Shown: piece by piece, positions 1-64,000 of the stretch
Layout of the letters: each line of letters opens with the position of its first letter
Position numbering within the stretch: the stretch's first letter is position 1
Notes under the pieces: model-generated
What the model was told of the DNA's origin: nothing
Databases searched by the model: none
Seen by the model: only the letters and a program-made list of their open reading frames with translations
Program-made: the position numbers and the translations under genes
Assembly: GCA_905178155.1 (NCBI GenBank)
Contig: CAJINV010000020.1
Location: 744,001 to 808,000, forward strand
Direction of reading: 5' to 3'
Origin: Amoebophrya sp. A120
Lineage: Eukaryota; Protista; Dinoflagellata
Length of the DNA stretch: 64,000 nt

Positions 1-1
1 T

Positions 2-3000
2 GACGCGCTCTTGGCTAGTACTAGCAGCCAACCAAGTGGCGCGTTGGCCTTGGCGGGTGTACAAGTCGGACGTGACTGCGATGGCTTTCTTCAGTACGAA
101 GTTCTTGGTTCTTCCGAGCCGACAGTACTCCCTTATTACGAAAACGCCACAGACTACTGCATCCAGCTCACCTCGTGGTCCGAGGCAGTGGCCACGAATG
201 TAACGCGGACTTTCAAAATGACTTCCCCACAAAGCGGCCAAGGGCTTGACTGCGATGCAAAGCACGCACAGCTGGAAAGGGTAGCACTGACACTTTTGAA
301 GCTTGAGCCGGTAGTTCAGTGTAGCAAGTACGTGGAAATCGATTGCGAGGGGTACTGGCGGCTCACGCGTGTGGAGGACCACTCTGGTAATAATCAAGAA
401 ACGGAACTATCCCAAACGGAAGCCAATCTCGCCGACGCGCAGAGTGCGGCGGGGAACGAATGTTCGAAGGAAGGGAGCGTGCTAACCGTGACGGACGTGA
501 TACGCTTGGACTTTGTGCAAACAGTACAGCCGCGGAACGCTGGAGACAGCTGCGCAGTAGTTTCCGGGGGGAGTATGGACGCCAGCGGCACGCTACTTCC
601 AGTAGAGGTCAACTGTGCTGATCACATAGTGTTTGATTGCGTTTGCAACCACGGGAACCCCGGGCCGCCGGCTCCGGTGTCTAGCGAAGGGAGCTGCACG
701 GTCGCCGGCCATCAGAATTGCGAAAGCTGCACGACCGAGGGCTACAAAGTAAAAGACGACTGGCCGAGCACAGGCGAGAGGGGTTGTGTGCCGACGTGTG
801 GCCCACTTCCGCCCACGTGGGACGCGACTTCCGGAACCTTTTACCGACAGGGCGGATACGAAGACGATGACTACTGCCCCATCTTCATCACAGAAGGAGA
901 TGCACGCGCCGACGCGATTGGTGCCGCATTGCAGCAGGCTGCTGCCGGACAAACAGGACAGTCTGAGGAGGTGCAGAGGCTGTGCCTCTTTGGTGCCCAC
1001 ACCGAAGCGGACGCGGTCCCGAATTTGAGCTGCTACAAAAAATTGAAGAGCTGCATCGCCCCGGGTCGCACGACCCTGCTCCAACTCGCGGCCCATGACC
1101 GTAGTGGGTGGAACGAAGCCATTCTCACAGACGAGAGCTTACTGCCTTCAGCCTCCAAGATTCCACAAACTTCCTATCCCGGCTGGGTTGAGTCGCTCTC
1201 GTGCAAAGTGAGTGGCACGCCGCAGTTTCGTTGCGAGAAAGCCGGGGAACCACTAGAGATCGCCGGATGCGCGGCTCTGGCTCGAGCCGCGTACTGGTTC
1301 CCGTTGCAGCTCACCGCCGACCGCGACACCGCGGTGGAGGACCTGACCAACAGCGAAGCACTGAAGGAGGCCGTGCTAGACGGGTTTAAAACTTACCTCA
1401 GGGAGAAGCTACCGGGGTCGCAGGACTTGAGCGGATATGCGTTTGAAGTGACACTGGAGGTGAAGGACCACGGAGCTGGTGACAGCAGTTCGTCGTCGTC
1501 CAGTTCTTCCTCCTTCCTGCAGTTGCGGTTTTTGCAGCAGCAGAAAGAGAAACGCAAACAATCGGAGCGCGCACAGCTGCGCCTGGAGCGCATCAAGATG
1601 CACATCAGGCGTCGCGCGAGTACTGGTCAACACGCCGGGGGGCGGGCCCAAGAACATAAGGTTTTGGCACGACATGGGAAAGAAGAGCTACGAGGAAAGA
1701 AGAGTGCGCCGAATGCTCAGGAGTCTCAGCAGGTGCAACTCGAGGCCAAGGTCGAGGTCGAGGCGGCCGAGGACGCCGCCGTTGCCAATGTGAGCAGCGC
1801 TCTGTCGGCGGCGGGCACCGACGCGGCAGACAGCGACGACGGCGCAGCGGTGCCGACCAACGTGGCGGCTGCTTTGGAAAGCAGCGTCAGCGAAGCTGTG
1901 ATAGTGATTGCGAACTCGGCGGAAGAAGGTGCCGCTATTTCGGGTGTGCAAAACGTCGGCTCAGACTGCGAGGGTTCGCTCGCGTGGCGGGATTTGGGCT
2001 CTTCCGTGTGGGTTGGCACGCACGCTAAGGCCGTGGAGCTCTGCGAAGGTCTCGGCTCGTGGGAGGCGGCCGAGGCGACGACGTTCACCCGCACGTTCAC
2101 AGTCACTGCTGAGGCGACGGGGGCTGGGAAGAGCTGCACTGTTGTAGAGGGGGAGGTTGAGGCGGAGATGAAGACTGAACTAGGAGAAGAAGTATTCAAT
2201 GAGCAGAGTACAGTCGCGTGCACGGACCATTTGGACGTCGATTGTGTCGGCGTGTCGACATGGACGCTCGTAGGGAGCGGCCCCAGCGTTTCGTATACTA
2301 ACGCCGAAGCCGCCAAGCAATATTGTCGAGAAGATGATGGTGCGCAGGTGAGTGATACCTTTACGATGACTTTCACCGGAACAGATCAGGCGAAGAATGG
2401 TGGGGAGAGCTGCGACGCTAAGAAAACGCGTCTGGAAGATGCGGATGCTGATGCTCCTGTCGAGTGCAGCGATCTCACACCCGTGGACTGTGTCGGCGTG
2501 TCGACATGGACGCTCGAAGGAGGCGACCCCAGCGTTTCGTATACTAACGCCGCAGACGCCGAGCAATATTGTCGAGAAGATGCTGGTGCGCAGTTGAGTG
2601 ATGCCTTTACGATGACATTCACCGGAACAGATCAGGCGAAGAATGGTGGGGAGAGCTGCGACGCTAAGAAAACGCGTCTGGAAGATGCGGATGCTGATGC
2701 TCCTGTCGAGTGCAGCGATCTCACACCCGTGGACTGTGTCGGCGTGTCGACATGGACGCTCGAAGGAGGCGACCCCAGCGTTTCGTATACTAACGCCGCA
2801 GACGCCGAGCAATATTGTCGAGAAGATGCTGGTGCGCAGTTGAGTGATGCCTTTACGATGACATTCACCGGAACAGATCAGGCGAAGAATGGTGGGGAGA
2901 GCTGCGACGCTAAGAAAACGCGTCTGGAAGATGCGGATGCTGATGCTCCTGTCGAGTGCAGCGATCTCACACCCGTGGACTGTGTCGGCGTGTCGACATG

Positions 3001-6000
3001 GACGCTCGAAGGAGGCGACCCCAGCGTTTCGTATACTAACGCCGCAGACGCCGAGCAATATTGTCGAGAAGATGCTGGTGCGCAGTTGAGTGATGCCTTT
3101 ACGATGACATTCACCGGAACAGATCAGGCGAAGAATGGTGGGGAGAGCTGCGACGCTAAGAAAACGCGTCTGGAAGATGCGGATGCTGATGCTCCTGTCG
3201 AGTGCAGCGATCTCACACCCGTGGACTGTGTCGGCGTGTCGACATGGACGCTCGAAGGAGGCGACCCCAGCGTTTCGTATACTAACGCCGCAGACGCCGA
3301 GCAATATTGTCGAGAAGATGCTGGTGCGCAGTTGAGTGATGCCTTTACGATGACATTCACCAGAGAAGTGGACGCGAAGAATGACGGGGAGAGCTGCGAC
3401 GATATGAAAACGCGCCTGGAAAATGAGGCTAGCCCGGTAAGCTGCGAGAATCTCACGCCGGTGCATTGCGAAGGTGTATTACGGTGGGAAGCGGTCCTTC
3501 AAGACGGCAGCACGGAACAGAAGAGTGCCAGACCCAAAGCCATTCAGTTCTGCGAAACTGCGCAGGCCGCGACCCTGGAAACCACCTTTCAACTTGTTTT
3601 CGTGCAGACGAGCCTCACCGGCGGCATGAATGGAGGAACCACTTGTACAGACAAGGAGGACCAACTGCGTGATGCAGCTTTATCCGAAGGGAGCGCCGAT
3701 CCCGTGAGCTGCAGCGATCACAAACCCGTCGATTGCGCCGGGCATTGGGAACTCTTCGAAGATGAGGATGCCGAAGATCCGAGTGGAATATCATACGCAA
3801 GCCTCACCCTCGCGCGCACCGAAGCGATCCAGCAGTGCAAGGCTGCTGACCCTCCCAGAACGGTGGAAAACACTGTAAAAGTGGCGCGCTTCAACGTGAC
3901 GCAAGTGCCGCTAAACGACGGGCGGATCTGTGCGGACCTCAGTCTTCCGCACAACGAAGGAGCTGACGGCTCGAGTGTGGTCATCGACGAGGTCGGTAGC
4001 GTGCTACAGCATGCTGTCGCCTGTGCCGACCACATCACCTATTACATTTGTGTTTGCAGCAATGGAAACAAAGATGATATTAACGAGTCCTTCTGCAACG
4101 GCACGGATTACCAGCACTGCGAAAGCTGTGACAGTGGATACAAGCAGAAAGAGGACTGGCCCGCCGGAGGGCAGACTGGCTGCGCTCCCAAATGCGGGGA
4201 CGCGCCCGCTGCATGGGATCCGATGACAGGAATCTGGTACGAACTACAGCCTTCACGGTCGTCGGAGGATTATTGCACCGCGTACCAACACGTTTCGAGT
4301 GATCTTACTGTCGCCCTCGCTGAAGACGATGACTCACGAAGCACCGTGCGGGAGGCCTGTGAGGACGAGTGCTACACACAGAAGCGAACTTGCCTACCAG
4401 TTCCAGCAGAGTCGCCTTTCCGCTCTCAGGCCGATTTTAAATTATCCCCCACAGTAGACACGACTGCATGGCGAGATGCGCTTGTCAATGAAGACTTTGC
4501 CGCTGTTGCCGAGAATTGTGCGGTCGGGTACAGCGGTTCGCCCTCGTTTTCGTGTGACACCTCCGCAGCAGCTTCGGGTCCCCCGTTTCCTCTGAGTATG
4601 ACTGGTTGCGAGCGGCTGCCGTATGCGGAGTACACGTTTCCACTCCAGGTGAGGATCGTTCAGGGCGCGGGCTCCGGCCCCGCAAGCGCGCAGGACCTCG
4701 TGGAAAATGTCGACTTCAAAACGGCTGTAATAGACGGCTTCCGAGCGTATCTCAGCAATTCCGCTTCTATTTCGGCACAAGACGTGACAGTCGAATCGGT
4801 TTCGCTGACAGGCGCATCTGCGAGTGCTAGCAGCAGTTCTTCTTCCTTTCTTCAGGTGAGACGAACAGCGAGGCAGGCGCGGAAAGAACACGTCGCGCGC
4901 GAGCATGCAACGCTGCGGCTCGACGAGAAGGTACAGCGTCGAACCGGAAGAAGTCGAACCCAAATCAAGAAAATGCAGCAGAAGGAGAAAGTAGCCTCTT
5001 CCGTGGGCGTAGCAACACTGACGGCCGCCGTCATCGTTAGCGCCTCGACGGCTGCGGGGGTAAGTTCCGTCACAACTGCGCTGGGAGCCACACCAGGAAC
5101 GCCCGGCAGTTCTTTGACCGTAGGGAACGCCAATGCGCAGGCTGGCTTGGTGAACAGTGTTAGTACAACAATCGCCGCTTCGGGGTCAATTCCTGGCGTG
5201 GCAGTGGGACAGGACTGTGAGGGGAGTCTGGAATGGCAGTTGACCTCGGACACAAACGCCCAGTGGTGGTCAAGCCATGCGTTAGCCGTCGCCGAATGCA
5301 AAAGCCTCGGCTCTTGGACTGATGCAGTAGCTACAAGCTACACCCGCAGGCTGAGAGAAACTGTCGCGCAAACGGGGGCGGGGAGGACCTGCGACGTTGT
5401 CGAACAAGAGTTGGAGGCCGATCACAGTGCGAACCCCCCGGCGCAGGAAGTTGTTGAGTGCGAAAACCACAAGGACATTGACTGCGAGGGACACTGGCAA
5501 GTGACGCTAAATAGCGAAACGGTGAGCAACTTGGCCCTCGCCGATGCGCGGACCAGGGGAATCAGCGAGTGCTTGGCCACCGACCCGGACGTCGCGCAGG
5601 GCGTTAGCAAGCAGCTGACCTTCGTGATCACCGAGCAGCCCCGGAATGACGGCACTACTTGTGCGGAGTTAATCACGATGAACTTGAACAACGGCGACCC
5701 ACCCATAAGCAACGAGGCGCAACTTCAAGACACAGTGGCCTGCCAGGACCACCGGCACTGCCACGGGGAGTTGTGGTGGGGTCAGAGTGCAGGAGGGATA
5801 TGCGGTGCGGGCGTGCAAATGTCTGATGCAATAGAGCCGGGTGTCTGCTACAAGTCGCGCACCGACGCGATCGATTACTGTGAGGCGCAGGCCTACAATA
5901 GCCCCACGCCCACCAACGTCTTCGCGATCCGGTTCCACGAAACGTTTTCTCCCGTCGGAGATTACGCTGAAAACTGCGACACGGTGAAGAACGGCCTGGA

Positions 6001-9000
6001 GAGCGCGGTGGCGGAGACCGGGCAGGTGTCTTGTGCAGAGTATGCGCACTGCAAAGGGATCTGGAAGTGGGGAGATTATGAAAGCCAGGCTGCCGCGATC
6101 CAGGCCTGCGTGGACGACGGACCTTTTTATGACGTGCACACCCGCGTGTTCGTTGAGGTAGCTGGTTCGGCCGGGATTCATGGCAAGGACTGCACGACAA
6201 TTCGGGATGAGGAATTGGACTCTGCGCCCATCAAAGACACGCAAAGCGAAGTACGCTGCGAGAACCACACTCCCCGGGACTCGGCGTACCAGTGGGTGTG
6301 GCCGGCTGGCCTGGCATCGGAGGGGAATCGAGAAACCGCGTGCAGAGACGATTCCACTTACAACACCGACTTGGACTCCGAGATTTTGCAAGTTTTCGAG
6401 TGCGTGGATGACAGCTTGGTGGCGAACACCGGGCGCGACTGCGCTACGTTAGAAACGGACACTGTCGACGAGCGGGAGAGCTTCTCCTGCTGGCACCACA
6501 TCGTGTGGGACTGTGTGGGGCAGTGGGAGCACACGGATACCACGCAGAGTCCCCCGGTGCTCACCGCAATGACGCCGGCTGAGGCCGAGGCCAAATGCAA
6601 GGAAAGCGTAGACAACTTTGACGACGAGTACGAGTTGACGTTCCACGTAACCCAGCCGCAGCACACCACCGGCACGAGCTGCGCGATAGCAGCGGGCGTA
6701 GTTCCGAACGGGGACGGAGACATCGTGAAGACGGTACTGTGTTCAGAGCACACTGAACGCGACTGCACGGGCCAGTGGGTCTGGGAAATCGACGGGCCCA
6801 CCTCGGAGGAGGACGCGCAGGATAAGTGCAAAGAGGACGATGTACCGATCAACACCATATATGAGCAAACGTTCGAGAAGCTGCTGGAGAACGCAAACGG
6901 AGGCGACAGCTGTGACACGGTGGAGGCGGCTATGGTAGGGTCGAAAATAATCGTGGACTGCAACGATCACAAGCCGGTGCATTGCAAGGGAGAGTGGAGG
7001 TACGACCCTCTGAGTGTTGGAGCTCTCCTGGAAAAGGCAAGTGTGGAGAACTACTGCAGCGTTGGCAACGAGGAATTGTATGATGACGTATTTGCCGCGG
7101 AAGCCTGGTACTCAATTTCCACCGAGGTCCGAAATGGCGGAGATAATTGCGCGACCGTGCAGAGCAACGCCGACCGGCCGGCCGACGTTAAGTGCGAGGA
7201 TTTCACGCCAGTGGACTGCGCGGGGGAGTACCAGTGGAAGATCAACGACACCCACTTTGTCCAAGACCGGTCCCGTATGGATGTGTCAGGATCGAAATCG
7301 ACAAAGTTGAAATAATTTGTGATGCATAAAACGGATGCCAGTTGGAGCCCACTTTCCAAGCGGCGCATGACAAATTTGGGTAGAGCCGAAATCCAGTTTG
7401 TAGTGCTGTTTGGGTAAGAAAGACGCCTTTTGTCATGCTGCTTTAGCAGCTCTATGTCTACCCCTGAACAGGCTTACAATCGGCCTCCCTTGCCTACTCT
7501 GCAAAACAGGCATTTTGTGGGTTGCATTTTATGCATCACAAACTATTTCAACTTTGATGATTTCAAACCTGACACATCCATATCCCGGGTCGTGCAGATG
7601 TGTGCCAACAGCGAGCTGGCGGAAAGCGCGATGATCCCGCACGTTTTTGTGGAACGGGAGTGGACCATCGGGGCGTTGAGCGGAACCGGGAACAGGAACG
7701 GCGGTAAGAGCTGCAGTGCCTTGGAATCGGAGCTGAATCAGGAACCGGATCTCGCCTGCGTCGACAATCAAAAAGAGCCCTGCGTGATTGAGTGGCAGTG
7801 GCCGGCAGCGTACGGAAACTTCGCGGCAGTGGAAGAATACTGCCGCCTAGACACCACCGACGCATCAACAAGCGTGGAGCAGATATGGGTCCAGACCGAA
7901 GCGGCAGAGAATGGCGGAATGACGTGCGAACAGGTTGCACTCGATCAGATTGGGACCCAGAAACAAACCGTTTACTGCCTGGCCTACAAGCCGACTCCCT
8001 GCGTGGGTAGTTGGGGGTGGGGGGATGACCACCCGACTTCCGCACTGGCGGCGGTGGACCAATGCAAAGCAAATGACTACGCAGACGGCCTGAACAACGA
8101 GATCTACCAGCAAACTTTCGCCGTGTCCGCGAACCCTACAAACGGGGGGAGCGATTGTGCCACAGTGGCGGATGCTGCCCAATTCGACCCCCCCAAAGAA
8201 GTCCGGTGCGCCGATTACGTCCCCTGTGTGGGGACCTGGGACTGGCCCAGCCCCTACGGAGACAAAACACAAGACGAGGTCATCCAGGAGGCGTGTTTGA
8301 CTGGTACTCACGATCCTTCAAAAGAGATCAAGCAAGTTTTCACCGTTTCGCGGGAAAACGGGACTCTGGCCGATCCGACCTGCGAGCGTACGAGGATGAA
8401 AATTGTTCTTGTCTGCGAAATCAATTCGTGCGAGGATGGAACAACGTGTAGAAGAAGCTGCGAACAAATTACATGTTTTGGTTGCTTGTTAAAGTCGTTT
8501 TTTGCCATGCGCGCATTTCTACTATGTCGTTGTGGACCGACCTTTGTGCAGTTGTGATATCATGCGTGTTGTAGTGCCGATGTTTTCATTCGGATTCGTG
8601 GTACACTTTGATTGACGCAGTGTTACTATGCGTGCCTTTTATTTTGATTCCCAAAGTCACGACGATGTCACCGATCTGAGAACAATTTTCATCCTGATAA
8701 AGAAGTTGCGAACCGATACATGGAACGAAGACATGCGGAAGGTGGATTGTGAGTCGCACAGAAACTGTGCGGGGGAGCTTCGCTGGGTTTCTAATCTTGA
8801 GGGCGCAACCGAGTTTGACAATCATGCCGCCGCAGTGCTGCACTGTCAAGGCTTGTTCGATGACTCTAACTTGGGTAATCTCCCGGATCCAGCGGATCTT
8901 CCGAATTTAAAGAGAACCTTTCACGTTCTGGCGGACGCAGCCGGCGAAGGTGGCAGCTGCGCGGACCTGCAGCTTGAGCTGGAAAGAGCCGCAGATACGT

Positions 9001-12000
9001 CGAGCCACGAGGATGTGAGCTGTGCCGACTATCAGCCGTGCGTGGGATCCTGGGACTGGCCCGATGAAGTGGGCGGTACGAAGACCGGCGCCATCGACAA
9101 GTGTCTGAATGACGCGGATTACGCGAGCCAAACGGTCAGCCGAGTCTGGGTGGAAACCAGGGCTAACGGACCGATGGGAAGCAGTTGCGCAGATGTGAAG
9201 GCGGAACTCAAAACCCAAATCGAGACGAACCAGAACTTCGCGGTCGACTGCAGCAACCACAAGCACTGCTATCCCGCACAGAAGTACACCCATAGCACCA
9301 GAAAAAACAGATAAAGAGTCAAACAATATACAATTTGTGTTGCGTGACAATCTTTTTCAGTGCCTCCTTAACTCGATTGTTAACAGGGAAAAGAGCGCAT
9401 GTGCCGCTTATACATAGCTGTATTTAACAAGAATATTTGGATGAGCATGCCAGAAAGTCACCACACCATCACCTCTGTCTTGTAGTATTCGACGCATTAG
9501 CGCTAGCGTAGTTCTTCTGACGCTATATCAAAATCACTGTTGTACTTCTTGTAAGAACCGTGAGAGACATATTTCTATCCTGGGGCTATTAGTGTGCTAC
9601 TTTTCTGGAGGATAAGTGCGCCAAGATGTTCATTTGGAGAGAGAATTCTAATGAAGTCGGGTTCCTCACCCGTCAAGCTGCCATTGACGGATGTTTGGCG
9701 CTGGATGCAAATGACAGCGTTGCGGCGGGAAATTTGGTTCTCGCCCGACAGTGGGGTACCCAAGACGGTTCTTTAGGGAACCATCTGGGAGCTGGGACGA
9801 AATGCTGGGATCTAAAAGAAGAGTTACTAGCGGCGCAGCCACCGCCAGGTGGCCCCGTTACTTGCAGAAATTTCTTGCCCTGCAAAATCAAGTGGATTTG
9901 GAGCCCCGACCACGCAAACGAGAATGACGCGATCGACACGTGTTTGGCGAACCCGAGTCTGTCGACGAGCGGCTACGTGATCCAACAAAATTCTACCATT
10001 ACGCGCACACGTGGAGCTAATGCCGACAGCAGTATCGCGTGCGTAGAGGAGAACACACGCAGCGAGGTAAACTGTGCCGACCACTTATGACATTGAACAA
10101 GCATTACCCTCTTTCTCTTTCCCGGAATAGACAAGCAGGCGTGCGTCTTTTCTTTCTATGAACCGTTGATTATGTATGTCTACGACCAGCTACAACACTA
10201 GGCGAAAGCATGTGTTGCAACGTCACAGTTTGACATTGAGTTTCGAACTGAGGAGACGGTTCATGGTTCCATGTTCTCGTGCAGGTCCTGGTCAAGAAAA
10301 AATAAAGAACAGATCTGCAAGAACATCCACTTCATGATTCTAGCACACATAAGTATCCGTCAGCCTCAGGGAACCAGCAGAGCAAGACCAAGAGCATTTC
10401 TTGTTTTGCTTTTGTTGCACTGACTATTCAGGGACGAGGACCGAGTTAGAGGGTGTTTTTCAATGTGACAGTGGCGGCACTGCGTTGGGTCCCTGAAGTG
10501 GGTGTACCAGAGTTCCTCATTGGATACCTTCGCCGATGCAGAGGCGTATTGCCGTCTCGCCGACGCGCGCCACGCGGCAGCAGGAGGATCTTCCGGGGGT
10601 AGCAGCGCCGGGGTCGGGGAGGTGCTTATCAGACAGTTCGTGAAGCAGACCGACGAGGTGGGTAGCTTCGGCACCTCGTGCGCCACGCTCGAAAGCGACC
10701 TGGTCGCCCAGAGCAACTCTGCGTCGGAAGGCGACGTGACTTGTACGGAGTACCTCCCCTGCCAGGGCGAGTGGGCGTGGATCGACTACGCCAACGAGGA
10801 AGCCGCGAGAGAGGCCTGTCTCGCACTGAGCGACGGTGAGAAAGACACAACCGTTTACCGGCAGACCTTCAGGCAAACCCGACCGGCGGGAACCAAAGGC
10901 ACCCCTTGCGACGCGGTCGAGGCCGCTTTGCCCGGCCGCGGAGAGGTGCCCTGCAGTGGGCAACGCGATTGCGACGGCTACTTGCAGTGGGGCGGCAGTT
11001 TCACGGATAGGCAGGACGCGGAGCAGTTTTGTCACGACCAGGCGGCGCTGTGGGTCGCAGCCGGTAGCGACCCGTCCAATTTTTCCATGCTACCTACTCA
11101 AACACGCACCTTCGTGGTGACGGTGTCAGCACTGGGCAGTGGGTTAACGTGTGCAGCAAAAGAACAGCAGCTGATCACGGATTCAAATGGAGACGTCCTC
11201 TGCACGTACTACATTCCCTGCCAGGGCGTTTGGAAGTGGGGACCATACCTGACCGTCGAGGCGGCGGAGGAAGGCTGCAGAGACGACGCGCCAGCAAACT
11301 TCGACGACATTTACGAGCGTGACTTTACTATCACAAACAACCCCGCCGCAAACGGGAAGAGCTGCTCTGTGGTCCAAGAAGCACAGCTGGCGGAAAAATC
11401 GGAGACGGAACGAAACACCCCTGTCGTCAAGTGTAAGCACTTCACCCCCGTAGACTGCGAGGTCGAGTGGTATTGGCCGGATGGTCAGGAAACGAAAGAA
11501 AAACGCGAAGCTTACTGTAGGGCGAGCGCAGTAAAGGAAGACGAAGTGCTCAAGCAGCTGTGGCGTGAGGTCGCCCCACCCCTCAACAACGGCGCCAGCT
11601 GCGAGGATGTTGCGAACTCAGACCAGCAAGCTGGCGTGCCCGCGACCGAGGACTGCCACCCTTTTCACGTCGACTGCGAGGGCAGCTTCCAATGGGCCCC
11701 GGACCACGACTCGGCACAGGCGGCCCAGGCCGCGTGCGCGGCGAGCAAGGGGATGCAAGACGTCGTGGTGCGGCAGAACTGGACGGTGACCACGGAACCG
11801 ACCCGATTCGGGAAGACCTGCGAAGTTGCCGAGCAAGAGACGACGGCGACCCCGTTATCCGTGGGGTGCAACGACTTCATCCCGCTTGATTGCCTTGGAC
11901 AGTGGGTCTGGCCCGCCGGCGGGACGTTCGACGAGCAGGCGGCGATTGACCAGTGCGAAAAGGACCCCAGCCTCGGGTTGGACAGCGAGGTCGCGCAAAT

Positions 12001-13962
12001 TTTCCAGATCACGCGCGAGGCCCGGCGACCACCAGACTACACCGGCCCTCTGGAGACGTGCGCGGAACTCCAGGCGCGCACGAAGGAAACCGACCAAAAG
12101 ATTGTCCGGTGCGCTAACCACATCCTGGTCGACTGCGAGGGGCATTGGGAACCGTATAAGACGCTTGCCGAGGTGGAAACTGCGTGCAACGACCCCGCCA
12201 GCGTCCCGCACATCGCCGGCAATTTCGCTTTGCAGTTCGTCGTGGAGCAGGAGGGTCTGAACGCCGGGAAAACGTGCGAACATTTGGCTAACGAGACCAA
12301 CTTTCTGCTGCCCGACACGTTTTTCTTCAACACGGAAGATGGTGCGGCCGCAACACGGCAGCTGATGCGGACCACGACGGGAGAGGACGAGGACAAAATG
12401 GTGCTGATCAACGAACAGATCCAGTGTGCGGACTTCATCACGACGACTCCTGCTGGTGGAGGCACCACCAGCACTACTACCAAAGCGCCAGAAGAAACGG
12501 AAGAAGAAACCACCGAGGAGGAAGGTGGCGTGCCCATGGTGGTGATCGTGGTGCTGATCGTGGGGCCGCTGGTACTTCTAGGTCTGGGCAGCTTGATCGC
12601 GCTGGTGGTGTGGAAGTTGGTGCCGCACGACTACAGCCTGCTGGAGGACGACGGCCTACTACTTCCGGAAAATATGGATCCGGAGCAGGGAGGAGCGGAC
12701 AAGGACAAAGATGGCGTAGCCAACAACTACGTGCACCCGGGCGAGCACATCATCCAGGTGCGCAAGTCGGCCGCCACACGGGAGCGGGAGGAGCAGGCGC
12801 AAATCGCCATGCTGCAGGCGGAGCCGAACAGTGCAAACCGGTACACGGAGCAGGCGTTGTTTAGTATCGCCGAGTCGGGGCAGCTGCCATATGGGTCCTC
12901 GTCCGCGGAACCGGTCACCAAGGACTCCTCCGGGGAGCCGCACGACGAGTTTTTTTCCAAACACGACCACGTAGGGGACCCGATCGACAGCCGGGCCACG
13001 GATAACACAACCATGTTCAACATATCACACAGAAAAAAACTGGCAGGTCATATTTGTAATGCAAAAATAAACTGACAAAACAATAACAATTTGTATTGCA
13101 TATCCTAAGTAGCATGCTATGAGGCCGCCCATGACAGATTTTGCTGTGTATTTATTTTTGCATTACAAATATGCCCTGCCAGCATTTTGCTGTGGGATAC
13201 AACATCCCCAAAGCCTACGTGCGGTCCGGGTCCCACAACCACGGCGGGGCTCCGAAGCTTCCCCACGAGCACCTGGACTACACCTCACCGGAGAGCGACG
13301 GCGGGGAACAAGATGGTAGTGCACCTTCGTCGGCACCGGTGTCGGGGGCGGTAGGGAGGAAGAAGAAGAAGAAGGTAGTCGGGGGTGGGGACACTACTAC
13401 GCCAGGGGCGGCCGGTGCTGGTACCAAGAAGAAAAAGAAGAAGGCCGCTGCATTTGGGGCAAATACAACGAACGCATCAGACGACGGCCCGACGGATGAC
13501 GCGGAAACGTCGAACCCTACCGGAGATGAGCACGACACGGCCTCCTCGCACAAACAAGAGGGTGGGAGAAAAAGCAAAAAACCGGGCGTGAAGAGGAAAA
13601 AACCGGCCGCGAAGGACGGCTCCCCCTCGGACACTGGTGCAGCACCCGCCAAGAAAAAGGCGGCGGGCTTGGGCGGTTTGAAGAAAAAGAGGAAGGCCGA
13701 GGGCGACGCGGTCGCAATAGTAGACACGACCGGGGCCGTCGTGGTGGGGAGGGAAGATAGTGAGGAGGATGTTGCTCTGGAGCAGCTCCTACCAATAGAC
13801 TCGGGAGATGAAGTATCGTCGGAGCAGTTGTCCGAGGACGGGTCCTCGTCCATAGATGAAGATACCGATAGGAGTGCAGGCCAAAGAACTAGCAGCTCCG
13901 ATCAAGGTGAGACAGATGAAGAGGACAGACCTTTCTTAAGAAAAAGGCCGTTAGCGCCGTAG
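2..13962 (+). CDS. Giant Cys/Trp-rich type I membrane protein with divergent thrombospondin-1-like (TSR) repeats; 5' end outside the window; at least ~4,130 aa after removing 5 TIR introns
   Basis: ORFs 11-7315, 7430-8557, 8628-9314, 9626-10090, 10502-13075 and 13141-13962 join in frame on removing 312, 316, 350, 390 and 182 nt. Dozens of VDCxGxWxW...C...F...NGGxxC units. TM helix VPMVVIVVLIVGPLVLLGLGSLIALVVWKL (~12530-12620), then a charged cytoplasmic tail. Confidence 0.85.
2237..3420 (+). repeat. In-frame 246-bp (82-aa) tandem repeat, about 4.7 copies
   Basis: Units start at 2237, 2483, 2729, 2975 and 3221 (VDCVGVSTWTL...). The central units look identical at nucleotide level. Confidence 0.97.
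7276..7582. mobile_element. TIR introner family A, 307 bp, TSD TCCCG
   Basis: TATGGATGTGTCAGG...CCTGACACATCCATA flanked by TCCCG (7271-7275, 7583-7587). Removing 312 nt gives QDRSR|VVQMC. Confidence 0.95.
8389..8699. mobile_element. Older TIR introner, 311 bp, TSD decayed (GAGCG/AAGAA)
   Basis: TACGAGGATGAAAATTGTTCT...AGAACAATTTTCATCCTGATA. Element+5 = 316 nt matches the frame offset between ORFs 7430 and 8628. Confidence 0.8.
9270..9614. mobile_element. Older TIR introner, 345 bp, TSD ACTGC/AGTGC
   Basis: Degenerate TIR TATCCCGCACAGAAGTA.../...TACTTTTCTGGAGGATA. Removing 350 nt gives NHKHC|AKMFIW. Confidence 0.8.
10086..10470. mobile_element. Degenerate TIR introner, ~385 bp, TSD not recognisable
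   Basis: TATGACATTGAACAAGCATTACCCT...AGGGTGTTTTTCAATGTGACA. Removing 390 nt restores the C-x5-C repeat spacing (CADxRHC). Confidence 0.65.
13023..13199. mobile_element. TIR introner, 177 bp, TSD CAACA
   Basis: ~50-bp imperfect TIR (TATCACACAG...TGGCAGGTCATATTTGTAATGCAAAAATAAA). Removing 182 nt gives TMFNI|PKAYV. Confidence 0.92.
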
Positions 13963-15127
13963 TACTTTTCTTATCAGAAGCATACTGGAAGAACAGGAGT
14001 GGTCACTGTTTCTCTCATTGTGTCATAGGCCATGCTTTACTTACAGCACTGTGTGCGCAGCTCTTGAAATTGTTCTTGCCTTTAGATATTCAAGAAATAT
14101 ATGCCAGTACGAAATGGAAATCCCCAGAATCATGATAGCATTCAGTACCCCTAATTCGGAACAAGCATTTTGATTTGCCTATTAGACATTTTGATTTTTA
14201 CACTTTACACGTGTCCATTTTGATTTTACGCACAACATCAAGCTCTGTACTTTTTTTCAAAATCCAATGCATATACATTCTGCACAAAATCGAGATTATT
14301 TGTTACAAAGAGACAAAGAATATTTGAACTTAAAGTTTACCAGGTTACAGGCAACGCAGTTGTTTTATTTTTGATACTTGTTTACATCATTAGCGCGACT
14401 TTTTTTTTCCAATTTTTTTTTTTCATTCATTTATGCTTTAGAAATTTTCTCTTTTTATTTTTTTAGGATCATTCATTACGTAGTTCGACATGTGTTACAT
14501 CGTGGTCAATTTCCGTTCACATACGAAAAACGCGACCCAACGGGCGCGCCTATCCCATTAAAAATTAACATTAAGTAATTTCATTTCACAATTTACATAC
14601 AATTAGCGTGACGTTTTCAACATTTCAGTCAAAGTGAAACCCGCTCCCGAAAAAGTGTTTTGATAAAAAGCCCCCCCCGATGGAAAAACAAGGCCCAGAA
14701 AGTAACCCTAAGGAATTTCGTCTCATCTCTACTTCGAGCAAACGGGAGGTTAGTCTGTCTCACTCAGGACCAGCTCCAGCGCAGCAAGATGCAGCGCAGC
14801 AAGATGCAGCGCAGCTGTGCCGTTCTCCCGAATATTTTCTATTCCGAATATAACCACTTTGAACTATTGGCCAACGATCGCAGAGTTGAGTAGAGAGAAA
14901 CAGAAACAGAAAATTGAAAAAGAAAATACGAACTCAGTATTAAAGCGTTAAGGTAAGAAGCGCGCGAGGAGTGTGAACCTAGTACAAGAAGATTCCATAT
15001 GCGCAACAGCCGGTGCAGGTCTGTACCTGATCAAAAGGGCGGAAGAAGTCGCAAACCGCATAAGAGGGTCGAAAAGCATGAAAATTTGAACGCACGACCA
15101 TGAAGACTAAGTACATATGTGCAGTAA

Positions 15128-15616
15128 ATGCCCGCCACGAGAAACTCAGAGCTTCGGTGGCTGTGTGGTGGTGAAATAGTAGTTATTCCATTTTTTTCCA
15201 AAAGCACAGCCACTAGTTACCAATCAAAATCATCGATCAACGTGATCATGTCTACGTCAACATCGTATACTGAGGCGCAGCCTCAGGAGGCGTGTCAGAC
15301 CCATCGTCGTTTCATCTCAGCATCGGGTTGTTCATCAGCGTGGTTTGACAAAAACCCCTCCGCGGCGTCTAGTCACACATTTGCGCCTGGGACGGAACTA
15401 CACCAGCTTCCACCTCCTAACAAGGGCGACCTTGAGCTCGGCGCCCTTTGTTCGGCGTTGAGCAAGGTTCTTGCGCGGCAGCTGGAAGTGCGGGCGGAGT
15501 TGCTACACGCCCAGCAGAGGCTTGCGGAGGAATCCCAGCGGCTGGAAGCCGTCGCGAAACGGGAGCACGCACGGCTCGAGGCAGCGAAAGCAGTTTACTT
15601 GCGGCAAGGCGGCTGA
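15128..15616 (+). CDS. Possible small protein with a C-terminal coiled coil
   Basis: 162-aa ORF ending in a helical stretch (LEVRAELLHAQQRLAEESQRLEAVAKREHARLEAAK); no family recognised. Confidence 0.3.
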   Translation: MPATRNSELRWLCGGEIVVIPFFSKSTATSYQSKSSINVIMSTSTSYTEAQPQEACQTHRRFISASGCSSAWFDKNPSAASSHTFAPGTELHQLPPPNKGDLELGALCSALSKVLARQLEVRAELLHAQQRLAEESQRLEAVAKREHARLEAAKAVYLRQGG

Positions 15617-16006
15617 CGCTGCGGTGGAAAGAGAGTCTGAGTTTAAATGTGGCAAGAGGAGTCTACCTGTATGTAATTTCAACAAAATGTTTCAACGCAA
15701 ATGCGGGGACCGCTAGCAACATGCGCTTGTATCTTCGCCTAGTCTACTAGCACCGATATGGCGAGATCGAGAATGACGCGCTTCGATATGTGGCACCTCG
15801 CAGCTCCCCACAAGATCAAATGTTTCCGGTTTTTTATGTCAAATCAACCATCGAGGGAGGTTGGTTCTTGGCTATTGATTTTGTTCCTTTTGGAAAAGTC
15901 GTGAAAGTGAACCAAGTAGGAAGACTCACAGTTTCTGTTTCGAGCTGGAGCCAATAGGTGTCATCTCACCTGCAGCGAGCTGCGTGCCACCAGTTACAAG
16001 GATACA

Positions 16007-19000
16007 ATGCCGGTCGAAGAAGTAGACCACAAGGACACGGTTTGTTGTTGTTCGGCTGTAGTTCGCCTAGCAAATAATGCGTTTCGTCTGTTCGCGACAC
16101 CACCGGAATTTTCTCAGTTTGGAAAGTGCGTAGTATGTAGTTCATCAGAAGCAATTCGGCTGGAACTCGTGTTCGTGCGCGATCGTGTTGTTCAAGCTTA
16201 GTTGTGTTTTGTGGAAGGTCGGAGTTTTGCGGAGTCTTTTGTTCGACGTTAGTGAAAATGATTTCCGGACGAGGAGGTTTTGATCATTGAATACATATAG
16301 CGCCGCATTGACGATGAAGCCTCAGGTCGGCCGAGGACATCAGCATCACCACGTTATGGTGTGCTAGAAGAGCAACCAGAGCGACCTCTCAGAAACTGCC
16401 TCATCATGCCGGAGCTGTTGCTAAGTCGCCGGCCTCCGGAGGCAGCAGCTTTAGGTGCAGCTGCCGGCCCACTCAGCGGCCCGTTGCGCGTGCGCGGCGT
16501 GGTGGGTGCGGAGGCGATTGCAAACAAGGCGCGGGACCAGTTACAGCGATGAAAAACGCTTTCGCTTTCAAAATTTAAATTTTTTTGCAGCCCGTCTCTA
16601 GCATCCTGCCCAACTGACCGCATCTGCGTCATCCCGGTCAGCGACCCCACAAGCTGCTCCGGTTCCTCCAGCCTTGGAGTTGCTTTTTTTGCAAATGAAG
16701 TTTCTTGATGACGAATGGGAAGACGAAAGCACACAGCTAGCTTGTCGCGGTGATGGCTGGCGCAAGTTGCGTAGTGCTTGAGATGTTCCGTGAAGGATGT
16801 CTGAAGCAGGTAGACGCTAACCAGCGACACAAGCCTCCCAGCTTCGGCGCCCACCCTGGGCGCCATCCTATCCGCCACACCCTGCGAGGGAAGTCAATGG
16901 GGACGAGCCGCTATGGGAGATAGTTCCGCCTTGGAACAGCAAAGGTTAATGGTTGCCAATACTGATGGAAACAACGGGCGGTCTTCGAGTTGCCTCGAGC
17001 TGCCGCACTGTGTCCGCCCCACGTTGGGCGCTTGCAAGTTTCGTTCCAAAAAAAGGGAGAAGGGGCCGGGGTCCCTGTAAGAGCCTTGGAAAACATTGCG
17101 CGGCCAAACGCGTGGCCGTGGCGATGCTGGCGCGCGAGCCCACCAGGTACGAAGATAGACGCGACCGCGCGACGGCCCCCCAAACGGCTAAAGTGTTGGG
17201 CCAAGGTGGTTGGGCACGTAGCGGGCTTGTTTTCATTGGGCCCAGGCGCGGACACGTTGGGTCCGTAGCGATGACCATTTCGGAACCCCGGGAGCCCAGA
17301 TGATTCTGGCTCCAGGTGTTCTCTTTGCCCTTCATTATACCCCCCCCCTTGAAAGCGTTTTTTTGGAGGCCAAAAATCGCGAAAGCGTTTTTTACAGGAA
17401 CTAAAAAACGCTTTCACTTGATTTTTTTATAGCGCGTTAAGTCTTGCCAAAGCCCTTCCGAAGGGCAACACAAATGGCAACGCTTTTGGTCCTCCTGGTG
17501 ATAGTCAAAGTCCGACAATGTCGACTCAGGTCATCGCAACACAGGGAAAATTCCTCCTCACAACAAAGACAGCGAACATCGTCAGAAAGCGGCGCCTCGG
17601 TGCGTAAATGGTGACCGAATGGCCTCCAAAAACCGGCGGGCTCCTGCTAGTGTGTCTGCATGGGCTGGCGGATATCCAAGAAAAAACACGAACCCGCAGG
17701 AGGCATCTATGGCGTCGCAAACTTGTCGCCCAATAGCATGACAACCCAGCGCCCTTTCGTGACAAATTTCATGGAAGCCCTGCGCGGCAATTTGCGCACC
17801 GCGCAGGAGGTCTTGGACTGTAGAGAAGACCTGCTGCGGATAGGAGTTTGCGGGGCAACTTCACTGACGTTCCAGTGGGAGCACCGACCTCGCCTCCGGA
17901 TTTGGCCGACTACTTGCCGCGCCCCCCAGGGCGGTGCTCAGCATGCCGCTCACGGCGATGCGCAGCGCCGGGGCGCCCACCCCGGCAGCAAAGGACTATG
18001 CGGAAAAGCAGGCGCAATCGCGGTCGCATATTTGCGCCACCTATCACCGCGACAGGCTAAGTACATAACGAGAAGAAGAAACTGACGACATCAACACACT
18101 GAAGTGATTCAGGCAACAAAAAAAAGCTTCGCTGCTCACCTGCCCAATGCCTTCCACTTCAACGAGGCCACCAGCGGGGTCCTATCTGGGCCGACGCTTA
18201 AGGGGGGCAAAGAAAAATTTGATTTTTGAAAGCGAAAGCATTTTTCATCGTTGTACCAGTTCGGCGGGAGTCTGTGGCACAACCCCGTAGCCTTCGCCTG
18301 CCCAGGATATTACGCAGCAAGCGAGCGGTGGACAGCGCGTGGTCGCAGCTGTCAGGACGACCGCAGTCCCTCTTGTTGCGCGACCAGTACTAGACCGCGT
18401 TGTTCCCTACTGGAAGAAGGCTCGCCGAATAGATCCGGCGTTTCTACTCCGAGGAGGAGTGCTGGGAACAAGAATGGCCAAAGTGAAAACGCGGAAGAGG
18501 TGGAAGTCGTTGCTGGGGCGATTTCGGTCTGCTCTACTCCGCGAAACGAGCCACGTGACCGAGCAGCTACGGGCACGCCCGGGCGCGGCTCGACCTCTCG
18601 TTCAGGAGCTCAACAGGAGCCGAGGTGCAATACAACTTCTGGAGTGATGAAGAATGTGTGGAGCAAGGATATAGATCCAAGCGAGCTTCCACCAGCCGGC
18701 GTTGCAAGTCCCAGACATGTGAGTCCACGCAATAACCGAGCTAGTGTGCTGGCGGCTGCAGAATATCAAGCTGGAACCGTTGACCCTAATGTGGTTTCCT
18801 CGTCCTCCCTACGACAGGAAAAGACAACGAGCAACAACATCTGTGTGACGCCACGACAGAACAACATCTCGGAGCAGGACGGCCTCGGCAAGCGAGACCG
18901 ACCTGAACAAAAAGGTCCGGATGAGGAAGTCGGATGGGCGGCAAGATCTTCGAGCAGAACGTCACCGGTTTGTTCATCGTCCTCCTCCCGTTCCCGAGTC

Positions 19001-19942
19001 GAGCACGTGCTCTCCACCTCCAGGGACAAGATGAGTCTGCAGTTTCTACTGAAAAACAACTGTACGACGTCGAGCCCCTCGTCAAGAAGACGACCTGCAA
19101 ATGAAGATCTTCTGGTTCATCGGCCGCGGGACCGAACGTCCTCGGCGCGCTCCTTTGACGACGAAATATTCGTCCACGAGCATGATCTTACGGGAAGACA
19201 GTCGTTGTGTACTGGGACGACCACAAGAAGCCGGGCGCGCCGCTTTGTCGGAATTGGAGCTGCAAATCCTTCGACGAAAGGGTCCACCTCCCGACGTCAG
19301 CAACACCTCGCCGTTCCAACAGCCACGCGCTCTCCCCCCGCGCAGCATCTTCTGCGAACGCAGCACTTCGACGCGGCAGCGCGCGACGGCGAGACGTCGC
19401 AGCTCCCGGGCTACAAGCCGGCGCGGCCGCGGTCCGTGCCCCACTTGGGGCACTGTCCGTTGCAGGATGAGTCCCTTACCTGGCAAGAACATCAGCGGTC
19501 CGCGGAGCCTCCGCACGAGAATACGGAGGATCCACTAGAGGAGGGGATGGTGCGCCGCGAGCGTATTTTTCCCGCGGACGCCAACCCGCATTGTCGCCTC
19601 CGAGACCGCTCGGCCAACCACGTCATGCTCACAGAGCTGCAACAGTACATGGCAGCGAGGGATGGTGCTGAACTTGGAGTGGGCGATACGAACGTGTTGG
19701 GTGCCAATAATCCGAGCACCTTAGTTCTGGAAGACCGCTCGCCCGGAAAAGCGAGTAGTCGGACTTCTTCGCGCGCAACCTATGTGGGTGCGCTGCACGA
19801 AGAACACGCAAAGGCCGGTGCTCTCCGTCGAGTCGAGAAGCAAGGTAAAAAGTTGGGCGTCATCAATGCAATGCGAACAGCTCCTGCTGCTGAACTGGAG
19901 CTGGACGAATTTGCAACACCTCCTTCTGTGTGGCTCTCTTGA
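16007..19942 (+). CDS. Hypothetical S/R/T-rich low-complexity protein interrupted by a 1.7-kb TIR element
   Basis: ORFs 16361 and 18251 join in frame (ANKARDQ|FGGSLW). Start at 16007 via a putative GT-AG intron ~16040-16300 is tentative. Confidence 0.6.
16542..18255. mobile_element. Large TIR element, 1714 bp, TSD CCAGT
   Basis: TACAGCGATGAAAAACGCTTTCGCTTTCAAAA...TTTTGAAAGCGAAAGCATTTTTCATCGTTGTA, flanked by CCAGT (16537-41, 18256-60). 1719 nt is a multiple of 3. Confidence 0.93.
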
Positions 19943-20040
19943 TGGCACAAATTCGTCATGACCACAGACCACTGAATCAATAGGACGAAGCTACTTCTCC
20001 TTCAAGTTTGGAATTGGATAAAGTTCAAGTTTTTGCACGC

Positions 20041-21718
20041 ATGTTTGCTTTATCACTATCAGGTTCTAGCGCTGGCATACTCGAGGTTGGACAGCAGGAT
20101 TCTGTCGAGAATGGAATTACGACCACGGGTGAGAGCGACGATGCGGATGCGAAGTCCGAAAAGCCAAAAGCCAGAAATTGGGTGCCTCCCGGTACTCCAT
20201 TTTTTTGAGATAGGTGTACGTGTTGTAGCATAAACCTAAGGGAGTGTTCGTGTATACAACCCGGAGGTCGTCGACTTGTGAAGGTCATCATGTTGTCTTG
20301 CGCTTCTGTGCCGATAATTTTCGAGTCTCGCTTTACCCTTTGTCACAGGCAAGCGAATTTCTTCCTTCGCGAAGCATTTGAGGGCACGCACAGCACTGGA
20401 GCTGAAGGAAAGCAAACAGTTGATGCCGATTTCGGAACATCAGCACACCAAACTCCAGCCCGCGGCCTCGTCTGCTCGGCGATCCCCAACTACTAGGTCC
20501 CCTGTCACCGCCTCTGTGCTGCGAAAACCAATTCTCGCGTCTTCCCCGCTGCGTTCGAGCGGAAGAAGTAGAGTAAGCGAAGAGCACCAGCTTTTGGACG
20601 TGGTTCTCGAATCGGCTCCCGCGAGGCAGCCGTCCAGCTATGGAACCCTCCTGGACTTACCCCAGCGGCACTCGCACAGGTAAGTATCTACTCGGCGTAA
20701 GGTAGACCAACAGCGAAACTATCTCTCTGTGTCTCTCTCTCAAAGTCATTTTGTACAAGCACTTTGCTCATTCGTAGTTTGTGCAAGTACTCGTGCCCTG
20801 CGTGAATAGTGCGGTGAACAATGAGGAGCATCTTGTTCTTTCGAAGCACTAGCACGAGCAAATTCGAGTCATTTTAGCTGCGGTCTCAATCAGACGTTTT
20901 TTCGCATTACAACAGTTCCGTGCAGCTGAACGCCAGCCGCGACTTGACTCAGAATGAAAGTTCTGGCCGCTCGCCCGCTTCCTCAGCTCGCGCGTCCTCC
21001 GCAGCAAATGCGAATGAAAAGAATTCGGTCCTTTCCGCAGGAAACATGAAGAAAACGAACACTACAATTACGGGCCATCGGGGCGGCACTGGTAGTGTGA
21101 CCACAAGCAGCACCAGCCGTCATAAAGCAGCAAGCTCCTCGTACATCCTTAACAGCTTGGCGGAAATGCGCGCGGCCAAAGCCTCGTCGCGATTAACGCG
21201 GAACAGCGCTGCGGCGGCCGTGTCTACTTCTGGGGATACTCTGCAACCTCCTTCAGCGAGGGGTGCACGACCCACCGCTGCATCCGAGACTAAGAGGAGC
21301 GTAACATCATCATCAGCCCGTGCCGTAGCAGCGGAAGAAGTGGCGGTCAGCACGAACATTAGAGCCTCGCCCACCTCCATCTCGCAAGCTTTGCGCACCC
21401 CCACGTCCACCTCCTCTGCGCAGGTGCTGAGTAATCTCTGGCGGTGTCCCTCGGTTGGTCAGCAGAGCGGGGGAGTGCGACGGGTGCCGTCGGCTAGAAC
21501 CCCCAGGACAGTCGAGCGCGGCCCATCGACACGAAACACGTAAGACGATTAAAAAGCTGAATGGGCAGCTCCACCTGCTTTGAGTTTACTGCTTCTTGCA
21601 TCAGTGCTGTGCGGAAATTAAAACAGTCTCATGCAATAAACTACAAGAAAAAAAAAACAGCCCGCGTCGAGTGAACTCGGCACTCGCATCCGCCAAAGCT
21701 AGTTTCAGTGCCAGTTAA
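20041..21718 (+). CDS. Hypothetical S/T/A/R-rich protein, 4 exons with canonical introns
   Basis: Phase-compatible GT-AG introns (~20192-20348, 20680-20915, 21540-21660) link ORFs 20008, 20378 and 20920; stop TAA 21716-18. Confidence 0.55.
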
Positions 21719-23218
21719 GTGGTGGAAAGGCTCACGAACACGACCTGCTGACAGCCGGAGTCGGAAGTGCAAGGAGCTCTCCACGACTTTCATTCGTGAA
21801 AATTGCCGAGCGACAGCGAGGACGATGAAGCGCGCCGGCCGGCCTTATTGCCAGTTGAATATCAGACGACTATATATCATCCAAAGAAATCATACCTTCA
21901 ACAGCGCACCATCGTGACCGAAGATGTGTTGACCTACTTTGAGAATACTGTACTTTTACCGAATATTTTTTCTTGTTGGACTTCCGGCACCAGCGAAGAC
22001 CTTCTATGGTACTATCACTACGCGCCAGATCTTCCGACACCAAAATGCACCGAGCGCTTACAAATACAACGGTTGTCACAATCATGAACCACAACTACCA
22101 GCATACTACAACTTGAATACTTTGTTCTCCTTCGCAGATGTCGACACGCCATTCTCATAATGCTTTTTTTGACGCCAGCACTCGTCGACCTTCCTCTCCT
22201 CGACCACAGAAGTGAAATTTTGATTTTGTCTACGTTGAACTTTTCGCAAAGAGAGTTGTTTTTGGCACTCGGGAAAGGGCGGCCACGCATGAAAAAAAAA
22301 TGAACACTTAGCGACTAGTATGAGATTGTGCAGTTGCTGCAGCTCGACCTCATGGAAGCGCAAGATGAAGATCGCAGCAAGCAGCGAGCCATCAAATAAA
22401 CACAACTCTACCTGCCGATGGGTTTGCCCTCGAAGAAGCAACCTGAGCGTTAAACCCTCTCTATCAGTAGCAAGCCACGTAAGACGCAATCTTAGTGCAC
22501 GGAGTGAGGATCTCTGCTGCAAGACAGGGACGTCGCCTTTTGGAGCCTCACTTCGGCGACGCCTTGCGTCTTGTGCTTTCCCAAGAGTTCTTCTTACTTT
22601 TGGTTTTGGGGATGCGATCCTGTTCAACAGATGTATAGCGACATGGATACCCGTCAGCGTCACTGATTCCGACCACTCAGAAGTTGAACTACGTCTACGT
22701 TAGCGCAGCGATAGGGCGTAAAGGCTAAAAATACCGATCCATTGGCTTATTTCCTGAAATTTTTGACGGGATATACCATTTCGCAGTTGTTCCAACGTTC
22801 GGAAGCGAGGGTAGAAGTAGCGGAGAAATAACTTTAAACGCGAAGGAGCAGGTCTGGCTTTCTTGCTAAAATGGAATACAAAGAATCGTCCGTGTCGTTG
22901 CCTCCTCGGGATCGGGATTCTCATCGTTTAACAAAGTCAACAAAGTAGATTTCGACATCATCTTCAAGTTTTTCTCACCTTGGCAGTGCCCTCCTTGTCC
23001 TTCAGGTTTAGCCTATCGGCCCAACACTGCTAATGCATGAGTTCATTCGCTAGCGCTCGGGATAACAAACGTCGCAGTCTTTTTCTAGGTGATCGAGATC
23101 GTGGAACAAGATTCAAATCCTCGACATCGACGACGAGCAAATTTGTCAGCATCAGCACACCAAAGTAAGTATACTCGAAGAAGAAACGAGTCTCGCGCAA
23201 ATAGTCGTCCACATTACC

Positions 23219-23927
23219 ATGGTTGTCCAAACCTGTAACAATTGCGGTGGCCGGGGGCACATCGCCAAGGACTGCCCATCCGAAAAAACGTGCGACTGCT
23301 GCGGGCAGCCGGGCCACCTGCGCGCCGACTGCGACAAACGGGACAAAATTTGTGACTTGTGCGGGAAGCGGGGGCATCTGAAAATCAAGTGCCGACAGCC
23401 GCAGGCAAACAGCTACAACAAGAACCGGGGAAGGGCAGATAGGAGTCGGTCAAGGGAAAGACGATACAATCGCGGTGTCAAACCTAAATCCCATGAGTGG
23501 TTTGATTGCTTTTTATAAAAAGACTCGTAGAAAATTCCAGAGGCGTCGGTGACGCGGCGTCCGTCACAGTGACCGCTCGCCGTCGCCTCACACTCGCCCT
23601 AAGAAAATGCGAATACTTAAAAAATCTCCGAGCAACTCAACTTCTGATGATACTCGTGGCGCAGCAGGGAAGTCCAATTCCAAGAAAAAGATCTTTTCAA
23701 AAACAGGCGACGACGATGAGTGTTATCCAGTACGCGGGTCTTCTTCGCAGGCGTGCAGGAACTGCGGGAAATTCGGCCATGACGGTGCGCAGTGCCGGGA
23801 CCGCAAGGAGTGCTACCGTTGCGGGGACTGGAACCATGTGGCGCACGAGTGTCCCGCAAAGGATAAGAGCTGCGACACCTGCGGAAAGCGAGGGCATCTG
23901 AAAATCAAATGTGATCAGCGAAGATAA
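23219..23927 (+). CDS. Six-CCHC zinc-knuckle RNA-binding protein (CNBP/Gis2/Air-like) with an RS-rich linker
   Basis: Three CX2CX4HX4C in ORF 23219 and three in ORF 23607, joined by removing 82 nt between CGCGG direct repeats (23471-75, 23553-57). Confidence 0.88.
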
Positions 23928-25046
23928 ACAACGATGAAATCATGTTGAGGACTTTTTGCAGACAAAATCAAAGCTGATACAACAACTACGTGAAGAACGT
24001 CGGATACGTTGAGACAAAAAGGGGAAGCATATAACTTTTTCAAATGAAATCTCGCAACGACGGCCGCATGATAGTAATCGATCGCAAGAAAAAATGCTGC
24101 CGGATGAATCGATGTCAAAGACGTGGCGGCTCATTCTTCGTCGACCTCTGAAAAGACGCGATGTATTCAGATCCTCTTCCTTACTTGACTTGATGTTTAC
24201 TTTTCGTGGTAGTTGAAGTTCCCGTGGTGCAGGTGTCGTCTCTACTCGTCAAGCTACAGAACAACGTTTCGCTTTCGTTACTCGATCATACATCCTGCAG
24301 GTGCTTCTTTGGTGGAGGGCTTGATGACAGAGGTTCTCGCTGCTCTGCTCGAACAATTTCCGAATCGTGTAAAAAGCCTTTTTGGTGGTCGAACCGAACC
24401 TGTTTCTTACATCGTTCACGAGCGACTGAGAGGTGCTCCTGGGGGAAAATCGCAATATAGTTCAATTCGAAGCGAAAGCACACGACGCAGGGTTTAGTTG
24501 AGGACTAGATACTAGACATGCTTCATCACTTCATCTGCTGGATGTGGATCGTGGGTCGCTGTTTGAGTTTCTGATGTTTTTGGAAAACGTGATCCACAAT
24601 TCTACTTCCAGCTCAGCCAACATAATAGACGATTGAGACTATCGCGTTAGCCGCGATTCGCCGCCCCTAAAGCGGCACCGCGAATGACCTGGCCTGGTCT
24701 GAAAGTTTTACTGGGGGCCTCAACACAGGGTCAGAAAGCGGCGAGCAAATCGATGCTACGATGACCCGCAATTTCAAAATGAAGGAAGACCGTCGTCGTG
24801 CCTTTACTTGAGGCGTCGTGGTTGCCTGGGGCGACGCGAGGCTGCCATTGACGGCGTGTGTCTTTGCGGCAAACAACTCAACTTCAGCTACTTCAGCAGA
24901 AAACAAGACCGGTGCGGCGTCATCTCAAGGTGATCATCCTCCAACACCTGCATCAGCGTCTTCCCTTGCTGGCGTTGTAGCAAAGAAGACCAAACAGAAG
25001 GAGTTGTAGAAACTGAAACACCGCCCTTGCCACATCCACAGTGATC

Positions 25047-28000
25047 ATGTCGGCAACCCCGGGGGGCAACACGACGGCGGGCAACAGCCCGGGCACGACC
25101 GCCCGGGATGTGGAGACCACGGCCCAGAATTCGCCCACGGAGAGCGAAGAGGCCGACTTCAAAGAGGTCGACGGGCGGGAGCAATACTACGTGAAGAAAG
25201 AAGCGGAGTTCAACGCGGTGGCCGACTTGCTCCGGCCCGTGCAAAAGGGTTTCCGCGACAACATGTCCTCCATGCACAACTCCAGCAACAGCTCCTACGC
25301 GGTGAAAACGACGGTGGGGGTTGCGCAGCCGAAGTTGGAAATCAAATTTGACTATCAAGTGCATAAGTGTCTGGGTCTGGAAGGTGGTAACTTGTGATGC
25401 TGTCTTTGGATTCCAAAAAAATCTGTATTGCATGACTAGCAAAAGGAGTCCAGTTTGTGCTACAAGGGGAGGGCATTTCTCATGCGGAATAAGCATCAGG
25501 AAGCCTTTTGAAAATCTGGGATGCTAGGGCATGCATTACAGTCGTCATTGGTCATGCAAAATATGCATGACAAACCTGGCAATCTTCCAGACCCAGACAC
25601 ATTTGCATTTGATATTGACAAATTCGACAAGGCGGCGCTCTTTTTGAACGAACAGCCGAAACGATATGACAGCCTCAGGTTGGAAATCCTCAAAGTGGAA
25701 ATGCTTTGTAATGTAAAAAAACGACTCCAGTTGAAGCGACATTTGTAGTCGGCGCATGACAAATTTCCCGGTCACGTACAGCATGTTTGTCATGCAGGTT
25801 ATGGCAAGGGGGTTCCCTTCTGTCGTGCTAAGCCGCACTCCAATTCTTCACCCCTAGCAGGACAATGGTCGGCCTCCATTGCGTCCTCTGCAATACAGTC
25901 TTTTTTGCGTCGCATTTCATGCATCACAAATCATTTCCTTTTCCACTTTGAGGATTTCCATTCTGAGGCTTTCATAAACGAGTGCTCGCCGGCGGGGAAA
26001 ACATGCGACTGGAGATCAAGAAGTTAAAGTTCGAAATCGTCGGCTTGAACGACGACATCCGGGAGCTGGAGAAGGAGAGAAACGGCCTCCAGGACGAAAA
26101 TGCCTACTTGAAGCAGGAACTCACAGCGCAGGTTTGTTTTTCAGAAATTGTTTCGAAACATATGTTTTGGATTTTGAATTGGAACAGATGAATTGGTACT
26201 GTTTTCTGGTCCTCTGCATGATCATGTTTTTGGTAGAACCGCAAGAAAAGCTTGAACAAATAAATGTCCATGAACAAATAATGGCTCAAACAGAAACTTC
26301 GTGCCGAAGCCGAGCAGGAGCGCATAAGAGCCACCATGGAGCGCGCCTTCTACCTTGCATATGAAATGGCGAAACGGAGGCGAGTTGCTGCTTGACCCCG
26401 ATGGTGACTTTATTTTACGAAGGGCATGCAATAGTTTCAATTCGTAACGACCTCCTCCTCAGGTGCAGATGCAGTTCAGATTCTGACGAAAAGGAAAATA
26501 AAGCTGTCGTGGCTGTCGCAGACTCGGACTAGCAAGCAGCTGCACAATCTGCATCTGCTTTTTGCCTGTTGAGTGACGATGATAAGTTGTCCTCTAAGAA
26601 GGAGGTCTTCATGGTTCATCTCTCTGAATCTATCGATCAACATGTTCTATAGCACAACTCCTACTTCGTTTCCTCTTTTCCATACGCTTGAGTACTGTGC
26701 GGAGAACAAGGCCAACCAGGAGTGTGTGCAAGAGTTTTGGGGCATTTGGCGGAACCAGTACCAGCAGGACAAGGTGGCGGAACTGTTGTTCCAGATCAAG
26801 AACCAGGCGGTGACGATTGATAAGTTGCGGAAGAACAAGCGAATCAAAACGAAAGCGTCCTTGGAGACCATGAAGCAGATTCAGAACCGGGTTTTGAAGG
26901 AAAAAATGTTCCAGGCACTGAAGGACTACTGCAACAACCAGCTGGCCGACAAGCACGTGGAGTACCTCGGGAACAAACTGCGGCAGAAACAGGAGAAAAT
27001 CGACGAACAGAAAAAGGAAATCAAACAGCTCAAGGACGTACTTCTACTTTTTTCTTCGCTTGATGTTGTGTTTGTCCTTGCCGGTTCCTGAAAATTAGAA
27101 TTACGTAATTTTTGTAAGTTTGTTTTGTTTACAACTGGGCTTCCTTCTATCTGGTGCTTCCGACGGTCGTCCAACATACGGCAGATATCAAGAATTGTGA
27201 GTGTGATAGTTTGAGTTCCACATTCTTTCACTTCAAGAAAAAGACGAGATCATATCAAGAAATAATTACATACCATGATTTCAGATGGTGGCGGTCCTGG
27301 AAGCGGCCCAGGCGGACAACATGGAGCTCCTGAAGCTGCAGGAGCAGCTGAAGGCGGAGATTGCCAATATCAAATGCAAAAGTGTCCGGGTCTGGAAAAA
27401 TGCAAGTTTGTCATGCTTGTCTGGCATGACTCGAGAATCTGTGTTGCATAGGCACGACGAAAAAGCCCTCTTACCTGTCATGCGAAAAGGCAGCTTGCCA
27501 TGCGGAAGCGGAATACGTAAGACATGGATGGCAGCCACAAAGTTTGTCATGCGCACCTGCGTATTGCAGTGCGTCTATCATTCACTTTCAGCATTACAAC
27601 TTTCCAGACCCAGACATATTTGCAATCCATAGCCAAGTTGAACGTGCAAATCGAGGAAATGAACGCCGACTACGAGGAGCTCGCCGCCTATGGAAGCGTC
27701 AGGTTTGAAATCGTCAAAGTTGAAATAGTCTGTAATGCATAAAATGCATGACCCGAGGCACGTGCGTTGCAGAGCAGGCAAGTGAGGCCGATTGTAAGCC
27801 TGTTTGGGGTTACAGCTCGAGCTGCTAAAGTAGCATGAGAAAATCGCTCTTCTTTGCCTAAATAGCATGACAAACTGGATTTAGGGACCGCCGAAATTTG
27901 TCATGCGCCACTTGGAAACTGGGTTCCATCTGGCATCCATTTTATGCATGACAAATTATTTCAACTTTGTCGATTTCAACTCTGACACATCCATACCGCC

Positions 28001-31000
28001 GAGGCCCGGGCCATCCGGGCGGAGTTCGATGCGTACCGCAAGGAAATCGAGCGCGAAAAGGCCGACACCACGGACTACAAGGGCTTGTCGCAGCGGTTCG
28101 CGAAATTGTTTCAGCGCGAGCAGCAGGAGAGGATCAAGTTTCAGACCAAGTTGCACATCCTCGCGACGCCCGAAGAGATGCAGAAACTGATCAAACAGGA
28201 CGAGTACGAGGCCATTGTGGCGCGGTTAGAGGAGTACGACAAAATGTTCGAATACCTCCGGGCGGAAATGGCCAACGCGGAAAACTACCGAACGCAGATA
28301 CACGAATTGAAACTTGTATTTGAAATTTTTTTTGGTGATCATGTTTTTCAAGTTTTGGTTTGTCCTAAAAATGTTTGAAGTTGTTGTGCGAAGAGGGGGA
28401 TTTCTGTAACTTCTGTCGGAGGTGAACAAATGTTCACCTCAAATCCGATTTGCACCTTGCAACTCGCATTCATTGTCCAGCGTTGCATGAAAATTGCGCT
28501 TTTTCTCAACCAATTACAGATCCTGAAGGACGCCAACAAGCAGATGAGCAAGATGGCCGACATCAAGAAGAAGAACCACATGCTCGAAGAGGCAATTGGC
28601 ATCAAGCAGGACGAGGGCACCAAGGGTTTTGTGGATCGGTGGATCAAGGCGAGCGAAGAGGTGAACAAGTCCCGGCTGGAATGCCGCCGCATGTTCGAGG
28701 AGATCGAATCCGTCCGGCGCCAGCGCGAGATTTTCAAGTTGAACTACCAGACCGAGGTGGCTTCGCACGTGGCGACGTGCTACCGCGCGCTGCGGCTGAC
28801 CGCAACGGTGGACGAAAAGGACGTCTTGGCGGCCTTGTCCCTGGCCAGCCAAGGCGACATCGACGCACTGCAGGACGAGGTCGCGCAGGAGGGTGAGGAG
28901 CAGAAGCAGGAGCGGACGGCGACGGTGTTGGAGCGGCAAAGGAAAGAGTTGGAGTCGTGGTTGGTGGATTACGTGCACGAGGAAGAGGAGTTTTTAAAGG
29001 AGAGGAAGGAACGAAACAAGGAGTTGAAAGACCTTCGCGACAAGATCGACGAGCGGAGTCGCACGCCCGCCATGTACCAGGTGCAACACGACACGGGCGA
29101 AGTGTTGCGCATCCGCGGCGACGGCAGCTTGGCGATGCCGGCGGAGAAAAACCGCACCAGCACGAGGATACCACCCGGCGTCGTCCCGCCTGCCAGCTCA
29201 ACGTCGAAAGCGCCCTTCGACCCCCACGGTATGGTGTACCGCGGCAGCAACCGACAACTCAATCCGAAGAACCTCAAGGGCACCGGGCTGCAGCCGAATC
29301 GCTCCTCACCATCACGGAGCAAGCCGTCCACGCGCGCTGGTGTTATGCAATGCAAAACAAGTATTGATGCACTCGTAGTCATTGCAGAAGATGCAGTGAT
29401 GCATGGCAAATTTCCTATCATAGGTAAATCAGCATTGCAAATTCTATGTTTCTTCTTGGCAATATCTAGCATGCTATCTCTACTAGTGCGATGCTTTTGC
29501 GATGCATAGGTGCGTCGAATCAACAGAGTTTCAACATCTCCTCGGGTTTCGACCACAAGAAAGGATTGCTGATTACGCCCGACGGCCGGACCGGCACTAC
29601 GGATCCGCCAGGGCGGCACAGTTATCAACATCAAATGCAATCCGGGGGAAGCTCCTCGAGCACCGCACCCTTCCGCGGCCAGGGGCTGCAACAGCAGCAG
29701 AACAACAACTCCAGTGCGGCTGCGACCCTGCAGGCACCAAAAAAGATGGGACTACGGTCGACGACGGGCTTTACGAAGGTGAAGGAACAGCGGAAACGCA
29801 GCTATCTGGTGAACGACGACGAAGACGTTTACATCCCAGACCTCGACAACAAGGCCGGTGGAGGTGCGAAATCCTTCGGCACTCCTAGTTCGCCAACGAA
29901 CAAACCGAAAAGCAGGCAGGCTGACAGGGACAGAGTACCTATCGTGTTTTCATCTAGCACTAGATGCATATGCATTTTTTCTTTTCGAAGATTAGAATGC
30001 CGCTCACATGGAAATTTTGATATGGTCGTTTTTTGGGTTGTGATGATCTGTACTACACATAATTCATCAATTTTTTCATCAGTACTCCTCCGCTGTGTAC
30101 TACGAGTCGTACGAGCAGGACCCGCCCGATTCGCTGTACGTGGAAGAAAACCGCGTGCCCAACCGGCTCCGCGTCCAGGAGCTGGGTGGCGGCGGGGTCA
30201 ACGGCCAGCCCATCCACATGGACGGGTCCTTCGAGCGGCGCGACGTGCTGGCCATGCGCGACTTCCACCAGCACAGTTCGTCGCCGCCGCCGGCCACGCA
30301 CGGTGTCGTCCGTCGTTATGGGGCTCTCAAACGTTACATTCTCAACTGTTACATGATTTGTCATGCAAAATGACCACGAGCCGCAAGACGATCCAGCTGC
30401 TTCGCATGACAAATGATCGAAGGGCTAAACAGCATCTAAATCCGTGCTAAATTTCTGATGCAAGACTTGCAAGCTTTCCCCTTTCCCTATTGCTGTTTTT
30501 GCATGACAAATTCATGTAACAGTTGAGAATGTAACAGTTGAGAGCACCATAGTCGTGACGACTGGGATGTCAACCACGACCTGCGAGAACTGTCCGCAAT
30601 TCAAGAAGAGGACCGGGTGCGAGAGGCGATGATCCGCGCCGACAAGTTGCAAAACCTGTCGCGCACCTACGGTCGAAGTTCTCCCGGCGCCAGGAAAGGT
30701 TCGAAATCAAGGTCAGGTTCCCCGTACCGCGACCGAACGGCGCAGCAAAATTCCCGGTTTTCCACGGTGCGCCATTCCGGGGTGTTTGCCGATGAGAATC
30801 CCATAGCGGAAGCGCAGGGCTTGGGAATTGTGGAGCAGATGGTGCTGGAGCGGGCACCCCCCGGGGCGCTGCCAAAGGATATCAGGTACCAACCATGTTT
30901 GTACAAAAAGAAAGTAAAATATTAGCATTGAAGAATGTATGGTACACAACAATAGTGATGCAGTTCTGTCTACTTCTGTTGCTATATCTGAGTCATGTTT

Positions 31001-31652
31001 TCTATTTCTTCACCAACCTCCGCATGATCAACACAGGAACACCCTGACGGAGCTGCAGCAGCAGTATCCTGCGATAAGAGAAGCCGGTGGGTTGCTTGGC
31101 GGCGGCAAAGGTAAATCACCCTCGGCATCGCCGGGCCGCGCCGCTGGCCGAAAACCGAAAAAGCAGCCCGACATCAGCAGCGATGAGGTACTGCTGTCGC
31201 TGTGGCAACTCGAGTTAGAAACCTGTCTTTTTTTCACCGACTTGAGGAATAAAATCCGTGAGATCATGTAGCATAAAAACCGTGTTCAAAATAAACAAAA
31301 CAAAACCAACCAACAGGGCGGCGACCCCATCTACGCCCGGAGGGTCCGTGGCCTGCCACGTATCGGGAATTTGGACTCGGAGGGCTACCCCGTGGAGGAG
31401 TCGTTGCCAAAGCCGCTTTCGCAGGAGACGATGAACCCCTACAAGGAGGACGATGAGGACCGGCAGAACGCGCTGTCCCAGGACGTGATGGAGGAACATT
31501 TTAAAGATGTCATGGACCGTATCGGCGAGGAGCGCCGCGTCGTCAAAAGCCGCGAGCGGAAAAACGAGCAATTGTTCGGAAATCTCGACAAAAAGTACGA
31601 GGAAAACGCGGTGCTGCGAAAACACTACGCCGGGGTGAAATGGAGACCATAA
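25047..31652 (+). CDS. Long coiled-coil protein, ~14 exons, 7 of its introns being TIR elements
   Basis: Heptad-rich ORFs 25041, 25521, 25982, 26573, 27285, 27524, 28085, 28430, 29491, 30095, 30617, 30939 and 31371 join in frame through TIR elements and GT-AG introns. Confidence 0.8.
25353..25614. mobile_element. TIR introner family B, 262 bp, TSD TTGAC
   Basis: TATCAAGTGCATAAGTGTCTGGGTCTGGAAG...CTTCCAGACCCAGACACATTTGCATTTGATA. Removing 267 nt gives EIKFD|KFDK. Confidence 0.95.
25665..25976. mobile_element. TIR introner, A-related, 312 bp, TSD AACGA
   Basis: TATGACAGCCTCAGGTTGGAAATCCTCAAAGTGGAA...TTCCACTTTGAGGATTTCCATTCTGAGGCTTTCATA. Removing 317 nt gives EQPKR|VLAGG. Confidence 0.93.
26360..26684. 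mobile_element. Degenerate TIR introner, ~325 bp
   Basis: TATGAAATGGCGAAACGGAGGCGAGTTG vs CAACTCCTACTTCGTTTCCTCTTTTCCATA. Removing 330 or 333 nt keeps frame (ERAFYL|EYCAENK). Confidence 0.6.
27368..27631. mobile_element. TIR introner family B, 264 bp, TSD GCCAA
   Basis: TATCAAATGCAAAAGTGTCCGGGTCTGGAAA...TTTCCAGACCCAGACATATTTGCAATCCATA. Removing 269 nt gives AEIAK|LNVQI. Confidence 0.94.
27689..27995. mobile_element. TIR introner family A, 307 bp, reverse orientation, TSD CCGCC
   Basis: Reverse complement of 34420-34726 with about 10 mismatches by eye. Removing 312 nt gives EELAA|EARAI. Confidence 0.96.
29344..29508. mobile_element. TIR introner family D, 165 bp, TSD GGTGT/GGTGC; usable as GT-AG intron 29340-29509
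   Basis: TATGCAATGCAAAA...TTTTGCGATGCATA; inverted homolog of 60324-60479. Removing 170 nt gives STRAG|ASNQQ. Confidence 0.87.
30317..30551. mobile_element. TIR introner, 235 bp, TSD GTCGT
   Basis: ~50-bp TIR TATGGGGCTCTCAAACGTTACATTCTCAACTGTTACATG.../...CATGTAACAGTTGAGAATGTAACAGTTGAGAGCACCATA. Removing 240 nt gives GVVRR|DDWDV. Confidence 0.94.
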
Positions 31653-32975
31653 GGTGCATAGTGTCCGTGGATAGAAGCGGGTAAAGCAGGAATAACTTGT
31701 AGTGAAAATGAACGAATCTCAACTGTCAAAGAACTGTCTCTCGATCATCGATCATCTCATTGCAAAGAAATGTAAAACGATAAGGTTTTAGCGTCTTCTG
31801 TTGAAGATCGAAATCAATCATCTTTTTGTTTTTCGTATATTCACGTGTCTGACGTGTCAAAAAATGGAGGTAGAGGGAGAAGTAGTCCAACGAGAAGTCA
31901 GTCTGAACGTCAACTTTTGTACAATTATTATCAAGGCTTTTCGTTTGTACCTCCTTGACACAAAGCAGGTATAGAGCTTCGAAATTGAATTGATGTCTGA
32001 TACGCTTTCACAGCCAGATTCTGACTGTTGATACTAACTCGTTAAGTTGCTTACAGCGAAAGGAGAGGAAGCCGACGAATAAGTATGGCGGAGGCAGAGT
32101 CGGGGAAATACTAGAGGAGGAGTTGTATGATCATTCAATCGAAACAATGAACAAAATTGAGTTGTATAAAGAAACAAGTCCCCTGCTCCTCCTGTCGCTC
32201 CCTCCTGCAGGACGATAAATGCCTGGCCGCGGCTTTATTTTTTCGCACGCTACAAGCCCAACGTAGAGCAATTTCCTTGCCGTACATGCATCAACGTCAA
32301 TGTCTTAAAGGAATCCCAATCAAATTCTCGAAAGCGGGTGCTTCGCTACTGCTCGCTGCGCTTTGTGGTTAGTGTTCAGTTTCTTCATCTTAATAAAGAG
32401 ATGGCAAGCGAGAAAATTTTTCTTTTTCTCAACAAAGTAGTGCACCCCATATTACGCAGAGCGAATAGGGGACGAGTGACGACTTTTATGTCTACAAGGA
32501 GCAGCACCAAGAATTGTCAGAGAAATTGAAGGATTCGGTTCGCACTCATGAAGCATGTCTGAGAGAAGAAGATGCATTTAGCCACAGAGATTTTTAGCAA
32601 GAAGTGTTGTATGAAGTTGATGCAGGATCTATCACCTCATTGAACTGCATGTGGTCACGATTTCTCTCTGCTGTCCAATTGTTTCAAGTAAAAGTACGTG
32701 AAATCTATCCACCGTGTTGATCACACCGCTATTAATTTGTCTTCTGTTGTAAGATAACCTTAATCTAAACCTTCGAGTTATACGAAAGAAAAATTCGCTG
32801 TATAATAATTGGCAGGGCGCGTTGTGCTCTAGACAAAGACATTTAAATCCAGTAGAGTTTGCCTCTCAAGACCATTGGTTCAACTTTCTTGAGACGCTAC
32901 AAGAAACTCTGCATCGCGTCGTCCCATCGCTGCTCCGTCTTCACCTGCGTCCAACCACCTGCTCTACTTTCGTCC

Positions 32976-35416
32976 ATGCTTGGGCCAACTGCCTACAACA
33001 TGACGACCGTTTCCACAAGCGCAGAGGAGCATATGCCAGAGCAACATCATGCGGAGACCGCGCTGTTCCCGAGCCAGCAGGTCTTCATCGATACCGAAGA
33101 CAAGTATGGCGCGCACAACTACCACCCCCTTCCGGTGGTGCTGGAGCGGGGGGAGCGCTGCTTTTTGTACGATACCGACGGCAAGTATCCAGGAAAAAAC
33201 ACCCATCCCCATCCATTTTGTGCATGACAAATACGGGACTTTATGCATGTTTTGCATCACAAATTGGATGGGGATGGGTGTTTTTTCCTGGATAGCAAGA
33301 AATACTTCGACTTTCTCGCGGCCTATTCCGCGGTCAACCAAGGGCACTGCCACCCGAAGATTGTGAAGACCATGCAGCAGCAGTGCTCGAAACTGACCCT
33401 CACATCAAGAGCCTTTCACAACAACGTATAAGCTTCTATACTCTTTCCCTTTCACGTAAAAATATGCGTGTGTCTGGTGATTCCAGGCAGAAGCGTGCAT
33501 GTGTGCTGTGAGCTTGTACGAAGCAGGCAAAAATTATGATCTTGATCCACGTTCTTGTTCACTTATACAGGTGTACGCCGGCTACACGAAGTTTATCACG
33601 GACTTTTTCGGGTACGACCGTGTGTTACCCATGAATACCGGCGTCGAGGGCACGGAAACTGCCATCAAGTTGATGCGAAAGTGGGCCTACACAAAACGAG
33701 GCACACCAGAGGGCGAGGCCAAAATCGTCTTTGCGCACAACAATTTTTGGGGACGATCAGTGTGTGCCATTTCCACTAGCACCGACCCGGATTGCTACAA
33801 AGGGTACAGAACTTTTGTGCAGATGAAAGAGATCTTACTTCTACTTTTCTGTTTTATTTGTTTTTGTGTGTGCTCCACCTCGAGCTTGTCAGATCATCAA
33901 GGTGAGTTCGACATTCTTGCTATGCCCACAAAAGCGGCTATGAGCATGAATCTGTTGCCATTGGCTTTTCAGGTTTGGTCCCTATGCACCGGGGTTTATC
34001 CTCCTTCCCTACAACGACATAGCCGCGCTTGAGAAGGCGTTTGAAACGGAGCCAAATCTCGTCGGCGTGTGCTACGAGCCAATACAGGGCGAGGCAGGGA
34101 TTATTGTTCCGGATGAAGACTTTTTTCTCAAGGTAAGTAGTGCTAGTTTTGGTATCAGTATAATGTATGATGACCTGAGGCATTTTTTGATGTGGAACTT
34201 TATCCGGTTTCGGTTTCGAAAAGAACGAAGAGAGACTGCAACGCTACGTATGTTACGTCCACAACGCTCGAAGAAGCCAAACCCAGGTTTCCGCCCTGTG
34301 CAAGAAGTACAATGCATTGCTGTGCTGTGACGAGATCCAAACGGGGCTGTGCCGGACGGGAAAGATGCTGTGTTCGCAGCACTTCGGCGTCCGGCCCGAC
34401 ATACTCGTGCTGGGGAAGGTATGGATGTGTCAGAGTTGAAATCGACAAAGTTGAAATAATTTGTCATGCATAAAATGGATGCCAGTCGGAACCCAGTTTC
34501 CAAGTGGCGCATGACAAATTTCGGTGGTCCCTAAATCCAGTTTGTCATGCTGTTTAGGCAAAGAGGAGTGATTTTCTCATGCTACTTTAGCAGCTCGAGC
34601 TGTAACCCCAAACAGGCTTACAATCGGCCTCACTTGCCTGCTCTGCAACACACGTGCCTCCGGTCATGCATTTTATGCATTACAAATTATTTCAACTTTG
34701 ACGATTTCAAACCTGACGCTTCCATAGAAGGCTCTCTCCGGGGGGATGTACCCAGTTTCCGCCGTCTTGTGCGACGACGATGTCATGCTCAACATACGGC
34801 CGGGCCAGCACGGGTCCACCTACGGCGGCAACCCGCTCGGGTCGGCGGTCGCGCAAGCGGCTCTGGAGGTCTTACGGGACGAAAAAATGGCGGAAAACGC
34901 CGAGGAACTCGGACAGATCTTTCGGAAGGAACTGAAAGCGATAAAGTACAACTACCGGTTTTTTTTGGTGCAGTAAGCATTTGAGTATTCATTGTGTATT
35001 GATGATGGTTGTAAGTGGTTTAATATTTAGTGGCGGGGTTATTCTTATTTCTTCTTGAGCTTTATTTCAAGCGGCCAAAATAATGTGGTTCTAGTCGACG
35101 TGGACGTAGTAGAGCCTGTTTCTGTTTCCAACAAATCAAGAGCAAATGAAAATTTATCAGGTACGCTTGGATAAAGGATGTCCGGGGGAAAGGGCTGCTC
35201 AACGCTGTCGAGGTCGATCCTGCATTTGCTGCCAAGGTAACCGCGTGGCAGGTGTGCGTCCGCCTGGCCCAGAATGGGCTGCTTGCCAAGCCAACGCACG
35301 AAAACATCATCCGATTTGCGCCGCCGTTGTGCATCACGAAGCAGGAAATCATGGACGCGCTCGCTGTGATAAAGGGCACACTGGAGGAATTTAATGAGAA
35401 AGTGGCGAAGTTGTAG
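32976..35416 (+). CDS. OAT: Ornithine aminotransferase (class III PLP aminotransferase); start uncertain
   Basis: Hallmark motifs [71 protein letters not shown] (PLP lysine), [32 protein letters not shown]; stop TAG 35414-16. Confidence 0.97.
33186..33294. mobile_element. Minimal TIR introner, 109 bp, TSD GCAAG
   Basis: Perfect 30-bp TIR TATCCAGGAAAAAACACCCATCCCCATCCA. Removing 114 nt gives conserved OAT DTDGK|KYFDFL. Confidence 0.96.
34420..34726. mobile_element. TIR introner family A, 307 bp, TSD GAAGG; usable as GT-AG intron 34419-34730
   Basis: TATGGATGTGTCAG...CTGACGCTTCCATA; splits OAT LGK|ALSGG. Confidence 0.97.
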
Positions 35417-36823
35417 TAAAGCCACGGTCGTGCTGTGCGTCGAGACACCGGAATGCAACCGAATCATGATGTGTAGTATGAGGACAGAATTAATGAACGC
35501 AAGCGCAAGTAGCAATATTTGATGATTGTAATCTGCACAAATCCACCTAGTAACGCAAACCTAGACTGCGAAACCGCCCCGGACCCAGAGTATGTCATTT
35601 CGTTTTCCTAAGCAGGCGAGGTCCTACCCCTCTATGGTGGTAAGGCGTGTTGATGTAGAAGTGGCGAAAAAATGAACACCTTTATTTTTTGTCCTTGCAA
35701 CTTGCTAGAGCTGGTCCTGGTTCCGCTCAAACTCATTGTGCTTTCACTCTGCAACTCCAAGCTCGTGCTTTCTGAAGTTTGATTTGTACAGAAAGATAAC
35801 CTTTTACTAGCCCTGGTTGTTAATTTATTACGGCGGACTCGTCGTCCTGCCCTACTTTTGCGTGTGAACCCGGCCTACCAGCTGCACCAGATACAACTGT
35901 GAATGCCCAACAGAAAGAACTTTTGAAGCCGGAAAGAGCGAAATGTTGTAGCAGGAGGGGTCGCGAAACCTTCGAACCCCTCATGTGAGTGTACAAAAAC
36001 AAAAAGATCCTTTCTACCTCCACCTTGCAGAAGAAAAAACTAGGAATAAAAGCAACCTGGTGTTGTAGTTGCAGACACGGGCACTGGCCGCGGCAGCTTT
36101 TCATCTGTGCGGCTGTGGAAAAAAAATCTTCACTCGGCCACGTAGCAGATTTCTGACTCGCTTCTCTGAAGCTGCGCAAGCACTGCCGGCGTAAAACGCA
36201 GCGCAGAACTTCATACGAAAGATCCCCTTGCACTTGCTACTTTCAGCAGCGTGATTCTTCCAGAAGTGTCCTCCCAGCAGGAAGATGATCTCGAATAGAA
36301 GGAAGCAAAAGGCACTTTTCCATTCTTAATTTTTATCTTCCGATCATGTAGTTGGCCTTGGCCTTACTTACCGTTGCGTCGAGGTAAACTTCTAACTAAG
36401 CAAGATCACCTCTGACTGAACCTTGATGTTGCTATCGTTCCTCCTGTGGCTTGAGCTCATTCATGATGTTATTGCACGGCAACGGCTTTCCACCTACTTT
36501 TCGTTCTTGCTGGCGCCGCCAGTACTGGTAAAAAGTACAATGACAATCTACTTTCTTACCACCTGCTCCTTTTTGTGCGGTAATCATTCTCATTTGCTTT
36601 CCGTTTCACACGACCCATTTCTTGTATCAATTGGAATTGTCGTCGGCTTTGAATAAAACAACTTGCAGGACTCTCCTAGAAATTTGATAGTGAACGCTAA
36701 GAAGGAACTTGTCACCTTAGTTGTTGTCGAAAAGAAAGGAAACAGAGACTCCTACTTGTAGTAGTTTTTGTCGCATTTACTATAAATTTGTGTGTCTAAC
36801 AGAACACAAAGAAAACATCCAAG

Positions 36824-38608
36824 ATGGTAGTCGCAACTTCCCCCGTGGCCGCCGCGGGCGAGAGCAACGAGCAGATTCTGCGTATCGGCAAGGGCAAGAA
36901 CACGGGATTCTGGGCCACCACGGTTACCAACTTTCTCCACGGGCCGAGTAAACCCGCAAAAGAGGGTGAGGAGGAAAAGAAGAAGGAAATTTTCGAGGAA
37001 GTGAAAATCTCTGCGCTCGGCGCCGCGATCCCCATGGCGGCGGCTGTGGTCGACATGTGCGAGAAGCGGAAGGTGGGCACACAAGTGAAGGTGGAGACCC
37101 ACTACACCGGGTTGGAGAAAGCCCACAAGCCGCAGATATTGGTGACGTTAAAAAGGAATCCGGAATACGTGCCGCCACCTCCGAAACCAAAGGGAGCCAA
37201 GGTGGTGGTGCCGCCCATGCCGGAAAGGTTGAGTGAGGAAAAGTTGGAGAAGAAAATGAAAAAAGTGTTGAAGGAAGGAGGTATTTATATATCATTATGC
37301 GCATATATAGGGAGGATTTTTTTTTTCTTGATGGACAGGATGTAGATGCGAAAAGACAAAAAGCGGCCGTCGCAGCTAGAAGTAGTGTGATGCTGCTTCA
37401 TTCTACTGTGCGCCCCGGTTCTTGTTGTTGTTCCTCTTCTCGCGTCGTCTCTCCAACTACAGCTTCGATAATTAATAGAAAAGTTTCGAAAATCAAAATT
37501 TCGACAAATTTGTTCTGTAACTGTATCAACAGGAAAGCGCGGCGTCGAAATTGAAGGAGCTGCAGACATGGGTGGACTGAAATACTTTTGCACGAAAGTC
37601 GAGGAGCCAGCAGGCGACTTGGATATGCTGGTGAGTTGCTTTTTTCCAAGACCAAGACTATGATCGAAATTATCGATGAGCTTAAAATCAAAATGTCAGG
37701 CGCCATGCTAGTGTGATGACGACCACCTTTCGTGTGGTCTGAAGGATGAGTCTATCTGTTTCATCATAATCTATCAGGTCGAGTCGGTCAAGGCTATGAA
37801 CGCAAAGTGCGACCCGTCCGAGGAAGAGCGCAAGGGCGGCAGCGGAGCCATTGGCAAGACAGTAATGTCCATGGCCGAGGGCGGTGCACTGTGCATCGTC
37901 TGCTACGTGCCAGCTGCCGAGCTCGCAAATAACGACGCAAAGGACTGGTATTTAGGTTACGTTTGGGTTTTTACAGATTCATTTGAGTATGATCACTTTT
38001 CCTGATCATCCTGATCCAGGAGCGCGGGCTCATGACTGCTCCTGACAACTGGAATTATTATCACACCGCGACCTACAACTCCCTCTACATCTATCAGGTT
38101 GAAGAAGATCCTGTTTTTCTGCGACGTCCCTTCCGTCGAGCTCCGCGAAGACTCCACGGCCCATTATGCTATGGTCAGCGTGAAGGAGGACGGAGAGAAG
38201 GGTATTTTCCCCATCAAAATGCGGGATTACGTCATTCAGAACGCGAATAAGTACCTGCGGGAAAAGGGTTTGATCCCGGAAGTGGACGACGATTCCGAAG
38301 TACCAAGTGCAAAAATGTCTGGGTCTGGAAGAATGTGAATGCAACTTGTGACGCTACATTTGGATTCCAAAAAAATCTGTCTTGCATGAGTAGCAAAGGG
38401 AATGCAATTTTTGCTACGCTGAGAAGTCATTTGTCATGCGGAATAGGCATCAAGAAGCCCTCAAAAAATCTGTATTGCTAGGGTATGCATCACAGACATC
38501 ATGGCTCATGCAAAACGTGCGCGACAAGTGTCAGAATCTTCCAGACCCAGACATTTTTACAGTTGATACGAGGAGGAAATGGTGTTCGGGGATGACGACT
38601 TTCCGTAA
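36824..38608 (+). CDS. Alba-domain protein fused to a conserved uncharacterised domain (KEGGKRGVEIEGAADMGGL) with an acidic tail
   Basis: Alba-like EVKISALGAAIPMAAAVVD...PQILVTL. Three GT-AG introns plus TIR intron 38300-38572. Ends DDDSEEEMVFGDDDFP with TAA at 38606-08. Confidence 0.8.
38301..38568. mobile_element. TIR introner family B, 268 bp, TSD CGAAG/CGAGG; usable as GT-AG intron
   Basis: TACCAAGTGCAAAAATGTCTGGGTCTGGAAG...CTTCCAGACCCAGACATTTTTACAGTTGATA. Removing 273 nt gives DDSE|EEMVFG. Confidence 0.93.
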
Positions 38609-38621
38609 AAAGGTGAAGTGA

Positions 38622-38885
38622 TATCAAATGCAAAAATGTCATCTGGGTCTGGAAGAGTGCATGTTTGTCATGCTTGTCTGGCATGACTTCTAAATCTGTC
38701 ATGCGCGTTAGGTTACCCAAGACAGAGCCCCACTTTGCTGTCATGCAGAAACACAGTTTGTCAGGCAGAATAGGCAGCACCTAGAAGCTCAAAAGCTTGG
38801 CATGCTGAGCCAGCACTTGTGGCCTCTTCATGATACGCCACCCAGCATCACAAGTTTCCAGACCCAGACACTTTCGCAATCCATA
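38622..38885. mobile_element. Family B element, 264 bp, TSD AGTGA, in the presumed 3' UTR
   Basis: TATCAAATGCAAAAATGTCATCTGGGTCTGGAAG...TTCCAGACCCAGACACTTTCGCAATCCATA; starts 13 bp after the stop codon. Confidence 0.92.
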
Positions 38886-39725
38886 AGTGAGATGGCGGGA
38901 CACATGAGCGTGGAGGCCACTCACCTCGTAGTTGAGTCCTGCTCGTCCAGCCTAACAGATGAAATGTACAAGTACATCATATTTTGATCACAACTGTTGT
39001 TCCGAAAGGAAATGCTTTTTTAATATACTGAAATCGAGCCTGTACTAGTTCTAGATCTAGTTGCATATGATTTTCACAATACTTACATCATCAGCATCAA
39101 ATTCATTTCCAAGAGTTTTCACGAGGTTGCCAGATTCAGAAATTCGACGACACCATCGTCGATTTGTCGATTTGGCACAGCAGTATTTTTTGTTGATATG
39201 ATAATATCCACTGCGCGCGGCTAGGGCTACTCGTTTGTAACAAAAGAAGTCATACGTTTTTTATAGGTGGTCGTCCGTTTTCGCTCCGTGTACGAGGGCC
39301 AGCGTAATTGATGCAGTAGTTTGCTCGTACGTCAGTACATCGCATCAAAACGCCAGTTGTAGTTTTATTGGGTTCGCAACCAATGGAAATGGACACTGAA
39401 ACTGATGCATGATCATGAAAGAATTGTCGTCCTCCACCCCGACGCACGGGCTCTGAGGGCACAGCTCACCATTTCGGGTGCAGTTTTCTGGCTACGAAGA
39501 TCTGTGGCTTTGTACCCGCCCAATGAAGTGGTGTTGTTCGAGTTCCGTTTTCCTTTTCGTGGAAGGTGGCTTTGGTTGTGCTTATTATATGCGAAAGAGC
39601 AAATGGAAAAGAAAGTACGTGGAACCTAGAGAAAACGAGCCGAACGAACAGATTGATTCACTAAGACGTAATATTGAAAAGATAAAGAAGTTGCGCAAAA
39701 AGAAAAATATCGTAACGTACGTAAA

Positions 39726-42700
39726 ATGGTCATGATGCAAGGTACAACTGCTGGTCCGCCAGCAGCACTATCCTCCACCAGCGCTGCTGCCTCCGCCGCC
39801 TCCACCGTGCTGCAAGAAAAAGCCGAGTGGCTCCGCCAGAGCAGCTCCTCGCTCCTCGGCGCGCTGCGGCAAACGGCCGGCAGTGTCGCGGAGAGAGTGG
39901 AAAGTTTAGATTACCACTATGCAGACAGTTTAAACGCGTTGAATGAGGTCACGCAAAAAACGATCTCCTCCGGGACCAATCTTGCGCGTAAAGCGGTCGA
40001 GGTGGTGAAGCCCCAACCGTACCGCGACTCGGTGCAGTCTCTGGGGTTGTTTTTCCGGGCCTTCCTCCTGCGTATCTTGCTCGCGGCATCTGTGTATGTC
40101 ACAGACCAACAGGAGGTGCAGGGCTTGCTGCAAAGGCTATTAGCGGTGACCACGTTTGCAGAGCTGGCAGAGGGCGCCATGGACATCTGGTTGCTGGTGA
40201 AACCGGAAGCTTGGAAGGACTTCTGGTCCCATTCTTTGCAGTTGAACTTTCTGACCGAGTTGGCGAAAATTAGGGACTGCGGAAGCTGCGGATCAACAGC
40301 TTTCTTGGATACCACAGAAGGGAACTCGTATCTCCAAAGTGCGATGATTTATTCGGGAGCCGCAGCAGCAGACCACGTTCCCTTGTTCGCCCTTCCCGAC
40401 GTGCTGGACAGTTTTCTGACGGTGCTGTTCGACCTCGCCAACGCGTTGCGGGACCCCGAAGACCCGGAACAGGCCCGCCAGCGGAATTTGGCCTGGGGCA
40501 CGCGGCTGATGGAGGCGAAGATGTTGGTCGCGGAGTTGCGGCGGTACTTCGAGGTGGCGAAAGCAAAACTCCCGATCCCCGCTGGCGACGCGATTACGCT
40601 GGCGCCGTGCCTGCTCGCGCCGGATTCCACGATATCATTGAACTCGTTGAAAACTTACCGAGTTGTTTGGAATACGCAGATTTTTGGATCAAATCAGGTC
40701 AGTCAATTGTCTTCAGCGTTTTACGCTGTATCGTCGAGTGCAACCTCTGGAGTTGGACCTCCCATTGGAATGACGTCGGTATCCGCGGAGGACTTGTTCG
40801 TGAATGTGCGCAGCGGGGAGGCGCAGCTGGACCTGCCACCGCTAATTCCGCTACCGCCCGAAGCAATTTCAGAAAATTCGCCTGCACCGGAGGTTCACGT
40901 CGCGCAGGAACTTCTCGGGCGGAAAGAAGATCTTCGCAGAAATAATTCAAGCCTGGCCGCGACCTCAGCAGTTGAAATCAACAGCGGAACGGTCGTCCAT
41001 CGGGACAATCGCCGCGCCGATATTCTGCAAGCCTTTGAGAAGCAGTGCGAAAAAAAGGCGAAAAAATTACAGGAGAAAAAGACCCGACCGGTTGTGCTGC
41101 ACAACGCGAGCTCCATGGCGTTACGCGCTTCGGTGTTTCAACACGGGGATTCCTACTAAGTGGAATTTTGCAGGAAAAAGGAAAATTGAAAAAAATTGCC
41201 CCCTGTGCTGGACGGGACGAGGGCGACGGCGGCTGGGAGCGGGGGCGACACGACGGCCTTTCTTGCAGTTTGTTTTCATCAAAAAGCATCAGTATAGGCA
41301 CAAAGCGAAAGCTTCACTATAGTGCATTTCACAGGTACAAATGAGGGACATGAAGATGATGAGCCATAAGGTGCAAGCAGCTTGCCTCGCACAGGGATCC
41401 GGCTTTCCGCTCCACACACGCGCACACTACGATGCAAATCATCACAGAGCCCAGTGCTTTTCTCTGTTACTGTTCAAAAAATACCTTGCGCGAGTCACAA
41501 AACCCAAAGAACAGACATAGTAGGCGGCTGCCACTACCTCCCCGGCCTCTTCAGCGCGTCCCTTGGCACGGCCCTGATTGAGTCGGCTGGAAGAAAGCGG
41601 CCCAGGTGCGGCTCCGCGAGCAGGGCCGGAAAAGGCCGGCGGCCCTGAAGCACCTCGACCACCTTCTCCGGGAGTGCCCGGGCAAAGATATCGCCAGGGG
41701 GTTCGACTCCGGTGCCCTTTTTGGCCGTTTAGCCCGTGATTGAGCAAAAAACCAATGGATGCCCAGCGGTCGCAGAGTTCACAGGAAAACACAAAGGGGG
41801 GGCCTCCGGGGGGGCCGAAAATGGGGGCAATTCGGGGACCCAAAATGGGGGGCAAAATCGAGGCACTGCCACCGTGTCACAGAGTTCACAGGAAAATGAG
41901 GGGGCTACCCCTCCGGGACCCCCCGGGCCCCCCGGCCCCGGGCCCCGATTTTTAATGCAAAAGCTCGCGCTTTTGCCTTTTCGGCCAGCCAAAGTTTGCA
42001 AACAGGTGCGGGGGGCCTTCTCCTTGGGGCCCTTTTTGGCATTTTTCGGCCCGCCAGATATTGGCGCCACAAGTCGGATATTTAGGTGCGGTTTCACCTC
42101 CGCCGGGGGGAAAAAATCTAGATGGCCATTTTTTTCGCACTCTCCCCGGCTCGCGCAAAAAGTGCGGAAATAGTTCGGGGCGACCTCTCCTAATGGCAAC
42201 ATATGAACTGTCTGGCATGTCAGCTGCTGGGCCGCCAAATTATTTGGGTAGACCCCGGCTCGCGTGGCCGCCTTTCTCCCCCTGCCCGCATAGCGTGCCC
42301 GTCTGGCGCGCGCCGTCAGCTTGGCACAGCCGCCCCCTGTCGGAGGTAAGCTGCCCTCATCTCACGGGCCATGGTCCTCATCTTCCTTATTTGTAGCTGT
42401 GGCGATGTATTTTGATGAAGGTCTGCCACGTGCCTGTAGCGGTGTTCTTTGATGAGGACTGAGGATTACAAAGGCCGCCGCGTCCTCACCACTCCGAACC
42501 GCCGTAGCCGCCGTCCAATCCAGCACCGGACGCATTTTTTTTCAGTTTTCCTGCTTCCTGCAAGATTCCACTTAGTAATTCCTTCTACAACGTGATTCCC
42601 ATCACTACCACCGTCCTGGAGCCGAACCACCGCGCTTTTCTCCGCTTGGAGGGCGAGGCGTTCCAACTGCAAGTGTTTAAAGCCGGCCATGCGGGGGCTG

Positions 42701-42903
42701 CGCAAGCGGAACAGAGCGGGAGTTTCTCGATTCTGACAAAAATCATGGACGACTTCGCGCCGCTCTACTCCGTGCCAGCCATCCGACGCGGCGAGACGGT
42801 AAGTTTGCGGTCCAACAACGCAGACGTGGGCCCGAGCGGATTCGGCACCAGCAGGGCGGCAGCGAATGGCTTTGGAACAATCAACTCGCTTACCAAAACA
42901 TAG
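39726..42903 (+). CDS. Hypothetical protein (~580 aa) interrupted by a 1.4-kb TIR element
   Basis: ORFs 39726 and 42592 join in frame on removing 1429 nt (FQHGDS|FYNVIP). Confidence 0.75.
41154..42577. mobile_element. Large TIR element family L, 1424 bp, TSD ATTCC
   Basis: TACTAAGTGGAATTTTGCAGGAA...TTCCTGCAAGATTCCACTTAGTA; degenerate IR extends ~120 bp; ATTCC at 41149-53 and 42578-82. Confidence 0.94.
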
Positions 42904-43401
42904 AGTGTGACGTCGTCTACTCGTGGTTCTTTGTTTGTTGTTTCCGTTCGATCATATTGAAAACGAAATTTCTTGTGTGATAAAAATATTAATGTCGTGT
43001 TGATCTTGGTGTGAGGAAAACGAAAACCGATACGTGTGTAGTGTAGATGTACTGCTGGAACCTCCGCGATCTACTGTTGAAAAAACAATCTGAGTTGGAC
43101 CACGTAGACGTAAGAACATATCACAAAAACACACACGACTCAATCGCAAGAATCCCATCCGCAGCCATGGGCACAATGCTGACGTGCGCGAAAGGCAGTG
43201 CAAGTTCTCCGTCGTTTTTGTAGTTTTCTCGAGTAGCACTAGTGAATGTGTTCACGTTGAGAGCTTGAGCGCATGTACGAATCATTGGCTCGACGTCACA
43301 GAAAATACACAAACCTGTTGAAGAAGAAGGACCTCTTTCACGTTTTGGCTTTGATTTATGTTCCCAACAAGACGAAGAGCGTGAACTTCCATTCTGAAGA
43401 A

Positions 43402-44323
43402 ATGCCTTCGTCCACTTTGCCCGCTGACGCAACTCGCGCCCACCCGGCTTCAGTCGTCCTCACGACAAGCTCGCCCAGTGCCTCAAGCAAGCCTAGGGCC
43501 GCGGCTGACACCACCACCAGCGATGCAAAAGAGCAGCTGGATGAACACGACGAGGAGCAGGCCACCAAAGAGCTGTTGATTCTTTCCATCATGGACTCCG
43601 TGATGAAGCTCGACGAGTCCCAATTGCGCCGGACCAAAGCTGCCGTGGAAAAAATTGAGAACAGCAGCACGGTCTTTGCCGATAAGGTGCTCCGCCCGGC
43701 GTTACTCGATCATTTGGAACGCGGCGTCTTTGTGAAGGTCGGGATGTCGTCCGTAGAAGGCTGCGGGGTGATCGCGGTCCGGGATATTCCGGAGGGAACC
43801 GACCCCTTTCAGGTCTGTAACCAGTTTCTGGGTTTGTCGGACACCATGTCAGTCGTGGTGTCAGACGCAGAGCTGCGACGGAGGAAAATCCCACTGGAGG
43901 TTTTGGAAATGGTCAAAAGTTTTTTCGCACCCTTAACGGACAGCGATGATGAAGGAGACAGCGGACGTGGCGGTATTTTAATGCGTTTTGCAATTAGTAG
44001 AAGTCGTGATTTGAGAAGTTACAATGCGACAGGAGTAGAGCAAGCCTTGGCACTCGTCCTGCACGACCTGTGTTCACACAACTCACTACAACCCGAATTT
44101 TTCAGGTGATCTTGAATATGGTGTGAACGCCACAGGGCTGAACAGTTTGAATGTTGGGTGGTACCTGAACCACAGCGATACCCCAAACGTGTGCCATTTT
44201 GAGGCGACCGAGGCGGGGACGTTTTGCACGTACAGGACTACAAGAGCCATCGCGAAGGGAGAAGAGCTCTTCATCGACTACAAAGAGCTCGGTTTGGAGT
44301 ACTACGAGAATATCATGCATTGA
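43402..44323 (+). CDS. Small SET-domain lysine methyltransferase
   Basis: SSVEGCGVIAVRDIPEG, YLNHSDTPN, TRAIAKGEELFIDY; GT-AG intron ~43967-44105; start uncertain. Confidence 0.88.
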
Positions 44324-45289
44324 AATAAGTACGTAATTCGAAAACTTTCAGAGGAGCGACAACCTCCACATACTGCATTTATTATGTTCGTGTATACATC
44401 ATTTTCATTCACTTTCAATCCAATCGACAACATGGAGAACCGATGAAGAAGACTTTCAGAGAAAAGAAAATCATTATCATACTGATCGACGTGCACTACT
44501 CACGGTAATGACTACTTCGAGTCTGAGCTTTCACGGCGTGCACTGTTCCGCAACATCGTCCTCATGACTCCCTTTCTGTGGTACGCATGCCTAGCTGCAA
44601 CTCGTGGACGGTGAGACCGGGAACTTGGTCCGTGTACTAGGAATTTTCAACGTCATCAGTTGTTCAAGGCTTCTTGCACCCACAGCTTCGATGTGATGAA
44701 CGGTATGTGTATGAATTTGGGTCGTGATAAACGGCAACGGAACACGTTGGCAATACGTTGAAGTATGTGACGTTGGGTCGGCTGTAGCTGGTGCCACGTG
44801 CTCTGTAAAAAGAACATCGTCACCAAGGCACAAAAACAAGAAGAGCAAGTTTAAACGAAATGGAAATGAAAAAAATCCGCAGGAGGCCCGTTGTAGATAG
44901 ATGTAGTTGTGTATTTTTGTTTCTGGTTGAGATTGAGGCCATTCTTCGGATTGTTATTTAACATTGAAGTTGAACATATGTCAGATCATTTCTACTCTTT
45001 CGCTTTTCGCTTTCGTATTAACTAACACAAGATACTTGTTCACATGAAAATAAATTCCATCCCGTTGAGCAAGCGCAAGATGTCTCACCGGGCCGCCAGC
45101 TTTGAATGAAGATGAACCAGAACCGACAGACAACTGGAGATGCCTTCGTCTTGACAGAATTCTACTCATTCTTACCCGGAGAAAGACACGCCCACTTTTT
45201 CTTGGCTCCTGACGGGCAGTGCTCAGAGTGGCAATCTTTATGTTCATTCTCGATCCACGATAAATAAATAATTCAGATTTTATCCCAGC

Positions 45290-48200
45290 ATGGCACTTGA
45301 CGCGTGGAACACGCTGCTCCAGTCGCCGAGCAACTCTTCAGACGACGGGTCTGGTGACGATGATGGCTGCCGGTTGCAGAGCGAAAAGAGTGTTGACTCC
45401 TTCTCCGGCGGGGGAGGTGGGCGTGGTGGTAGCAGCGGCGTGGTGGACAACATCAATCATGGGGCATCAATCACTCACACTCACCACAGTGCCAGAGGAC
45501 CACGACTCGGCGGACCGCCGAACATAGTAGCCTTAGCTGCTGAGAACAACGTCTACAGAACAAACACGGGTGGTACTGCGCCCCCGGGCATCAATGTCAA
45601 TCCACCCCAGCAGCACCACCAGCGGGTCGGCACTATCCAGCCCGCGATCACCGGGTCTCCCGGTCTCCCCGGATATAATTCGGTGCCACCACAGACGTCG
45701 TTGTGGGATGTCTTGGGCGCGACCGTGGTGCCCACCAAGAGCGCCGACAACCCGCGCAGTGTAGGCGGGCTCAGCTCAGTGCCAATGCCGGGAACGCAAA
45801 CTAACAGCTCCACTGCTGCTACTTCGGCGGCGCACTCTGTTGGCGTTCGCGGTTCTAACTTGGGAGTGAAGGCGGGCCAAAATAATCTTCAGCAGCAAAC
45901 CGCCTGGGCACCAGCAGGAGGGGGTTTGACGTCGAGAACCACTGGCAGCAGCTCTGGTCCAGTTGCAACGCCACAGCCACTAGCTGGCATCTTCTATGCA
46001 GGAGGTGCACTGCCGCAGGGCGGCGGCGGAAACAGTAAGCTGAGGAGTGGTGCTGGTGGTGGTGGCAGCGTGCACCTAAACCATCCCCAGGTTTCATCTA
46101 GCACAACAAATCACAGCACGCCATCTGGTGCACAACGTCAAAGAAACGCGGCAGCTGGCACCAGTGGGACGGGCACGATCACGACGAGCATGATGACACC
46201 GAGTGGTTTCCACCACTCGGTGCCAGGCATGAACACCGTATCACAGGGGTAAATGAATCACATTACAAATGAATCACCATACGGAAAAAAAAAACTTTCC
46301 AAGTACCGCAGTGCATGGCCCGGCTCGCACGCATAAGGAAGCGCCCAATATATACAACCAAATAACAACCTGAGACACAGCGACGCTCCCCAGGAAGGTC
46401 GCGCCTTTCTCGATAAGGTTTGCGCTATTTGGTTGGTGGCTACGGGGGGCGAACGCAATGGCCAGGAGTGGATGCTGGGGGCATCGTGCCTGAATAGCTT
46501 GCAAACAACTCGGGGGAAGCATTCGCAACCCAAAATACCAAGCACAAGCCCATTGCTAAAGATAGGAAAAGCGACACCATAAAAATGAAGTGACTACACC
46601 TCCATACCGTCGGGCGTAGCGTCCCGAGGGTGTCGGATTTTCTGAAAAAAGATCAACTTTTGCCAAAAATTCATCTTTTTCGAAGCAAAAAAAGAGGTGC
46701 AATCACCTTGCGTTTCGTAGCTATCAACTAGCCCTATGATTCATTTGACTCCTGCTCCCGCTTAGTATCTGCTTGAATCACCCCAGCAAAAAGCCGCGAT
46801 TTTTGGCATCAAATTGATGCCCGAAACACGTCTTCTTCGCGTCAAATCACCCTAGCAGATATCAAGTGGGTTTGGCTTTTTTTTCGTCTGAAACAGGCTG
46901 CACATCTCAAGTGATCACACCTCCACTGCTCCACTTCTGCCACTTGGTAACAGTAGAGTAGGGCAAAAGTAAGAATAGTGCGCCAATAGCACCATGCGGG
47001 GTAGCATTATGCACCACGGTATGATGCTTTGGGGCTGGTCTTGGGGTATCTTCTATGGCATCTTCTGCGCACTACATCTCGCAGTCTTCTCCTTACCAAA
47101 ATGCGACGCCTGGGGCTTTTGGTCGCAGCCTTCTCAAGCATTCGCCCACTGCAATCTACCGACCAGCTGTGTCTGGCGCGGGGAAAAAAGCTGCAGGCGC
47201 TACGGCAGTTGGGGACGCTCCGAATTTTTTGTTTTTTCGAATAACAGTGGTTTCCACCACTCGGTGCCAGGCATGAACACCTATAACAGGCTCAGATGTC
47301 TAATTCAGCGAATTCCAAAAAAAATTTTTTAGGTCGTGGAAACGCGTTTCGCTTTCAATGCTGACTCCCCCCACAAGCTGAAACAAACTGGCTATGGCTA
47401 TCTCATAGCTGGATAATTGTCTTGCCACGTGCAAGGCATAGGCAACCACCTAGCTGCGACCTAGCTAATCCCATTAGTTTGAATGGTTCCAAGCATCCCT
47501 TTGGAGCTGCAATAGCACCTGCTGTCGCGATCTTCGTCCTGTTTTTGGCTTCTGCTTTCTTTTTTGTCGTACTGCTTTGGAGAAAGCTGCCCGAAAATTG
47601 GCTCCCTATTGGATATTGGTCTTCTTCATCTCGTGCTGCTTTCGTGAAAATTGCACAACGTAAGAAGCTTCGATCTACCATAAGAAAGCGCAAGCTCACC
47701 CCGGGCGACTGATTCCGCTCGAAAGGGATCTTCGGGGCCTCTGGGACTGCAAAGGCCCTTCTCCAGAAGAAATGGCCGGCGGGCCCGGTCAGGTAGACAG
47801 GGCGCTGGGCGGTGGCTCCAAATGTACCCAAAAGGACAGGACTCAGGCCAGTCCCCGGACGCTTGCGGAGATGCGATCTCTGGGCAAGTTTTCGCCCGAT
47901 TTCGCAATACGAACATGCCTGAGCCGGATGCTGGCAGTGCAGACGAGGTGCGTGGCTAACGCGCTGAATCGAAGCCAAGAACGACAAAAAATACACCGGA
48001 AAGCGCACGGAAAGCAGCTGCCCTCGCTCCAGAGGGCACCTCTTGGGCCTCGAGACTCCAGTGGTAACTTTGGAACAGGGGCAGCAGCTTGCCGCGCGCT
48101 TTTGCTCCTTTGTCCGGTTCGCACCCTTTTTTTGTCGTGCAATTCAGAAGAAATCTGCAGGACAAACAAAAGTCGAGAATCCAAAAGGACGAGGTTGCCG

Positions 48201-51200
48201 GGGAATTGTGGCGCAACTGCACAGATCCATAAGGCGGCTCCCAGTCTGTGCGCCAACTAGTTCAAAGCCGGGCCTTGCGAGGGGCCAACTAGCTCAGTCC
48301 GAGGCTTCAGTGACCTAAACAATTTTTTTTGAAATTCGTTGAATTAACAGTGGTTTCCACCACTCGGTGCCAGGCATGAACACCGGCAACTCTGTTACTA
48401 ATGTCCACAACAGGCAGCAATCGGCGCACCAGCACCAGGATATTCCTGCAGGATCTAATTCTAATGACCAACTACTACCCTGGTCCACTACTACTGCAAC
48501 GTCGACGTCGTGGTCGTCGTCGCGTCGGCCCGGAACGAATTCGGTTAGCGGCCCGTCCCCGCCCCTCCAGCAAATCACCAGCACCGTTGTCAGTTCCGTT
48601 CCAGGCAAAAAAGGCGCGGCTGGCGTCGGAACTGCGGGCGGTAATGGCGCGATTGGGAAGGGGACAGCCGGAGGTACAACAACTACAGGGAATAGCGCTA
48701 CAAGTGCTGCCAAGAACGCGGGCACTTCTTCGAGAGCAGTTGTAGGGTCGGGAACTTCTTCGACTTCCATTCGGCTTCCGCCCGGGCTCGTGGAACAGAA
48801 CAATATCAACAGCCGAACCCCATCTGGGGGAAAAAATGCAGCGGCGCATCTGCTTCATACTGCATCAGGCGGCGGGAATAGTTGTGCCTCGGACCACGGA
48901 GCAAGAAACAACAACACAACCTCAAAAAAGAACTACAACACGCGTCCTGGTGCTGGTAAAGGGACCGCGACGGCAGGTGGTTCCAAAAATTGCATCGGAT
49001 CGCCTGGACTTCTCGGAAATACCAGCGCGGCTGCCGTTTCCACCTCGGGAACAGCCCATCGAGCCAACGCGGCCTTGATACACCAACACCAGGTACAGGT
49101 AATTTGTGTGTGTCGTGCTCATCAAACACGACCCGTAACTGCAGCAATTATCCGGGTAGAAAAAAATTGGCATGATGTGCATGTTTAAATATTTTTCACA
49201 GGTAGCGCTCGCCTCGCAATCGCGTCCTCCCTCGGCGCAGAGTGGCGCCCCCGCAGCTCTGACTTCCGGCGAGATCGTGGCTGCCCAGCGCTACTGGGCG
49301 AACCACGATGTTGCAACGGTGGCGCAGCTGCAGCCGGACCAGCTGCAGGCAGCTATGTTGCAGAAAAATTTGCAGTTGCACGTCGGAAGTGGTGCCAGTT
49401 CCTCCCGGAAGCTAATTGGAGTTACCAGTGCCGCTAAAGCGGCGCTGCAAGCTGGCCACACTTCTTTGTCCTCAAGCGGGGGATTTCATCCAGCAGTACT
49501 GCGTGGGAGCTGCACGACAGCATATGATGGACAACTGCCGTTATTTGGTGGAGCACGCCACCTAAGCGCTTCGGCCTCGCAAACAAATCTACTCGGTACC
49601 AGAGTTGTACTAGGAAATAACGGAGCTAGTGGTACTACCTCCGGGACGCTCTCTACGTCCACCACGGGAGCCGCGCATCTACAACCAGCTGCTTCCTCAC
49701 GGGCACTTCTAAACCCCAGCGGGTCTTCTTCCTTGTTCAAAAAAGTTCCGAGCCCATCAACACACAAATCCGCGGGAGACACCTTGCTGATGACGGAGCG
49801 GGGGAAGTTGGATCCGGACTGCAGTGCGTGGCTGATTCGGCACGGCGTGCGCGAGGGCTTGATGGGCGCCATTATTCAGCCGCAGCTCTTCAAAAACTGT
49901 GCGCTTGAGGGGCTCAAGGCCCGGGCGGAGTGGAATGCAAAGCTCGCGGCAGCGGGGGCCGGGAACAGGAAAGGAGCTGCGAACACCAAGTCCGCTTCCG
50001 CGGCAATAGACATGGCGAACGCTACCGCATCGTCGCAGTTCAATGGAGGTTCGTTTTCCGGCTATGGCATGGGCATGGCACAGACGTCGAACAGACCTGC
50101 GGCTCATCAACAAGACGTGCACGGTGTTTACACTGCCGACCAATATGTTGACGACCAGAACAACTTCGCTCCAACAGATCATAACAGCATCAACGCGCAC
50201 CAGCTAAAGAACAACGAGAGCGAATACCTGAAACAGATGTGGCGGTTCTATGGCGCAGGTTCACCAGAAAATTTGAAGAGAAGCAAACCAAAAACCTCGA
50301 GTGGAGGGGCGTCGAAGACCAAAAACAAGGGCACCTCGTCGACAACATTGCCTTCCTCATATTCCAGTAGTCTAAATCAGGATTATCCGTCTGGTAGCGA
50401 CGACTCAATCAAAAATCCAGTAGTTGTTCCATCTGGAGGGAAGAAAGCTACGCGCCTGCCGCCCGGGCTGGAGCTCGAGGTTCATGTGGGAGGAGTAGAT
50501 ACATGCGCATCTCAAGAAGCGACGGGTAGTTCTTCGAAAAATCATTCTGCAATTATGCCGACTGGTGGACTACAGGTACAGGATACATACGAAACAGAAA
50601 CCTACCCGCCCACGACCCACGACGAAGCTACAGGAGCTACTAGATTGTCGCGGAGCAGCATCGTTTCTTCCTCTACATCCTTGCACATCGCGGACCATTC
50701 CTCCTCCACAGCATGCTCGCCCGCGGAGAATCAGAAGTTTGACTCCAATAAGTCTTGCACATCGTCTGCGACGTGCACTAGCAATACACCGGTGGCGGGG
50801 ACCAGCACGACTCCGTCGGTTACCATGGGCGCCGGGGGCGTCGCAGCCAGGCTGATGCAGCCGCAGAACAGGACTTCGTCTTCTTCTCTCGGAGGTGCTG
50901 CTGTTCCTAATCCTTGGGCAACATTATCTTCTGCTGGAAGCAGCGAGAGTAGCTGCGCAGCGACGTCGCTGACTTCTGTGGGAGGTGGTGTGATAAAAGA
51001 CGGTGCGCCAGCTGCTCCTCCTACGCCCGTAGTACAACAACAACCTGCTCCAGCACATCAGCAGCGGTCGATCTATGATTACTTCTCCTTCGATCTTTCG
51101 CGCCAGAATTGTCTCGAAGAGCATGCTCCGTCCAGTTTCCACTCCAGTTCTTCCGAAACCGAACACAGCAGCGTGGTGCCTCCGGCGGGGGACCATCTAC

Positions 51201-54200
51201 AACTTCAACGTAGTTGTGGCCAACCCCAACCAGCATACGTCTCGGCGAGGTCCAGTTTACGCACGCAATGCAACGAACAGCAGACCACGTCGATGAACAC
51301 TTCTGTAGGTGATCTTGCAGCAGGAGCTCCTGCGGAGGAAGGTCACACAGCTACAGCTGCGAGGACTACAGCTACGGCCGAGTTCACTTCTGCGCGTGAC
51401 CCCACGGCAGGTTCTTTGGCAGTAGAAGGTGGGCGCGACACGCCGCAGCAGGAGCTCCTTGGCGCCGGCGCGATGAAAAATAGCTTGTTCCCAAATATGG
51501 TTTTTGCTAGTTCTTGTAAGACGAAGACCAAAGGCCCTCCGCCCGGTTTGTCGCTGACTACGGCATCTGACGAAGATCCTGCTGCGGTTGAAGCGGTAGA
51601 TCCAGTGGCAGAAGAGCAGGAGCTGCGCCATGATCTTCATCACGATACTAGTACCGTGGCGACTCGAAAAATCACAGCAGGAGCATCAACCGAGGAGGAT
51701 GCTGACCACGTTACGCCCGTTCGCAAATGGAGTAAGTTGTCCGCCGCAGCGCCGGAATTTGTGCCGGCTTCCTCCAGCTCCCGGCATTCGAAAGCGTCCA
51801 TACCGGAGCTCGACCGCTTTCGAGCTTCCTTCGGCGACAGCACAGGAAAAGAACACATTTTGCTCGAACATCAAACGCAGAGCCTCAACAATGTTGGGGG
51901 TTCTAGCAGTACAACGTCTTGTGCGACGTCGGCGCCGCCAGAGGCGGCTCTTGCGGGCACCGCCGGAGCAGGAGGTAAGTCGAGTTGTACTATGACGAAT
52001 ACTGCTGGCCTGACGTTCAATAACATCCAAAATGCGCAACACAGTGCCGAGCTCGCGGAGCGGATCAAAATCGCCATTGGCAGTAAGGCCCCGCAGGACG
52101 CCCACATCCTCGCAGAAACTTTCATTCGCGACGACGAGGACGGTAGGCTGCTGCGGGCGTTCCTGCACGAAGAAGTGCGGTCTTACTACAAAAAGGAACT
52201 AGTAGTAGAGACATCAAATCAAAATCATGTTGACCTTGACCCCACTTCGACGAGTGCGCAAATGACTGCAGCGAACCCGAAGAACCAGCAACAGTCTCTC
52301 CTGCAAAAAATGCTGCAAACTAACTCTAGCGCTGGAACATCAAGAACGTCGACCACGGCGACACCTGATTCCGAAGGACCGATTTTGCCCGTCCCCGATT
52401 CGGTTTTCAATGCCTTGGTGAAGAAAATCGCACCGCAACGTCCCTCGTGTCTGTTCGACCGGTTGTTTCCGCACGTTCTCTTGGAAATCTTGGACCTCCG
52501 GGAGGGCTGCTTTGCCGTGAAAATGACGAAGCGGCAGAAGAAGATCCTCTCCGAAGTGAAGGCCACGAATCGCGTTCCCTCGCTAAACACGCGACTGATT
52601 TCCGTCGTGGGGGTCGACCGCGTCGGCAGCTGCGTGCGCGGCACCGACATCTCCACGTCCGATGTGGACTTCCGGATCCGCTACGAAGTCAACCCCTCGC
52701 ACCTACCAAATCAGAACTGGTACGTACAACCTGGGAGCACGCCGCACCTGCAGTTGCTAGAACGGATCCGGAAGATGCTTGATAAGGTACGACATATTTT
52801 TTTTGTTAGTTCGGCGGTTATGAAAAAGAAGTTTCGGTTTATTTGTTGTCGGCAGCCACGAATCGGAATCTAAATCAGCAACATCAAAAGCCTAGTACCC
52901 CTCAACGCCTAAGTGCCAACAATTTTGAACCCAGGCTCTGAAGCATACCACGTTGGACAGCGTGTGCAATTTGGTGTGGAAATCCGACGCCTGCCTGCAA
53001 GTGAGCTTTCCGAAAGTACACATGCACACGGAGGCCACCGTGCAGCAGCGGATTGCGCAGCCCAGCCGAAGCAAGCATTTGGTCTATGATGTGTGGTTTG
53101 TACCTACCAACCTCCCACCGGAGCCGGACCCAGCGGCACCCGGCACCGCGGAGGGTGTGGGAGCTGCAGAGGACCACCAGGCCGCGTCAATCGGTGCCTC
53201 CGCGAAGGCGAAACCTGCTGCCAAGCGCAAACAGAAGAAAACCGGAAAAGCCGCCGCCGAGGCACAGGTGGCCCGCGCGGACCGGGTTGGTGGAGACAAT
53301 AACACCAGCCTTGGCATGCAGGTGCTCGCCACTTTGCAGGCCCAGCCCGCCGCGGCGCTGCTGGACCCCTACCAACAAGTGGCTGCTGCTGCGGCCAGTT
53401 ACTACGGCGGCGGGCATTTCCCCACCCTGATTGGAAAACCGGCCAGGGGATTCGACAATTGCATGGACGAATACAACCATCGTCCCGACGAATCTCCGCT
53501 CCCGACCGTGCAAGGCCTTGAGTTGCTGGAGCAGGGGCTGACCAGCTTTTTCCTGCACAAGGAGCCCTACCGCCACGTGGTCCGTCTGATCAAGTGGCAA
53601 TTTCAGGAATTTCTCGCGGCGCGAGCGCCCGTGACGAGTTGTGGGGAAATAAATCAAAATGGAGGGCCGCGACACACGAGGGGAACCAGAACTACTGGTG
53701 GGCCAGCGACTTCGGAAGTGGATGTGGAGAATCAGCAATCTGACCAAGACTGCCGGAGCCGTCGCGGGCTCCCGGGATTGTATGTCGAATGCGCGGTCTA
53801 CAGTGTAGTCATGATGCTCGGCGAGCAGGATTGGCTGAAGCACAACCAAGAAGTTCTGGAACATGCAAAGAAAGCGGACTCGGAGTCTTACGCAGCTGCA
53901 AATAGGACGACACCAGTGAACAAGCTGAATGGAAAGGATCAAGGCAGCAAAAAGACCGCGAACAACAGCTCTACTTCCAGCGAAAATTATTCGAGAGGTT
54001 CGCCCGAGAGGGCCGCCGCGGCCCCAAAGCAGGAAGAGCCAAGAACGTCCCTGGTTTTGGTCGAACGTGCGCCGATTTTTGCGCAATCGTACGAGGACGT
54101 TGCGTATCAAATGCAAAAATGTCTGGGTCTGGAAGAGTGTAGACTTGTCATGCAGATTTTCCATGAAGCGCGAGGTCTGGAATGCGGGACCTAGCATGAC

Positions 54201-57200
54201 AGACTCTGCGAGGTCTCTGCCATGCCTATTCTGCATGAGAAACTCCGTTCCAACTTGGTCAAAAGTGGAGCTTTTGGCACTCATGCAACACAGATTTTTG
54301 CATGCTTCAGATTTACCATGACAAGCTGCAATCTTCCAGACCCAGACACTTTTGCAATTCATATTGCGTGGGCCCCGCGGGGACCGTTGCCGAAACTGGG
54401 GGAACTGAATTTTTATCAAGATAGTTTGCTGAAGACCAAGGAAGACCAAAACCGCAGCTACGAGGTCTTATTCGAAAAGTTCGTCGCGAAAGAAGTTGGG
54501 CTAGGCACGACGATGTTGCCTTTTCCAGGAGAACAGCAGCTGCAGCCGCACAGATCGTCCGACAACGGTGGCACAACTAGAACAACCCCGATGCAAACTA
54601 CGGACACTAGGAACGATCGAAAAGAGAAAGGCCCTGCTGGTGCCTCATCAAACAAGAATCTTCATGATGACCAGCGCGGTAATGATATTAGCCATCTGAA
54701 GACGCTGCAAATAAATAACTTCACCACCGACCACCAAAAACCCGGCACGAGCGGTTGCCTTCCTCCCGCCCACCCCCCACCGCCACCTCCTAATGCAGGC
54801 AACTACAACGTGAACGTGGTGGACGTGGACCAGAGCAGCTCCACCTCTTGCCCGAATCGCGGTCCGCCGCAAAGACCCGCACCCATTATGAAGCTCTCAC
54901 CCGAACGGCAAAAACTGCACCAGAATGTCGCAGGAGACTGGATCGGAACCGTTCCCGACCGGGAAGTCAAGCCAGAAACGAGACTAGCGCAAACTACTTC
55001 AGTACAATCACAGCTGCAGACCGGCGCAATTCATCCTGGGGGAGGACCAGGACCAACCGCTGGAGAACAACAAGTTGACAACTCACACTCAGCGGCACGA
55101 CCTCACAGCAACAGCACAACTCAAGTTGTGAAAAAACGACAGAAAATCAAGATAATTGATCCTCCCTCCGCCTTTCGTGTGTACTTGCTGACTTTGTTGT
55201 ATGGGAGTGTCGGGATTGAAATCGACAAAGTTGAAATAATTTGCAATGCATAAAATGGATGAAAATTGTGACCCAGTTTCCAAGTGGCGCATGACAAATT
55301 CGGGTAGAGCCGAAATCCAGTCTGTCATGCTGTTTGGGTAAGGAAGACGCCTTTTGTCATGCTACTTTAGTAGCTCAGTTCCTCCCCCTTAATAACAGGC
55401 TTGCAATCTGCCTCACTTGCCTACTCTGCAAGACAGGCACTTTGTGGGCTGCATTTTATGCATGACAAACTACTTATTTCAACTCTGACAATTTCAATCC
55501 TTACACTCCCATATGTTGCTGATCGGCGGCGGGATGCACGTCGAGGAGGACTTTGTTGAGGACAGCGGGGAGTCGAGGTACACATTTGAAGCGAAAAGTA
55601 CACCACTTGGGAGTTTGCTCCTGGCGTTCATCGACATGCACGCTAGCTCTCCGGTCTGGAAACTCGCCAATGAAGAGGAAGGAATGTGGGCGGTATCCGT
55701 ATCTATGACGCGCAGTTTTTTGCTTTTTTTCTCGTAGTTTCCCTTTTGATTACTTAGTTCCACGCGATCAACTTTTTTTGGCGCAGTGTCAGCACGACCC
55801 TACGCTTACATCTTTACGTTTCTCGTTCTCGTCCTCTAGGTTGTAACCACGAACATTAAAAAATCAGGTAAGCTATGAAGTTGCGCAGATGCTCCGCGAC
55901 GTGACTCGCAACCTGCACGAGTTCACGGGCTACAACACGGACCACCCGCCGCAGACCATTCGCCAGCGGCTGGGGGACCTGGCCCGGAGTCCGAGTCTGG
56001 AGTGTTGGCGCACGGAGATTTGCGGGCCGCTGCTGTCCCAGCTTTCCACAGACGAGTCGCTGCGGCTGCTGTACCAGCAGTTCGGCGTTTTGTCCCCCGA
56101 CGCGGTAGTCCAAATCGAGGACGAGGTTCGGTCGCTGTTCCGCACGGTGTTGGACTTCTTCTACGACAAAAACTGCCTCGTGCGGATCTTCGGATCGGTG
56201 GAAAACGCGACCGCAACACGGGGGTCGGACGTGGACTGCGGGTTTGTGCTGTCCAAGGAAATGTACCAGAAGTACCTGCATCGGGTGCAGGTGGAACGAA
56301 AAAACGCATTGGCTTCCGGGGACTCGTCACTGCTTTCTGAATGTACTATTACGTGCACATTACGGATTTTTATGCGACTGTTCATTTTTGTTGTGGCATA
56401 TTGAAGATTTTTGTATAAAAACGACATGATACGTTTGTACACGGTCTGTTATGGATGCTTTTACTACTTTTATCCTTCTTTTTATTTTAAAAACAAAATC
56501 CTATCAGCCGGCCTGGCCCGCCTGGTAAAGTGCGAAGCGTTGCAGGACCTGCAAAAGTTCATGCAGAAGTTGGACAGCGACGGCAAGATGCTGGATCTGG
56601 AACTCGTGCTGCAAGCCCGCGTCCCGATTGTGAAGTGCCAGATCCACGAGAGCATCCGGAAAACGCTCCCCTGCATGCTCGCGCACGGGATCAGCGGCTT
56701 TGACATCTCCGTTCTGGTAGAAAACGAGTTTTTCGTCCTGCAGAACTCCGCTCTGGTCCGTTCGGTTCTGCTTGCGGACGAGCGGTACCGCATTTTGGCG
56801 GTATTAGTGAAAAAGTACGCCAAAGCGGCCCAGATCTGCTCCGCGTACGAGGGAACCTTGAGCAGCTACTCGTACGCATTACTGGTGTTGCACTTCCTGC
56901 ACTGTCGGGAAAAGCAGGAACAAGCGGATTGTAACTATTTGTTGTCAACATCTTGTTCCTCACCTTCGGAGCTGCAATTTGGCACCTGTAGTTCTTCGTC
57001 ATCTACGACACCGAGGAAAATCGCCTCGGTTATCGCTCCAGACCAGGATTTGTTCTACGCAGGAACAGGTGGAACTAATTTCCCCAGTCCCCCGGCGGCG
57101 CCCAATACAGATGCAGTTAGTACTGCTAGTTGTACAACCAGTCAGCAACAGCAAACTGTTGTGGAAAAGGCTCTACTGCGATTATCCGAGAACAGCATGT

Positions 57201-58738
57201 CTTACGAAACACTCGCGACGCTCCGCACTGGATCAGCGCCACCGAAGGTGCACGTGACCGATTTGTTGGACGACGAGGACGGCTTCCTCGCTGGTAAAAT
57301 GAAGCACAGCAACTACCAAAGCAACTCGGCGTCGAAATTGACAAACGCGAGTTCTTGCGGGGTACCAACAACCATCGTAGACGCTAGTATAGCTGGAAGT
57401 TGTACAACTGGCAACATCGATGATTATTGCCACGGATCCGACCCGTCTGTGTCGGCGAACTCTTCGCGAAATGGTTCGAAAGCGAGCGGGACCATGCAGA
57501 ATTCCCTGACCTGTTCCACCACAGCGACGAAAAGTTCCACGATGTCTAGTACTAACACTCTACCCTCGTGGTTGCAGGGGAACCTGAGTGCGGCGCGCTC
57601 CTTGGTGATCAACGATAATATTACCGGGGACGATGTTAATATAATCGGCGCAAACAGCAATAGTAGTTCGTCTACGGCGGGCATCTTCAACCACCTACAG
57701 CTACACCACGCTGCTTCCTCTCCAGTAGGAGCGGGAACGGGAGGACGAGAAATGTGTAGTAGAGCGGCTACAAAGCACACAAACGGGGACCACAATACCG
57801 GGCAAAACGAAGCAGGCGTCTGCGGTCCAAGTTCTCCAAACGAGAAGATGTTGCACCACCAGCTTCCAAAGCGGCCAAGTGCGAAAATCACGAATCTCGA
57901 GACGCTGAACAAATCCGTCACGGTGGAACAGTTGTTCACCGAGTTATGTTGAGAGTGCACAACTACAACCTCTCCGCCTCATTTGTGATGCAAAATCCCA
58001 AATCCAAATCGAGTTGTGTTGGGCCCTTGTGGCGCGGTTTGCATTTACACACTCCGGACGAGGCTTCCCAAGGAAGCAGTACTAGAATCTGCGCATGAAG
58101 AACAAGAACATGTCATGTTCAGGCTCCACAACTACATGTGCAGGTTTTTGTATTGCATTGCTGCTCATGCCAACATACAAATGAGGGGCACGAGGGGATG
58201 AAGTTTTGCACTGTCATACGAGTTTCTCGAGTACTACACGACCCTGGACTACAAAAACAAAGTGATCGGCGTGACCGGCATTCGGAACCGCCGTCCGGAG
58301 GACGGCACGCGGTTTCATTTTTTGATCGAAGACCCCTTTGAGCCGGCGATCCTGGAAAACCCCCGCGCGGGGAGACGGTTGCTCGGCATGATGGACGGCT
58401 CCACGTTTGAGCACACGGGGAACAATCGGGTTCCGGGCTACCCGCGCTTTCTCGACGCTTTGCTGCGGGCGAAAATGCACCTGCTCCACTGCGCCAAGGC
58501 GAAGGAGGCGAGGCGGGAAGCGGAACTGGGGCAGGCCCTGCGGGAAGAGGATAGTAAGGGCACGAAGAAATCATCATCATCCTCCGGAGGAATAACCGGA
58601 AGTGCGAACTTGTTTTCGGCTGAAGTATCAAACGGCGGCACGACGAACATGAACCACGGTAGTCCTACTTTTGTTGACCCAGCACAGTTCCAGTTATCTG
58701 CCATGGACGCTTCGGTGCTTACGATGTTTCACTTGTGA
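45290..58738 (+). CDS. Very large (~3,200-3,300 aa) Cid1/TUT/Trf4-family terminal nucleotidyltransferase with two NTase motifs and long disordered regions
   Basis: IFGSVENATATRGSDVDC, ARVPIVK, FDIS, VKKYAK, GTLSSYSYALLVLHFL, EFLEYYTTLDY, LIEDPFE; second motif VGSCVRGTDISTSDVDF at 52622. ORFs 45290, 48367, 49172, 52953, 54222, 55513, 55889, 56411 and 58262 are frame-compatible. The single-gene model is inferred. Confidence 0.8.
46238..47245. mobile_element. Putative long-TSD insert 1 (1008 bp), (G)TATCACAGG...TAAC, weak asymmetric IR
   Basis: Bounded by the 36-bp repeats; CATACGGAAAAAAAAAACTTTCC (~46278) loosely complements the right end CGAATTTTTTGTTTTTTCGAATA. Confidence 0.65.
47282..48348. 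mobile_element. Putative long-TSD insert 2 (1067 bp), TATAACAGG...TAAC, asymmetric 35-bp IR
   Basis: IR 47301-47335 pairs with 48312-48346 (about 3 mismatches); the left IR is 19 bp internal and the right IR is 2 bp from the end. Confidence 0.75.
54105..54363. mobile_element. TIR introner family B, 259 bp, TSD TTGCG
   Basis: TATCAAATGCAAAAATGTCTGGGTCTGGAAG...CTTCCAGACCCAGACACTTTTGCAATTCATA. Removing 264 nt gives YEDVA|WAPRG. Confidence 0.95.
55200..55513. mobile_element. TIR introner family A, 314 bp, TSD TGTTG
   Basis: TATGGGAGTGTCGGGATTGAAAT...ATTTCAATCCTTACACTCCCATA. Removing 319 nt gives LLTLL|LIGGG. Confidence 0.95.
57945..58218. mobile_element. TIR introner, 274 bp, TSD CGAGT
   Basis: TATGTTGAGAGTGCACAACT...AGTTTTGCACTGTCATA. 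Removing 279 nt restores the PAP-associated motif LFTEF|LEYY. Confidence 0.9.
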
Positions 58739-60273
58739 GAACAACCTCCGAAAGGGGGAGCTCGTAGCTGTGCTTCGCCGCTGCACATGTTGATCAAGAC
58801 ATCGTCGCATTGAATGCGAACAACAAGGACATTAAAAACTTGATGTCGGTTTTATTTCCTTGCACGAGGAAAAAGACCTGATCGGATAAAAATTTCAAGA
58901 TCAAAGCTATGAATGCTGTAAGAACGACCACGTGCGTAGAAACACAACTCGATAATTTTCGTCATTTGTATCTATCTGTAATGCTCGATAATTTTTCCTT
59001 CGAACGATGAACGCTGTATTCGTACGAAGAAAAACGTAGAGGAGGATGTAACCACTTGCTTTGGTCGTGGTGAACCTCCTTTTTGTTTTTCCAGATTTTG
59101 TAAGTCATCAGATCACGATAAACTTGAACTTCAATTTTTTTTTGTTCTCCCAGCGAGGACATTCAACTAAAGAATTTGAACGCGACGGAACCCGCCTCTA
59201 CTCATTTTCAACTATTACATGATTGATTTCTTTTCTTTTTCACTTCTCTTCCCGAACGACCAGCACTTTGTCTACTAGTACTTCGAGGTAGCTAGCACGG
59301 ATGAACTACTATTCTTGATAAGTACTGCTCATAAGAACTTACCCCGTTTTTATATCATCATTTCGTCCTGTTTTAGTTTTTCTTTTTCGTTTTCGGTCAA
59401 CAGATTGTCACTGGCCGTACCAGCGTCAACAGGTATCATGGTGTTATCTCCGATGAGGTTTCTTCAAGCTCTCATTCGATTTTGTCGTGTCTAGTAGGTC
59501 TACAAATTATTGTAGGCAGTATTGCTGCAGCAGAAGTCTCCGACTCTTTACAACGAGGAAAACCAAAAAAATCTAGAGCGACAGCAAAGAGCGCCGGAAT
59601 TCGTTCCACGAATCCGTTTCGAATCGCTCGCTGTGGTGTAGTTGCCTCAAGATGAAGTGCTGCTATTCTACATGCTGTCATAAAAAAACCCAGGAAATAA
59701 TTTTCAGCGACAAGAACACATACCGAGCAAAAAATCAAAAGACATGAAAAACAGCAGACATGGTATTGCACCAAACTCGTGATATCGACGTAATTCTTTG
59801 AATACAGTCGGAGCTGCATCCATGGAAAGAATGGATATGTTCTTCTTTTTCTTTTTTTCATTTCGCATGGTGCTTTTGATTCCACCCCTTCTGCTTTTCG
59901 AGCAATTTTGTTTTCGTTTTTTCGGAGAGATATTGATAAGAAACAAACCAGTTTTCGTGTGGGTGGAGGGAAGTGTTTTGAGTGAAGAGCAAGAATAAAT
60001 CGCACAAGGACTACAGCACGAGGGAGAGGACCGCGGCAAATTTGACTCGAAGTAGTCGAAAATGATAGCCCCGCCCACAAATTCTTGTAGGGCGCAAATC
60101 AAAATCCAGCCACACTGCAACCTTTTGATTGTTCGTCCGCGATTCCTTGTGTATGTGAATTTTATAGCTTTGATAACATCAAGATATCGCTTGTAGTTTT
60201 AGAATTGACACAGTTTATTTCTTTATTTGCTTCACCACCGCGAAGAAAATATGATCTCGAGAAATAAGTAGAA

Positions 60274-63200
60274 ATGATGCCGCCTTTCAATCCTAATCAG
60301 CAGAGTCACCAGGCGACGGGCACTATGAAATGCAAAAGCATCGTGCTAGTATAAATTTAAATTGCATGACAAATTCCCTCAGCATGAAAAATAAAATTTG
60401 TAATGCGGATTTAGGTAAGGAGGGAGATTTGTGATGCATGATTGCGATTACTACGAGTGCGATACTTTTGCACAGGATAGGCACGAACAGCTCGGGGTTG
60501 TCCCAGTTCGCGCCCATGAGCAGGCCCATTGCCTTATTGAGAGGAAAAATCCCCCCTCCCCATATTGAAAACGTATCCGTCTGAAAATTTGTGATGCGCA
60601 TTTGTGACCTCAAATCCTGTCTGTCTTGCAAGAAGGCAAGTCCAGAGAGCGCCCCGCACTTTCCAGGCGGTTCGTGATGCTGTTGGGCTTAGAGCATACA
60701 CATTTGCCATGCTAGGCGCCTACGTCAAAACCTCTCGACTGAGGCTTGGCATATGCCTGCAGTCCTCTCCAGCAAGACAAATCTGATTTTTGTACGGAAA
60801 TCCAGCATCAGAAACTTCGTTTCGATATGGGGAGGGGGGATTTTTCCTTTTAATATCCCTCCGGAGGACCCTCGCCACCCTTTTTGCCTTCTGATGACAT
60901 ACCCCCGCTGCACCAACAGAACATGCCGGGCGTTGTCTCTGGGTTTGGTCTACCATCAGCTGCACCACCAGGTACTAGAAGTTGTACAGGCGTTTATTTC
61001 TTTAATTATCAGTACGACTCCGAAAACAAATATGCACTCGCCCCTTCGTTCACGTTCTACAACGACATCTAAGTCTAATGCGAGAAAAAGAAAAATAGAG
61101 GTTGCAGCTTCGTTTTGTTCCAGATGCTGATCATGCTTGCCAGGCACTATAATCGTCTCGATTGTAGTGTTACGACTGCGACAAAAATCTGATCAATCGC
61201 TGTGATATTTTTTTTACAGGTTTTAACCCCACCAGTGTTTGCGGCGCGGCTCCTCCTGCGGCTGCAACGCCCGCTGCCCATGGGGCGGGACGGCAGCGCG
61301 GTACAGTGGCTGTGAACATCATGAATAAGGACAAACCCAAACGAACTCCTATGGAAGGATTTATGACAACCACCAAGTGGGGCGACGTTCCGTTTGCCGG
61401 CGATGTGGCAGACGCAGAGAGTGATGTTGAACAAGCGCTGAATAACATCAACGGCTTCGGACCGCAGCGAAGTGAGAGCAATAACTTCGAGCCCGAACAA
61501 CAGCAAATGAACGAGAACGCAAAAATTGGAGATCATCATCATCAGGGCTTGTGTGGTGCATTACCCGCTGGCACGACGCCGACCGCGCAGCAAGCTCGGG
61601 CACGATACCAAAGCGGGCAGCAAGAGCAGCAGTCCATCTTTCAGGAACAAGAAAATTTGAGCATGAACTTGAAACTGCAGCAGCAACAGCAGCAAATGAT
61701 GCAACGGCAACAGGAACAACTGGACCGACAGCGGCAACCGCAGGAGCCGCATTTTCAGCAGCAGAAGGCGCATCGGTTCAATGCGCAGCAGCAACAGAGG
61801 TTCCAATTTGACGACGATCAGCATTACGAGGACGGTGTCGCACCGGAACAGCTCATCTTCCAAATGCAGCAGCAGATGATGAAAAAGGACAAGGTTAAGC
61901 AGGAACTACGCGCTGAGGAGGAGGAGAACAATGGTCGGGGGCGGGGCCAAGGCCAGAAGCTGGAGAACAACATGACAAACATCAAGAACACCCTGAACCA
62001 AAACGAAAACCAGTTCGATCAATTCCGATCCTCGCAAATGAACCAAAATTTCAACAACTTCAACCACAATGGCAATTTCCACAAAAATTTCCGAATGTCC
62101 ACCACCTCCTCCGATGCCGCGGAGCAGGTGCACCTGTTGCAACAGAAGCCGAACCAAAACCTTGACCCGCACAGCCCCCCGTTCGTCGCACACCAGCAGT
62201 CTTTGCCCATGCGGCAATCGCAGCCGTTCCGCCCGCCCCAAGGCCTGCCCCGTGCGGCTGGTCCGCGGGAAAGTTTCGGCGTGCCGTGCGAACATAGTGG
62301 ACCGAGCCTGGGCAGCGGTCATGTGGGGGGACCCGGCAAGCAGGGCGGGGTGAATCAATCGCCGGCTAATGCGGATTTGATGAGTCCGCAGTTGGAACTC
62401 GGTATGCGTATGCAGCAGGAGCAGCAGCAGCAGCAAGGTAAAGGCTTCCTCAATGGAGGTGGAGGACCTGTTACTAAGTGGAACTTTCTAGGAATGAGGA
62501 AATTTTGAAAAAATTGCCCCCCCTTCGAATTCTCTTCCGAAAGCAGCAGCTCTTCGTAGCTGTGTTTGGCTGGCGTGGCGCGCCAGCATTTGTTTGCTGT
62601 ATTCGAAAATGGAAGCGGGAAGCGACTGTGTCAGAGTTCGGACGCATTGCCGCGCAGTGAAATCACCAAAGCAGGCAGGCGGCTTTTCGGGTGCCACTCA
62701 CCTCGATCGCCAACTAGCCATCGCCGGAGGCTCAGCACACACCTACAAAGCCGCGCTTCATCTGAATAACGGCCGCGATCTCTACATGTGCATCGCAGTG
62801 AGAGCACCGCGCTAAGGTGGCAGGTCTTTGAGGTCTCTGGGCCTACTCTACCGAACAGCAGCTCGCCGGCAATCGCCTAGTGGGGCTTCCAACCCAAGGC
62901 GGCAGCCCTGGAAGGGGCCAATGGGGTCGGGCGCGTGGCCTGGCCGGCTCGAGGAGTTGCAGAAACATTTGAAAAGAATGGCGGAGGACTACCGCGGCGC
63001 CCTCAAGTGCCTCGGCCGGGTTTTGGCGGGGTGCCCCAACAAAGGTCGCGCCCGAGGGCTCAGCCCCGCTCTGCTTTTCTTGGTGTTTCTTGTATGCTTC
63101 AAATAGAGATCTGCGCTTTCCGCTCGTGATTCAATTTCCGAGGAAAATGGCGAAGGGGGGGGTCGCGGGGGGGCCGGAGGGGGCCTCGAGAGGGCCCCCA

Positions 63201-64000
63201 CTGAAGGGGGCAAAAATCGCCCCCGTGCCGTCGTGATTCAATTTCCGAGGAAAATGGCGAAGAGGGGGGGGGAAGGCAAGGGGGAGGGGCCGGGGGGCCC
63301 TGAGTTTTCCTCGGAAATTGAATCGCGACGGTATGGCACCGCTTTTTGCCTTGTTTCGAGGCGAATCTGGGAATTGGCCTGCTTTGCCGGCCTTCCCGGG
63401 CTCCCTTTTTTGGGTAGCGAGCGCGGCAACAAAACACGCCCAAAGCGAGGCCAAAACCATCACCATAGCACCGCGATTCAATTTCCGAGGAAAATTTCGA
63501 GTCCGGTGCGAAATGCCCTCAAGTTGGGAGCGGTAGGACCAAAGCCGCGGCAGGTTGGTTCACGGTGGGAAGCTGTCGACGGCGTGGGATATTTAGCGCG
63601 GTTCGGTAAGGGGGTATACCTGCCCCGGTTTAGCCGTTTTATTTGTAGCGCATGGCGTCCATGAGTAGGAAGGCCCATGGCGCTTGAGGTTTTGGCTCAA
63701 TGGCTTTGAGAATGATGCGGGTGTGTGGAGGCGCCACCATTCGGAGAGCAAGGCGCTGTCTTTTAGGTGCAGCCGCGATAAAGCCCATTATATGTGAGCC
63801 ACGGATGGCTCTCCAGGCTCGGCGACCACAGTTGTCCACGGGGCTCTGCGAGCTCGTCTCGCGCAGCGGTATTCGCAAATGGGCCGGCACAGGGCCGCGA
63901 CCTGATATCTCCACCTGCCTACTTTCACCTGGGGACTGAATTTTTTCGAATTTTCCTCATTCCTAGAAACTTCCACTTAGTACCTGTGAACAACCAGAAT
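60274..64000 (+). CDS. Q/N/P/G-rich low-complexity (prion-like) protein running off the 3' end of the window
   Basis: MMPPFNPNQQ start; two TIR introns, GT-AG intron 60972-61219, ORF 61306, then the 1.5-kb TIR element; resumes GPV|NNQN at 63988. Confidence 0.75.
60324..60479. mobile_element. TIR introner family D, 156 bp, TSD GGCAC; usable as GC-AG intron 60320-60480
   Basis: TATGAAATGCAAAAGCATCG...CGATACTTTTGCACAGGATA; inverted homolog of 29344-29508. Confidence 0.9.
60535..60855. mobile_element. TIR introner, 321 bp, TSD TGCCT/TCCCT
   Basis: TATTGAGAGGAAAAATCCCCCCTCCCCATATTGAAA...TTTCGATATGGGGAGGGGGGATTTTTCCTTTTAATA. Removing 326 nt links to ORF 60884. Confidence 0.92.
62472..63982. mobile_element. 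Large TIR element family L, 1511 bp, TSD CCTGT
   Basis: TACTAAGTGGAACTTTCTAGGAATGAGGAAA...TTTCCTCATTCCTAGAAACTTCCACTTAGTA; CCTGT at 62467-71 and 63983-87; ends homologous to 41154-42577. Confidence 0.95.

What the first reader, a model, noticed from the sequence alone, without database searches (positions are those of the whole stretch)
7271..63987. Invasion by TAY...RTA / 5-bp-TSD transposons that appear to be removed as non-canonical introns
Seen: 24 TIR elements from many families; 17 have perfect 5-bp TSDs, 4 have one mismatch, 3 are decayed. 23 lie in CDS and 1 in a 3' UTR; I recognised none between genes. For the 22 with an ORF on both sides, element+5 nt matches the frame offset, and conserved motifs in OAT and the nucleotidyltransferase are restored. 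Only 4 offer GT-AG or GC-AG within the TSD; the best alternatives elsewhere are GT-CC, GT-TT, GA-TT, GA-AC, GC-CC, GT-CA and similar. Known: IR/DR-flanked non-canonical introners were reported in Amoebophrya genomes (Farhat et al. 2021, from memory) with the excision mechanism unresolved. Inference: one transposase class plus a hairpin-guided, largely dinucleotide-independent splicing route. The termini recall IS3EU (TAY..RTA, 6-bp TSD) or 5-bp-TSD hAT elements.
Basis: partly seen in the sequence, partly recalled or inferred. Interest (0 to 1): 0.85.

Follow-up and report, generated by a model that had tools for sequence, protein, structure and literature searches.

The report
Transposon introns cut by fixed ruler
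Small jumping DNA elements sit inside the genes of a marine parasite and are cut out of its transcripts without the usual splice signals; the elements are already known, but wherever the cut can be pinned it falls one base before and four bases after the element's hairpin ends, a rule likely general and able to guide tests of the unknown machinery.

Summary
Observation confirmed: 24 TIR elements with 5-bp TSDs (17 perfect, 4 one-mismatch, 3 decayed), all exonic. The window is an Amoebophrya, and these match the published A120-type introners, so the elements are known. RNA-like contigs lack exactly element+5 nt for 15 of 18 elements in the stretches laid (9 direct, 6 by length; none contradicted). 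DNA-like contigs keep them. New: the three decayed TSDs fix the junction at 1 nt before the 5' TIR and 4 nt after the 3' TIR (intron = N-TAY...RTA-NNNN); two one-mismatch TSDs are compatible. The papers I read leave the border unresolved. In a related assembly, 233 of 335 TIR-defined elements have perfect 5-bp TSDs, both orientations are equally used, and G/AG are not enriched. Machinery is untested: a relaxed spliceosome reading N|UAY like the native G|UAY donor (~0.5), or a hairpin-guided nuclease-ligase of the Euglena/SOS type (~0.35). No transposase found; IS3EU's 6-bp TSD is not met. The scan reported similar spliced hairpin transposons in other genomes.

The parts
7276..7582 (+). TIR element, 307 bp, perfect TSD; family shared with 25665, 27689 (inverted), 34420, 55200; predicted intron 7275-7586 GT..CC
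   Evidence: joint 7270|7583 skips 312, 5 ambiguous; family
8389..8699 (+). TIR element, 311 bp, decayed TSD (3 mismatches); intron 8388-8703 GT..GA, register -1/+4 exact
   Evidence: joint 8387|8704, ambiguity 0, X1 and X3
9270..9614 (+). TIR element, 345 bp, TSD 1 mismatch; register limited to -3..0 (-1 gives CT..TG)
   Evidence: joint 9266|9617 skips 350, ambiguity 3
10086..10470 (+). TIR element, 385 bp, decayed TSD, 3' end ACA; intron 10085-10474 TT..GG, register -1/+4 exact
   Evidence: joint 10084|10475, ambiguity 0
13023..13199 (+). TIR element, 177 bp, perfect TSD; predicted AT..AC
   Evidence: joint 13017|13200 skips 182
16542..18255 (+). long TIR element, 1714 bp, perfect TSD, no Pfam hit in ORFs; predicted TT..AG
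   Evidence: host gene not covered by RNA contigs, removal untested
25353..25614 (+). TIR element, 262 bp, perfect TSD; family with 38301 and 54105 (inverted); predicted CT..GA
   Evidence: joint 25347|25615 skips 267 in X1, X3, X4
25665..25976 (+). TIR element, 312 bp, perfect TSD; predicted AT..CG
   Evidence: joint 25658|25976 skips 317
26360..26684 (+). TIR element, 325 bp, decayed TSD; intron 26359-26688 AT..CT, register -1/+4 exact; spanned whole by DNA-like contig
   Evidence: joint 26358|26689, ambiguity 0, X1, X3, X4; X5 piece 25953-27397
27368..27631 (+). TIR element, 264 bp, perfect TSD; family with 38622; predicted AT..CA
   Evidence: contig length arithmetic 2108 nt exact
27689..27995 (+). 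TIR element, 307 bp, perfect TSD, inverted relative to 7276/34420; predicted CT..GC
   Evidence: arithmetic; orientation
29344..29508 (+). TIR element, 165 bp, TSD 1 mismatch; register limited to -5..-1 (TT..TG at -1; GT-AG possible at -4)
   Evidence: X4 piece ends at 29338, arithmetic 838 exact; X5 piece 27971-29510 spans it
30317..30551 (+). TIR element, 235 bp, perfect TSD; predicted TT..CG
   Evidence: arithmetic
33186..33294 (+). palindromic TIR element, 109 bp, in ornithine aminotransferase; predicted GT..AA
   Evidence: A25 OAT aligns across it; joint not displayed
34420..34726 (+). TIR element, 307 bp, in OAT at the VLGK/ALSGG motif; GT..AG by chance under -1/+4
   Evidence: joint not displayed
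38301..38568 (+). TIR element, 268 bp, TSD 1 mismatch; GT..AG under -1/+4
   Evidence: arithmetic 1091 exact
38622..38885 (+). TIR element, 264 bp, in 3' UTR, also removed; predicted AT..TG
   Evidence: arithmetic and piece start 38885
41154..42577 (+). long TIR element, 1424 bp, TIR shared with 62472; removed as 1429 nt; predicted CT..TC
   Evidence: X4 record joins 41148 to 42578
54105..54363 (+). TIR element, 259 bp, perfect TSD; predicted GT..GC
55200..55513 (+). TIR element, 314 bp, perfect TSD; predicted GT..TT
57945..58218 (+). TIR element, 274 bp, perfect TSD; predicted TT..AG
60324..60479 (+). TIR element, 156 bp, perfect TSD; predicted CT..CA
60535..60855 (+). TIR element, 321 bp, TSD 1 mismatch; predicted TT..CC
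62472..63982 (+). long TIR element, 1511 bp, internal repeats, no Pfam hit; predicted TT..TG

Best explanation
These are Amoebophrya introners: non-coding TA..TA DNA transposons with a 5-bp target duplication that stay in the DNA and are cut from the RNA as element plus five bases, at a site one base before the 5' inverted repeat and four bases after the 3' one wherever it can be pinned, likely by a relaxed host spliceosome. Step 1 (inferred): an integrase-like DDE transposase encoded elsewhere inserts them into GC-rich exonic DNA in either orientation, duplicating 5 bp (abcde). Step 2 (shown for the majority form): the pre-mRNA is cut abcd|e-TAY...RTA-abcd|e, which restores the original sequence exactly. 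Step 3 (inferred): the 5' cut is read like the organism's own donor (G|UAY) with +1 set free. The fold-back brings the 3' end close and the acceptor is measured 4 nt from the stem end instead of found by AG. Odds by step: known introner class 0.95; RNA-level removal of element+5 0.97; fixed -1/+4 register for most copies 0.8; spliceosomal chemistry about 0.5.
For: RNA-like contigs that also skip GT-AG introns lack element+5 for 15 of 18 laid elements. DNA-like X5 runs into every element end in its listed pieces and spans 26360 and 29344 whole. 3 of 3 zero-ambiguity joints are -1/+4; 9270 and 29344 are compatible. At 10086 a CA..AG register and at 8389 a CG..AG register were available and not used. 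-1/+4 is the only one of six registers that puts T at +2 in every intron, aligning TAY with native donors (GTA in 11 of 14, GTAY in 8 of 14). All nine A120 motifs in Farhat Table S4 are NT-NN. Among 12 related elements with a changed terminal triplet, loss of the outermost base lies at the 3' end in 5 and at the donor end in at most 2, both of uncertain orientation and both then reading GC (post hoc, weak). A120 keeps 83 of 89 spliceosomal proteins and U2/U4/U5/U6 but no detected U1. Fritillaria is a precedent for a spliceosome adapted to TE-derived non-GT/AG introns.
Against: Register rests on 3 exact and 2 partial junctions from assembled contigs (2 samples, 1 study), which hide minor isoforms. 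A sequence-only register test on 35 mismatched TSDs was inconclusive. +1, -2 and -1 are all free (176 oriented elements: GT 59, AT 46, CT 44, TT 27; AG 19), which is more than the Fritillaria precedent (mostly AG-AC and AG-AT) and hard for two-step spliceosomal chemistry (own knowledge). Removal is orientation-independent (33:33 in the largest family), with unrelated interiors and no branch-site motif identified. No lariat data. No transposase found.
Confidence: 0.5

Rival explanations
1. Same elements and same -1/+4 rule, but removal is spliceosome-independent: a factor binds the TIR hairpin, an endonuclease makes staggered cuts 1 and 4 nt outside the stem, and an RTCB-type ligase joins the exons (Euglena nonconventional intron or precise SOS-splicing type).
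For: Terminal dinucleotides are free. Both orientations and a 3' UTR copy are removed. TIRs close a terminal stem in nearly all folds, with the outer pairs at P>0.6 in 16 of 21. The architecture spacer + inverted triplet + longer spacer mirrors Euglena's N3-CDG...CH'G-N5-6|R code. SOS splicing is ITR-pairing triggered, RTCB-dependent and acts on exonic and 3' UTR insertions. U1 was not detected in A120.
Against: No excess of G.U over A.C in transcript orientation (201:189 in loci, 27:29 in window), so no selection for RNA pairing was detected. SOS splicing is imprecise and leaves indels, whereas all 15 RNA-supported cases are exact. The register's match to the native GTAY donor would be coincidence (1 in 6). 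Element 10086 is cut in register although its outer pairs are poor.
Confidence: 0.35
2. Register is not fixed: the spliceosome or another machine uses several cut positions in the TSD (for example -4/+1, which gives A+N acceptors such as AG or AC), and -1/+4 is only common.
For: Published A120 annotations show AG about 26% and AC about 20% at 3' ends of large families (fam3), and Farhat describes borders as variable. 29344 is compatible with GT-AG at -4/+1. Only three exact junctions.
Against: With perfect TSDs all six registers give the same mRNA, so annotated ends reflect aligner choice (inference). All four elements able to exclude -4/+1 do so (8389, 9270, 10086, 26360), including one where it would have given AG.
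Confidence: 0.12
3. The RNA comes from alleles or a strain lacking the insertions, or the elements are excised from DNA (IES-like).
For: RNA-like and DNA-like runs are different samples, and their RNA status is the tool's guess. 624 joint rows were not displayed, so a rare DNA empty-site joint is not excluded.
Against: RNA contigs match the exons with 0 differences over about 8 kb of listed pieces, skip GT-AG introns, and cover genes unevenly. Old decayed elements are also missing, with chimeric junctions. DNA-like contigs hold the elements at flat depth of about 25-33.
Confidence: 0.03

Closest known systems
Amoebophrya sp. A120/A25 introner elements (Farhat et al. 2021, PMC7789003; Gozashti et al. 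2025, PMC12130899)
   Same: IR-ended, DR-flanked non-canonical introns; A120 IRs start TAT then an A-run; about 240 nt; 5-bp DR shown in Fig. S19 legend; A120 fam38 listed as '5-bp TSD, TA/TA termini', Ginger-like.
   Different: Those papers give DRs of 3-5 nt, automated TSD calls of 2-6 and variable or unknown borders. Here TSD is 5 and the resolved cut is fixed at -1/+4. Strain identity of the window was not established.
Euglena nonconventional introns (Nomura et al. 2025, PMC12501133)
   Same: MITE-like inverted ends, fixed spacers outside a complementary triplet, longer spacer on the 3' side, no GT-AG.
   Different: Euglena: N3-CDG...CH'G-N5-6 with a purine after the 3' site, released as circles. 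Here: N1-TAY...RTA-N4, no exon-base preference detected, product unknown.
SOS splicing (Zhao et al. 2025, PMC12779559)
   Same: DNA transposons removed from exons and 3' UTR at RNA level near ITRs, without GU-AG.
   Different: SOS is imprecise, leaves indels and recent exonic insertions are rare. Here removal is exact in the majority form and insertions are fixed by the thousand. AKAP17A/CAAP1/RTCB not tested.
Fritillaria borealis non-canonical introns (PMC13326754; review PMC11282704)
   Same: TIR/TSD-derived introns escaping GT/AG at genome scale; adapted U2 spliceosome.
   Different: Fritillaria keeps preferred ends (AG-AC, AG-AT); here +1, -2 and -1 follow background composition.
IS3EU/GingerRoot and Ginger2 DNA transposons (PMC10045372)
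   Same: TA..TA termini (IS3EU, GingerRoot); 4-5 bp TSD (Ginger2).
   Different: IS3EU/GingerRoot TSD usually 6 bp, here 5; no transposase available to classify.

Membership tests
Amoebophrya introner elements (A120 type) | Host is Amoebophrya | tested here: met
   OAT exon: highest identity hit listed is Amoebophrya sp. A25, 86% over 100%; strain not established
Amoebophrya introner elements (A120 type) | Terminal inverted repeats starting TAT with a downstream A-run | tested here: met
   TAT 19 / TAC 5 of 24 at 5' end, A-rich positions 11-15
Amoebophrya introner elements (A120 type) | 3-5 nt direct repeats at the boundaries | tested here: met
   5 bp: 17 of 24 perfect; 233 of 335 in related assembly
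Amoebophrya introner elements (A120 type) | Removed from RNA with non-GT-AG ends | tested here: met
   GT..GA, TT..GG, AT..CT at zero-ambiguity joints
Amoebophrya introner elements (A120 type) | Repeated, multi-family | tested here: met
   families in window; element depth 1e4-1e5 versus about 30 in X5
IS3EU / GingerRoot | TA..TA termini | tested here: met
   23 of 24; definition from PMC10045372
IS3EU / GingerRoot | TSD usually 6 bp | tested here: not met
   0 of 335 perfect at 6 bp, identity 0.25
IS3EU / GingerRoot | IS3/IS481-like DDE transposase | tested here: inconclusive
   no Pfam hit in 38 ORFs of the three long elements, no transposase hit in 133 ORFs of related loci; no whole genome held
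hAT (5-bp TSD subgroup, recalled) | hAT transposase and terminal motif | not tested
   no autonomous copy; only weak Dfam hAT5/hAT6 terminus hits for one A120 family in a published table
U2-type spliceosomal intron | GT/GC...AG ends | tested here: not met
   2 of 24 at -1/+4; 6 of 176 in related loci
U2-type spliceosomal intron | Lariat intermediate, U2/U6 dependence | not testable with these tools
   no raw reads of this strain were laid
Euglena nonconventional introns | N3-CDG...CH'G-N5-6|R signature | tested here: not met
   signature here N1-TAY...RTA-N4; first exon base at background
Euglena nonconventional introns | Released as full-length circles | not testable with these tools
   contigs only
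SOS splicing | Imprecise cuts with indels near ITRs | tested here: not met
   exact element+5 in 15 of 15 supported cases, majority form only
SOS splicing | Requires ITR pairing, AKAP17A, CAAP1, RTCB | not tested
   G.U/A.C test neutral; factors not searched, no genome held

The most novel reading that the evidence does not exclude
Amoebophrya has a precise, spliceosome-independent mRNA splicing pathway that measures 1 and 4 nt out from a UAY/RUA hairpin end. It therefore erases any TA..TA transposon together with exactly its 5-bp duplication, in either orientation and any sequence context, making tens of thousands of exonic insertions scarless.
Probability: 0.3. Interest if true: 0.9.

Novelty: already known. 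Interest (0 to 1): 0.55.

Why it matters
The elements are published, but how the majority of this parasite's introns are recognised is an open question: the founding paper leaves the borders unknown and later tables give inconsistent registers. A fixed N|TAY...RTA-NNNN| code turns a seemingly random set of dinucleotides into one rule. It would correct tens of thousands of annotated junctions, and it tells experimenters which ends, lariats or circles to look for. It would also be a second, convergent case beside Euglena of spacer-measured splicing whose spacers sum to the transposon's target duplication.

Tried and rejected
Whole-genome search for an autonomous copy: no genome held. Raw RNA runs: no listed holder is on record as RNA. 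X9 and X10 laid nothing, and X8 held only element-like reads at 90-99% identity, so retention rate, strand, lariats and minor isoforms were not measured. The joint table was swamped by paralogous repeats (15 of 639 rows shown), so 33186 and 34420 have no displayed joint. Register from mutation bias or codon likelihood on 35 oriented mismatched TSDs: inconclusive, all registers within 1.6 log units of -1/+4. Register from protein conservation in a SNF2 gene (L011): junction falls in a non-conserved stretch. RNA-pair selection (G.U versus A.C): none. Target-site or splice-site base preference: none at the five TSD positions. The codon-based orientation used for related loci mis-called 2 of 18 elements in Pfam-identified genes, which dilutes orientation tests. 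Transposase: no Pfam hit in 38 ORFs of the long elements, and no transposase among 133 ORFs of at least 230 aa in the related loci. Long TIR+TSD pairs listed in those loci were not followed up. Rfam: 0 matches in the window. DNA-level excision and empty-allele readings rejected (see rivals). IS3EU membership not filed because the TSD is 5 bp.
Full report
Observation. Scans for inverted termini recovered 24 elements of 109-1,714 bp: 17 with a perfect 5-bp flanking repeat, 4 with one mismatch and 3 decayed. Of 25 TAY..RTA pairs with TIR score >=33, 16 have a perfect 5-bp repeat, against 80 of 49,250 pairs overall. One element (10086) ends in ACA. All lie in exons, one of them in a 3' UTR; a BLAST with 336 elements found nothing elsewhere in the window. 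Removing element+5 restores reading frames, gives a stop-free 4,136-codon first gene, and lets A25 ornithine aminotransferase align across both OAT insertions.

Organism and prior art. An OAT exon is 86% identical to Amoebophrya sp. A25, the highest identity among the 120 hits listed of 2,636. The window is thus an Amoebophrya other than A25; the strain was not established. Farhat et al. 2021 (PMC7789003; seen: abstract, passages, sections 10, 11, 12, 16, supplement passages and part 3 of 5; figures not visible) describe these introners: IRs starting TAT in A120, DRs of 3-5 nt, no clear splice signature, border 'remains unknown', U1 not detected. Gozashti et al. 2025 (PMC12130899; seen: passages, 41 of 58 A120 rows of supplement file 8; files 13 and 14 not searched) class most A120 families as TIR DNA of unknown superfamily, with automated TSD calls of 2-6 and mixed registers. 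They note fam38 as Ginger-like with 5-bp TSD and TA/TA termini. The elements are therefore known.

RNA versus DNA. The tool lists X1, X3 (one sample) and X4 as guessed RNA. They behave as cDNA: they skip six GT-AG introns, cover genes unevenly and match exons without differences. They skip exactly element+5 at 7276, 8389, 9270, 10086, 13023, 25353, 25665 and 26360 and at 41154 (1,429 nt). That is 15 of the 18 elements in the two stretches laid. The DNA-like run X5, possibly the source of the assembly, runs into the element ends, spans 26360 and 29344 whole, and shows element depth of 1e4-1e5 against about 30; 624 joint rows were not shown.

The register. With identical TSD copies the cut can lie at six equivalent places. 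The three decayed TSDs remove the ambiguity: 8387|8704, 10084|10475 and 26358|26689 all start the intron one base before the TIR and end it four bases after (GT..GA, TT..GG, AT..CT). 9270 allows -3..0 and 29344 allows -5..-1; -1 is in both ranges. AG-ending registers available at 8389 and 10086 were not used. The intron is thus N-TAY...RTA-NNNN, and only 2 of 24 would be GT-AG. All nine predominant A120 motifs in Farhat's Table S4 have T at +2, as this predicts. The AG/AC excess in published tables is what an aligner would give by choosing the -4/+1 register (inference). I did not find this rule in the passages read from searches, or in PMC11282704 (passages, section 6), PMC11453091, PMC12005148 and PMC12787238 (passages). 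Figures of Farhat et al. and subscription papers were not visible. Against: n is 3 exact plus 2 partial, contigs show only the majority form, and a sequence-only test on 35 mismatched TSDs was inconclusive.

Related assembly. A 21-nt TIR pattern gave 144 loci (the 80 listed all from contigs with prefix JACKZZ01; about 408 kb read), with elements up to 94% identical to the window's and no orthologous flanks. Of 335 elements defined by TIR alone, 233 have a perfect 5-bp repeat, and lengths 2-4 and 6-9 are at background. Element+5 is not biased to multiples of three (129/88/118). In 176 elements oriented by a codon model (2 of 18 mis-called where Pfam gave the strand), +1 and the last two bases follow background, and GY-AG is available in any register in only 14. 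Families lie in both orientations (33:33, 10:18, 8:8, 6:7), and G.U and A.C mismatches are equal (201:189). Flanks are exon-like: 5 of 250 have GC below 42%, against 20% of background windows.

Mechanism. Shown: RNA-level, exact, orientation-independent removal with a TIR-anchored cut where resolvable. Inferred: the catalyst. For a relaxed spliceosome: the register aligns TAY with the native donor (GTA 11 of 14, GTAY 8 of 14), the outermost base is lost more often at the 3' than the donor end (5 versus at most 2, post hoc), no selection on pairing is seen, and Fritillaria is a precedent (PMC13326754, abstract). For a hairpin-guided nuclease-ligase: free terminal bases, stems closing the ends, the parallel with Euglena's spacer code (PMC12501133, abstract and discussion) and SOS splicing (PMC12779559, abstract and passages), though SOS is imprecise. 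I put these at 0.5 and 0.35.

Transposon class. TA..TA termini fit IS3EU/GingerRoot, but their TSD is usually 6 bp (PMC10045372, passages) and here it is 5. The three long elements have no Pfam hit in 38 ORFs, and 133 long ORFs of the related loci include no transposase. Class remains open; the Ginger-like A120 fam38 is the best published lead.

Verdict. Real and already described as a class. The added result is a fixed -1/+4 splice code that appears not to be in the papers read, and that makes the unresolved mechanism directly testable. Interest 0.55.

Noticed in passing
window 2-13962 +: Very large, cysteine-repeat, probably surface-anchored protein (over 4,136 aa, start upstream of window; five 246-nt tandem repeats at 2236-3519, hydrophobic segment near 12540-12620); no Pfam family above cut-off; expressed in X1/X3 and hardly in X4, suggesting stage specificity. 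All its five interruptions are introners.
   Followed up: partly
window 13200-16001: One RNA-like contig runs unbroken from the big gene through 2 kb past its stop into the next small ORF: long 3' UTR, read-through or assembly merge.
   Followed up: no
window 25863-25977 (run X8): A different strain's or organism's raw RNA library holds copies of two element families at 90-99% identity; 39 reads begin inside an element after an adaptor-like loose end (adaptor identity recalled) and 64 run past the element end into an unrelated flank. Could be a retained element, a partial cDNA or a splicing intermediate.
   Followed up: no
window 17310-18255: X1/X3 hold contigs of a near-identical paralogous copy (3-4 differences) of the 1.7-kb element with a different flank, so the long family is multi-copy and present in RNA.
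   Followed up: no
L041:3094-3724, L055:2991-4021, L062:4014-4985: Longer TIR pairs with perfect 5-bp repeats (631-1031 bp) in the related assembly, one inside RNA polymerase Rpb1; may be nested or long copies.
   Followed up: no
window 23220-23926: Small highly expressed gene with several CCHC zinc-knuckle-like motifs (seen in sequence), one GT-AG intron.
   Followed up: no
window 45290-58740: Long low-complexity gene ending in a poly(A)/TUTase-like nucleotidyltransferase region (weak PF22600 hit); a 30-nt stretch recurs at about 46200, 47250 and 48350.
   Followed up: partly
whole window: Every gene examined lies on the + strand, as in the unidirectional clusters reported for Amoebophrya.
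   Followed up: partly
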